A stretch of DNA of 64,000 nt from NCBI GenBank assembly GCA_047495785.1, contig JBLDXI010000074.1:186001-250000 (forward strand). Reading direction: 5' to 3'. The notes beneath the pieces are model-generated. The model was not told the DNA's origin. It saw nothing but the letters and a program-made list of their open reading frames with translations, and searched no databases. Both the position numbers and the translations under genes were made by a program. Below, in pieces: positions 1-64,000 of this stretch. The DNA is from Lepidodermella squamata. Lineage: Eukaryota; Animalia; Gastrotricha. Numbering within the stretch: position 1 is the first letter of the stretch; each line of letters starts with the position of its first letter.

Positions 1-1044
1 AATCAGTAGGGAAATAATCAAGGCATGAATAGAAGCTAGCAACTTCGCGCTGTGATTCCTAACTTTAGGAACCCAGTTGATCTCAACTTTTCGTCCGTTA
101 AGCGGTTGCATTTCTTTGCGATACAGATTGACGAGAGGCCGGTTGTCGACGTCCTTCATCTTGCCGTTGCGAAACTGGTTCAGCTGACTAACAGGCATTC
201 GAATCACTCGTCGATATACCGTCCACCAAATGTTCTCCCCACAGGCTGGTCCAGTAAGAGCCCCAAAGTATCTGTAGTAGACAGCGTCCTTGTTCTCCAA
301 AACGCCCGGTGGGATCAGATTTTTCATGTTAAGACATACATTTTCAACCCGGCTATTTGGCTCAATGAGTTGCGGCAGTAGATCAACTATTGGCTTGTAG
401 TCAGTTTCATTCATTTGATGCGTTTCATCATCAGGAACGGCTACAAAGTGAAACATGAGGTTGCTCAATCCGTCAGGCGCTGCCAACGCCTCGTCGTAGG
501 TCTTGTACTTCGTGTTGTAGTGGACAAAATGAACTTCCATCTGAGCTGGCCTGTAATCAACCAAATGTTCCGCGCCATATGATGTGCCATCCTCCGCGCC
601 CCAATGGAGATGGAAATTTATCAAGACATACGTTGCGTCGTTCATATGGTTGGCTTGATAAATGCGTGGCAGGCGCGTTATGTCAGGATTCGTATTGTAA
701 TCGATGTGGTTATATACAACAAAGTGGCCGTTGTTTGACAGATTGCCGCAGAATACTTGATCATAGCTAAGAATTTGCAGAGGGTTGTCAATCAAAGCTT
801 GCGATGGTTCGGCTAATTCCAAGTTGAGCTCGACAGGTGACTGCTGCTTTCCTGACCCGCAAATGGGAGACGCTTCGGGCCATTTGTCCTGATCTTCAAA
901 ATTTTTACAATGGAATTCTTTCTTTTATAGCTCAGAAACTTGCTAAAAAAACATACCGTAGTAGTTCCATACAAGTTGGCTGCTTGACAGCTTTATTGTA
1001 AGGAGAAGAACAACAACAATTTGTTGGCAATTAAGCGAAGCCAT
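1..1044 (-). CDS. Alpha-carbonic anhydrase, secreted or GPI/membrane-anchored type (3' end runs off window); exons 1044-957 and 893-<1
   Basis: Manual minus-strand translation: signal peptide MASLNCQQIVVVLLLTIKLSSS, WNY..KWP..C.SGKQQSPV, NNGHF, FHLHWG, GAEH, EVHFVH (three Zn-ligand His), YYRYFGALTGPAC, QPLNGR, then hydrophobic tail LLASIHALIISLLI. 63-nt GT..AG intron at 956-894. Confidence 0.93.
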
Positions 1045-2390
1045 TTTAGGGAAGTAATTAACGTTATAGGATGAGAGTGGTGTGTTAAAGAAATTGACTT
1101 CCCAGCGCGAGATAAGATAAGATACGGTAATGGAGAGACCGTTCAGTTGAGTCCATGATAATTGCTCATCCGCAGCAGTCATGTGACTTGTCGTCGGTCT
1201 CATGTCAGAAGTAAAGGGCGTGATCGAGAAATGGTATCTTGAAAAAAGGCGGTTCCTTATGCATATAAGCACCGCCCTGAATTTAGAGGTCTGCTCTGGG
1301 TGTTGCGTGCTACAATACCTAGCCGTGGTTATCAAAATATGAATGAAACCAAAATCAATGCTGATTTCCTTAATGCTGATGACTAAAAACAGCAGATTTC
1401 TTCCCGCCCGGTTATATAAAATAGCATTTGGATGCTAAAAGACTCGGCCTTTATTAAATTATTTTTATTGGGTCGATCGGTGGGATATTATTTGCACCAC
1501 GAAAAATGAGGTTCCAGCATTAAATTTAAACGTCCTGGTAATACATTTTTCGGATTCTTTGCGATTTCGGCGTTTTCGATTTTTGATCGATACTGACGAT
1601 CTCCCTGAACTTACGTTTTTTATTTTAGCTACCTGGCGCCGTCAGCTTTTTGGAAAAATTCCGTTAGAAAAATTATCAAATCTGAAAAATCACTGATTTG
1701 TAAAATCAATACTTGGAATCGATATCGGCTCTGCAGGCTGAAGTATAACTCGTAAACTGACCGCTCATAGCGCAAAATACGCGTACTAATAGGAAGATCC
1801 ATCGGTTAGATAAAAAATTGAGTTCCAGAGAAGACATGAAGCTCGAAAAAGCATAGGTATGCATAGGGAAATCTAGTGCTAGAGTCTCGAATTTTGTGCT
1901 GGAACCCTGAATTTAGGGTGCGCACGCCCATATTTTTGTTTTCTTCCTAATTCAACGGAAATTGAGGGTGAAATGGCAATTATAAATCCTTGAATCCATG
2001 GTAAAAATGAACAAGGTCTGAAAGCGACAGCTACTCAGCCTGCAACATTTTCTCGTTCCGTTCGAAGCTGGGGCTGCTCCCGCGACTTACTTGAACCTAT
2101 TGATTCATATTTTAAAATTTATTCTTGAGATTCACGAGCAGCGGTGACAAAACATTATTATTGGTTGCTTGAATAAATTTCCCCTCGAAAAAATGAGAAG
2201 AATAATATTTTTAGAATTATTCGTCGCAACAATTTTTTATGAGGAACTTCAAACACGCGTCAATTTGAAGCGGTTCCAAGATTTTTTCGCGTCACAAGGT
2301 ATTTGCGTCGACCGTGATGTAAAAGCACGAGCCAATATGGGTCTGTGTTTGTGGACCTGAATCGCGTGGCGCTATTGACGCAGCATGGCC

Positions 2391-2397
2391 TATAAAT
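2391..2397 (+). promoter_or_regulatory. Probable TATA box of the sHSP gene (CCAAT at about 2332)
   Basis: TATAAAT about 110 nt upstream of ATG 2502. Confidence 0.5.
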
Positions 2398-2501
2398 TGC
2401 AATTTATTTTCTCGATTTAATCATCATCACCTGCTTTTGCAATTTAAAGCTCATCTCAATCTTATTCTCGCTTTCATTTTCGATCATCTTCAAACTCTAA
2501 A

Positions 2502-3812
2502 ATGGCCTGCTCGTACAACTTCCAACCGACCCTGTCGACCGTCGCTCCCTCGATCGCCGGCTACTCGAGCCCGATCAACGTCGAGAGCCTGCTCCGCAGC
2601 AAGGCCGGCATCTACTCGCCGTCGTCTGTTGAGCGCAGCCTCATCAACGCCGCCGTCCCGACCCCGTTCGCCGCTGCTGCTGGCATCCACAACACCTTCG
2701 CCTCGCCGATCGAGTGCGGAGCCGAGACCGGCCGCGTTTTCGGTGCCGAGTGCGGTGCCCAGCTGGCCGCCATCGTCGCCGCCCGCCTCAACACCTTCGT
2801 CGGCCAGGAGGTGGCCGTCCGCATCGGCGCCCAGTGGGGAGCCGAGATGTGCGCCAAGCTGGGTGCCGAGCTCGCCGTCAAGCTCGCCAACGGCTGGCCG
2901 GTTGAGCAGTGCGCCCGCTGGTGCTACACCTTCGGAGCCGAGCATGGTGCTGAACTGGGTGCCATCATCGCCCAGCGCCTGGGTGCCATCTTCACCGCCG
3001 AGTTCGCCGCCCGCATCGGCGCCGAGCTCTTCGCCGACGTCTGCGCCAAGCAGTGCTACGTCATCGCCGCCCGCGTCGCCGAGTCGCGCTTCGGTGGTGC
3101 CTCCAACACCTGGAACGCCGCCCGCCTCGCCAACAACTGGACCGGCTCGTTCGAGCGCTTCGGTGGCATCAACTACCCGACCACCTTCGGCCCCTTCGGT
3201 GCCAACACCTGGGCCAATGGCAACAACACCTGGTCGGCTGACAACAAGCTGTACAACGTCGCCTTCCGCCCGTCCTCCGAGGTCGAGCTCTACACCCTGA
3301 CCCACCCGATCCGCATGATCGACGTCGAGGGCAACCGCCAGCTGTACCTGTGCTTCGAGCTCAAGGGCTTCAAGCCTGAGGAAGTCACCGTCACCCTGAA
3401 CAAGGCCGAGCGCGCCGTCGTCGTCGAGGCTGCCCACGAGGCCAAGGACGGCAAGGAGCACACCGTCGCCCGCAAGTACTCGCGCAAGTTCGTCCTGCCC
3501 GAGGTATAATAAATCATTTCCCACCTAATCTCAAACTTTAACGAATCATATTTTTAATAGACCCTTGCCAAGATCGACCTGACCAAGGTTGAGCTCAAGT
3601 CGTGCCTGACCCAGGAGGGCTACCTCGTCGTCGAGTGCCAGCTGCCGAAGATGACCACCGAGGAGATCGCCAAGTGCCCGACCATGTCCGAGCTGTACAA
3701 CAAGCTGCCGGCCTTCGGTGGCTTCAACGGCGCCGTCCAGGCCTTCGGCGGCATCAACGGTGTCAACTGCCACGTCAACGCCGTCAAGCCCGTCACCGTC
3801 AAGACCGCCTAA
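2502..3812 (+). CDS. Small heat-shock (HSP20/alpha-crystallin domain) protein with long N-terminal extension, about 417 aa; exons 2502-3503 and 3561-3812
   Basis: ACD motifs FELKGFKPEEVTV, VEAAHE, RKYSRKFVLPE, then spliced KSCLTQEGYLVVE (S-L-x-x-x-G-x-L). 57-nt phase-0 GT..AG intron. Very strong C/G third-position bias. Confidence 0.9.
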
Positions 3813-5212
3813 ATGAAAGCCGATATTCAAAGAGAAGATGAGCAATGTTTAAAGAACTCAGCTTGAGAAAAATTGTGATAACCATTCGATGTGATAATCT
3901 TGTGTGATTTTCAGTTTTTCCCAAGACAGTAAAACAAGAGATGTTGCCTATTCATTCTTGCGCTTCTTATGAGTTATCCGAGACTTCAGTTTCAGTTGAT
4001 ATAATATGGCTACCGGGCAAAGGTTCGCCTCCACGCAAAGCAACACTTTTTTGCACCAATCGTCAATAATTTTTCCTTATAAAAAAAATCTGTAGTTATG
4101 CAAATACTCAATATCGCACAATTTCGCCTGATTCCAAAATGGGGCTTTCGAATTTTTTAAGAAATAATTAAGATCATACTTCTTGGGATCATTACTTTAT
4201 TAAGTTTTGCCCCAACGTCAGCCTCATCTGACGACAAACCCAGACCGCGATGACGAGACGTGGTGACTGGCCCTGAGCGCGAACTTGGCCCTACGTGACC
4301 GGCTTTAGCCGATCTTGTCGGCCGTTGATGAACATTCCGGGCTGGTGGCTCTTTAATTAGGGCCACTTTCGGAGGGGTCAGTCGCTTTCAGAGCGGCTTT
4401 TAAAGAAGAAAAAACAAATTGCTGGCTTGATCTTTGATTTCCTATATTCCTTACATTTACTGGATTTACTTCAACGTTCAAGCCTCTGGAAATTTAGGCT
4501 AGATTTTCGAGGATTTCCAATGGGACTAGGGGTTTTCTCTGCTTTTCTCCCTGGCTCACCTGGCAAACACTGCGCAAGGCTTAAGTTTTAATGTTCGGGC
4601 ATCTTACCATGAATTTTGTTGCATTTTTTATGGCGTCAAAATTCGAAATTTGCTGCTCAGCCGCATGGAAGTGTTCTTTAAAAAGATCTAAAAAGTTGCT
4701 CAACTGTGGAATTTCTTTGAATGGAGAAAAAGATATGTAGCTGATTGAACTTGATTGCTGCTAACATATTTTTCTCCAAATCCCATTTAGATCATAACTG
4801 AGAGAGCAATTAATTATAGCGCAGCAAAGACAACGAATTCGAAGCTAACGAACTGCTTTTTGGATATCCCAAGCTATTAACCAGCTATATATCGAATCAG
4901 ATCAGCTTTATTGTCATCTCGGTTTGATACCATTGGCTTTGATTCAGATGTAATGCTGGAGGTTGAAGCTTGGAACGAAATTCCTTTAGTATCTTTTGCT
5001 GGGTTTCCGTTGCAGCTTGATCGTTAAAGGTACAATGCCGTCAAATGATAAAAGGGGTTTCGCTCAATAATATAAACTAGCGACAGCTGTTGCTAAGAAC
5101 TGGCTCTATGATCGACTTGTGGTGATGAGCCCGACGTCAGCACAGAAAACATTGCAATTCATGTCAATAACGCCGCGAGCTGCTTCGTGATATGGCTCAC
5201 CTATCTCAAAAG

Positions 5213-5452
5213 GTTCAAGTATGGACAATATTCTTTTGCCTCACATTATTTTACTTACTCGATAACCATGACGAATTTTTAGAAGCGGTTTTATCGCCAA
5301 TTTTTCGCTCGAATCTGATTCTAACGAAAATTTTAGGAAAGTCTACCGCACCTTAGATCCATCGAATGCTGAAAACCGCTTCTAAAAATTCCTCATGGTT
5401 ATGGAGTAAATGAAATAATGCGAGGCAAAAGAATATTGTCCGCACTTAAACT
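5213..5452. mobile_element. MITE-like inverted repeat with imperfect arms of about 80 bp
   Basis: ggacaatattcttttgcctc...tttttagaagcggtttt is mirrored by aaaaccgcttctaaaaa...gaggcaaaagaatattgtcc. Confidence 0.7.
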
Positions 5453-5496
5453 GTTTTCAACGTTGAAATTAGCTTTCCTACTTCAAATTAAGCAAA

Positions 5497-7185
5497 ATGA
5501 GTAGCCTGGAAATGTATCCTGCTTTCTACGGTAACTTCGACATCACGCATCGACTGATCACAGTCAAATCCTTGGCCAGCTGGGGGCTTTTTCCGAGGAA
5601 CTTCATACACGTGTATTACAAAGACACAGAACTTCTGGATATGAACCAGCGGCTTTGCGACATCGAATTCGTAAAAGACAGCAAGAATGTAGATGCTGAT
5701 TTACGAGAACATTTGAAAATTTCAACCGACATCGTGCTACTGGCTATACTGCCGAATCTTGGATTCGATTTGACCGATTTCAATATGCCTGCATCTACTT
5801 CAATCAGGGATTTAAAGTTGAAAATGGCGAAAAAACTGAACATTCACCCCGAAAACCGTTTGTGTCTATATGAAGGTGATGAATTCTTCAACAGACTCGA
5901 TGACAACCGCACGTTATTCTCCTACAAAAGCAAGGATAACAAGCTCAGCATTTCTGTGAAAATTTTCGAGCCGGACTTTTTCGAAATTTTCATCAAGATG
6001 CCTTCGAAGAAGCTACTACCAATGATGGTACACCGGACAGATTTTATCGCGAATGTTAAGGAACGAATCTATGACCATATTGGAATTCCTTCGCGTGAAG
6101 TGTTCGGAAGGATCAACTTGGAAATGAGAAGCGGAGAAGTCATCATGAAGGACAAGGACTTTTTATTTCAGTATAATATTGAACCTTTTATTGTGATAAC
6201 TTGTTCAATCGAAAAGCACGACCCGGTTGAAATTCAATACCTCCATCCTGGATTTCTTAAAAGATTCGTAATTCCGGACCTGCAACTTTCGGTGACAATT
6301 GGTGATCTACGAAGCAGAATAGCGGGATCTTTAACTCTGCCAGAAAAGACATTTCGCTTACATCTTGGTTCTCCAAATGGGAAATGGTTGAACGAAGACG
6401 AAGCTTGTACTTTGCTTGAATGCGGAATTTACAAACAATCTAGTCATATTATTGTCAATACCAACTGGGCTTTTATCATTTCGAGTCAAGACTTCGGCGA
6501 ATTTCTCATTCAACCCTCTGGCATCAAGCTCACGGTCGCTCGATTGAAGGCGGAAATCCAGCAACTAAAAGGCGTCACCGCCCGTAGTCAATCGCTGTTC
6601 TTCCAGGGCAAATCAATTGACTTGTCATCTGAGACTTCGGATGATTTGGCTGGAATAAGTCGACTGTCGACGATCGAATTGAAATTGAAGAAAACGGCCG
6701 CACAAAAACCGGTGAAAATTACGACTCGAGTCTGCCGAAAAATCGCTAAGGTCCAGGTTAGCAGCACGGCATATGATGAAGAAATTAAAAAAGGAATTTC
6801 GAAATATTGTCCCGATGTCGATAAGTTTAGCTGCTACCACTTCGGGACTAATTACCTTATTTTTTCGGCAGTGGAATCGCGTTTGACTCACAATGTCCAA
6901 ATCATGCTTGGGCCGAAACGAGCCGATCCTAAATCAAAGGATTCTGGTGATTATCGAATTCACGTTAAAACGATCACGCAGAAAAATTTCACGCTTTTCG
7001 TTGATGCTGACGAGCTGATTTTTGCTGTCAAGCAGAAAATTTGCGACGTTAACGATGTTCCACCTGAATATCAGAGGTTGACTATTGCGGGCGGTACGTA
7101 TCTATCATCGAATAAAAAGGTGGCTGATTATCCCATCGAGAACAAAAGCTGCGTGTATATGATCATGGTAGCTCGCGGATGCTAA
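5497..7185 (+). CDS. Multi-ubiquitin-like-domain protein, copy 1 (562 aa, ends VARGC)
   Basis: Repeated beta-grasp signatures (T/S-I-x-D-L-K-x-x-I...Q-x-L) and C-terminal Ub-like domain IHVKTIT...VPPEYQRLTIAG. Aligns over its full length with the other copies. Confidence 0.9.
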   Translation: MSSLEMYPAFYGNFDITHRLITVKSLASWGLFPRNFIHVYYKDTELLDMNQRLCDIEFVKDSKNVDADLREHLKISTDIVLLAILPNLGFDLTDFNMPASTSIRDLKLKMAKKLNIHPENRLCLYEGDEFFNRLDDNRTLFSYKSKDNKLSISVKIFEPDFFEIFIKMPSKKLLPMMVHRTDFIANVKERIYDHIGIPSREVFGRINLEMRSGEVIMKDKDFLFQYNIEPFIVITCSIEKHDPVEIQYLHPGFLKRFVIPDLQLSVTIGDLRSRIAGSLTLPEKTFRLHLGSPNGKWLNEDEACTLLECGIYKQSSHIIVNTNWAFIISSQDFGEFLIQPSGIKLTVARLKAEIQQLKGVTARSQSLFFQGKSIDLSSETSDDLAGISRLSTIELKLKKTAAQKPVKITTRVCRKIAKVQVSSTAYDEEIKKGISKYCPDVDKFSCYHFGTNYLIFSAVESRLTHNVQIMLGPKRADPKSKDSGDYRIHVKTITQKNFTLFVDADELIFAVKQKICDVNDVPPEYQRLTIAGGTYLSSNKKVADYPIENKSCVYMIMVARGC

Positions 7186-8025
7186 GTTGTGGCTCCTTTG
7201 CTACGATGCTGAACCACGGAACGATTTAGGCGGACAATTTTGATCTTAACCTGATTTTTTTGGCTAAATAAACTAAAAATTGCAATAGTGCTTGATTTTT
7301 CATGATCCTAGATGATTTTTCGCAGAAAAAAGTCATTTGGTAGTCATCATCTATCGGCATTTAGGTTACAACAAGACGTTTTTCAATGATCGGCCGATTG
7401 CGAATAAAATTACGTTGTGCGTCGTGACCTCGGCGCGGCGGTGAGGGTGTAATAAAGCCGATCGCGCACAAGCACGTTGTATGGAAAAATAACTAGCTCT
7501 AGTGTGCAACGAGAACTAAACATTTCAGAGCTGCAATTATTATTTTACCGAGTGATTCCTGTTTACGGGACAAGACTTGGGATTTTTCACCGCCAGTTAT
7601 TTTAACCCTTTAATCGTTGGTATGCCAGGTGCCAGGTTATTTTACTGAAGTCGAACTCGCCTTATTCGCCGATACTTAATTTGTCGTCTCTCTGAGTACG
7701 ATCGTGGTTTACTCATGCGAATCCGTAGATAATGCGAATAGTTCTTTCAACTTGTTTAACTTTTACTTTAATTTTTAATATTTTTACGCCGTGAACGCAG
7801 GCCGTCAACGACGTCAAGGTCATTTGCCACGCGAAATTTAATTTTCTGGAAAAATTTAAACGATTTGCCACCATTCAATCCTCGAATTACCACGAGATTG
7901 CATCTGAGGCATCTGGTGTCTGAGCGAATAATGACATTTTGACGAATTCAGCGAAAATCACCAGCACGGTTCGACTAGGACTGCCGTAAAAGAGATATTT
8001 TTTCATCTTTAGGCGAGACAGGCTA

Positions 8026-8075
8026 GTGAAAATGGTTACCGAATTCGGTTATTGCCCTCAAGCGCGAGAATTAGG
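8026..8075 (+). pseudogene. Relict N-terminus of a multi-UBL gene
   Basis: Reads VKMVTEFGYCPQAR, matching MRILIEFGYCPPAR of copy 4, downstream of a tttag acceptor-like site. Confidence 0.55.
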
Positions 8076-8291
8076 GTTTAACTCGGCCTAAAATGGCACC
8101 CGGATGCCAAAGGTTCATATAATTCAGGCTATTCTTAAGGCCTTCTTATTTTTTGAGGGCTTCGAGGTTCAATAATTCGTGGAAATTTAGTTCAGCTATT
8201 TATAACAAGGCTCATACCCAATAAAATTCAATAAAGATGAAGTTGTTGTAATTAAATTTTAATATTTTTCATCATAGAAAAGTTGAGCTTC

Positions 8292-9943
8292 ATGAAAATC
8301 ATTGTTGAGTTCGGCATCTGCCCAGCCAAGGGGAACATCCGCCCGCTCGAGATAGAAAACTTCAATGAAAATAACAACTTATCCTTTCTTCGGTCATTAA
8401 TCGAATACGAGCGTGGAATCCCGATACAGCTGCAAAAGCTTTCATTTGAAGGCGAAACCTTGGAATCATGGCAAATCATCCGCTCTCTCCGAAAAAGTTC
8501 TGGAGAACCGATTCATTTCCACTGCGACGTCTTGATGACGTTTCTCGTGACCGCTGCTTGCGAAAATGTGAATTTATCTGATTTCGAAATTTCAACCTCG
8601 GCCACAGTTCAAGACCTTGAGGAATTGATCAAGAACAATTTGCCTCAGCCTGTTCGTGAGATTCAGCTCTTTCGCCAAGCAGATTTTTTCGAAGAACTTG
8701 TCAGCCATCGATCGATTGGTTGCTATGTAAATAGCCAAAATATGCTTCGGGTATCAGCGAAAATTTTCATCAGCAAAGACTACGTCAAAATTTTCATCGC
8801 TCTGCCGTCTGGAAAATTGATCCCGATGGTCGTCCATCCAACTGATTCCGTCGAAATGCTGAAAAATCGTATTCGAGACTATCTTGGTCTTCCGATTCGG
8901 TTTAAATTCGCCTTGAAAAATGGTTCGAAAATTCTGAAATCCAAAGATTTTCTCTGCTCAATCAGATTGAAGCCATTGCAAACGCTGAGAGTTATCATAG
9001 GCATTTCGACCATTTCTGCGTACCTCTGCCGAATTCAAGGAAGACTAAGCATATCAGCATTGGATTTTCGAAGACCATCGGTGATTTGAAGCGAAATATC
9101 AGTACAGCTACTTCTCTGCCATTCGGTTCATTCCGCCTTGTTCGTAAATTTCCGGTTGAAAAATGGCTGGATGATGATAACTTGAAGATTTTCGAAACTG
9201 GAGTTGACGGAAGCTTGGAAATTCGCGAAAATAACGCTCTCGTAATTACAAGCCGTGAATTTGACGATTTTTTCATCGAAACTGACGAAATTCCGCTAAC
9301 TGTTGGCGGTTTGAAAGAAAAAATCGAGAAAATCACAAAAATTTCGCCGCATCTTCAAAGTTTATTTTTCAATGAACAACGGCTGGATGATTTGGCCGAA
9401 GTCATTTCGATTCCGTTCATGTCAAAAATCGACTTGAGAATTAGCGGCCAACAATCAGTGAAAGTTACCGCCGATGTATTTCGTTTGGTAGCGAAAACTA
9501 GTTTATCGAAATCTTCAAATGCGAGGGAAGTGAAAGAAGTCATGAAACATTACCTGAAAAATTCCGATGCTCACTTATGCTGCTTTCATGGGCAAATTTT
9601 TAGCGACGATGAGCCTATTTTCAATGAAGATTTGATTGGTAAAATCAAGTTGCATGATGAAATTAGATTGCGAACCAGCCCGCCGCCTGGTTTTCCGTTC
9701 GATGAAGGCGACTTTCAAGTTCATATAAGAATGCTGACTGGTCAAACAAAGACTTTTCTCGTTGATCCAGCCGAGACGATTCTATCGTTGAAACAAAAAA
9801 TCGAGTTTTATTGTGGCATGGCAGTGGAGCACCAACGTCTTTCGTCAGCTTCACGGCTGTTGCTAGACGAACAATCGATCGCGAGCAGCAAAATTGAGAA
9901 TCAAAGCTACCTTGATCTGAATGGTAGATTAAGAGGTTGCTGA
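8292..9943 (+). pseudogene. Multi-UBL copy 2, frameshifted near 9000 (pseudogene or sequence error); ends GRLRGC
   Basis: ORF 8283-9089 covers domains 1-3. Homology (LPNSRK..TIGDLKRNI) continues in the frame of ORF 9086-9943 from about 9002. Confidence 0.85.
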
Positions 9944-11159
9944 ATCTCTACTACACTGACTACTGGAACTATGACAGGATAATGAAAAGGAAATGTTGAT
10001 AATCTCGTGTTTTTTGCGTATAAATTGCGGCTGTTATTTACCTCTTACGAAGCTTGATTTTGAATATTAATCGAACGGCAGCTTTTTTAGTGACGATTTT
10101 CTGAGAAAAATGAGAATTTGCTATTTTCTGCATCGAGACTTCTTTTCGCCTCAAAAATGAGTATAGTTTTGCTAAAGATTCACTATTATGCTTTATATTA
10201 CTACTATTGTCAAGCACCTATGTCAATTGCAACCACTGGAATAAATCAAATCAAAGGGAAACAATTTTTATGAAAATGAAATTATATTCTTAATTTTTTG
10301 TAGGGTTATTAAATTGTGACCCAGTCTACGATTTGCTTTGTTCGCACCTCTTTGCGGTTTGATTTATGCGCTCAACTGTGTACCATATTTTTAAGATTCA
10401 CACACCAAAGCCTAGTATTGTTACATAACAATGATCCTCACTGCCCAAGTTTCTCGACCGAAAATTAAGTTAGCCTCCGAAAATGTAAAATTTGGTTTTT
10501 TTTCTTGGTTTTTTTTAGACTTTTGATGTATGGCTTCGTCCAAAATTACCCCTCATTGCGTCGGTTCAATTAACTATTCCATCTTAGCAGCGAGGTAATA
10601 TGACTTGAGCTTCATTTTTCAGTTTTTCGCAGCCGTCCTGGACAGGTCCGTAAAGTTCTTTTCTAAAAATAGGGGATAGGATAGGAACTTTATGTGAAAT
10701 ATAGGTTGGCATCACTTGTAATTTTGTAGAAAATAGAAAAATAGCCTGGAAAACATATTCATTGTGTTCTGCCGATCCATTCTCAATCTATGGAAACACC
10801 AACCCACCTTATACAGCGAGTCCCATAATTTGTGCACTTATTTTTGAATTTGTAATTTTTCTATCCGCGATTTCACCGTAGAAATAGGAAATTCGCCGAA
10901 GAAAACCAGGAAAAGCCTATGTAACTCTTTGGTAATTCGGTATTTCACCTGGTCGGATCGAATTTCGCCGCATTTTTACTCCTGTTGACATATCTCATAA
11001 TTTATTATCATTTTCATACCTAGCATCTAATTCATTTCCTGACGATGAGATAGGATATCTCACTTCATTATAGACTTTGCATTGTTGCGTTGGGACACAC
11101 CTTAGGATGTCTCCAAACTATAAACTTGTCATATTGCCGTTTTATTAGAAAAAACTTGA

Positions 11160-12902
11160 ATGAGAATGAAAATCATCGTCGAATTCAGTTATTACCCTGG
11201 AGCGCCAGAAGCGTATTCCTCTGAGCCGACTTATTCACATCGTCCGGACTGGCCTAAAATGGTACCCCTCGAGGTGAACAATTTGACTCCATCGGACAAG
11301 GTCATCACGCTCCAATCAATCATCGAAAACAAAAAGGGAATTCCGCTGAAATTGCAGCAGCTTTTTTACTACGACAGATTGCTTCGATCGTGTGAAACTT
11401 TGGCTTTCATTAACTCGACTGAAGTTTCGAATGAGGTCCTCAATTTACGCTGCGAATCTTTGATTGCTTTCTTGGCTAAGGTTCAGCTGACTAAATTTGA
11501 TCTGGGTGGACTCGTCATGCCACTTTCGAGCTCGGTTAAAGACCTGAAAGACTCGGTCAAGAAAAAAATGAAACAACCGGTGTACGACATCGCAATTTAT
11601 CGAGGAAAGGAATTAGTGGAAGAGCTAGATGAAAATCGTTCGATTGGCTACTACAAAAATCGCGACTTCAGCCTGCAAATATCCGCCAAATTGTTTGTCT
11701 GCGATAACTGCTTCAAAATTTTTATCGAATTTCCGTCTGGACGATTGGTCCCAATGACTGTTCATCCGAGTGATTCCGTTCAAATGATTAAAGAACGAAT
11801 TCAGGGCTTTCCGGCCTATCCCCGCCAACATTTTTTCGACCTGAAAAGAGGGAGAACAATTTTGGATAATCGTGAGCTTCTATTATCGACTGATTTAAAG
11901 CCTTTTATGGCGCTGAAAATTGTTTTCGACGACGTGAAAGATTTCGAAATTTCATTGAAAATGCCGAATTCTCGGAAGAATTTCAAAATTCGCGAGGTTA
12001 AAATTTCGGAATCGATCGCTGATTTGAAGAAAAAAATCAGCGTTTCGACGTCAATGCCACCGAGCTCTTTTCGATTATTTCGAAAATTGCCGACTGAGGA
12101 GTGGCTAGTTGACGAGACTTTGACGATGTTCGAGTATGGAATCTACAGCCCGGATGAACAGCTAGAAATCCGGGATAACAATGCTTTCGTGATTTTGAGC
12201 CAAGAATTCGGAAATTTTTACATTCAACCTGCGGATCAGAGCTTGAAAATCGTTGATTTGAAGCGAAAAATCGAGGAAATCAAAGGAGTTGATGTCAATT
12301 TTCAATCTCTTTCTGTCGACGGAGAGTCAATAGATGGATTTTCTGGGAATTTAGCCTCTTGTGGCTTGATTGGCCGAATGTCGAAAATTGAGTTGAAAAT
12401 TCTGAACTCGGCTAAAATTGGGGTTCGAATTCTCCCTGGAGTCGCACGTTACGTCGGCAAAGTTTGCCTGTCTACTTTATCCAACATGAAAGAAGCTGAA
12501 AAATTGATGCGACCATACATGGAAAATCCTGATGTTAATGATTGTTTTTTCCGTGGCCGAACCGGATTCAATTTCCGCTATTTGAATTCACACGGTTTTC
12601 CGATTGAGCACAACGAGGAGCTTAGCTTTGTTCCTAGGAAGTTGCCGTCTCTTCCTCTGGACAAGGGAGACTTCCAAATACGAGTTAGAATGCTTAACGG
12701 AAGAGATGTGGTGCTTTTTGCTAATTACGGTGAATTGATTGATTCGCTGAGGGAAAAGTTGTACTACCTGGAAGGGATCCCGGTGGATCAAATTCGATTG
12801 ATTTATGCCGGGAAGCAGTTGGAAGATTCGCGAACCCTCTCTGATTATAACCTCAGAGGTGGCACTATTCTGCACCTGGTTCTTAGACTCAGCGGCTGCT
12901 GA
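11160..12902 (+). CDS. Multi-UBL copy 3 (580 aa, 7 UBL domains, ends LRLSGC)
   Basis: Last domain [35 protein letters not shown] closely matches ubiquitin/NEDD8. Confidence 0.93.
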
Positions 12903-14363
12903 ACAACTGGATAGACTGATTTTTCATCGATTTTCTATATATCAGCAAAATTTGATGACTGCTAGGAATTATATCAAAAACAATCTGTGCATTCGTTATG
13001 ATACATGGCTGTAATCAGCTGTTTTTGTTTTACGCTCGAAAATTGTGTCCGCGATTCATATCATTTCACTGTTCCAAAAATTCAGATATAACAACTCTTG
13101 AATATACTTTCTATATATCAACATTCCACCAGGAATTCCATTATTTTACTTTACTTTTTTCTAGAACTGATGTTTTTACTCGGTGTGTTGGAACAGTACC
13201 AAAGAAAGGCCGTTTTCTTAGCTAGTTTCAAGTCGACCTGAAGAGTCCCTCAAGAGCTGAGGGGAATGATTTTTAATTCAACGGTGCGTCAATTCCGAAC
13301 TTAAAAGAGCCTTGTTTCTCTGTCAAGGTGGGCCATAAGGTGGTGGCTATTTACCCAACCTGGAGATCTTATAAGGCTGAAACAGAGACATGATTTCCTA
13401 TATGAACTGTTTATCGTGATTATTTATTTGCCTCAACTCGTTTATATGGCTCTGAAAATTGAAAAAAGCAACTCGTGAAGCCCTTTTTCTGAATCCATCG
13501 GCCAATAGTTTAAGAAGAAATTCAATAATAAGCGCGGAGCCAGCTAAAAACCAATGGAGGTTGCGTACTTTATCTCCAATCGTTGATGACTCAGCTGGCC
13601 ATCTGACGCCCATGGCGTGGCACCCCTTTTCTCGCAAATAAGCAAGTCTATATTAAATTATGTCTATAGTACTATAAGCGGATTGCCAAGCTATTTGTTT
13701 ATTTGAAAATTTAGTCGTTGAAAGTTTCCTCGAAAGCTGAAAGGGTAAGACGATTAGTCGCGGGGAAGAGAAATTTTGCGATATTTGTTTATGAGGCGAT
13801 TAACTTGCTCATTTGAATCCGATAAAGGTATCTGGGATTTTTTGCATAATGACAGCGGTTCGTTTTTAGATCAAAGTATTACGATTTCACTATAGTGACT
13901 GAGTTGAAACTGAGTTGAAACTCATTTTTGGGAGCTTCGAATTCGAGTAATAATCAGTTGCGATTTAAGCACTAATCTGCTCACTTTTTTGCGAATTTCG
14001 AGTTGTTTTCGCCCTGAGTTCAAATAAATTTCCAATTGGTCCAACATATTTTCTCTATTATCGGCCCGGCGCTAATTCTAGACCAAGCTTCGGATGTTTT
14101 TGGAATTGTTTGCAATTTTTTTCACTTATTTTTCGATCGATTAAACCTTAAGGTTTTTATTTTATTTACGTCAGGTATATAGAATTACAATGTGGGCTAC
14201 CAGTGTTGCTGATCACGGAAATTTCATCGGAAAATCGAAAGAGTAAATTGATAATTGATACTTATTGGCTATGTAGGCTGGTGTAAAATCTTGAAATAAT
14301 GATAGAAATTAGTTCTATCAGCATGATTTTCAACTTTTTGCCTTTAGAAGATTATTAACGATA

Positions 14364-16106
14364 ATGAGAATTTTAATTGAGTTCGGTTATTGCCCACCAG
14401 CAAGGCGTGGTCCAGTCTCGGAAAATGACAATCATTGTAGCTATCAAGAAACCGCCGAAGGACCTCCTGAGCTTGAAATAAAAAACTTGAAAAAATCGGA
14501 CCAAATCGTCACCCTCCAGTCGGTCATTTTTAACGAAAGGCGTATCCTGCCCGAGTTTCAACAAATTCTGTATGATGACCGATTGCTGCAGCCTGATCAA
14601 ACCATGGACGAAATTCAACCAGCTGAAGACTCTGCTCAGGAGGTTATCAACTTAACCTGCCAATCGCTGGTAGTTTTTCTTGCGATTGCGCCTTATCCGA
14701 AATTTCAAAACGATTTATCTGGACTGCCGGAAATGCCCGGTTCTACGTTGGTCCGAGACCTGAAAGAAGCGATCAGGAAACGATTGCCAGATCCGTCCAA
14801 GGAAATCAGCCTATTTCGGGGTAAGGGTTTTTTCGAAGAGCTGGATGAAAATCGAATGATTGGCTACTACAAAAATCGGGAAAATGAGCTGGAAATTTCA
14901 GCTAAACTGTTCATGAACCCCGATTACTTCAAGATTTTTCTTGAGCTTCCTTCGGAAAAATTGATTGGATTGTTTGTTCACCCGACCGATTCAATCGGAA
15001 TGACCAAAGATCGAATTAAAGATGCCTTCGGCATTTCAGGAAAAGTTGATTTCGGTCTAAAACATGGAGGGAAATTACTCGAAGATGACGACTTTCTGTT
15101 CTCTGTCAATTTGAAACCTTTCATGCTGCTGAAAGTTGTTCTCGATGAGCCTGGAAAAAGCTTCGAGATGACTATCAAAATGCCGAACTCGAGGAAGAAC
15201 TTCAAACTTCGCGATATCAAAATTTCGCAAACGATTGCTGACCTGAAAAAACGAATCAGCGCTGCTACTTCAATGCCTCCGAGTTCGTATCGCTTGATTA
15301 GAAAGTCGCCAACTGAAAAATGGTTAATCGATGATGTAATTACGCTGTTTGAGCATGGAATCTACAACCCGGTCGAGCAGATTGAAATACGGGACAATAA
15401 CGCGTTTTTCATTGTCAATGAAGATGTTGGCGAATTTTTCATCGAACCGGCGGATTTAAACATGAAAATTATCGATTTGCAGAAGAAAATTGAGGCGATC
15501 AAAGGCGTGCCGGTAAATGCTCAAAGTCTGTCTTTCAATGGCGAATCGATTGATAAGTTTCCTGGAGACCTGGCCTCTTTTGGCTTGATCGGCCGAATGG
15601 CGAAAATCGAGCTGAAAATTGTCGATATTCCTGTCAAAATTAGCGCTGGATCTGCCATTTTAGTGACTAAAGCTCGCCTATCACCTTCGTTTTCCAAATT
15701 TGAGTTCAATTGGGAAGTTCTGGAGCCATTTATTCAGATATCTGAACCTCACGATCTAATCTATGGCTTTGAAACTTTCTACAAACTCAACCAAAGTTGC
15801 TTTCGATTCGCCCATAATGACGAAATTCGTATCCGGCCAAGGCAACCGCCATCTGTTCCTGTAGATCAAGGCGGCTTGGGGCTTGCTGTGAAGTTGCAAG
15901 ATGGCCGAGTTCACAACGTTCGGGCAGATTACAATGACACGGTTCGGACGCTGATGGAGAAGCTGGCCTATGTTGAAGGGATTCCTGTCGACCACATTCG
16001 GCTGATTTTCGCCGGCAGGCTGCTGGAAGACCGGCAGACCCTTAATGAGTGTAACATTGTGAAAGGTTGTACGTTGCAATTGGTTGTCAGGTTACGCGGC
16101 TGTTGA
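14364..16106 (+). CDS. Multi-UBL copy 4 (580 aa, ends VRLRGC)
   Basis: Full-length paralog of copy 3; EGIPVDHIRLIFAGRLLED. Confidence 0.93.
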   Translation: MRILIEFGYCPPARRGPVSENDNHCSYQETAEGPPELEIKNLKKSDQIVTLQSVIFNERRILPEFQQILYDDRLLQPDQTMDEIQPAEDSAQEVINLTCQSLVVFLAIAPYPKFQNDLSGLPEMPGSTLVRDLKEAIRKRLPDPSKEISLFRGKGFFEELDENRMIGYYKNRENELEISAKLFMNPDYFKIFLELPSEKLIGLFVHPTDSIGMTKDRIKDAFGISGKVDFGLKHGGKLLEDDDFLFSVNLKPFMLLKVVLDEPGKSFEMTIKMPNSRKNFKLRDIKISQTIADLKKRISAATSMPPSSYRLIRKSPTEKWLIDDVITLFEHGIYNPVEQIEIRDNNAFFIVNEDVGEFFIEPADLNMKIIDLQKKIEAIKGVPVNAQSLSFNGESIDKFPGDLASFGLIGRMAKIELKIVDIPVKISAGSAILVTKARLSPSFSKFEFNWEVLEPFIQISEPHDLIYGFETFYKLNQSCFRFAHNDEIRIRPRQPPSVPVDQGGLGLAVKLQDGRVHNVRADYNDTVRTLMEKLAYVEGIPVDHIRLIFAGRLLEDRQTLNECNIVKGCTLQLVVRLRGC

Positions 16107-16629
16107 GGGTGTCACTCAAAACTTTTTTCCTTATATCGCTTGGTGTTTCGACAAATCCAGCGATGTTCTGTTGTGATATAATGCTTACACGCCTCATAAC
16201 TCTCAAATAACTGACAAATTACAAGTGGGAAAAATTGTGATTTGCTATAGATTTCTCGTTATTTGCTGCTAATTTCTGGCACCGCAGTGGCCCAGATGAA
16301 TTATTAGGTCAAAGAACAAGGCGTCAGACTGTATATTAAAATGACTATATTAGGCTATTATTAAATCGTGCTATCTATTCCTGTTATGCATTGATCGCAA
16401 TTCTCTCAAAAAAAATCTGAAAAATCACGAAAATTCTCTAATTAATTAGAAACCTTCTTCAAAGCTTGCTTCGATTAATTTGAATTACCTATAGGTAAAT
16501 GCTTACCATGATGTCAATTTTTAAGCTGTTTTATAACTTTTCTTGGGTGTTTAAATTCCTGTCACTTAAACATTTAAAATTCAATAAAATTCAAAATGCA
16601 GTTTCTAAAAAATTTGACTTTTTTATAGA

Positions 16630-16800
16630 ATTGCTAAATATCAGTTTGAATATTACACTGGATTTTGACCGTCGTCCGCCAAAGGTAAGATTTCATAGCT
16701 GAAGATAATTCAATTTAGATTGATTCGAGCCAACTTTTTTCAGTGAAATCGATCATTGACAACCAGCGGGAAATTCCTATTCAGTTCAAACTTTGACGTG
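16630..16800 (+). pseudogene. Relict of first UBL domain
   Basis: LNITLDFDRRPP and VKSIIDNQREIPIQF resemble the N-terminal domain of copies 4/5; interrupted by stops. Confidence 0.45.
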
Positions 16801-19800
16801 TTGATGAACAAAGAGTAAATCGAAAAAAGTTTAGTAGAAGATTTCTCATTTCCGGAAAGCTTACAAATTTGAAGAATAAATTCATGTGTTGCCTGGATTT
16901 TCTATGAAATTTGTTAGCTAATCTCGATTCCGGAATTATTCGCTTTAAGATTGAGAAATATTAATTTTAAATTATTTTGGCATCAATCTCTTTGTTTTTT
17001 AAGAATTAAATTTTAACTCGACGGAGAAACTCGGCGGCTAAACTCTGAATTGATTCCGAAAAACTTTCGGCTTTCGGAAAATTGACTATTTATTTGCGAA
17101 TTTATTTGTTCCAAATACCTTGCTCCACATTTTTGTTTCCAAAGTGATCTGATTTTAGTTATTAGCTTGCTCCTCAGCAACATGCAGTTATATAAACTTT
17201 GCGTTTTTTAGACCATCCTTTATTATAATGAGAATTATAATCGAGTTCGATTATTGCCCGCCAGCAAGGCGTGATCCATCCCTAGAATACGAAAGTAGTC
17301 TCAGTTATGCGGAAAGAGCCGCCGAATCTCCTCCTGCGCTCGAAATAACAAGCCTAACTAGCACGGACAAAGTCGTCACCCTTCAAGCGATGATCCAAAA
17401 TGAGAGAGAAGTTCCTATGGAATTTCAACAGTTATATTTTAATGATGAATTGCTTGAACCGGGTCAAACTTTCGGCGAAATTCTTCAAGCGGGAGATTCT
17501 CAGGAATGTTTCACGTTAATCACGTTAATTCACTGTGAATCCCGGGTTATATTTATAGCTATTCTGAAAATTTCGAAGAAAGTAGATTTGTCCGGGGTTG
17601 AAATGCCCGCTTCCGCCTTGGTCCGTGACTTGAAAAAAGCCGTCAGGAAAAGATTGCCAGATCCTTCGAAGGAAGTCAGCCTCTTTAAGGGCAAGGGGTT
17701 TGTCGAAGAGCTGGACGAAAATCGAACTATTGGCTACTACAAAAGTCGAGAAAACGAGCTGACTATTTCTGCGAAAATCGTCGATAATGAAAATTATTTC
17801 AAAATTTTCATCAAATTTCCGTCCGCATGCCGTCTGGCCCCAATGATCGTTCACCCAACGGATACAGTCGCTATGGTCAAAGACCGGATAAGGGACTTCT
17901 GCAGCCTTTCAGGCGAAGTCGATTTCGACTTGAAAAATCGATCGAAGATTCTTGAACCGAATGACTTTCTATTTTCAGTCAATTTGGCGCCACTAATGGT
18001 GCTGAATGTTGTTTTGAAACCTACCGAATGCTTCGAAATTACGCTGAAACTGCCGAATTCTCGAAAAAGTTTTAAACTTCGCGATATTCGGACCAGCCAA
18101 ACGGTTGCTGAATTGAAAGAAAAAATTCGCGTTGCAACTTCTATGCCGCCAAGCTCATATCGGCTGATTCGAACTAATCCGACTGAACAATGGCTCATAG
18201 CGGACCAAACTACGTTATCCGAATATGGGATTGTCAATCCAAGTGACCAACTGGCCCTTGTGGATAACAACGCTTTGTTGATTTCGAGCCAGGATTTCGG
18301 AGACTTCTTCGTCGAAGTGGCCGATTTGAACTTGAAAATTCCGGAGTTGAAAGCTAAAATCGAAAGAATTAAAGGCGTCCCGGTTAAATCTCAGTCGCTA
18401 TTTTTCAACGGTGAATCAATCGAAAAATTTCCTGGGGATTTGGCCTCCTTCGGTCTGATTGGTCGAATGTCGAAAATCGAGCTGAAAATCGTGGCTTCTT
18501 TCAATGTATTGTATTGTATTGTATTGTATTGTATTTTATTTTCCAAATTCAATCAAAAATAATTACAGAATTTAAGGTTAACAATCATTGAGGAAAATGG
18601 ATTAGAATACAAAGGGCAAGTTCTGCCACTTACATGTACCTACATTATAACATATTTTCATAGCGCGCAAAGTGGATAATGTTTACAGTATTGAGCTGCG
18701 AAGATGACTAGAAAGATCACAAGTCATAAGCTTATGTTTGAAAATAACAGAATTATTAGAAGATACTATATCGTTTGACAATTTATTCCAGATCGGAGCT
18801 AGTCGGTTTACAAATGAGAAGCGATATTGGTCAGTTCTACAAGTTTGTATAACTAGTTTGAAGGAATGATTAGAACGAGTGACGTTAGAATTAAATTTTA
18901 GCTTGTCAGAAAGATTACAGCGAACTTCATTTTTTATAATTTTGAACAGTAAGACCAGGTCAGCTCTCAAGCGTCGCAGTTCAAGAGATGGAATATGGAG
19001 CTGTTGTAGTCGTAAAGAGTATGAGGGTCGTGGATCAGATATTTTTCTACAGAATAGGCGACGAGTGAAGTAAGATTGAACTTTTTCGATTTTATTAATT
19101 AACGTTTTCGTGTAGGGAGACCAGATCGGGGACGCATAATCAAGAAGAGGTCGCACGTATACACAGTAGGCGCGAACTAGCGTAGCTTTATCGCGAGATT
19201 TGAAGGCACGAAAGATAAGGTTGATACGTTGCATCGATTTCTTTACTATAGAGTCAATATGGTCACAAAAAGAGAGACGATCGTCAATCAGGACCCCTAG
19301 GTCCCTGATGGAATTGACTTTACCAAGAGAGTGATCGCCAATTTTATATTCAGTTTTTGGATTATTTTTACCAAGATGTAAGCATGCACATTTCGAAACA
19401 GAGAGTTGAAGTTGCCAGCAGGAAGTCCAATCATAAACTCGATCGAGTGCACGATTCATTTCTATTGGACTAGCGTCATCATTCAAAAACATTACGTAGA
19501 GTTTACAGTCATCTGCGAATAAACGGATTTTAATGTTTCCCGGTAGATTCTCGTGAATGTCATTTATAAAAAGGAGGAAGAGAAGGGGCCCCAGGACAGA
19601 GCCCTGGGGAACCCCGCTAGTAACGTCGCATTTTTCACTCTTTTTCTTGTTGACAATAACGGACTGAGTTCGATCAAGCAAAAAATTTTCGATCCAACAC
19701 AAAGGTTTGCCGGAGATTCCATAAGATTTCAGCTTAGCAACGAGTTTTTTATGTGAAACCGTGTCTATTACACTACATATTGGGTAGTTTACCAGATTCG

Positions 19801-21014
19801 AAGGAAAGTTTTAAGAGAGAAGTTATCGGCATGGCGAGTTCGTTGCTTAGTTCTTTATAGAACGCTGTCGGAAGTCCATCAGGGCAGATCGCATAGGAAT
19901 TTTTTAGTTCATTTATAGCACAACGCACCTTTTTTTCAGTAATACTAATAGAGGTAAAAACTTGATCGCCATTGACACGTTTAGGGAGAGGAGGAGTTAC
20001 GTTATTATCTTTTGTGAAGACGGATGAGAATTGTTCATTCAGAACGGTAGCTTTCGAAAGGTCGTCAAGTACATAATTTCCATGCGAGTTTAGTAATGGA
20101 GGGATATCAACACGATCTTTAATTTGAGAGTTTACATAGTTGTAAAAATCAGAGAGTTTATTAGAAGAGATTACTTCATGTTCCTTTTGACGGTAGAATT
20201 TTTTCAAGGCAGAGTCATAAAGAGTACTGAGGCGTTTGTAGTTCGAGATAAGTTGTGCGTTCTGTTTGTTTTTCTTGAGTTTGCGCCACGCATTGGCTTT
20301 TTTTGATTCAAGCCGGCGAATATTTTTAGGATAGCGACTCATTCTTTTTTCGCCAGACGATTTAGGCACAAACTCGTCGACCAACTTCATAAGTGTATCA
20401 ATGAAAAATTTCCAAGCCAAGTCGACGTCAGAGCATTTGTCAAGAATCGTGGAGAAGTCAACTTTCGCTAAAGCTGTTTTCAGACCGTTGTAATCACATT
20501 TACGAAAGTTGTAGTTGCAGAGAGCGTTAGTATTTGAGGCAATGTTTGTAGCATTTTCAGAAGAAGGGAGGCTAATTTTGAAGTTGAGAGATAGATGATC
20601 GCTTTTCCCGATGGGGGAGTCAGATTTAACGTCGAAAACACGATGGGAAGCATTAGTAGCAATAATGTCTAATAAGTTATCTCCCCGAGTGGGAAACGAG
20701 ACGAGTTGAGTTAACGAATTTTCAGTGCAAAAATCGGAGAAATTTGTGGTAAGTGAGTTTTCATTTTCAGAGACGTAGATTCGATTCCAATTCATTTCAG
20801 GCAGATTAAGATCTCCTATCATCACGGTAGGCCATGCACAATCAACAAGTTCGTTACAGCATTGAATAAGTTTCTTAAGGTAGTAAGCGTCGTTGTAAGG
20901 CGGACGGTAAAAACCTATGATGCGCACTTTTTCTTTCTCGTACACCACATCAACGCAACATATTTCCACATCATTGAATGCATCTTTTATCGGAACGTTT
21001 ATCACATGGTAATC

Positions 21015-21823
21015 GCACATTTCCCCATCCGCCGGTGTTTCCTCCGCGCGCGCGCTCCCATTGGCTGGGCCTTGTTGCGCAACAACTAAGATAATTACAG
21101 CCTTCGTGCGCGCGCGCACGGACGAGAGCAAAGACGACTGCGCCCTGCGCTGAGTCAGCGAAATGCTTTCAAGAAAATAAAAAAGCTTAAATTAAGGCAG
21201 ATTTTGTTGTCGAAAAATTCGAAAAAATTTGGATTATCTTATATTTGTCTGATATGATTTGGCTGTATCAAAAAATATTGCATGAGCACGTCTACTAACA
21301 CTATATTTTTGAAACGAATGCTATATTTATCGATTGAATAGAAAATAGAAATAGTGCGCGCGCGCAAAATTCAAATTTAACCCAACAAATTGCGAAAGCG
21401 AAAAGCGAAAAGCGCATGAGCAATTTTCAGTGTATTAGGGGTAATTTCATCAAAATATATCTTGAGACTCTAACCATTTGATTATTTTCGCGCTACATCG
21501 AATTGATTGCTTTGAAATATTTTTCAGTGCCCTGTAAGGCATCATTATTTCTCGCATATCTTCTTGATTTGCAATTTTTTGAAACTTGGTACTAATTGCT
21601 AATTGAAAAATGTACTCTCGATGCCCGCGCTTCACATGATATACTGGACTTGTTCAATTCGGGCTAGCTGACTTGTGGTTTTCTTGTAATTTTGCAGCGC
21701 GCGCGTAGAAAGCTGCAATTATTTGTTGCGCAATAAATGCGCGCGACGTGCGGTTACGCGTAAAATCAACCAACCAATAGGAATGCGCGCGTGGAGGAAA
21801 CACCGGCGGATGGGGAAATGTGC
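21015..21823. mobile_element. Non-autonomous DNA transposon (Mutator-like MITE) nested in the LINE endonuclease
   Basis: TIRs gcacatttccccatccgccggtgtttcctcc / ggaggaaacaccggcggatggggaaatgtgc. Perfect 9-bp TSD atggtaatc at 21006-14 and 21824-32. Confidence 0.93.
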
Positions 21824-22099
21824 ATGGTAATCAGATTTTACAAATATAGCAACACCACCACCTCTAGCAGGTCTGTCGTTTCTTGTTACGTGATAAAATT
21901 TCGCACCCAACATAGCGTTGGTAATTGAGCTATTAAGCCACGTTTCACAAATAACAATTATGTCATAGAGTGATTTTTCAAGAACACGTCTAAGCAGATG
22001 AGTTTTATTCTTGACACTACGAGCGTTAGCATAGAAGCAATGTAGATATTTTGAGATAATATTACGAAGTTTTTTATTTACAGAACTTGCCGAAAGGCC

Positions 22100-22768
22100 C
22101 TAGCCGCGGCCGCCTTTTCCTTTGGTTTTCGGGAGCTTGCCATCATCGATTTCCACCAGCTTTGACTCCTTGAAGGAGAAAGTCCAGTTGCCGTCGGATG
22201 TAACCAACTCGAATCCATCATTAGACCAGCCATAAACCAACTTGGGATTAGCCGTTTTCATCTCGGTCAGTTTAAGATAGAGCATCTTGTTCAAGGCCGA
22301 TCTTAATTTCGTCTTGAAAGGTTTCACGACCGGGCCATTTTCCGGTTTAGTTTTCTTCCAGTCCTGGGTCACAGACAAGGCCAGTTCAGGTCCATGTGGG
22401 CCTAGGATGGTCACTTTCACAGGGCGTCCTTTAGCGTCCTTCTTTGTTTGATCGGTTCTCGTACCAAACCGAACACAGCGGAGATCAGCATCTTCAAGAG
22501 CCGGAACCGCTGCTTTGATGACTTCATCAAGTTCTTCGTCGTTCTTCTCCTTGCCAGGAAGAGTTACCATGATAACATTTTTCAGATTGTTCTCCTCACA
22601 GGCGTTGAGTTTAATTGTAAGTTCGTCGACTTTATTGGTGAGTTCGTTACACTCAGTTTTAACAGTATCGAGTTCGTTGCGAAGACTAGTTATTATATCG
22701 GTGAGCTTTTGTACAGCCGTATTGACGATGTTCGAAATTTGTTCGAGGTCACCTTTTGTTAGAGGCAT
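22100..22768 (-). CDS. LINE ORF1 protein (222 aa)
   Basis: N-terminal heptad coiled coil, then RFG...RPVKVT motif typical of CR1/L2 ORF1; lies directly upstream of the APE domain. Confidence 0.8.
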   Translation of the reverse strand: MPLTKGDLEQISNIVNTAVQKLTDIITSLRNELDTVKTECNELTNKVDELTIKLNACEENNLKNVIMVTLPGKEKNDEELDEVIKAAVPALEDADLRCVRFGTRTDQTKKDAKGRPVKVTILGPHGPELALSVTQDWKKTKPENGPVVKPFKTKLRSALNKMLYLKLTEMKTANPKLVYGWSNDGFELVTSDGNWTFSFKESKLVEIDDGKLPKTKGKGGRG

Positions 22769-23780
22769 TAGTATGCTGGCATTAGTATGTCAAAATTCAG
22801 ACTGGCTTCGCTATTTTAGTGGCGAAAGTTAACCTATCAAGTCCTATCAGTCCAAGTTCAACATCAATTTGGATGGTTTAGGGATGTACCTGGATAAATC
22901 TGAGCATTTTTATGAAATATACCGGGGACAAATCGCCTACTCGTTAATCGCAAATCGCATAATGATGAAATCTATATGGAGCCAAGAAAGCCGCCGACTA
23001 TTCCTGTTAATGAAGGCTGGTTGGATCTAAGCATGAAATTGCCCGATGACAGAATTTGCAAAATTAATGCGGACCCCGAGGAGACGATCGATTCCGTAAA
23101 GGAGAAGATCTATCACATCGAAGGCGTTCCAACCGAACAGATTAGGCTGATTTTCGCCGGTAAACAATTGGAAGACGGACGATCTCTCAAGGATTATAAC
23201 ATCACGCGAGGATCTTTGCTGAATTTGGTTATCAGATTACGTGGCTGTTGAGCTTTCTTATGAAATTTTGTCGTATTTCACAAACTTACGACCAGTTTTA
23301 TTCGCTTTGGTACAGATTCAGATTTCCTTCTTGATCGTTATTTGAATTTCATTAGTTGTTCTTCGATTTTCACATGTTTGCGCTTTTCTTCTGAATTCCA
23401 GTTTTTTACGAATTCGAATTTTACGAATTTTCTGGGATCAGTCTGTTTCCTGATATACCTTTCGCTGAAGATCTCGTGAACGACGGAACGGTAATATAGC
23501 ATCCTGCCAGAATTGTTGGGCCTGTCCTTTAGAATTTAGAAATTTCGTTACATTTTCCGAAATCGCTGCTTGTTTAGGTTTGCACACCACTGGATTAATA
23601 TAAAAACGGGGGTCAGCTTATCACTTATCAGGTCGCAACTGCTGCTTGTAAATGCGGGGAACGGCACCGATAAGACAGTGACTCTGAACATGTTTGCAAA
23701 TAGGTGTGTTCTTTGGGCTTTATTATCACAGTATTTTTCATAATAGTCGTTGCATCTTCCTTGCATTTAACAGCCTTTAG

Positions 23781-26700
23781 ATGGAAGCTAGTGAGGGGAG
23801 GTTCCACTCGGAAAGTCAGTTTAAAAAGATTAAAGAATTGGGGAAAGGAACATTCGGATCGGTTTGGCACTGCGAATTATTGGTCGACAGGGCGAATTAT
23901 GCCGTCAAGATGGTGGATCTGATTGCCATCCTTCAAAAGTTTGGCACCAATCCTGATAGGGCCAAGAAACTAGTAGAATTGAGCCGCGAAGAGGTGGGCT
24001 GTTTTGCCAGTCGAAAATAAAATCGCTATCTTTGTCATATTTTCCAGCATTTGAAGTTAAAGAGTTTGGAGCACCCTAACGTGGTTGCAATGCATGGGGC
24101 ATTCGAAGGTCAAATAGCTTTATTGAAGTCTCGTGGCCTATTACATAAGATTTTTTTTCAATTGCAGAATTTTTGGAGGATAATGACGGCTTAAAAATTT
24201 GGAAATACTACATTGTGATGGATTTTTATCCTGGTGGAGATTTGAGAGCTTACGTGAAAAAAGCTAAGGCGGAAAATCAAGTTATTCCGGAAAAACGGCT
24301 TCGTGAATGGGCTAGGCAGCTTGTTTCAGCCGTGGCTACATTGCATGATCGTTTTGCACTTCATCGCGATATCAAAACGAGAAATATTTTTATGTGCGAA
24401 GATGAAAACACTGTAAAATTAGGGGATTTCGGATTAGTCAAAATCTACAACAGGTAAACTATTTTTGCGCTGCCAAAGCTGTAGAATTTGCATACAGGTC
24501 GCTTATTTGCTTCTAGCGAGTCACAAAGCTTTACCCTAGGAATCGGGACAATTGACTACGCCGCGCCCGAGGTTTTGATCACTGGAATGCACTCGCCAGC
24601 CAGTGATTGGTGGTCCCTGGGTGTTACGCTGCTGGAGCTGGCCAATTGTCACAGAACAGTAAGTAATGTAAAAAATTAACTTGACCAAGATAACGCAATG
24701 CGACATCCTGCAATTTCAGAGCACTGCTGAAATATATCGGTGAGTTTAACGACCGTGTTTAGTGCGCGCTCATACTCAAAATTACGCTTCAAGAAGCTGA
24801 TAACAGGGTCTTTCCATGTGAATTCGAACGGGGACCCTCTGCTGAGATTATCGTCAAACTTTTTTTCTTGCAGTGCTCCCGTGAGTTTTTCCACTGGCTC
24901 AATGGGATTTATTTTTGAAGCCGTATTTATCGATCAAGTTAACTTCATCCCATATAACATATAATGTCGACTTTATGACCGGTATGATTTTCGAATATAA
25001 AGTAAATTTATTTCCCTAAAGTTGGCGATTAAGTCGACCGTCCTCGACTCTATCGTCTCAAAGTCGACTTTAACGGCCGATTTTTTTTCCGAAATCGAGT
25101 GTTTTGACCTCAAAACAAGTAGTTCTTGGTCGCCCGACTGCCCGTTTGCCCCGTGGCGTCCACCGAAGGGGAGTGCGCCTGGCGCGTCCATCCGCAGTAC
25201 GTTTCCTAGCCAGCGGAGTCGGCGGAGTCTGATTTCGGCCGATATTGGCCGGCGTTTGCAGATGCGATTGAGCTCCTCATTGGAGACGATCTTCGGCCAG
25301 AAAATGCCTTGAATTAATCGGAGCCAGTGGCCGTGGAATGAATCCAGCTTTTTCACGTTAGTCCCCAACTCTCAGAGCCGGCACTCTGAGCCGCACAACA
25401 AGACTGCAATGACCGCGCAGTTGTAAACACGCATCTTGGTCGCCTTGCTGAGCTATTTCGATTGCCGGATCGCCTTCAGCGAGGAGAAAACGTGCCTACC
25501 TTTCTTGAGTCGAGAGGCGATATCCGCTTGAATTTTTCTTTCTTGTTGAAGTTTCGAGATGATGTTACACTTTCGGCCAAAAAGATCCGGCCACGCTAGT
25601 TTTTGATAATTTTATTGGATTTTGGCGATATCTATCCAATCGCGTTCAATATAACCGATGAATTATTATTTATTACCTTTTAAGGAGTATTTTGAGCCCA
25701 AGAACGTGATGATTCGAGCTAGGGATGGGCCCAGGCTGTTCACGGTTGGTCAACCAATTACTGCTGATAATGCTTATCGATTGATCGAGTATTGGCAAAT
25801 ATCAGGGTGATATGGAATACGCTCCCCATCAGTTACGTTAATGCGCTATCGTCGATTGGGAATTTGAAAGCAGAATTTATATCTGAGTTTTTGCTAGCAA
25901 GGTATCGGGTGATTTCCGATTTATCAATTCAACGAATTTTACCGATAATCGATCGATGTGATTTTGGCCCTTATGAGTAAACTAATGCCAACTGAAATTG
26001 AATGCTCAGGTATGAGAGACATGAATTGATGTAAACATACTTCACCTCTGCCGTTCAATTACTGTTTTCCCACGAATATTGACTGATTTTGCCAATATCG
26101 ATAAAACCATGAATCGATATTCCAGAAATCACCCGATATCTTTCTAAGAATAAGTCAGATTCAAATTGTGCTTCCAAATTCGCAATAATCAAAGGCAAAT
26201 TAACTTGGAAAATTCCGTTCTGCATCGGAGAATATTCGATATAAGTCTGATATTTGCCAATAATCGATCAATCGATAAGCAAAATCAGCAGTCAGCAGTA
26301 ACTGGTTGATCAACTGTGAACAGCCTGGGCTCATCCCTATCATCACGTTCTTGGGCTCAAAATACTCCTTAAAAGGTAATTATTAATGGGTGAGGTAAAA
26401 TCTGTCGCCCAAAAAGGTAAAAGTTCGCCCCATTTGTGTCGCCCAAAAATAAATAAAGTCGCCCTCATTGCGTGATCGCCGCACTAATCCATCTTAATCC
26501 GCCCCTCTAGGCGAAAGGCCGCACCTGACTGATAATCAGTCGCCTTGAAATACAAACCGTCGCCCCGTTAGAATAAGAAAAACCCAAATGTGATGATGAT
26601 GCCTATTAGCCGCATCATTATTCCTTTATTTGGTATTAATATTACATCGGCTGAACCGGTATATGAACCAAAATAACTACCACATGAGATATGATTACCG

Positions 26701-29700
26701 CGGACGATAACGATAGGAATATCGCGCGGACGATTTTTTGGGACAATTTGGCAATCTGAGCAGTAAAGCAATAGCCACTAATGCTTGAGCAGGGACATTT
26801 AGGACATTTAGACACTTACCAACTTACTTACTTTTGGGGCGGATTTATGTTCAAGGCATGCTTATTACAGGCCGAACAAATTACGACGTGGAAGCGTTGG
26901 TTGCGTCTCTCTTCAAGCATTTTATTACCACTGAAAGTTCACACACCCGCTGCGCCCCTCGCACGCCTGTCGAAGGTGTTGCAAGCTCGCCGCGTTAAAG
27001 CGACTTGCCGGGGATCAAGGGATTATCTGCGTTCGAGTGTTTACACGCCGGATAAGCCACGTGTGAAGGACTCGATGTCCGGTCACCAAACTGGGCCGCT
27101 GTGACCACAATGCGCAACCTGTAATAAATAGGAACTAACTTTGCTATTTCAGAGTGACGCTGGAGGGGCGACTTTGATTTGCCCGATCGGCGCGGCTCTC
27201 TGAGCCAAATGCCCCAGTAGGTTAGGGGGGGATATTTATTTGGCTATTTAAGAGCTAAGACCTATTGCGAACAGCGATCGCTATTAGATCGCTCAACGGT
27301 AGCGCTAACCTATAACGTGTAGTTTTATTTGGTAGACCGTGCTATGCATCGCCCATCGGGCTGCTATCCTCATCCGAAGGTCTTATTCGAACAGCTTATA
27401 TCAGTGCTCCGCAAACTTTTTTCACCATCGGCATTTTTGGCGGCCGGAAAGCCAACGCTCCAGCCACAATTTTGGCTGAAAATAGTACAAAACAGGCTGA
27501 TTTTCGGGTTATAATCGTGCAAAACAAGGCATCCGGCCGCATTCCAGCAATCCGGCCGCCAATGGGCCGCCATGATCTGCCCAGCCGGCAGCCGGCCGCA
27601 CGTGGCCGGTAAAAATCCGAGTTTGCGGAGCACTGATTTAAATAAAAAATTAGCTGCCCAAGTTAGATAAATGAAAAAGGGGCGGTGGTTTAACCACCCA
27701 AGGAAAAAAAAGGGATAATCCTGGCCTGATGTAGATGTCATCTACATGAGACCGTCACATCTCGGCTACATGTAAGACACATGTAAGATGCATGTCAAAC
27801 AAGTGTTCTAGATGGGTACAAGATGCATCTTACATGTAAGAGTTGACTCTATCATAAAGACAGCTTCGAAAATAACCCCCAGATTGCAGCAATTACTAAG
27901 ATGCTAGAGGCTAGAGCACTACTACGTTTGAATTGACGTAAAATGACCCCTTCCAGGCTGTGATTACATTGTTGTTATGTGATCCCCTTTCTACCATTTA
28001 GGAGTAATGCGCCGCCGAAATTCGATGACTCTCGTCGTTATTCAACTGCTTTTCTCAATTTCATCCAATCTATGCTAAGGGAGAAAATATCGTTACGAGC
28101 AACCGCGTATGACTTGTTGAATAGCCCTTTTCTGACTCAAAACCTGCAGTCTGAACCTACATGTAATGGAGTCACGCCATACAATGGTAGCCAAATTGAT
28201 CCTGAAGCGGCTTTGAAGGTGAGTTTTTGCTCTTTTGAACCCATGATCGTGAATCACGCGGTATCAATTTTTGTTGACAAATGTCGTCATTGCTAGAGAT
28301 CTTTCAATATGCCATAAAATCTTCATTCTGAATGTGATTGAAGAGATTGCCTTGCTTTGTTACCGATTAGCAACTAATACAAGGCTTCTCGAAAAAACCT
28401 AAGATTGATCACGCACGATAGAAATCGATTCACGCGACATCATTACCGTCCCAGTTCCAAAAGTTCTGTTAGTGTGGGGCAATATTCTTGGGCATCGGAA
28501 AGCCAGGGTTCATACGATCTTTTTTTGCTGCATTCTTAATTATAATTGATTTTTGTTACAGCTTTTATTCAAATACTCGAGGCAGCGACAGATGCTGCCA
28601 AAAGTTTTGGAATTACTGAGCGACAGACGGCTGGATTTGAAGATAAACAGCAGTAACGATGAAGGATTCACTCCACTAATGATTGCCGCTCAAGAGGGAT
28701 TTGAGGAGTTCGTGAAGCCTATGGTCGAAAAATACAAAGCGGACGTTGAATCACACGATGATCAAGGCAGAACAGCGCTATATATTGCTGCCAAAAACGG
28801 TCATTACAAAGTGGTTAGGATTCTTGCTGAAGATTTCAGTGCAAATGTCAATGTAGTGACGAATGATGGCGCTACACCGTTGTTCATCGCTGCCCAGAAT
28901 GGGCAATTAGATATCGTGAAGATCCTGGCGAAAAACAACAAAGCCGATGTCAATATAGCGAGAACGGATGGTGTTACGCCTCTGCACATCGCTGTTGAGA
29001 ATGGCCAATCGGAAATTGTAAAGATTCTGGTTGAAGACTTCAATGCTGACGTCAATGCATCGAGGAAGGAGGGTCTTACACTTTTGCACATCGCTGCTGA
29101 GAGGAATCACCCGGAAATCGTGAAGATCCTGGCGAAAAACTGCCAAGCCGATGTCAATGTAGTGAGGAAGGATGGTTTTACACCTCTACACATCGCTGTT
29201 GAGAAGGGCAATGCGGAAATCGTGAAGCTTCTGGCTGGAGACTTCAAAGCCAATGTCAATGCTGTGACGCGTCTATGGATTACGCCGTTATATATCGCAG
29301 CCAGCAAATGCAACATTGAAATGGTTAGGCTTCTGGCAGAAGACTTCAAAGCCAATGTGAATTTTGGAGGGACTTTTGGTAAAGCGCCGTTACATTTCGC
29401 AGCCCTGTGTGGTAGTTTGGAAATCGTGAAACTTCTTGTTAGAGACCTTAAAGCCGACATCGCTGTCGCCGGTATTAATGGTCATACACCTTTTCACATC
29501 GCTGCTGCGAACGGTCATTTACAGATCGTGGAGTTTCTGGCTAGAGACTTGAACGTTGACGTCAATGCCACAGATCGTGATGGTTATACGCCATTGGCCC
29601 TCGCTGCTGAGAAGGGTCATATAGAAGTCGTAAAGCTTCTGGCTGCAGAGTTTAATGCTGATGTCAATTTGGTCGGTGGGAATGGTGTTACGCCTCTACA

Positions 29701-30541
29701 CATCGCTGCTGTGAATGGTCATTCAGATATCGTGAAGCTTCTGGCTGCTGAGTTTAATGCCGATGTCAATTCTGCGATCGGGGATTATTTTGCGCCTCTA
29801 CACCCCAATGACGTAAGGAATCTAACCTCCACTGACGTGAGGAATCTACGGCTGGGGATACATGGTGTTAGATCCTTACACATCGCTGCCTCGAAAGGTC
29901 ATTTAGAAATCGTGGAGGTTCTGGCTAGAGGCACACACGTCGACGTCAACGTCAGAATTTTTAATGGTTCTACGCCGATATTCTTCGCTGCTGAGTGTGG
30001 TCATTTCGAAGTCGTGAAGCTTCTGGCAGCAAAGTGTGATGCCGATGTCAATTTGGCCAGGAAGGATGGTGTGACACCTCTGCACATCGCTGCTCAGAAC
30101 GGTCATTTAGATGTCGTAAAGCTTCTGGCTGCAGAGTTTAATGTCGATGTCAGTTCGGCGAGACAGGATGGCTATACGCCTCTGCACATCGCTGCTAAAT
30201 ACGGTCATTCAGAAGTTGCAAAGCTTCTGGCTGCAGAGTTTAATGCCGATGTCAATTCGGCGACAGAAAATGGTGTGACGCCTCTGCACATCGCTGCTGC
30301 AAATGGTGATTTAGCATTCGTTCAGGCTCTTGTCAAAGACTTAAACGCCGATGTCAGTGTAAACACGAAGGATGGCTCCACGCCGTTATCCCTCGCTGTT
30401 AGTCGTTACAAGACTCTATATTCGTGGGAGAGGGGTCTTGATAGGCATCCACACATCGTTGTCGCGAAAGCCGGAGAAAATATAAAGAAAGCCGGAGAAA
30501 TCATAAAGCTTCTGGCTAGGGACTTGTGCCGACGTCAATAA
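23781..30541 (+). CDS. Ser/Thr protein kinase (NEK-like catalytic domain) fused to about 17 ankyrin repeats; exons 23781-23993, 24048-24108, 24168-24453, 24517-24658, [unresolved small exon], 28002-28218, 28562-30541
   Basis: [42 protein letters not shown] are joined by in-frame 54-63-nt introns. The subdomain-XI exon ([24 protein letters not shown]) splices in phase 0 to the ankyrin exon (G-x-TPLHIAA repeats). Phases mismatch between 24658 and 28002. Confidence 0.8.
25170..25535 (-). mobile_element. RTE-type LINE fragment (post-RT C-terminal region) in kinase intron
   Basis: [27 protein letters not shown]...[18 protein letters not shown]. Confidence 0.8.
25672..26380. mobile_element. Foldback/MITE with long imperfect TIRs
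   Basis: attaccttttaaggagtattttgagcccaagaacgtgatgat is mirrored at 26339-26380; inner tagggatg...catcccta (hAT-like ends). Confidence 0.8.
27402..27635. mobile_element. hAT-like MITE
   Basis: 15-bp TIR cagtgctccgcaaac / gtttgcggagcactg; no intact TSD. Confidence 0.6.
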
Positions 30542-31645
30542 CAGACTGTCGTAAAGCGTAAAGACAATCGTTGAGGAAATCGTGGAGGCCGGAGACCTGA
30601 ACGTCAAAAATGAAGAGGAAAACTTGAACAATTATTGGTGAATTGATCGGGTATGCTGTGCACGTTTTCGTTTTCGCACCTGTCCTTTATTCAACCCATG
30701 AATTGACGTTGTTGTGCAATTAATTAATAAAGCACTGTTTGGTGTTCCTTATATTGTTTGTTATTGTTACGTATTCTGTTTGTTTCCGGACCTATTGTTG
30801 ATTCACCCTGTCTCAATTCACCGGTTGCTGAAACCTAGGGTAGAATGTAGAATTATTATTCCTCGCTTATGCTGGATTATTATGCTAAGTCTAAAAACGA
30901 CGTCGGACCGGCATCCTAAGCTCTCCACCAAAGTTCAGTGACCTTACTTCACGTGACATTCACGTGATGTATGCTTTTTACATGGTTGAAACTGAAGTAG
31001 CAGCATAAGTTTCGTTAGGTCAAATTTTACGTTTTTTTAATGAAGCTCAGTTATAGAGAGCTTTTTACGACTTGGATGATTCATCGCTTAACCTTGATTA
31101 TGGCTTATCAATTGCTGAATTGAGGAATGAATTGAACGATTACAGCTTTTTGTTCTTGCTTCTATAGGAGTTTTTTATTTTTTATATCGAAGCGAAAATC
31201 TACGTCGACTTCGACTGTTACTCACCGATGAGGGACATTCCATCGCTTGATATTGAATCTTGGAATATTATTCAGAGCCAAATTAGATCACATTAATGTA
31301 GCATCGTTACAGCGCGGCGTTCGTGAACAACTGCTAGTTGCAGGCAAAATAGCGGAAGTTGGGTACGATCCAGCCATTTTAGAACGTTTTAACAAAAGTT
31401 CGTTTTTAGCCCCGTTCGTCATACCGATTGTGCTCTTTATTTTATACATCGCAGTTGAAAGCGGCTATGTGCATTAATTATTCCTGATTTAAAATGGTTC
31501 CCAGCTCGAAACTTGTAGACTTCTAGGCAAAAAATACCAGATGAGCTGGAAATTTGGACGTCAATTAATTAAAAACCAAAAAACCAATTTTTGACCTATT
31601 TGAAGCATTTCACCTCTCTTTATCCTGTCTGCATACTTCCATAAA

Positions 31646-33420
31646 ATGAAAACTTTTACTGTTAAAATGCTTTTGTCTTCAATACTCCTGCTTGGCTTGT
31701 TCGCTATAGCTGAAATCAAAGCAGGAACCACGATTTCACTATCTGACCCAAAGAACTTCATCAAAGTCTTTGAACCAGTTGGTAATATCAGCCGACCGGT
31801 GTGGGACAGCCCAACATATGCAAATCCTTGGGAATCATATGACGATCAGGTGAAATCGGCCTCAGCTTTCGGTTTCATCGCGCGAGGGTTTAAAATCTTG
31901 TGGAAGAAAATGACCGGGGATGATCCATTTGCAACGGTTACACCTTCAGATGAAGAACTCGCAGCCGAACTGCCGATCGAAACGCCTGCCTTCGTCGGAA
32001 GAGCAACTGCCAAGCCAGATCAACTTGAATTTACCTGGATCGGCCATGCGACAACTCTAGTCAGCATGGATGGCGTCCATATAATCACAGATCCTATATT
32101 TTCGTGGCATTGCGCGCCCATTAATTTGGGTAATATTCGGAATTTCCGGTTTTTACAGTATAGTCTACCGTACTGCCCGAAATGTTGGGCCTGTCCTTAA
32201 TTTTTTCAAAACCCCGTCTGATATTTGAGACCGCCCTTTATTTAAGGCCTGACCTTTGTTATTTCGAATGACCATTTGACCCCGTCTTATATTTGAGGCC
32301 GACTTTTATACGAGGCTGACTAACTTTTCGGGCAGTACGGTAATATAGTATAGTCTTTGTAATTCTAAAAAAATCGAAGATGGTGAGGTTGAAACCGTGA
32401 AGTCGAGTACCGTTGGATAGCCCAAGAAAAGGCCAGCCTGCATGTGTATCACACACATCAATACAACCCATTTTGGGACATGGTTAAAGTTATGGGGAAG
32501 TGTTGTAAAATTTCTATATTCGTTAGAACTTCAGTCACTGCTTAACGAATGCCGCCTGATCTAAATGGAAATCTTAAATTTTCAGATTGCCTATCCTCCA
32601 GGCTATCCAACGGTACCCCACTCATAGGGTCTTGAAGCTTTTATCTTCGATTTTTCATATGCCAAATTTGACGGTAAATTTCAAATTTATAGGTAGCCTC
32701 AAAAGAATGCGAAGGCCAGCTTGTTCCATCGATGAACTACCAGCTGGACCTTTGATCGTTCTGATCTCGCATAACCACTACGACCATCTCGACTACAAAT
32801 CTATGGTGTCAATTCATGAGCGATACGGAAATAATGTGACCTTTATGGTCCCAGAAGGTTTAGCAGATTGGTTCCGCGACAACATCGACAATCTGCGCGA
32901 AAACGGCGCAATCGACATGACTTGGTGGAAATCCGTCTCATTCACAGTCAACAAAGACGGCGTGAAAATGGGCAATGAGCTTAAAATCATCAGCACGCCT
33001 AACCAACACTGGTCTGTCCGCACGCCGTTCAACAAGAACAAATCGCTGTGGAGCAGTTGGGTCGTCGTCTTCCCAAGTGGCAAGAAGTTCTATTTCGCCG
33101 GCGATACCGGTTACTGCCCGGCTTTCAAGGAAATCGGCGCTGAACTAGGCCCGTTCGACATTGCTGCTATCCCAATTGGGGCGTACAAGCCGCGTGAAAT
33201 AATGATGCACCATCACGTTGATCCTAACGAAGCGGTCAAGATTCATGTCGATGTTAGAAGCAAAAAGTCGATTGGCGTTCATTGGGGCACATTCCGCCTG
33301 TCGAAGGAACCTGTATTTGCTCCTAGAGCTGATTTGGCCGCGGCTGTTGCTGATCAGGGTGTTGAAAAGGAGTCATTTGTAACGACAAAACTTGGCGAGA
33401 CGATTGTTATCGGCAATTAG
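31646..33420 (+). CDS. NAPEPLD: NAPE-PLD-like metallo-beta-lactamase-fold phospholipase D with predicted signal peptide; exons 31646-32129 and 32693-33420
   Basis: TWIGHAT, TDPIFS, ISHNHYDHLD, QHWS, FAGDTGY, PIGAY, HVDP.EA, VHWGTF; phase-1 intron joins in frame (INLG|SLKRMR). Confidence 0.9.
32168..32340. mobile_element. Tc1/mariner (pogo-like) MITE in NAPE-PLD intron
   Basis: TA-ccgtactgcccgaaa ... tttcgggcagtacgg-TA. Confidence 0.8.
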
Positions 33421-34043
33421 AAACAAGAATGAAACGTGTAGAAATTGGACTAACCCTCTGCGTGCGTCAATGATACAAAATTACCCCACTTAACTTTCCG
33501 ACGCACTATTTTTGATAATTTTCGTTGCCCTTCTAGACATCTCTAGCCTCGAAATTATTTTTATGAAATAAAAATGAGTCCTATTGACGAGGAAATTTCT
33601 GATTTGCAAGGCATTAGGAAAGGTTATTCGCAGGAAAAACATGACTTTGGGTCTGCTATCCCCCGAATTCCGGCATAAATTCCAGGGAAAACTGACCCTT
33701 AATTTAGGGGCTTGAAATCCAAGGACTTTTGTGGCAAGGAGTGAAATAATTCTATGATAGGATTAGGGGTGAGCCGGAAATTCGAATGACCGAGTTATTC
33801 GGTTCCGGTTGGGTCTGAAATTCGGCGAATTCGGTTCGGTTGGGCAGAAAATGACTGAATTTCAACCGAATAATAATCCAAATTTAGATGTACCGTTCAT
33901 TCTACAGAACGCAGTATAACGCCGCAGTATAACAGTAAATTTGGACTTTAATTAAAAACAAATATTTTTCAACGGTGATTCAATCGACAAATTTCCAGGG
34001 AATTTCCAGTTTAATATCAAGTTAGATTGTTGGGAGAAATACC

Positions 34044-34412
34044 TTGATAAATCTCAAAATTTCGATGTACCGGGGACAAATCGCCCACTCACTTAATGAG
34101 CGTACTTCAGCTTTCTCGCATAATGATGAAATTTATCTCGAGCCAAGAAAGCCGCCGACTATTCCTGTTGATGAAGGCGGCTTGGATCTAAGTGTGAAAC
34201 TGTCCGATGGCCGAATTTGCAAGATCAGAGCGGAACCCGCGGAGACGATCGAATCCGTAAAGGAAAAGATCTATTACGTCGAAGGAATTCCAACCGATCA
34301 GATTCGGCTGATTTTCGCCGGTAAGCAGTTGGAAGACGGACGATCTCTTAGTGATTATAACATCATGAGTGGATCTATGCTGAATTTGGTTATCAGATTA
34401 CGTAGCTGTTGA
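34044..34412 (+). pseudogene. 3' fragment of a multi-UBL gene (terminal Ub-like domain, ends IRLRSC); could encode a single-UBL protein
   Basis: Close direct paralog of 22920-23270; [28 protein letters not shown]. Confidence 0.75.
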
Positions 34413-34932
34413 GTTTTCTTATGAAACTTAATTAACTTAATTAAGAAAATTAATATTAATGAAGCTTAAAAATTGAAAATTATCGGCTGGAACGAACCTA
34501 TTTTTTCAGCCATTCGGCGTGTTGAAAAGATGAAAAAGTTGGGTAAATCAACGAGGTTCGAGTTGTTGACCGCTCGTTAGCTTCATGCTTTGTCATAGTT
34601 GGCGTCGACTCAAGGCACAGCCAAGTGCGAGCGGTTGAAACGCGCTGCGATTGGCCCATAACGCAGTCGTGTGCACTCGCCCAACGCTGATTGGACGAGA
34701 CGTGGCTCGCGGTCGGCGCCTCGCGTTTTTCTTTTAAAATCTAATTTCGACCGTTGGATAAGGGCCTGGCCACTGGACCATTACAACTATTTTCACCGCT
34801 TGTTACCTAGCTATTATTTCTTTTCAATCAGTAATAACAGCCTGAATTCAAATTTTGCTTACTAATTCAATACTTGAAAGGTGATTTTTAACTGCTTGCT
34901 CGCTATTTTTTTAGATAATACCTACTGCTTTT

Positions 34933-35388
34933 ATGGCTAAGGCGGAGCCAGGCGAATTTAAATTGGCGATGGCCGCTGTCGAGTCGAATGGGGTGATTGC
35001 TGCCAAAGCGGAGGCTGTCGAGTCGGGTGGGGAATGTAAAGCGTGCCCAGGGGCGGAAAAGGTTTATCATCCGCTGGTCGACCCGGTTTGGGTATTTCGG
35101 CTTCGATTGGAGGGCGAAGACCCGTTCCATCGTGGTCGAAAACGTCGTATCCCTGTTCCAGCCCATTACGAAACTGATCGCGAAAACGGTTGGTTTTCAC
35201 CTACTTGATTCTGTTTGACGATTTCTTCATTATTTATCATGTTTTCAGCCTACTGCGAAAAATCTCGTCTACTCCGAGCGCAGCTGAAAGCCGAGGAAGA
35301 GGCTGGCCGTCAGCTGAATGCTGAACGCGACCGCCTTCAACACTTTATCATGGGTAAATTTTATGCTTCTATTAAACCTTCCGTCTGA
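34933..35388 (+). CDS. Small orphan protein (basic patch plus short coiled coil); exons 34933-35188 and 35249-35388
   Basis: 60-nt GT..ttttcag intron keeps frame: RGRKRRIP...ETDREN|AYCEKSRLLRAQLKAEEEAGRQLNAERDRLQ. Confidence 0.45.
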
Positions 35389-36072
35389 CTTTCTATTGTT
35401 TTGCGCACTGAATAAATTACATATGTGAGTCCAAATGACGAATAAGACCGGCTGAAACAGAAAATAATGCGTATAATTTGCCTTCCTTAATCTAACAACA
35501 CCCTACCTTTCAAATTGTGAAACGCCTTAGTTTGCTTTTCTTGCTCTTCGAACGCCCGCTTGCCTTCGTAAATGAATAGATGGCTGCAATGCATACACTG
35601 TATACCATCATCAGTCGCTTCGAAACATGGCAAGAAACGTGTAACATCCGCTAATGACCCGCTAAACTTTATTAACATCTTGCTCAAGTCAGCTTGCATT
35701 GCCGTTTCCATATTCATTGAATTTTTGCTTTCGGCTACACAAATGCACTTATATGATAGCATGACGGAATTAGCGCGCGCCTACTAACGGCGCCAGAAAT
35801 GAACCAATCAGCGCTTAGCGTGAGCGAGGTCACCACCCTGGCGCCAAATTAGAACCAATCAGCGCAGCGCGCGCGAAAATTTCGCGCGCGAGGTGACAAA
35901 GAGTGTTTGATTGATGGAGAAAATGAAAGAGTATGGCGAATTCTCGACAAAACGGCCATCTGAGTGAAGAAAATTGTTCAAAGAGTCTTAAAAAATGTAT
36001 AAATGTGTTTATCCAGCCCGCCGACCTTTATCCTAGATAGTCTAGCAATCTAGGAACTTTCTGCTACCCTGG

Positions 36073-36151
36073 ACCTGGATCATTTTTCATGTCTTCAGGA
36101 CTACGAGCTCCTTCTTTCAATAGAACTGAAGACATGAAAAATGATCCAGGT
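36073..36151. repeat. Perfect 26-bp inverted repeat with 27-nt loop
   Basis: acctggatcatttttcatgtcttcag / ctgaagacatgaaaaatgatccaggt. Confidence 0.9.
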
Positions 36152-36363
36152 TTTTGGGCATTGAATATCTTCTCTAATAGGTTAATACATTCAGGCACGC
36201 CCAGTGAAGAAATATCAATGGTCATTTTTATTATTCAGCTTGGTTATTAATCAATCTATAGAGTTCTTCAATATATCTATCTACACGTTCGATTTTTTTC
36301 TGTATGCAGAATTGCTGAATGGTTATAATGTTTTGACTTCATAGATAATTTAATAATTGCAAA

Positions 36364-37407
36364 ATGATTGATGGTGCTGAAGCTGATTCTGACAGTTCTT
36401 GTAGGCAACTTGCGCTTGTAATTGCTTCTCACAACACCGATTGTAATGATCGTCGTTCGCCACTGCCATCTCCGTTGCCGTTGCCTATATTAGAAAGTAG
36501 CAGACCTCCATCCTCAAGCCCTAACTTGTGCGCATCTGCTGTTCAGAATGACTCAGGATACAATGGCAAGTCACTTCTCCAATTTGATCTACAAGAATGG
36601 GAAGCTCGTATCCATGTGGAGCTAAAAACCTTACTTCAGAAGTATTCTCCAGAAGAAGTTGCATCTCTGACGGATGTTTGCCTCGGTTTGGACAACATTC
36701 CGTGTGAAATTTGGGACGAACTACCTGCATATTTTTTTGACGAATTTAGCGTGAAAGGGATTTTTCATAAGGGAAAAATTTATATTTCCGGCAATGAAGG
36801 AAGTTGCCATGAGCGCATGGGCAGTTATTTCATTGCCGAATTTGTCTTCTTTGCGCGTGCCTGTCCTAAAATTGGCAATTATCGTCCGATAGTTACCAAT
36901 GGTGTCGCTGAGATTCGCTCCGGTGATGGCAGACCTCGCCAACCTGATGCTCAACTTGGTCGGAATATTATCAGCTCAGATGAAGCGTCTTTTTTGCCAA
37001 CTGTGGTTGTAGAAGTCCTGGTCTCTCACAATGTTCCATATCAAGAACTGGCTAATCGTTACATTACACCTTCAACTTCTGTCATGGTTTTGCTGGTTGT
37101 GAAGATCTTCCTGCCTTCCGGAAAGAGCACAAAGGCGAACCCTATGCCCGGCGAACCCACCCAGATGCTGTTTCTGCGATACGACCGTGTTAATGCCGAC
37201 CCCGTGATGATAACAGCAATTGATTTTGGCAATGAAGAATTGTGTGAAGAGCGGAAAGCGAATCTCCCAGTCAAGCGAGTAAGCAGCGAAAGTAATATCA
37301 TTACCATTGCCGCCGAATTGGTCTATTCTGGGCTCCAAGTGCCTGCCGGAGCGAAACCACTGCAATTCAACCTGGACGAAATGCGGGATGAATATTTCGG
37401 TGTATGA
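36364..37407 (+). CDS. Intronless protein with Uma2-like PD-(D/E)xK restriction-endonuclease-fold domain (347 aa)
   Basis: Motif series CHER..., RQPDAQL, PTVVVEVLVSH, V..LLVVKI, after a Pro/Ser-rich N-terminus. Confidence 0.7.
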   Translation: MIDGAEADSDSSCRQLALVIASHNTDCNDRRSPLPSPLPLPILESSRPPSSSPNLCASAVQNDSGYNGKSLLQFDLQEWEARIHVELKTLLQKYSPEEVASLTDVCLGLDNIPCEIWDELPAYFFDEFSVKGIFHKGKIYISGNEGSCHERMGSYFIAEFVFFARACPKIGNYRPIVTNGVAEIRSGDGRPRQPDAQLGRNIISSDEASFLPTVVVEVLVSHNVPYQELANRYITPSTSVMVLLVVKIFLPSGKSTKANPMPGEPTQMLFLRYDRVNADPVMITAIDFGNEELCEERKANLPVKRVSSESNIITIAAELVYSGLQVPAGAKPLQFNLDEMRDEYFGV

Positions 37408-37715
37408 AACTTTGTGGCTATCTAACGTGACATGGAATTCTCGCTGATGTGAACACTGTATATAGCTCCATTTCAGACTGCCTTAGTCGTTAATAACTGT
37501 CTATTTGTTGCTCATTCGTAAATTTACTGTTCTTTCAATTCTATTTACTGTTTAATACAAGTTATACTGCGCCTGGTGGTTAATGAATACTTTCTGTCGC
37601 CCGAAATGTTTGGTTAGCCATGTAATAAATCATTAAATATATTATATAATATGGTGTAAATGTTTCTTATCATTTTCCAAAGTTCTTACGAAAGTCTCTT
37701 GTCATTTACGAAGCG

Positions 37716-38354
37716 GGCTGAAAGAACTAATCGAAAAATTAAAAGGCATTCCTTGCGACTATCAAACGTTGCTTTTCCAAGGTCGCTGCCTTGAAAATTC
37801 ATCTTCAATCGGTTTTATCCCGGAAATGTCGAAAATTGAATTGAAAATCTCTGGAAAACCGTTAGTGAAAATATCACCGTACGAGGCGCGGCTTGTCGCT
37901 AAATCGTATCTTACGACTTCTACAACAGCCGCTGAGGTGAAAGAAATTATGAAGCAATGCGATGAAAGCTGCGGGCGTTACTTTTGCTTCTTCCATGGAA
38001 CGATAATTCATGACCCTGAGGCTGTTCTAGGTGGCGATTTGATGAGAAAATTTAGGTTCAACGACGAAATCAGGCTGAGAATCAGTCCTCCTCCGGTTTT
38101 CCCGCTGGATGAGGGTGATATTCAAATTTTTATGAGTATGCTCACCAGGAAAACAAGGACTTTTCGCATTTATCCAACCGAGACAGTTGAATCACTGAAG
38201 CAAAAGGTACCTAGAATTTTTGGAGGGTATTCCGGTTGAGGCTCAACGCTTGGCGTTTGGTGGGAAGGAATTGGAAAACTGGAAGTCTATGGCGGATTAC
38301 AAAATCAAAAGAGAGAGCACGATACACCTCATGCTAAGATTGAGGGGTTGCTGA
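37716..38354 (+). pseudogene. 3' half of a multi-UBL gene (closest to copy 2), 4-bp insertion near 38207; ends LRLRGC
   Basis: [21 protein letters not shown]; after the shift LEFLEGIPVEAQRLAFGGKELE..IHLMLRLRGC-TGA. Confidence 0.85.
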
Positions 38355-38470
38355 TCAGCTGATAACCTGGACTCTTTGGAATGCCGATTCCCATCTAATT
38401 TCGACTTTACACAGCTTTGATTAATTAAAAACCATTTTCTAATTTTCTATATAGGCTTCGAGTTTTTTTA

Positions 38471-40138
38471 ATGAAAATAATCGTCGATTTCGGATATTTC
38501 CCGCCTCAGGGTTGCCTCGAAGCCCTTGAGGTCAATTCTTTGAACGGCTCAAACCAAATCATCACACTTCAGTCTGTGATCGAAAACGAACGTGGAATTC
38601 TGTTACAATTACAGCGCCTTCGTTTTGAGGGCAAAACTGTGAAACCTGATCAAACCATCGAAACGTTTTATTCTGGCAATGTTATTCATTTTCATTGCGA
38701 ACCTCTCATTTTCTTTGAAGCCGTTGCTGGTGGGAGTTTTGATTTATCAGATCACGAATTTACGGTATCAAATACGGTCCGAGATGTGAAAAAATTGATC
38801 GAAGAGAAGCTACCGAAACCTGTGCAAGGAATTCGTGTTTTTCGAGGTCATAATTTCGCCGAAAAAATGGATGAAAATCAATCGATTGGAAAATACTCTT
38901 GCAATGAGCTAGAAATTTCCGCTCAAATTTTGGTCAGCTGCGATTATTTCACAATTTATGCCGAAATGCCGTCCGGTAAATTGATCCCGCTGACAGTTCA
39001 CCCGACCGATCGTGTTGGATACGTGAAAAGTCGGATTAAAAGTTACAACGGATTCTCGAATCAGAACGTTCGTTTCGAGTTGAAATACTCATCCATCGTT
39101 TTGAATGGCAATGCATTTATTGCGTCATTGAACTTGAAGCCATTCACGATTGTGAAAGTTGTGTTTGATAATCCGGCTACGTATGAATTTCCCGTAAAAT
39201 TGCCAGGTATGCGGAAAAATTTCGTAATTCGTTCTATCGAATTATCCAACACGATAGCTGAAATAAAGCAAAAAATCGGTGTTGCTACTTCTATGCCATC
39301 GAGCTCCTACCGTTTAATTCGAAAATCACCCGAGGAAAAATGGTTGTTGGATGAAGACTTGACGCTTTTTGAATGCGGAATCTATAATCCAGTTTCGCAA
39401 CTGGAAATTCGAGATAACAACGCTTTTTTGATCGAAAGTCAGGAAATTGGCGATTTTTACATCGAGCCAGCGGATTTGTCACTAACTGTCGTTGAACTGA
39501 AGAAGAAAATTCAAAAATTGAAAGGGATACCCACAAATTGCCAGAGTTTGACGTTCAACGGCGAATCAATCGACAATTTTCCGCTTCAATTAGCTTCATT
39601 CGGTTTGATAACCCGAATGTCGAAAATTCAGCTGAAAATCGTCGGAAAAGTGACTGTGAAAATTGCGCGTGGGCTGTGCCGATTTGTTGCTAAGGTTTGT
39701 CTATTGAATTCTTCAACTGACGACGAAGTAAAGAAAGCCTTCGAGCCTTTTGTTGACAACATCGGAGACTGCACTTGTTTCTTGCATGGGTCCGTTTTTC
39801 GCAATCTTGCGCCTTTCAAAGATGACACCGATTTTCCGATTAATTTCAATGACGTGATCTTGTTACGCTGTGTCGAAAGAACACATTTGGCTGTTGATAA
39901 AGGCGATTTTCGGATTTTGATCAAATTTCTAACCGGCTCATCTCGTTGTTTTTATGTTTTTTCGAGTGATACAATTGATGAGGTGAAAAATAAGTTGACC
40001 TACTTGGAGGGAATCCCCAATGACATGCAGCGATTGATATTTAATGGAAAACAATTGGAAGATGGTCGAACGATTTCGGATTATGCAATCAAAAAAGGAG
40101 ACACGTTGCATTTGGTTATCAGATTACGCGGTTGCTGA
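38471..40138 (+). CDS. Multi-UBL copy 6 (555 aa, ends IRLRGC)
   Basis: [36 protein letters not shown]. Confidence 0.93.
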
Positions 40139-40638
40139 ACAACGAGACGTCCTTATTTTGCAGTTATTTCAAGTTTGCGTAAAACTCGTAATTTTTTGGA
40201 GAAACTTGATGAGCCATAGAACGAAGAGTAAAAACATGCGAAAATTTGAAGGATTTGATTTCTAACTATGCATGAGAAAGAAATTTGTTTTGATTGACAT
40301 TGTTCTAACCGATTTACCAGAGAAAAAATCAAATGCGATCCCCTTAGCAAAAATTAGCTACTTTCTGATTTGGGAATTTCAAACTCGAGAATGCCTCCTC
40401 TCTATCGTTAAATCTTCTTCTTCCACGATTTGCGGTGATTTTACACAAATTATTCCTCAAATATAATGCTTTCAAGAAGGGTCCCCGCTTGCATTTGATT
40501 TCTCTCTGGTAAATTCATTTTCCAAATTTGATTGAAATTCAATAAATCAATTCAGCAGTTACACACTCTTGGTTTTTTTAGAGTTCATTCATTCACTTGC
40601 TTGAATTTGCTTTACGCTGACTGATTCAATTGTTGAAA

Positions 40639-42075
40639 ATGAATAACGCTCCAACTTCGGAAAAAGAAGCTATTATTCTTCGCTGCAAGATCCCAAGACC
40701 GGAATTTAAAATCCCAGAATTTTCCCTGCCATATTCAACCCCCACCGTTGAATTGAAATCGAAAATTCAGCATCTAATGAAACTTGAAACTTCACTCCAT
40801 CTTCGTCTATTTGTTGAACTTGGTCTAGAATTGGTCGACAATCGATCAATCGGTTTCTACGCTTGCCAGCAAGGAAAACTCGTTTTATCGGCGATAATTT
40901 TTGCTAACGATTATTTCAAAATCTCAGTCCTTATGCCGTCTGGAAAACAATTGGTACAATTTGCCGTTCATCCGACAGATTATGTTCGGGATCTGAAGAA
41001 ATCAATTCTTGGATCCGTTGGCATTCGCTCGTTGGAAGAGGTCAAACTGGTCCTAAAAAATGGATCGGTTATCATGAATGATCTGGACATCTTATCGAGT
41101 TATCAAACTAAAGCCTCGAGCGTTATTTCTTGCGACATTGAAGAGCCTAAACATTTCGAAGTAACTTTTCAGCATCCTTATTTTCGGAAAAGATTCACAA
41201 TTCGCGACGTCCTCATTACGGACAAAATCGGGGATATCAAGCGGAAAATTATGACTGCAACTTCTCTCTCATCTGACTCTTATCGATTGCACTCGGAAAA
41301 AGGGTGGTTGAAAGATGATTGCCGAACTTTATTTGAATGTGGAATTTACGATCCTTCACAGCAAATGAAAATAGCTGGTAACAACGCTTTCATCATTTCC
41401 AGCGAGGATTTCGGCGAATTTTTCATTGAACCTGCGGATTTTTCCCTCGACGTTGCCGGGTTGAAGTTGAAAATTGAAATGTTGAAGGGCGTTCTATGCA
41501 AAGACCAACTTCTCTCCTTCAATGGTAAATCGATAGATGATTTTGACAAAGAATTGATTGAAATTGTCGAATTGTGTCGCCTATCGAAGATTGAGATGAA
41601 AATCACTAAAAGTCCGACTCGCAACGTGGAAATTTCTGTCGCGTCATGTCGGATGTTTGCGAAAATTCGAGTGGACAATGACGCTACGGAGCTGGATATT
41701 AAAAATTCGATTTATCCAATTTTTCCACTCGTTCTCAGTTTCAGTTGCTACAAAAGTGAGGCGAAGACACGGATTTATTCAGTTGCCGAGTCGGAGCTTA
41801 CGACCAACGACGAAATCCTGCTCGCGGCGCTTTTTGAAGGCGACTATCAAATGTTTATTAAAGGCTTAACTGGAAGAACGTTTACGTATTGGGTGAATCA
41901 TGGCGAATTGGTGGATACGCTGAAGCAGAAAATCGAATGGTTAGAGGGCATTCCGGCGAAAAAGCAAAGATTGATCTTTTCCGGCTTCCAGCTTGAAGTG
42001 GGTAAAACCTTGGAAAGCTACGGCATATGCAAAGAGTCGACAGTTCATCTGGTTCTGCGAATGGCTGGTTGTTGA
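40639..42075 (+). CDS. Multi-UBL copy 7 (six-domain form lacking domain 1, ends LRMAGC)
   Basis: Aligns to the family from domain 2 onward; first ATG 40639. Confidence 0.88.
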
Positions 42076-45000
42076 ATACATGGAAATTGAAAATTCTGAA
42101 AATTATGTCTACTTTTTTGATAATTGCAATAAAAATTGGAATTAAATTTAAATAATCATGTTTGCAAGCTATTTCTTTCAGTTTCTTATTCGTTAGGAAT
42201 TTTTATAATTAAAGTTAGTATTTGGTACGTTTGTTTGGGTTCTGCCTCAACCCCTGCTAACTTATAGCCATATTAGCCAAATTTTCGAAATGTCACAGTG
42301 CACTCAGTTTTCAATTAAATTTTATGAAACTTGGGGAATAGTACATTGAAACACGGGGAATCATTTGATATCAAACTGCGTGACCGGGCCGCAAAAAACG
42401 AAAATAAAATGTTATGTGGCTACTGACCTTGACACCGTTGACTAGGCCTGTCTCAAAATCGTTGCCATCCGCTTTTGAAGGATTCTTTGAACTTCGAGTA
42501 TTCGCTATTGTTTGCTTACTGAATTTCGTTGCTATAACTCATCAGAAAAAATGTTGTCATCCTGAATTTTTACTCACAACAAATCGTAAGAAATCGGGCG
42601 CCCAAGGACTCATCATGACGACCTAAAGTAAAAATGTGGATTAGGTTTTACCAAGCCTGCTCCAAATAATCAAGCATTCATGTAATATATTATATTGTAA
42701 ATCGAGTACAAGGATGAAATAATTGTTTTTTAATGCGCATTTGCAATCAAAACGATTCAAGTCAAAGTCAAATCAAATCAAAGTCGAATTTATAACTCAA
42801 TTATTTAGATTTCAATGCTGAACTATATTTTTTTTTAAATATCCAGTTGCCCCTCTATTCAGGCCTCAAGATTATTTTTATGGAATAAAAATGTGTTCTA
42901 TTGAAGACAGAATTTCTGATTCGGAAGGCAGTAAGGAAAGATTATTCGCAGAAAAAAAACATGACATATAAGGTTGCGAGGTTGCTGAACAACGAGACGT
43001 GCTTATTTTGCAGTTTCAAGCTTCCGTGTAACTGTACCAAATTCTTTTGGAAAAACTTGATAAGCCATGAAAGAAAGAGTGAACATACGAACTTTGAAGG
43101 ATTTGATTTTTTTCGCATGAGAAAAAAATTAATTTGATTGGCATTGATCTAACCCGATTTACGAGAGAAAAAATCGAATGCGCTCCCCTTGCAACTGCTA
43201 GCGACTTGTTATAGGCTACATCCTGAGCCAATATCCATCTAAAAATTCAAACAGTAGCTTAATTTTCTACCATAGTCACCAATTTTCTCAGATTTGGCCA
43301 TATATTTATTACAGCCAACTGAGGCTGAAGTCAGTTCTCGCTTTAGTGTAAATACAGTTTGATTCAAAAAGTGTGCCGACCGCATCATAAACAGGCGCGT
43401 GTTCGAAGCAAGTATTGAAAAAATTGGTTCGGATTCATCCATATGTGCCGCATATCGCGACTTGCGCGCCAGAACAGTGTGCCGGAAATAGAAAAATTCG
43501 AAATAGAATTCGTAAAATTCTAAAAAGGCTTTTTAGAATAATAATAATAAAGCCCCTAAAAAGGCTTTTTAGAATTTTACGAGATCAATATAAAGCTATA
43601 CGTTGATGCGTCATAATTCAGAAACGATAAAAACGTATTGAGAGCAACCGATACATAGAAAAATAAAAAAGAGAGATGTGACACGCTAATCAGGGATCTA
43701 ATCCGCATTTCCGGCCGGCTTCGCTTTAATTTTCTGGAATTTTTTTAAATTAAAATCTTCCCAATTTCAGCAATTAATTTAATGGCACGGGCTTGATAGC
43801 TATTTTTTGTAGCATGAATCACAATTTTCGCACATGACGTCGTGATTCACTAGATGGTTTTTTGCAAACTGCTCGATAAGGAATAATAGTCTCTGTGCGA
43901 AAACGTGTCTCTTATCGATATTTTCTACCAAAAGCCATTCGCTAGCCGGAAATTCTGTTTTGATAAACGTGTGAGATGGTGTCTAATTTTTTCTAATTCA
44001 AGTTGGCACCAATTACTTTTGCGTTCAGTAAATTGAACTGATCACATAACAAGCAAGGCAAAATGTTTCGAATATTCCTTATCTCAATTTTCAAAAATAG
44101 ACAAATAAAACGGGGCGCGTTTGATAACTTGGGAAATGTTTTTTTGGAAATTAAACTTATTTGTTTTTTAAATTAAACCTATTGGGGGAATCTTTATCAG
44201 CCAATTTACCGGAGAAATTAAAAATTTATCGGAGAAAAACCCTAAAATCCCGATGGCAATTGATAAGCCAAGAATGTGGAAAACTTTCCTGAAAGTTTCG
44301 TTAGGATCAGATCCGAGCAAATATATGGTTGGTAAAAACGCTTGGTGATTTCCTAGCATGTTTCAATTCTTTCTGCGATAGAGATTTTATTGCGACACGG
44401 CGGATTCACCGCATGTAGCCTGATCAACTAGTCTCGCAATATTTTTATCCACACTCCTAATCCTGAATTTTACGAGTGAATTTCACCTTTTTGCGGGCGA
44501 ATCGCCAAGTTTTATTTTTTTCTGGGGTAGAGTTGGAATTGGGCTTTGCATGGCACAGCACGAATGTAACTATCTACGCCAAGCACTTGGCTTGCCAAAT
44601 TTCCAACAGCACCCGCGTTTCAGGTGGTTAAAATCAAACATGCCTCAGTTCAGCTTTGCTTGTCGAACAACGAATGGAACCGATGTACCGATGGCTATCA
44701 GAGATTTTATCGAGCGCGAGTATGATAATTTCTTCCCGATACGCAAATCCGAGTTCAGCATTGACATCTAAATTGGGTTAAGAATTCGACTAAAAGTTGT
44801 GATTGCTATTGTGCATTAAAACACCAATCATTTCATCCTTGTCCTCGATTCCTAATTCCTATTGCAACACCTGATTTACAATATAATGTATTACATGAAT
44901 GCTTGATTATTTTGAGCAGGCTTGGTAAAACCTAGTCAAAATTTTTACTTTTGGTCGTCATGATGAGTCATGATGCGCCCGATTTCTAACTATTTGTTAT

Positions 45001-45549
45001 GAGTAAAAACTCAAGATGACAACATTCTTTTTCTGATGAGTTGTTACTACGAAATTCAACGAACACACTTTACCGAATTCTCGAAGCTCGAAAATTCTTC
45101 AAAAGCGGATGGCATCGATTGAGGCATGCCTAGTCAACGGGGTCTGGGTCAGTAGCCACGCAAGATTTTTGTTTTCGTTTTTGCGGCCCGGTCGCGCAGC
45201 CGATACGGACGAGTTTGATATCATAAGATTCCCCGTGTTTCAATGTATAATTTCCCCAAGTTTCATCAAATTTAATTGAAAACTGAGTGGAGTGTGGCAT
45301 TTCGGAAATTTGAAAATGTGGCTATGATATGGTTAGATTAGCTAAGGTTGACAAGGCCTGGATTGAGACAGAACCCAAAAAACTTACCAAATATGAGTAT
45401 ATATACTCAATCGAAGTAGTAAGTTGAGTATAAAAATTCCTAACGAATATGAAACTAAAAAATAGCTTGGAAACCTGTTTACTTAAATTTAATTCCAATT
45501 TATTTTGCAATCATCAAAAAATTAGACAAAGTTGAAAGTCTCCATATAT

Positions 45550-46953
45550 TCAACAACCAACCAATCGCAGAACAAGTGAAACTGTCGACTCTTTGCATAT
45601 CCCGTAGCTTTCCAAGGTTTTACCCGCTTCAAGCTGGAAGCCGGAAAAGATCAATCTTTGCTTCTTCGCCGGAATGCCCTCTAACCATTCGATTTTCTGC
45701 TTCAGCGTATCAACCAATTCGCCATGATTCACCCAATAAGTTAGAATTTTCCCACTTACACCTCGAACAAAAACTTGATAGTCACCTTTATAAAGCGCCG
45801 CGAGCAAGATTTCGCCGTGATTCGCAATTTTCGACTCGGGGTCAGATTGAATTAACCTCTTCGTCACACTTCCGTAGCAGCTGAACTCGTAAGCGAGTGG
45901 AAAAACTTCATATATTGCATTTTTCAGATCCTGCTCCGAAGCTTTATTGCCGACTCGAATTTTTGCTAACATCCGAAATATAACAGAAATTTGCACGCCT
46001 CGACTCGGATTTTTAGTGAGTTTCAACTGAATTTTCGATAAGCGACATAATTTGAAAATTTCAATCAATTCTTTGTCGAAATAAGTCAACGGTTTACCAT
46101 TGAAAAACAGAAGCTGATCTTCACATAGCACGCCCTTCAGCTCTTCAATCTTCAACTTTAAACCGGCTACGCCGAGGGAAAAATCCGCAGGTTCAATGAA
46201 AAATTCGCCGAAATCCTCGCTTGCAATGACGAAAGCATTGTTATCGGCTATTCGCATTTGCTTTGAAGGATCGTAAATTCCACATTCAAATAAAGTTCGG
46301 CAATCATCTTTCAACCACCCTTTCTCCGAGTACAATCGATAAGTGTCAGTTGAGAGAGAAGTTGCACTCATAATTTTCCGCTTAATATCCCCGATTTTGT
46401 CCGTAATGAAGACATCGCGAATTGTGAATCTTTTCCGAAAATAAGGATGCTGAAAAGTTATTTTGAACAACTTGGGCTCTTTAATGTCGCAAGAAAGAAC
46501 GCTCGAGGCTTTAGTTTGATAACTCGATAAGGTGTCAAAATCATTCATGATAACTGATCCATTTCTCAGGACGAGTTTGACGTCTTCCAACGAGCGAATG
46601 CCAACGGATCCAAGAATTGATTTCTTCAGATCCCGAACATAATCTGTCGGATGAACAGCGAATTGGCCCAGTTGGCCAGACGGCATAAGGACCGAGATTT
46701 TGAAAAAATCTTTAGCCAGAATTGTCGCCATCAAAGTGAGTTTTCCTTCCTCGCAAGCGTAAAAACCGATTGTTCGATTGTCATCTAATTCTTCACCGAA
46801 CAGCACAAACGGACGAAGATCAAGTGAAGTTTCAAGCTTTTCTTGAATTATCGACTTTAAATTAGCGAAGGTAATAGTTGAATATGGTAGGGAACATTCG
46901 AAGGTTACATCCGGTCTTGGGATATTGCATCGAAGAACTATAGGGATATTCAT
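45550..46953 (-). CDS. Multi-UBL copy 8a (467 aa, ends LRLVGC), inverted duplicate
   Basis: Protein identical to 47953-49356. Confidence 0.85.
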
Positions 46954-47019
46954 TTGAATAAACTCTAAAAACCAAGAGAATGTAACTGATTAATTGATTT
47001 ATTGATTTATTGAATTTTT

Positions 47020-47527
47020 CCAAGGGAATTATCAAACATGCTGGGAGTAAATCTATCGAAACTGCCGCGGTAAAAACTACTAAATACATCCAAGCAATTC
47101 GCGCAGCTCCTAATGCCCCTCGAAATATCTGAAAAAGCCCAGATAATGAAGCCCAAGTCCACTTTACCTCTACATATCGCGACTTGCGCGCCAGAACAGT
47201 GTGCCGGAAATAGAAACAAATGGCGTAAAACTAACTTTTTGCATCTTCGCCAAGTCAGTCGCGTGCCTGATCGCTAGAAAAAAATTTGAACGCCAGTTTT
47301 TTCTGCGCATCAAATGCATTACGCCATGTGTTTCTATTTCCGGCACACTGTTCTGGCGCGCAAGTCGCGATATGTAGAGGTAAAGTGGACTTGGGCTTCA
47401 TTATCTGGGCTTTTTCAGATATTTCGAGGGGCATTAGGAGCTGCGCGAATTGCTTGGATGTATTTAGTAGTTTTTACCGCGGCAGTTTCGATAGATTTAC
47501 TCCCAGCATGTTTGATAATTCCCTTGG
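47020..47527. mobile_element. Foldback element/MITE with TIRs of about 199 bp at the inner breakpoint of the inverted duplication
   Basis: 47020-47218 is the reverse complement of 47329-47527. Confidence 0.88.
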
Positions 47528-47952
47528 CAGTCAGTTTTAAAGAGTTCGAAAATCTTTGAAGCTCCATCGAAAATTTCCGTCAAAGCCTAACCTTAATACA
47601 GCGTGTCCCAGAAGTAGCGCAACTATTTTTTTATTTGGAAAAGTTTTGTAGGAAATTCAACTAAGATCCTGCTCAAGGCTAGGGCTGCTTTCCAAATTTT
47701 TTGTAGATGTGCCGCAGATCTGATTTAGGAATTTCAAACGAGAGAGTGGCTCCTGTCTATCGTAAAATCCTACAATTTGCTTTGATTTTACTTGAATTAT
47801 TGCTCAATCAATTATTGCTGCTATCGAGTTGACTCCCCGGTTGCATTTATTTCCTCTCTGGTGAATCAATTTTCTCAATTCGAGTGAAAAATTCAATAAA
47901 TCAATAAATCAATTAATCAGTTACATTCTCTTGGTTTTTAGAGTTTATTCAA

Positions 47953-49356
47953 ATGAATATCCCTATAGTTCTTCGATGCAATATCCCAAGACCGGATGTA
48001 ACCTTCGAATGTTCCCTACCATATTCAACTATTACCTTCGCTAATTTAAAGTCGATAATTCAAGAAAAGCTTGAAACTTCACTTGATCTTCGTCCGTTTG
48101 TGCTGTTCGGTGAAGAATTAGATGACAATCGAACAATCGGTTTTTACGCTTGCGAGGAAGGAAAACTCACTTTGATGGCGACAATTCTGGCTAAAGATTT
48201 TTTCAAAATCTCGGTCCTTATGCCGTCTGGCCAACTGGGCCAATTCGCTGTTCATCCGACAGATTATGTTCGGGATCTGAAGAAATCAATTCTTGGATCC
48301 GTTGGCATTCGCTCGTTGGAAGACGTCAAACTCGTCCTGAGAAATGGATCAGTTATCATGAATGATTTTGACACCTTATCGAGTTATCAAACTAAAGCCT
48401 CGAGCGTTCTTTCTTGCGACATTAAAGAGCCCAAGTTGTTCAAAATAACTTTTCAGCATCCTTATTTTCGGAAAAGATTCACAATTCGCGATGTCTTCAT
48501 TACGGACAAAATCGGGGATATTAAGCGGAAAATTATGAGTGCAACTTCTCTCTCAACTGACACTTATCGATTGTACTCGGAGAAAGGGTGGTTGAAAGAT
48601 GATTGCCGAACTTTATTTGAATGTGGAATTTACGATCCTTCAAAGCAAATGCGAATAGCCGATAACAATGCTTTCGTCATTGCAAGCGAGGATTTCGGCG
48701 AATTTTTCATTGAACCTGCGGATTTTTCCCTCGGCGTAGCCGGTTTAAAGTTGAAGATTGAAGAGCTGAAGGGCGTGCTATGTGAAGATCAGCTTCTGTT
48801 TTTCAATGGTAAACCGTTGACTTATTTCGACAAAGAATTGATTGAAATTTTCAAATTATGTCGCTTATCGAAAATTCAGTTGAAACTCACTAAAAATCCG
48901 AGTCGAGGCGTGCAAATTTCTGTTATATTTCGGATGTTAGCAAAAATTCGAGTCGGCAATAAAGCTTCGGAGCAGGATCTGAAAAATGCAATATATGAAG
49001 TTTTTCCACTCGCTTACGAGTTCAGCTGCTACGGAAGTGTGACGAAGAGGTTAATTCAATCTGACCCCGAGTCGAAAATTGCGAATCACGGCGAAATCTT
49101 GCTCGCGGCGCTTTATAAAGGTGACTATCAAGTTTTTGTTCGAGGTGTAAGTGGGAAAATTCTAACTTATTGGGTGAATCATGGCGAATTGGTTGATACG
49201 CTGAAGCAGAAAATCGAATGGTTAGAGGGCATTCCGGCGAAGAAGCAAAGATTGATCTTTTCCGGCTTCCAGCTTGAAGCGGGTAAAACCTTGGAAAGCT
49301 ACGGGATATGCAAAGAGTCGACAGTTTCACTTGTTCTGCGATTGGTTGGTTGTTGA
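47953..49356 (+). CDS. Multi-UBL copy 8b (467 aa, six-domain form, ends LRLVGC)
   Basis: Close paralog of copy 7, with shared upstream and downstream flanks. Confidence 0.9.
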
Positions 49357-51567
49357 ATATATGGAGACTTTCAACTTTGTCTAATTTTTTGATGATTGCA
49401 AAATAAATTGGAATTAAATTTAAGTAAACAGGTTTCCAAGCTATTTTTTAGTTTCATATTCGTTAGGAATTTTTATACTCAACTTACTACTTCGATTGAG
49501 TATATATACTCATATTTGGTAAGTTTTTTGGGTTCTGTCTCAATCCAGGCCTTGTCAACCTTAGCTAATCTAACCATATCATAGCCACATTTTCAAATTT
49601 CCGAAATGCCACACTCCACTCAGTTTTCAATTAAATTTGATGAAACTTGGGGAAATTATACATTGAAACACGGGGAATCTTATGATATCAAACTCGTCCG
49701 TATCGGCTGCGCGACCGGGCCGCAAAAACGAAAACAAAAATCTTGCGTGGCTACTGACCCAGACCCCGTTGACTAGGCATGCCTCAATCGATGCCATCCG
49801 CTTTTGAAGAATTTTCGAGCTTCGAGAATTCGGTAAAGTGTGTTCGTTGAATTTCGTAGTAACAACTCATCAGAAAAAGAATGTTGTCATCTTGAGTTTT
49901 TACTCATAACAAATAGTTAGAAATCGGGCGCATCATGACTCATCATGACGACCAAAAGTAAAAATTTTGACTAGGTTTTACCAAGCCTGCTCAAAATAAT
50001 CAAGCATTCATGTAATACATTATATTGTAAATCAGGTGTTGCAATAGGAATTAGGAATCGAGGACAAGGATGAAATGATTGGTGTTTTAATGCACAATAG
50101 CAATCACAACTTTTAGTCGAATTCTTAACCCAATTTAGATGTCAATGCTGAACTCGGATTTGCGTATCGGGAAGAAATTATCATACTCGCGCTCGATAAA
50201 ATCTCTGATAGCCATCGGTACATCGGTTCCATTCGTTGTTCGACAAGCAAAGCTGAACTGAGGCATGTTTGATTTTAACCACCTGAAACGCGGGTGCTGT
50301 TGGAAATTTGGCAAGCCAAGTGCTTGGCGTAGATAGTTACATTCGTGCTGTGCCATGCAAAGCCCAATTCCAACTCTACCCCAGAAAAAAATAAAACTTG
50401 GCGATTCGCCCGCAAAAAGGTGAAATTCACTCGTAAAATTCAGGATTAGGAGTGTGGATAAAAATATTGCGAGACTAGTTGATCAGGCTACATGCGGTGA
50501 ATCCGCCGTGTCGCAATAAAATCTCTATCGCAGAAAGAATTGAAACATGCTAGGAAATCACCAAGCGTTTTTACCAACCATATATTTGCTCGGATCTGAT
50601 CCTAACGAAACTTTCAGGAAAGTTTTCCACATTCTTGGCTTATCAATTGCCATCGGGTTTTTAGGGTTTTTCTCCGATAAATTTTTAATTTCTCCGGTAA
50701 ATTGGCTGATAAAGATTCCCCCAATAGGTTTAATTTAAAAAACAAATAAGTTTAATTTCCAAAAAAACATTTCCCAAGTTATCAAACGCGCCCCGTTTTA
50801 TTTGTCTATTTTTGAAAATTGAGATAAGGAATATTCGAAACATTTTGCCTTGCTTGTTATGTGATCAGTTCAATTTACTGAACGCAAAAGTAATTGGTGC
50901 CAACTTGAATTAGAAAAAATTAGACACCATCTCACACGTTTATCAAAACAGAATTTCCGGCTAGCGAATGGCTTTTGGTAGAAAATATCGATAAGAGACA
51001 CGTTTTCGCACAGAGACTATTATTCCTTATCGAGCAGTTTGCAAAAAACCATCTAGTGAATCACGACGTCATGTGCGAAAATTGTGATTCATGCTACAAA
51101 AAATAGCTATCAAGCCCGTGCCATTAAATTAATTGCTGAAATTGGGAAGATTTTAATTTAAAAAAATTCCAGAAAATTAAAGCGAAGCCGGCCGGAAATG
51201 CGGATTAGATCCCTGATTAGCGTGTCACATCTCTCTTTTTTATTTTTCTATGTATCGGTTGCTCTCAATACGTTTTTATCGTTTCTGAATTATGACGCAT
51301 CAACGTATAGCTTTATATTGATCTCGTAAAATTCTAAAAAGCCTTTTTAGGGGCTTTATTATTATTATTCTAAAAAGCCTTTTTAGAATTTTACGAGATC
51401 AATAAAGCTACGTTGATGTTTCATGTTTCGAGGAATAAAGATTGCCATTTTATTTGTGTTTGCGATTTGTGATCACTATTTAGCAACTATCACCGCGATT
51501 CAAATCTTGAATCAATAAAATTTACAGCTTTTAAAAGCGGTTTTTACATTACCTGCTGCTTTGAATA

Positions 51568-52497
51568 GAGGACCCCGCCCTAATTTCGGCCACTTCCTAA
51601 ATTCGGCCGCTGCGTCCTAACTTCGGCCACCGGCCGAAATTTGGACACGAAGTACTGTGCAGCAGTTTTATTTGCACGCAATTCAAGAACTTTGCATTGT
51701 TGGGCCCATCTGTTTCATGATTTCTCAAGCACGTGATCGCAAAAAAGTAATTCTAAATGCGAGCAAGCGGGCTTATGTCGCTTCTCGAGTGCTCTGTTAC
51801 CGCTACTTTGCAGGTATAATTTACCTGAAACTGGCTCTTTAAAATGTACTCTTTCACCTAAATAAGCTCCAGCTAAATGCCAGCTTCATTTTGGTATAAA
51901 ATATTCTATCTAAAACCGCCCAGGTGAAGAGATCGAGAGGGCCAATTTTAGGGTTTTTGAGGGTTCGATTCCAAAAATTAGCAGTCAATAGGGGAATTGA
52001 ATTCGGGAAAACAAAATCGATGCTCTCGTTCTACAGGAGACAAGGGATTTTTTAGATATTTTTCCAGAATTTTAGAAAGTCAACCGCAGTTAGGCTATTA
52101 GGTAGAAAACAAGTTATCAAACTTGTACCTGTCAAAACAAGTTTGAGTTTCAGGCATCACGTCGTCAAGGAAAAGCTCACAGGTGAAGCAACAAAGTAGG
52201 CGGTTTTTATAGTCAGCTTTTTGAGACAAATCTAACGATGCCAAACTTATGGTATCAGTTTACCTGGATGAGGTGGCCGAAATTAGGGCACCCCGCTCCC
52301 TAATTCCGGCCGGGTGTCTGGGTGACTAAAAAATTAGCCATAAATCAAGGTAAAATCGTCCGGACTTGCGGAAAGCGGCATTCGATAGCCTAATAACGCC
52401 TCTTTAATTCTGTTTATGCCGAATATTTTCTGAAAATTTACCTGGCTGGCAAAGTCGGAAAAACCTGAAAAGCGGCCGAAATTAGGGCGGGGTCCTC
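51568..52497. mobile_element. Tc1/mariner-type non-autonomous element
   Basis: TA-gaggaccccgccctaatttcggcc ... ggccgaaattagggcggggtcctc-TA. The homologous empty site is visible upstream of 63572. Confidence 0.9.
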
Positions 52498-52559
52498 TAA
52501 TTTCTTTGGATTTATCTTCTAGAATTTATTTTCAAGCAATCTCAAGCGTTAGATTAGCC

Positions 52560-54257
52560 ATGAAATTTCAGTCCACTGTCATCTCTCGCGCCTGCGGCCT
52601 ACATGATAGCGTGGAAATAAACGGTTTCGAACTCACGGACCGTGTCATTACAGTCAAGTCTTTGATCGAAGCGGAAATAGGAATTCCGAAAGAATTGATC
52701 CAGCTTTACTATGGCAATGCAGAGCTACTCGATCCGAACCAGCGCCTCTGCGACATCGAAAAGAGCAAAGTTAAGGAAGAAGGTGTATGTGCTAGACTCC
52801 GCTTTGATACTAAAATCGTGATTCTTGCGATTTTGCCGAATTCCGAGTTCAAATTCCCTGATTTCAACGTCGTTGCATCGATGACGATTGCCGATTTGAA
52901 GAAATCAATTGCAGCAAAAGTGAGCATCAAGCCAAACCATCAGCTGTGTCTCTTTCGAGGCGACGATTTTTTCGACCAATTGGACGACCATCGTACGGTT
53001 GGTTATTACCAAAACGGAGAAAATCGCCTGACAATTTCTTCAAAAATTTTCGATGCCGAATTCTATGAAATTTCTATCCGCCTGCCGTCCAACAAATTAC
53101 TACCTATGCTTGTTCACAAAACAGACCAGGCAGAAAATGTGAAAGAGCGCATTTTCGATCATGTTGGAATTAGCATTCCAAATGCTTTGACTGCGATCGA
53201 TTTGGAGCTGAAAAAAGTATCAGTGGCTTTGAAGAACAAGGATTTCCTGGGCTATTACAATGTCGAACCCTACTGCGTGCTAACTGCTGCACTCAAAGAT
53301 TATAAGACTGTTGATATCACGTTCAAGCACCCGGATCTGCCAAAAATTTTCAAAATTCCAGATGTTCGAATTTCCGATAGAATTGGCGATTTGAAGGAAA
53401 AAATTGCAACTGCTACTTCGATGCCTATCACCTCGTATCGATTGCATTTCGAGTCTCCGAATGGCAAATGGCTCAATGATGACAGTCTCACTTTGTTCGA
53501 ATGTGGAATCCACAACCCGGCGACTCAAATTTACATCGCTGATAACAATGCTTTGATCATTTCTAGTGAAGATTTCGGCGATTTTTTGATCGAACCCGCC
53601 GATTTGAGCCTCAAAATTGCTGATTTGAAATCGAAAATTTCGGAATTGAAAGGCGTTCCAAGCCGTAATCAATTGCTTTTTCTGGACAAGCGACCGCTGG
53701 ACAATTTCCCTGGTACTTTGGCCGCTTTCGGTCAAATCGGTCGGATGACAATTATCAAGCTGAAAAAGTCGACTGAAAATAGCGCTGTCAAGATTTCAGC
53801 CGGGATCGGTCGGACTATTGCGAAGGTTCAAATTGACAGTTATGCTAGCGCGAAAGGGATAGAAAATGAATTGGCGAAGTATTTCCCGTTTTTCAGCGAT
53901 TTCGCGTGTTACGAATTCACGAAAAATCTGCCTATTTTTTCAGTTTCTGAGTCTGATGTTTGGAATAACACGCAGGTGAGGTTGGGGCCGAAACTGCAGA
54001 AACCCAGCCCGATGGACAAGGGTGACTACAAAATATTCGTCAAGAAGCCGACAGGGAAAACGCTGTCTTTCTACGTCAATTCTGGCGAGGTGATTTATTC
54101 GGTGAAGGAGAAAATTCAGGCTATTGACGGCATCCCGACTCATGAGCAGCGGTTGGTTTTCGGTGGTCAACAGCTGGAATCTAGCAAGACGGTGGATGAG
54201 TGTGGCATTGCCAACGAGAGTTGCATTCATTTGACTTTGAGACTGCGTGGCTGTTGA
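52560..54257 (+). CDS. Multi-UBL copy 9 (565 aa from ATG 52560, ends LRLRGC)
   Basis: IFVKKPTGKT..DGIPTHEQRLVFGGQQLE..IHLTLRLRGC. Confidence 0.93.
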   Translation: MKFQSTVISRACGLHDSVEINGFELTDRVITVKSLIEAEIGIPKELIQLYYGNAELLDPNQRLCDIEKSKVKEEGVCARLRFDTKIVILAILPNSEFKFPDFNVVASMTIADLKKSIAAKVSIKPNHQLCLFRGDDFFDQLDDHRTVGYYQNGENRLTISSKIFDAEFYEISIRLPSNKLLPMLVHKTDQAENVKERIFDHVGISIPNALTAIDLELKKVSVALKNKDFLGYYNVEPYCVLTAALKDYKTVDITFKHPDLPKIFKIPDVRISDRIGDLKEKIATATSMPITSYRLHFESPNGKWLNDDSLTLFECGIHNPATQIYIADNNALIISSEDFGDFLIEPADLSLKIADLKSKISELKGVPSRNQLLFLDKRPLDNFPGTLAAFGQIGRMTIIKLKKSTENSAVKISAGIGRTIAKVQIDSYASAKGIENELAKYFPFFSDFACYEFTKNLPIFSVSESDVWNNTQVRLGPKLQKPSPMDKGDYKIFVKKPTGKTLSFYVNSGEVIYSVKEKIQAIDGIPTHEQRLVFGGQQLESSKTVDECGIANESCIHLTLRLRGC

Positions 54258-55129
54258 GGAAAAGAACATTTCAAACGGTTTCCAAACATTTGTTTGAACC
54301 TGTTATTCGTGAGTAAACTTCAGTTTTCCGATATCGATTTACTTGCTAGCTACCGATTCTGAGTTCGAGATCCATTGAAAATTGAAAATATTGATGTTTA
54401 AAATCGAAATGCTGAAGCGTTTTCTATGTGAAAATCAGATTTTTTACTCTATAATATAAGAATCCAAGTTAGTATAATCGAACTGTAACTGTATAGTTTC
54501 GAATGGTGATTTGAAACATGCGATTGTACTGCAATCGCATGTTTCAAATCAGACGCTTACTACGTGGGCGAGCAGGAAAATTTCTAGTAGAAATTTTTTG
54601 AATATCACAAAAATGGGGTGAAAATTGGGCAGAGTTCCGGAGGAAAAAGTGCGCGACCGGTATCGAATCGGGCAGCATTCACCCCCATCGAACAGCACTT
54701 GGCCATGAGCTCGTGAAAATCGGGCAGAACTCGTCCAGAGATTCGCGAAAACTGAGCTTAAGATAATAGTCAAGTAATTCTCTTCTTTACGAAAAGAAAA
54801 TGAAATTTTCCGCTCGGAAACGAAGTAAATTACAATATAAAGAACACAGCTCTTTTCAATATTTACTCATGAGTCGAATAACACATACGCCGTAAAATTG
54901 TCTTTGCACTAACATATGAGTAAACCGATGAGTAGGTATGCTCAAATGGAGAATTAATCAAGAATTTTCTAACATTTGATCTCTAAAAGCGGCATTTTTT
55001 ATTTCAGACTCTACTGATCGAGATAACCGATTGCGACCCCGGCAACAACCCCGGTGATATTCCGTACCGCCTCGTTGCCGAAGGCTGTGCGCCGATCATC
55101 AAGCTGTCAGGAAGACGTGTCGCCGACTA

Positions 55130-55632
55130 CCGTCAAACGGGGAGACTTTGGCCAGTGGGGTGACATTGCCATAGGTTTTAGCGATCGAGTTTAGATCACG
55201 CACGATGCCATTTTCTCAGGCATGATACATATCAAGTAGGATGTCAATAGAAAGCCCTGATGGTGGAGAATTCAATTATATACGATATACGCTGTGGAAC
55301 AGTTTCAGCCGTATTCAACTTAATAACTGACGTGGAAGAGTGGCACAGTGACAAGAATTTTTCATTTTGATCACACCTGGTCGACTTTAGAGCCATCTAA
55401 ATTCTGCCGAAAACTCTTTTTTTTCGCTCAACTTTATCTGTGTTTAATTACCAGGTATTGTGAAGGGCTGAAGTATGTTCAAGGCATTCCAGCTGGTCTT
55501 TTCTTGGGCTTTCCAACGGTATCCCACTCAAGCGGTCTTTATCTTGATACCTCTGAGATATGGCTATGCGAAAGCCGCCCCATTTTTCCGTGGCAAAGTG
55601 ACCCCGACTGGCAAAGTCGCCCCGTTTGACTG
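55130..55632. mobile_element. Tc1/mariner (pogo-like) MITE
   Basis: TA-ccgtcaaacggggagactttg ... caaagtcgccccgtttgactg-TA; a related end occurs at about 57433. Confidence 0.8.
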
Positions 55633-55656
55633 TACGGAGCCAAGGGCAAAAACAAT

Positions 55657-55844
55657 CCAGACCGGCACAAAGACAGGGGAACAACGATGAACAATTTGAT
55701 GGGGTGATCAAAGGGGTGAAATCGATGTGTTCGCCGTTGTTCACCAAAATTACTTGAACATGTGAGGAGAACACATCGATTTCACCCCTTTGATCGCCCC
55801 ATCAAATTGTTCATCGTTGTTCCCCTGTCTTTGTGCCGGTCTGG
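55657..55844. repeat. 76-bp-arm hairpin with 36-nt loop
   Basis: 55657-55732 vs 55769-55844, one mismatch. Confidence 0.92.
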
Positions 55845-56850
55845 GAATCCTTGAGTGCACACCTGGTGGCAACAGCGCCAAGCAAATGCACTCGAGACCG
55901 GGCGAATGGGTGTTTAATAAGAAAGATGGTCGACCAGAGCGCGACGTGAAAAACGAGTAAAGCCACGTCGGGGCAGAGACTTTGATTTGATTTGAAATGA
56001 TTGATTTAAAAAGAGGTGTGATTTGTGAAGAAATCAAATCAAATCAAATCGAAGTCACTGCGTCGGTATCCGGTCGAACCGGCTGCGACGTAGTAGTCAC
56101 TGTCGGGTCATAACACGAACATCGGCATTAAATCAGGCAGTGCTTAGACTCTAGCGCATGGAATACGGGAAAGGGCACGACAGGCGCGCAGAGACTACGA
56201 GCCACAGATACGAATGGCGGCAGTACGAGAGTTCTCCCGGCGTATATGTCTTATAGAGAAGATATAAGTTCAAAAAAATTTATTAGCAAATAGAATTTCG
56301 TATTTCTCTAGTCAAGAGCGCGACAATTTTTACAGCAGATAATTTATTACTTGTATAATTAGGTAAACATTGAAAGGAGCCGTATGAATAGGGATGTGAC
56401 GTTGTTAACTTCGAGAAAGGGCTATGCGCGTAATTCTTATATCTCCTAACAGGAAGACAATTATAAGGTCAGAAATTGAGCAATTAAACAATGTAAATAG
56501 CTATGCTAACTGACTTGACTGCCAAGCAGACGGTAAAACGCACCTTGATCATTTCACATGAACAAAACATGAATTTCACGAGATCTATGACGCATGTTTA
56601 AACAGACGCAAACTTCGATTAGTTAGGCTTATAAAAGGGGCGAGAAACTGAAGCAATTTTCATAAATTCTAAAGCGTCTTTCTCCTACCCTCCAATTTAC
56701 CTATTATTGTAAAATGAACAATATATTGGTTGCAATGCTGCTAGTAGTGAGTTTCTTTTGAGGATAGGATTCAGTTGTGATGGAAAACTATATACTCAAC
56801 CCTCTTAGGTAGCAGTATCAGTATGGACCTCGAGCGCTAATCCAACTGGC

Positions 56851-57094
56851 TCTGCCCGTCTGGAACTGAGCCAGCCTTCTGCCCGTCTGGAACTGAACGA
56901 GCCTTCCGCCCGTCTGGAACTAAATGAACCTTCTGCCCGTCTGGAACTGAACCAGCCTTCTGCCCGTCTGGAACTGAACCAGCCTTCCGCCCGTCTGGAA
57001 CTAAATGAGCCTTCTGCCCGTCTGGAACTGAGCCAGCCTTCTGCCCGTCTGGAACTAAATGAACCTTCTGCCCGTCTGGAACTGAACGAACCTT
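56851..57094. repeat. Minisatellite, 9 x 27 bp
   Basis: Core ccttcYgcccgtctggaact plus 7 variable nt. Confidence 0.95.
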
Positions 57095-60032
57095 GAGGAC
57101 GAAGAGCTTGAGGAATATGTGAGAACAATATCGGCGCGTGAAATAACTATGCAATATAACTATGGAAATAGATATGTATTCATGCTTTTACTTACCAGAA
57201 CGCCGTTTATAGTACCACGTTATCAGTCGCTCTCCAATCAATTATTGAATTGCACTCCAAATATAGGACGTGTTTACGTCGGTATTCAATATCTAACGGT
57301 ACAACACTCGTAAATAGTTTACATCGTACTCGATTTACACATCTCCACTCGTCTTCAACTCGTTCCGATTCGTATATATTGGCCAGCATGGTTCAGATCC
57401 CAATAAAGTTTGCTGTGTGCGGCTTCAGAAATTACCGGAAAATGGGGTGACTTGGGCCAGCGGGGTGACGTTGGCATAGGCTTTTGCGATCAACTTTCAA
57501 TCAATAAAAGATTTGCAAATCAACAAGCTAACCCCCCTCAATATGGATGTCGGCGGAAAGCCAGTAGCAAGTAGAATCAGACAGTACAGTCAAAGTAACT
57601 ATCATGCTAGATGCTGATGGGGTGACTTTGGCCACCCAAATATCGAAACCGACAACGTAAAGACCCCATGAGTGGGCTAGCGTTGGATAGCAGATAAGCA
57701 GGTTCGAAAATGACGTTCGATTTTGATTTCGATCTCATGGATCCCTTTGGTTAGTCACCCAAACTCTACCGGAAATCAAATTCTTTTTCAATTTCCCCCT
57801 ACTGACTTTACCTGTCATTTTATACTCGGTAATGATTCGGATTGTAGTAAAATGTACACATCTAGGTCCGCCTTTCATTGGGTAATCCAGCGGTACTCAT
57901 GGGGTCTTGTGAGTGAGTGTCGCAATTTTGAGTGCCGTGCGGTGCGCACGTAAAATCCGAGCGGGTGTCTCAATAATCTGTGTTATATCGCAATACTAAT
58001 AGAGTACCGTAGCAATAAACTAAGCGAATGTCGCAGCTCGATATTATCACCTTATTATTACCTTGCTGAACAGGCAGGAGTCGGAGCAATTAATGCTGGC
58101 TGCATTACGTAACTCGTGGTCGGGTTGGGCTGAATCCAAATCGCATGTTTTGTTCAGAAGTGAAGCATTTATGCAGATTTATGGCACCCTCGAGCGATTT
58201 TAAATTTCCATCGTGACTTTCAGCAACGATGGCTCCCTAACGGTGGGGAAATGGCTCATGAGATTTTGTGAGCTTACTGGAATGGGTTCTGACTGTTCAT
58301 GGTCAAAATATGAGCCCGGAGAACCTCATGGTTATGGAATGACAAGCGTTTGAAAAAAGTGGAATTTTTTATGCAGATTTAGGCAACCTTACCATACTGG
58401 TAAATACCAATTTCGTTTATTAAATTTAGAAAATTTTAAATTAGATCTTTTGAACAAATTGAAATTTTACAAAAATTGACTTTAATCAATTAAAGTTTTT
58501 TATTTTTTTATTATTTAGCTATGTTACTCGCAAGGGCAAGGAGTGCGACTACACGTGTGCAGCGTTTTTGAAGGAACACGTGTCCAAGCATGCCCTGGCC
58601 ATGGCCTATCGTAATAAAGAAGTAAAGCCCGAGGCGGACGCAAAAATGTTCCAGTAAGTCGAGAAGCGCCGCAGGGCTAAGCCCAAAGCTCCCTATTCGG
58701 CCTTGAACAGACAACACACCGAGGCTCCAATCGAGGCCGGTAAGATGAGGTAAGATGCGATGAAGGTTCTGCCAATAGGTTTAATTTAAAAAATTAATTC
58801 AATTTCCAACAAAACATTGCTGAGTTAAATTATGGTTGCGCAAGTTATGAAACGCGCAGTAATATTTCTCAAAAAAACGCGCTTTTGCGAGGGTTTTTTT
58901 CAATTTTTCTCCGTAATTTTTGTTTTTGAAAGCTGGTGAATTTTGTGTCAAAATGTAGCTTCTTTTTCTATCCTCATCAAATTATCACGCTGGATGAAGG
59001 GATTTATTCAGCCGGAGACCAGCATGATTGATTGACAGGCCAAAATAATGATCATTTTTAGATGAAAAAATAACTAATCGCTTTGAAATTTTTGCTCAAC
59101 AAGAATCGCGCCCCGTTTTAATTTTCGATTTTTGAAAATATTGAAATCAGGAATGTTCGGAAAATTATGCGCTGCTTGTGACGTGGTCAGTTCTAAACGC
59201 AAAATTGGTGCGAGCCAAATCGGAGAACAAATTAGACGTCATCTCCGCGTGTGGTGTGTGGGCGCCGCAATCAGTAACAATAGAAAGTTCGGTCGTCACG
59301 CTGGTAGGTTTTGTTACTGTTAAGGTCGCTGACGTTCGCTCTTTCGTTTCCTTGTTTGCACTACGCTCGGCAGACCGTCATAACAGCAAATACCCAAAAC
59401 AGCAAACGCGACAAAACAGCAATTTTTCAACTTGTGACATAACAGCAGAAAGTCGATGCATCTTTTGCATAGTAAGTTTTCGCTGTTTTGTCGCAAAATA
59501 AAAAGTTTGCTGTTTTGTCGTATTTGCTGTTCTGCAAAGTTGCTGTTTGTCGCCTTACCCTACGCTCTCTGTATTAGATTTCGACTGCGCTATTCGACAA
59601 ATATTCCGCATTAATGTTCTAATCTATGGCTTTCATTTATAACCGAATAAGTATTGAAATTCAACGATTTCTGCTGTACCACGTGTAACCGCCGTTACGC
59701 AACGCGAAGCGAATGTAACGCCGTTCTCGAGAGTAACACGCGCATATTTATTACATCACAAGACGCCGATCGCCGTTCGTGAGACGGCCGCCGCCGTGAC
59801 CGGGTCACCGGACGCCATTTTGCTGCGTTTTCGCAAACGATCGGCGGCCGGGCTCTGTTCGTTGGCACGGTTTATATTAATTATTCACTCGCAACTTTCA
59901 CGTTTTCTATCACTCTTGATAGCGGAGTTCCACTAAGAACTCGCAATCTGTTTAACAATACCCTCAATATGATATTGAATTTTTCCCGTTTTTAGTTTTT
60001 ATTCAACCAATTTTATCTCTAATTAATTGACC

Positions 60033-61736
60033 ATGAAAGTAAGCGGGAGTTTTAACAGCCACGCCTACTACAGACTCAACTTCGAAATTGAGGGTTTTGA
60101 GATCACAGATAAATTGAGTACTATCAAATCTTTGATAGAAGCCCAGACAAAAGTTCCGCAAGATTTGTTCGACCTTTATTTCCGGTACGAAAAGTTACTT
60201 GACTTGAACCAGCGGCTGTGCGACATTCCCGAAATTCAACGCAGCAAAACTAAGGAAGCAGATTTTTGTGATGGGCTTGGCTTATCGGCTCAAATCGCAA
60301 TCCTTGCTATTTTACCGAGTCCAGAGTTCGAATTCCCGGATTTTGAAGTTTCAGCAACAACTTCAATCAGCGATTTGAAGAACAGGATCTCAGGAATTAT
60401 TGGAATTGAACAAGGAAATCAGCTGTGTCTTTTTCGAGGTGGCGATTTTTTCGATCAGTTGGACGAAAATCGTACGGTTGGCTTCTACAAAAATGCAAAT
60501 AACTCTCTTAAAATTTCGGCGAAAATTTTCGATGCTGAATTTTTCGAAATTGCCATCGAATTGCCTTCAAACAAATTGCTGGCTATGTTAGTCCACCGAA
60601 CGGACCAAGTCGAGAATGTCAAGGAACGGATTTTCGATCACGTCGGAATTCGGCTGCCGGATGCGATTGATAAAATTAAATTGCAATTGAAACATGGATC
60701 TGCGACTCTAAATGTTAGAGAATTTCTGGCCTGCCTCGACATCGAACCTAATTGCCTGATTACTGCTACCTTAGAAGAGTGTGAGCCTGTTGAATTCAGC
60801 TTCAAGCACCCGGATCTTCAAAAAATCTTCAAAATTCGGGATGTTAAGATTTCGGATAAAATTGGCGACTTGAAAAGGAAAATTGCGACTGCGACGTCGA
60901 TGCCTATCACCTCGTATCGATTGCATTTCGATTCTTCGAATGGCAAATGGCTCAACGATGACAATCTCTCTTTGTTTGAATGCGGAATTCACGACCCGTC
61001 GACTCAAATTTACATCGCTGATAACAATGCTTTGATCATTTCCAGTGAAGATTTCGGCGATTTTTTGATAAAACCAGCCGATTCCAGCCTCACTGTGGCT
61101 GATTTGAAGTCTAAAATCGAGGAAATTAAACGCGTTCCAAGCCGCGACCAATCGCTTTTTGTGGGCAAAGTTTCGATTGATGATCTTCCGGAATCTTTCG
61201 TTCGAATCAACCGAATGTCGATTATCACGCTGAAATTGAAGAAAAAATCATCTAACAATTTTCCTGTGAAGATTTCAGCTGGCGTCGGTCGAACTATTGC
61301 CAAGGTCAAACTCGACAGCAATGCCTCGGAGCAAGGCGTAAAAGATGGAATATCGAAATATTACCCTGCGGTCAACAATTTCAGTTGTTATCGTTTCGCG
61401 ACTAAACGGCTGATTTTCTCCGTTGAAGAGTCATATCTGAGGAATAACACGCAGGTTATGTTGGGGCCGAAACGTCCAAAGGCGAGTCCGATGAATAATG
61501 GTGAATACGTGATCTTCGTCAAGACGCTCACAGCGAAAACGTTGACGTTCTGCGTCGATTCTGGCGAGCTGATTTATTCGTTGAAGGAGAAAATTCTGGC
61601 TATTGACGGCATTCCGACGGAACAGCAGCGGTTGATACTTAGTGGTCGGCAGTTGGAACCTGATGCGACGGTGAAAGAAAGTGGAATTGTCAACGAAACT
61701 TGCCTGTTTTTAGTTCTGAGACTCCGTGGCTGCTGA
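60033..61736 (+). CDS. Multi-UBL copy 10 (567 aa from ATG 60033, ends LRLRGC)
   Basis: IFVKTLTAKT..DGIPTEQQRLILSGRQLE..LVLRLRGC. Confidence 0.93.
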   Translation: MKVSGSFNSHAYYRLNFEIEGFEITDKLSTIKSLIEAQTKVPQDLFDLYFRYEKLLDLNQRLCDIPEIQRSKTKEADFCDGLGLSAQIAILAILPSPEFEFPDFEVSATTSISDLKNRISGIIGIEQGNQLCLFRGGDFFDQLDENRTVGFYKNANNSLKISAKIFDAEFFEIAIELPSNKLLAMLVHRTDQVENVKERIFDHVGIRLPDAIDKIKLQLKHGSATLNVREFLACLDIEPNCLITATLEECEPVEFSFKHPDLQKIFKIRDVKISDKIGDLKRKIATATSMPITSYRLHFDSSNGKWLNDDNLSLFECGIHDPSTQIYIADNNALIISSEDFGDFLIKPADSSLTVADLKSKIEEIKRVPSRDQSLFVGKVSIDDLPESFVRINRMSIITLKLKKKSSNNFPVKISAGVGRTIAKVKLDSNASEQGVKDGISKYYPAVNNFSCYRFATKRLIFSVEESYLRNNTQVMLGPKRPKASPMNNGEYVIFVKTLTAKTLTFCVDSGELIYSLKEKILAIDGIPTEQQRLILSGRQLEPDATVKESGIVNETCLFLVLRLRGC

Positions 61737-63571
61737 AACACAACACATCCCTGAAATTAGAACAAGTAAAGAATTTGTGTTCGAATTTCTAAAATTTTTA
61801 AAATTTTTCGAATAATTTTCTTGCTCAACTTTCGAATTCGAATACTTTGAATACATTTTATCTGATTTTAACCTCTCGTTCATACCCTGCCAGTGATGCC
61901 TTGAACTCTGAAATACTTCGTTTTGGCTCAAATTTACGAGTTGATTTGTAATAAAAATGGCGAGATGAATCGGCATCTTTTTCTGTTCTCGGCAAGTAAT
62001 CGGCTGCTACACTTTCGCTTTAGTGTTTTTCTTTAGCTTGAGTCTTGAGTATTAAGCCCACTATCAGAAAATGTAGGGGTCGCAAGAGCTACACGACTCA
62101 GATTTTCTTGTACAGAACTAACAAATATCATCATAAAAATTGTCAGCCAGGGGCCGCCAGCGTCGACTGAAAAGTCAATTTTTATTCACTTCCTTCGCAT
62201 TTTCCTGGTTGAAACTGATTTTTCGTCTTTTAATACCAAGAAGTAATATCAACAGCTCCGACAGAACACGGGTGGAAATGCGTGTAATGCATGATGTTAA
62301 TAATAACCATAACAGCAATAATAATGGTCCATTATTGCTTGGCGAGTGTGTGTGGCGAGAAAATGCGAGGACCGCGAAACGCGAACAGACAGACGTTAAT
62401 TGCCTAGAAGGCGTTATGGAAGCGTGCCTCTCGCATTTGCTTATAAATCATGACAACAGTTTATCAGGAATTTGCAATTTTCCTCAAAATAATCCCGATT
62501 TTCCTTTTTGATGCCATCTATCATGCTAGTTAATTAGGTTTAATGGACAGGCATTCTCGTGCGAATCAAGATTCAGGTTTTAAAAAAGGCAACCGCGCGA
62601 TGAGGAGGCGAAACATGAGGCTGGGCTAAGATGCGAAAACTAATTCAATATTCCGGCCCATTGCCCGGAATCAATCGGACGAAAGCCATCATGTGGCGTT
62701 AAGTGTTAAGTGTTAAATGGGCCTCGAATTGAAAGTATTCAACCCGGAAGCGCAGAATTTCGCGAACGCCTCGGATATCGAACCTTCATTTCCCGACGAA
62801 CTTATCCAATTTATAGGTTTCGTAAATGGAGAGCAAGACTCGTCCGCTAGATATGAAGGTGCCATGACAGTTTGGATTGCACCATTGTGTACTACCTACC
62901 ATCTGATAGAGCAGATCACAAATTTTAATCCATGAAAATTGCAGCCTAAACCCCGACCCTCTTTGGTGATGTGAAGAATCAAAGTTTTGCCAACTTGAAA
63001 ATCGACAAATTTTCGCGCATCAATATCCCCTGTTTGTAGCACCTCCTGTGAAACAAAAATAAGCAGTTTCTAGGTCACGGATAATAATTGGGAATTAAAA
63101 AATCCTTCTTAAAAAAACTCGCCGACTTTTTGCAGATAATTTTAGCATTGACTTTCGTCTCTGATTAATCTGATCTCTATAGTGGAACCATTAAATCCAC
63201 AATTTCCTGATTGGTCCAGATTCTTGAAATCAGATTGGTTGGCTCATAAAGCAAGTGTCTCACACCATTTTTTCACGTTCACGCTTCTCTAGAGATGCTT
63301 CTTTTCTAAAAGTAGCAGCCATTAAAAAAATTGCGATTTAACTGGTTTCACTAGGTTAATCTCAAAATCGGCTTTCTTACGGATTTCGAGCAAAATCTCA
63401 TCTATTCACTGCAAACTATAGTTGGGGCTTCGAGTCTAATAATTTTCAATTCTGCATGGATTGAAATACCTGAATCGATAATTTTAGCGGTTTTTTACAA
63501 CATCTGCTGCTTTCGCTAATTTTTTGTTTTTTTGTAGGATTTATTCCATTAACTTCAATCGCTGAATACCC

Positions 63572-64000
63572 ATGAAATTTCAGTCCACTTACATATGTCG
63601 CCCGTGCGGTGAGCATGCTAGCGTCGAAATCGACGGTTTCGAACTCACAGACCGTGTGATTACAGTCAAATCTTTGATCGAAGCGGAAATAGGAATTCCG
63701 AAAGAATTGATCCAGCTTTACTATGGTGATACCGAGCTACTCGATCCCAACCAGCGACTATGCGACATCAAAGGGAGCAAAATTAACGAGAACCCTTGCG
63801 CTAAACTCAGCTTTCTCGACATCGATAGGAGCAACATTAATGAGAAACCCGGACTCAGCTTTAGAACTCAAATCGCAATTCTTGCCATTTTGCCGAATTC
63901 CGACTTCAAACTCCCGGATTTCGACGTCGTTGCATCGATGACGATTGCCGATCTGAAGAAATCAATTGCAGGAAAAATGACTATCAAGCCACAGCATCAG
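63572..64000 (+). CDS. Multi-UBL copy 11, 5' part (runs off window; absent from ORF track)
   Basis: Open frame MKFQSTYICRPCGEHASVEIDGFELTDRVITVKSLIEAEIGIPKELIQLYYG..., close paralog of copy 9. Confidence 0.9.
   Translation, partial: MKFQSTYICRPCGEHASVEIDGFELTDRVITVKSLIEAEIGIPKELIQLYYGDTELLDPNQRLCDIKGSKINENPCAKLSFLDIDRSNINEKPGLSFRTQIAILAILPNSDFKLPDFDVVASMTIADLKKSIAGKMTIKPQHQ

Follow-up and report, generated by a model that had tools for sequence, protein, structure and literature searches.

The window analysed here, a 64-kb stretch of the genome of Lepidodermella squamata (Gastrotricha), carries a cluster of about 15 loci encoding proteins that consist of six or seven head-to-tail ubiquitin-fold domains in a single polypeptide and end in an invariant cysteine. 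The new feature of these proteins, which resemble linear polyubiquitin, is the combination of a ubiquitin docking tail with a cysteine that falls precisely on position 76. To our knowledge, activation of the ubiquitin-like modifiers described from eukaryotes always proceeds via a glycine at the C-terminus, with UBL3 being the one reported thiol-based exception. If the terminal thiol serves attachment, trapping or self-activation, the proteins of this poorly sampled lineage would represent a natural counterpart of the engineered ubiquitin G76C and would add a new branch to ubiquitin-like signalling; should the thiol not be used, the family would still be a clean case of the conversion of a polyubiquitin gene into one for a fixed multidomain protein.

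The gene cluster

A tblastn search of the window with copy D as the query detected 14 loci, and a 15th begins at position 63572 (Table 1), which bears out the claim of at least 14 copies or fragments made in the initial annotation. Nine loci are intact open reading frames (467-580 aa), five are broken and one runs off the end of the window. The coding regions contain no introns, and the copies are arranged in tandem, with intergenic gaps down to about 120 bp. Further coding exons upstream were ruled out, with in-frame stops found 0 to 54 nt upstream of every ATG, and a Pfam search of ten more intergenic ORFs produced no matches. The decayed fragment at 34065-34412 shares 88% DNA identity with the region 22955-23265; the lone last-unit fragment in the latter region may be the tail of copy E, moved from its original site.

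Table 1. Genes, gene fragments and associated elements of the cluster
Feature	Coordinates	Strand	Length (aa)	Units	C-terminus and stop	Remarks
Copy A	5497-7185	+	562	7	ARGC-TAA	Intact
Copy Bp	8292-9943	+			LRGC-TGA	Pseudogene, frameshift between 8996 and 9011
Copy B	11160-12902	+	580		LSGC-TGA	Intact
Copy C	14364-16106	+	580		LRGC-TGA	Intact
Copy E	17228-18508	+		1-5 only		Broken, truncated by LINE insertion
LINE	18683-21131	-				Interrupts copy E; endonuclease and RT ORFs
Fragment	22955-23251	+		last only	LRGC-TGA	Lone fragment
Fragment	34065-34412	+		last only	LRSC-TGA	Decayed
Copy Y	37718-38354	+		5-7	LRGC-TGA	Frameshifted fragment without the first four domains
Copy D	38471-40138	+	555	7		Intact; AlphaFold2 model made
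Copy F	40639-42075	+	478	6 (without unit 1)	MAGC-TGA	Intact
Palindrome	43510-51396					3.5-kb arms 43510-47020 and 47886-51396, 99.97% identical; copies G and H head to head
Copy G	45550-46953	-	467	6	LVGC-TGA	Intact; in left arm of palindrome
Copy H	47953-49356	+				Protein identical to that of copy G; in right arm of palindrome
Copy I	52560-54257	+	565		LRGC-TGA	Intact
Copy J	60033-61736	+	567		LRGC-TGA	Intact
Copy K	63572-64000	+				I-like N-terminal part, still open at window end

Domain architecture

The last unit of these proteins matches the Pfam ubiquitin domain (PF00240) with E values of 1e-31 to 1e-48 and shares 29-46 of the 76 residues of ubiquitin (38-60% identity; 46/76 in copy D); altogether, two to four stretches per protein match this domain. 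In units 1-6, identity with ubiquitin goes down to 5-30%. The phmmer comparison with PDB sequences aligned residues 478-554/555 of copy D colinearly with residues 1-75/76 of ubiquitin without a gap, so that the terminal cysteine corresponds to position 76.

The proteins have six to seven units each, with six, not seven, in copies F, G and H. The AlphaFold2 model of copy D (pLDDT 80.6, pTM 0.65) comprises seven beta-grasp-like units, and its best Foldseek matches are linear tetra-ubiquitin and the HUBL domains of USP7, with ISG15 also among the matches. The initial annotation described beta-grasp units throughout; this holds for units 1-5 and 7, in which the beta-beta-alpha-beta-beta-beta fold is clear, but unit 6, which has no sequence similarity to ubiquitin, was modelled with low confidence. 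In the full model, its structural elements follow in the right order with pLDDT of only 55-78, and, folded alone, it reached pLDDT of 63, which did not suffice for a fold search. For the last three residues of the modelled protein, pLDDT falls under 50, suggesting a flexible and exposed C-terminal tail; this tail finishes with Gly-Cys and carries a free carboxylate.

RGG cleavage sites are absent and, consequently, ubiquitin-processing proteases cannot cut the chain into monomers. The earlier statement that there is no internal GG is accurate for the unit ends but not for the domain interiors, where a few GG dipeptides are present.

The Gly-Cys C-terminus

The 13 C-termini visible in the window are exactly those listed in the initial annotation, and all of them are Cys-stop: ARGC, LRGC (seven times), LSGC, LRSC, MAGC and LVGC (twice). 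In the nine intact copies, which are paralogs from one genome, Gly75 and Cys76 are both invariant. That the glycine is conserved to the same extent as the cysteine was not noted in the initial annotation; it is present in 12 of the 13 termini, the single loss being in the decayed fragment that ends in LRSC, and is encoded by GGA, GGT or GGC. The last unit also retains R42, I44, G47, R72 and L73 of ubiquitin, along with G75, whereas L8, K48, K63 and H68 drift. With cysteine at position 76, these proteins cannot take the canonical route through E1, which relies on Gly76. In place of the C-terminal Gly or exposed Gly-Gly of type I modifiers, all 13 termini carry Cys76 followed by a stop; the units do not end in RGG as each unit of a polyubiquitin precursor does; and the CAAX prenylation box of MUB/UBL3 is missing because the cysteine is the final residue.

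The stop codon is TGA in 12 of the 13 termini (TAA in copy A), compared with one of the five other ORFs in the window, and a Gly-Cys-TGA end resembles the C-terminus of thioredoxin reductase. Conceivably, TGA could be recoded here, as selenocysteine (yielding a Gly-Cys-Sec end), by read-through or under a variant code, with the true C-terminus located elsewhere; we consider this extremely improbable. A search for SECIS elements yielded nothing, either with the Rfam gathering scores or with E values of up to 10, the reading frames downstream of the stop (3 to 33 codons) are not conserved, and 11 of the 12 TGA codons are followed by a purine, a context of efficient termination. Selenocysteine and read-through were rejected given the lack of SECIS, the unconserved downstream peptides and the TAA stop of copy A. 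A variant code was rejected as well: in-frame TGA is absent from ORFs that extend over 1.4-1.7 kb, which shows that TGA does not encode an amino acid here. Addition of another exon through a splice donor at the ORF end was likewise dismissed, as there is no GT-donor position common to the copies.

Evolution and selection

The intact paralogs are 30-48% identical to one another, pairwise dS mostly exceeds 0.8 and reaches saturation, and overall dN/dS is 0.17-0.42, which indicates that these are old genes under purifying selection. When calculated by domain, pairwise dN/dS is below 1 in every domain common to all copies and is the lowest in units 4-5 (0.07-0.38); thus, the best conserved part of these proteins is not the last unit, a point that the initial annotation did not make. 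The suggestion in that annotation that selection acts on the cysteine itself agrees with the tree, which has a total length of about 5.6 substitutions per site: while the average site changed about 5.6 times, the cysteine codon (TGC in six termini and TGT in seven) switched within subfamilies without any change of the residue. The rapid turnover proposed there is borne out only in part: gene birth and death are apparent from the five broken copies and from the palindromic duplicate with its 99.97% identity, but most of the paralogs are old and the shared domains are constrained. The family appears to be maintained in about ten functional copies. The genes are probably lineage-restricted and descended from ubiquitin, with a polyubiquitin precursor being the probable ancestor.

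Relatives and comparison with known systems

The proposal that the family has no described relative withstood all searches of protein, metagenome and literature sources, none of which revealed a relative with a Gly-Cys end. A word-indexed search of 5.8 billion proteins, run both with the sequence of copy D and with the family profile, retrieved only bacterial ubiquitin-domain surface proteins; HMMER, with a profile of units 1-6 against 1.84 billion representatives, found only generic polyubiquitin and multi-UBL proteins, with no RGC end among the best 150 matches; and ESM Atlas returned only generic ubiquitin clusters. There were no matches in a JGI metagenome scan, and the literature search found no description of multi-UBL proteins with a Gly-Cys end. 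A run search for RNA and exact-protein look-ups of copies A, B, C, D, F, H, I and J, both aimed at expression, turned up nothing.

Several known systems share individual features with this family. Polyubiquitin precursors of the UBB/UBC/UBI4 type are likewise tandems of ubiquitin-fold units encoded by a single coding exon, with an odd or extra final residue; however, every unit in these precursors terminates in RGG and is released by cleavage, whereas here Cys76 is part of the last unit. ISG15 and FAT10 are uncleaved tandems of ubiquitin-like domains that work as one unit, but consist of two domains, end in (LR)GG, are activated by E1 enzymes (UBA7 and UBA6, respectively) and are both vertebrate-specific. 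In the HUBL of USP7 and other multi-UBL arrays, at least five divergent ubiquitin-like folds are joined in one chain, but these are regulatory domains inside larger enzymes or have unrelated end residues. The ubiquitin-fold protein UBL3/MUB becomes covalently attached via C-terminal cysteines by disulfide (PMC6158211) but consists of only one domain, its CAAX box places three residues after the cysteines, it has no LRLRG tail like that of ubiquitin and, apart from the fold, it is not related in sequence to the present family. A chemical parallel is the engineered ubiquitin G76C, with the identical substitution at the identical position, in which the disulfide with the E2 active site mimics the thioester (PMC4734694); this is a laboratory reagent, and we found no description of a natural protein with such an end.

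Possible functions

From the sequences, the structural model and the analogies above, we tentatively propose (with a probability of roughly 0.3) that these proteins are uncleavable mimics of a ubiquitin chain that act outside the canonical E1 route and use the terminal thiol for covalent chemistry, namely, disulfide formation with catalytic cysteines. The whole polypeptide would imitate a linear ubiquitin chain in a form fixed by the gene itself, with the last domain docking on ubiquitin-handling proteins in the manner of ubiquitin itself and thereby placing the thiol where the carbonyl of Gly76 meets the catalytic cysteine of an E1, E2, HECT/RBR E3 or DUB. The resulting disulfide would be reversible and redox-dependent and could either tether the chain-like protein to its partner, as in UBL3, or occupy and trap the enzyme; units 4-5 might carry a family-specific binding function. 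The chemical premises of this reading are documented: ubiquitin G76C forms disulfides with E2 active-site cysteines (PMC4734694), and UBL3 modifies its targets by disulfide via C-terminal cysteines (PMC6158211). The I44 patch is kept only in part, with L8 and H68 varying, so that ubiquitin-like docking is not assured. Whereas a disulfide role accounts for the cysteine, it offers only a weak explanation for Gly75, which is just as invariant. The cytosol is a reducing environment in which disulfides are short-lived, and no signal peptide was found in the proteins, a combination that speaks against the disulfide.

The invariance of Gly75 and the retention of R72 and L73 would also be compatible with the terminal cysteine being a one-residue propeptide, removal of which by a dedicated protease exposes Gly75, so that a lineage-specific E1/E2 pair can conjugate the whole chain to lysines in the manner of ISG15 and FAT10. 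Polyubiquitin precursors commonly possess one extra residue, which is sometimes Cys (P0090 ends in RGGC), but these caps vary freely (Q, I, A, S, C, Y, F and N among the matches), whereas here the cysteine is invariant across saturated divergence. Furthermore, the alignment with ubiquitin is gapless, the tail left after such processing would be one residue shorter than that of ubiquitin, and canonical DUBs cleave after position 76, not 75; hence we regard this scenario as rather unlikely. Another view is that the proteins are scaffolds that act by non-covalent binding alone, for instance to the proteasome, to ubiquitin receptors or, through units 4-5, to partners specific to this family, with the Gly-Cys terminus retained for a minor reason, such as blocked conjugation, stability or a C-terminal recognition motif. 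The peak of conservation in units 4-5 rather than in the last unit fits this view, and many GG-less multi-UBL proteins exist, with varied end residues; still, any non-glycine residue would block conjugation, and yet every one of the 13 termini has Cys and 12 of them have Gly, the remaining one being a decayed fragment, so we deem a purely binding role unlikely.

Attachment to membranes through S-acylation of the terminal cysteine, which would make the chain look-alike a functional analogue of prenylated MUB/UBL3, seems to us quite unlikely: the basic tail RLRGC preceding the end is predicted to be flexible, and there is the established precedent of MUB/UBL3, ubiquitin-fold proteins that are lipid-anchored by C-terminal cysteines (PMC6158211), but CAAX, CC and CXC motifs are absent, the cluster contains no DHHC gene, and the invariant Gly75 and the kept R42, R72 and L73 would be left unexplained. 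All three invariant features, Gly, Cys and the stop codon that follows, are exactly what is required if Gly-Cys-COOH works as a one-residue 'mini-intein', in which an N-to-S acyl shift, probably assisted by an enzyme or partner, converts the last peptide bond into a thioester. The S-acyl would then be intercepted by the cysteine of an E2 or E3, by glutathione or by an amine, with the loss of free cysteine, and the six- or seven-unit chain would be activated at Gly75 without E1 or ATP, a new activation mode for a ubiquitin-like modifier in an animal. The N-to-S acyl shift at Gly|Cys junctions is known from autoprocessing of hedgehog proteins and inteins and from the ciliate BIL-ubiquitin-like (BUBL) genes, which resemble the present family under this interpretation alone; these systems depend on a whole Hint/BIL domain after the cysteine, whereas here the cysteine is the final residue. 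We found no trace of Hint/BIL downstream, where the gaps go down to about 120 bp and the frames are not conserved, and we know of no catalyst for such a reaction. Two studies on peptides (PMC3277902, PMC4016753) describe initiation of the shift by a single C-terminal Cys, faster with a free carboxylate, with liberation of cysteine and formation of a thioester, but also indicate that the uncatalysed reaction takes one to two days at 45-60 C, acidic pH and high thiol concentration. Overall, activation of this kind appears very unlikely, and, within the proposed use of the thiol, we infer that the disulfide with catalytic cysteines is the leading version and the glycine thioester the rarer one.

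Sequence variation in related data

The region is represented in the Logan contigs of run X1 by an allele or strain that is 1-4% diverged. Over copy D, these contigs differ by 17 synonymous and 16 nonsynonymous substitutions and by two homopolymer indels, the latter probably being errors. In the second organism of the study that includes run X1 (X2), nothing similar was detected at an identity of at least 80% except for a canonical ubiquitin fragment.

Gene cluster and its turnover

Examination of the ORF listing together with a tblastn search using one family member (copy D) showed that the related genes form a cluster extending from 5.5 kb to the end of the window, in DNA with a GC content of 37-49% from an animal genome. 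There are nine intact ORFs and five broken copies in the window, and copy K, which runs past its end, is I-like. In a maximum-likelihood tree, the copies fall into three well-supported subfamilies, namely, (D, B, C, E), (F, G/H) and (A, I, J).

Features of the window (coordinates are window positions)
Feature	Position	Strand	Description
GC-richer region	2437-3524	both	three long overlapping ORFs
ORF with HSP20/alpha-crystallin domain	2502-3509		domain partial, at the end of the ORF
U3 snoRNA gene	4170-4397	+	full-length; Rfam RF00012, 96 bits, E 6e-20
Copy A	5497-7185		intact ORF
Copy Bp	8292-9943		broken; frameshift between 8996 and 9011
Copy B	11160-12902		intact ORF
Copy C	14364-16106		intact ORF
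Copy E	17228-18508		broken; truncated by LINE
LINE element	18683-22768	-	
LINE endonuclease and RT ORFs	18683-21131	-	
LINE ORF1-like ORF	22100-22768		coiled coil
Last-unit fragment	22955-23251		broken copy
Ankyrin-repeat ORF	28553-30541	+	662 aa
NAPE-PLD exon or ORF	32587-33420	+	best database identity 49%
Last-unit fragment	34065-34412		broken copy
Orphan ORF	36364-37407	+	347 aa, ATG start
Copy Y	37718-38354		broken; frameshifted fragment
Copy D	38471-40138		intact ORF
Copy F	40639-42075		intact ORF
Palindrome	43510-51396		arms 3.5 kb
miRNA-like hairpins	43504-43588, 51318-51402		outer ends of palindrome arms
Copy G	45550-46953	-	intact ORF
Inverted repeat, 209 bp	47020-47228 / 47319-47527		in palindrome spacer
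Copy H	47953-49356		intact ORF
Copy I	52560-54257		intact ORF
Copy J	60033-61736		intact ORF
Copy K	63572-		leaves window at its end

Copies G and H are identical and lie head to head within a palindrome, the arms of which are 99.97% identical (one mismatch in 3511 bp) and flank an 866-bp spacer that contains an inverted repeat; the region may have been duplicated in inverted orientation very recently, or the structure may have arisen as an artefact of assembly. The miRNA-like hairpins at the palindrome ends gave only sub-threshold Rfam matches. The LINE is inserted in copy E and adjoins a 311-bp last-unit fragment (22955-23265) that may have been carried along with the element, given that a second piece with 88% identity to it lies at 34116-34426. 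Thus, there is some ongoing birth, in the palindrome, and death, in the five broken copies.

In most copies (5470-60030), a pyrimidine tract ending in AG, typically TTTTTAG, is located about 11-59 nt before the ATG, which suggests, from the sequence, an acceptor site at which a 5' leader would be spliced, through either a UTR intron or spliced-leader trans-splicing. The in-frame stops a short distance upstream speak against additional, hidden exons at the N-terminus. Copies Y, D and F are on the same strand and separated by gaps of only about 120-500 bp, a spacing that would suit an operon-like arrangement.

Domain architecture and relatives

The initial annotation described a chain of beta-grasp units, of which only the last is strongly ubiquitin-like, and both points largely held. 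The last unit (unit 7) matches the Pfam ubiquitin domain with E values from 1e-31 to 1e-48, and in a phmmer search of the PDB, residues 478-554/555 of copy D aligned without gaps to residues 1-75/76 of ubiquitin, which places the terminal Cys at position 76. AlphaFold2, run on an eight-member alignment, predicted seven consecutive, nearly linkerless beta-grasp-like units (pLDDT 80.6, pTM 0.65); the low confidence of the final three residues suggests a flexible tail. The top Foldseek matches in the PDB were linear chains of four, three and two ubiquitins, the USP7 tail with its five UBLs, and ISG15. Unit-by-unit comparison with ubiquitin gave 29-46 identical residues out of 76 for unit 7 and 8-24 for units 1-5; for unit 6, no similarity was detectable in this comparison and the pLDDT of the unit folded alone was only 63, so that it is regarded as no more than a probable degenerate beta-grasp. 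Unit 1 is absent from copies F, G and H. The claim that internal GG is lacking stands for the unit ends, where there is none, but not for the domains themselves, a few of which contain GG dipeptides. The proteins of this family are not cleavable into ubiquitin-like monomers.

In a word-indexed search of 5.8 billion proteins, every match was a bacterial surface protein carrying a ubiquitin domain. A profile built from units 1-6, scanned in full with HMMER over 1.84 billion cluster representatives, retrieved 2344 proteins at E values up to 0.001. Polyubiquitin fusions and various multi-UBL proteins ranked highest, and an RGC end was absent from the top 150. Neither the ESM Atlas nor a scan of metagenomes contributed anything further, and the literature search retrieved no description of multi-UBL proteins with a Gly-Cys end. 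The family belongs among ubiquitin-like proteins and polyubiquitin derivatives. The N-acyl-phosphatidylethanolamine phospholipase D (NAPE-PLD) encoded in the window has its nearest database relatives in molluscs (gastropods) and vertebrates; its low maximum identity to these indicates that the host lineage is poorly sampled and, accordingly, that missing orthologues are weak evidence of true restriction.

Conservation of the C-terminus and selection

All 13 visible termini are as originally reported, namely, ARGC, LRGC (seven copies), LSGC, LRSC, MAGC and LVGC (two copies), each directly followed by a stop codon. The use of both Cys codons was likewise confirmed (TGC in six copies and TGT in seven), the Gly codon is GGA, GGT or GGC, and codon switches beneath these residues occur even within subfamilies (I versus J, B versus C). 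With the identical G and H counted once, the intact copies give eight different proteins, in which only 9 of the 78 alignment columns in unit 7 show no variation, the final Gly and Cys included. The total length of the tree is about 5.6 substitutions per average site. The single loss of the Gly is in a decayed fragment (LRSC). The Gly76 that is used in all canonical E1 reactions is absent from these proteins. In unit 7, R42, I44, G47, R72 and L73 are kept, and K48, K63, L8 and H68 drift. In ubiquitin, the kept residues are those recognized by tail-binding enzymes (E1, DUBs and the E2/E3 donor-ubiquitin contacts), and the drifting ones comprise lysines used in chain formation and a portion of the patch bound by receptors.

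Pairwise Nei-Gojobori estimates gave dN/dS of 0.42 for F-H (dS 0.33), 0.29 for I-J (dS 0.87) and 0.17-0.24 for deeper pairs (dS from 1.7 to about 3, or saturated); purifying selection at such high dS indicates that the paralogs are old and maintained. Analysis by domain, as originally proposed, revealed purifying selection in each unit common to all copies, strongest in units 4-5 (dN/dS 0.07-0.38; mean paralog identity 51-52%) and weakest in units 1 and 6. With regard to expression, one run search yielded no RNA data set, and exact-protein look-ups for eight family proteins gave no match. The Logan contigs of a DNA sequencing run that cover the region are 1-4% diverged across genes (37600-42300), which points to a different strain or to high heterozygosity; this is the only public run that holds the window's DNA. 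Over copy D, the 17 synonymous and 16 nonsynonymous differences are consistent with constraint, and two homopolymer indels in the Logan contig are probably errors.

Possible functions of the terminal cysteine

A thiol-based interpretation of the family, as judged from its sequence, is plausible and chemically grounded. Given that the tail-reading residues are kept and the Gly-Cys end appears flexible, we infer that the tail would still enter a ubiquitin-tail-binding site and that the thiol would matter there. Our top-ranked, still tentative reading (probability of about 0.3) is that the terminal Cys pairs in a disulfide with a cysteine of a partner or of a catalytic site, resulting in tethering or trapping; UBL3, which attaches by disulfide (PMC6158211), and the disulfide engineered between Ub-G76C and an E2 (PMC4734694) are precedents. 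Next, and rather unlikely, comes a removable Cys cap, after the loss of which E1 would activate Gly75; however, cap residues of polyubiquitin vary freely, and the tail would be left one residue short. A purely non-covalent scaffold is rated just below the cap, and an S-acylation anchor is clearly more doubtful than either. Least favored among these, a latent thioester at the Gly-Cys end is the sole reading that requires all three invariants, Gly, Cys and the immediate stop: in peptide chemistry, an N-to-S acyl shift at a single C-terminal Cys, favored when Gly precedes it and the carboxylate is free, expels the cysteine to give a thioester (PMC3277902, PMC4016753), but without a catalyst the shift proceeds much too slowly in physiological conditions. 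There is a modest chance that the family represents a new mode of attachment.

The stop codon is TGA in 12 of the 13 copies (7183-61736) versus one of the five other ORFs of the window, which mostly end in TAA or TAG, and this bias persists despite saturated synonymous sites. Recoding of this TGA after the Cys would account for the protein end differently; we rejected it as extremely improbable. No SECIS element was found at Rfam gathering scores or even at E values up to 10, the frames beyond the stop are unrelated among copies and only 3-33 codons long, copy A ends in TAA, in-frame TGA is absent from the long ORFs, and the base after TGA, a purine in all but one of the 12 TGA copies, favors termination.

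Other features of the window

The U3 snoRNA gene shortly precedes copy A, the first of the family. The ankyrin-repeat ORF, in the middle of the cluster, gave 16 Ank matches and consists almost entirely of such repeats; its DNA is internally repeated, and no further domain was found; the orphan ORF just upstream of Y and D has no Pfam match. The HSP20/alpha-crystallin domain in which the ORF near the start of the window terminates probably resumes beyond an intron.
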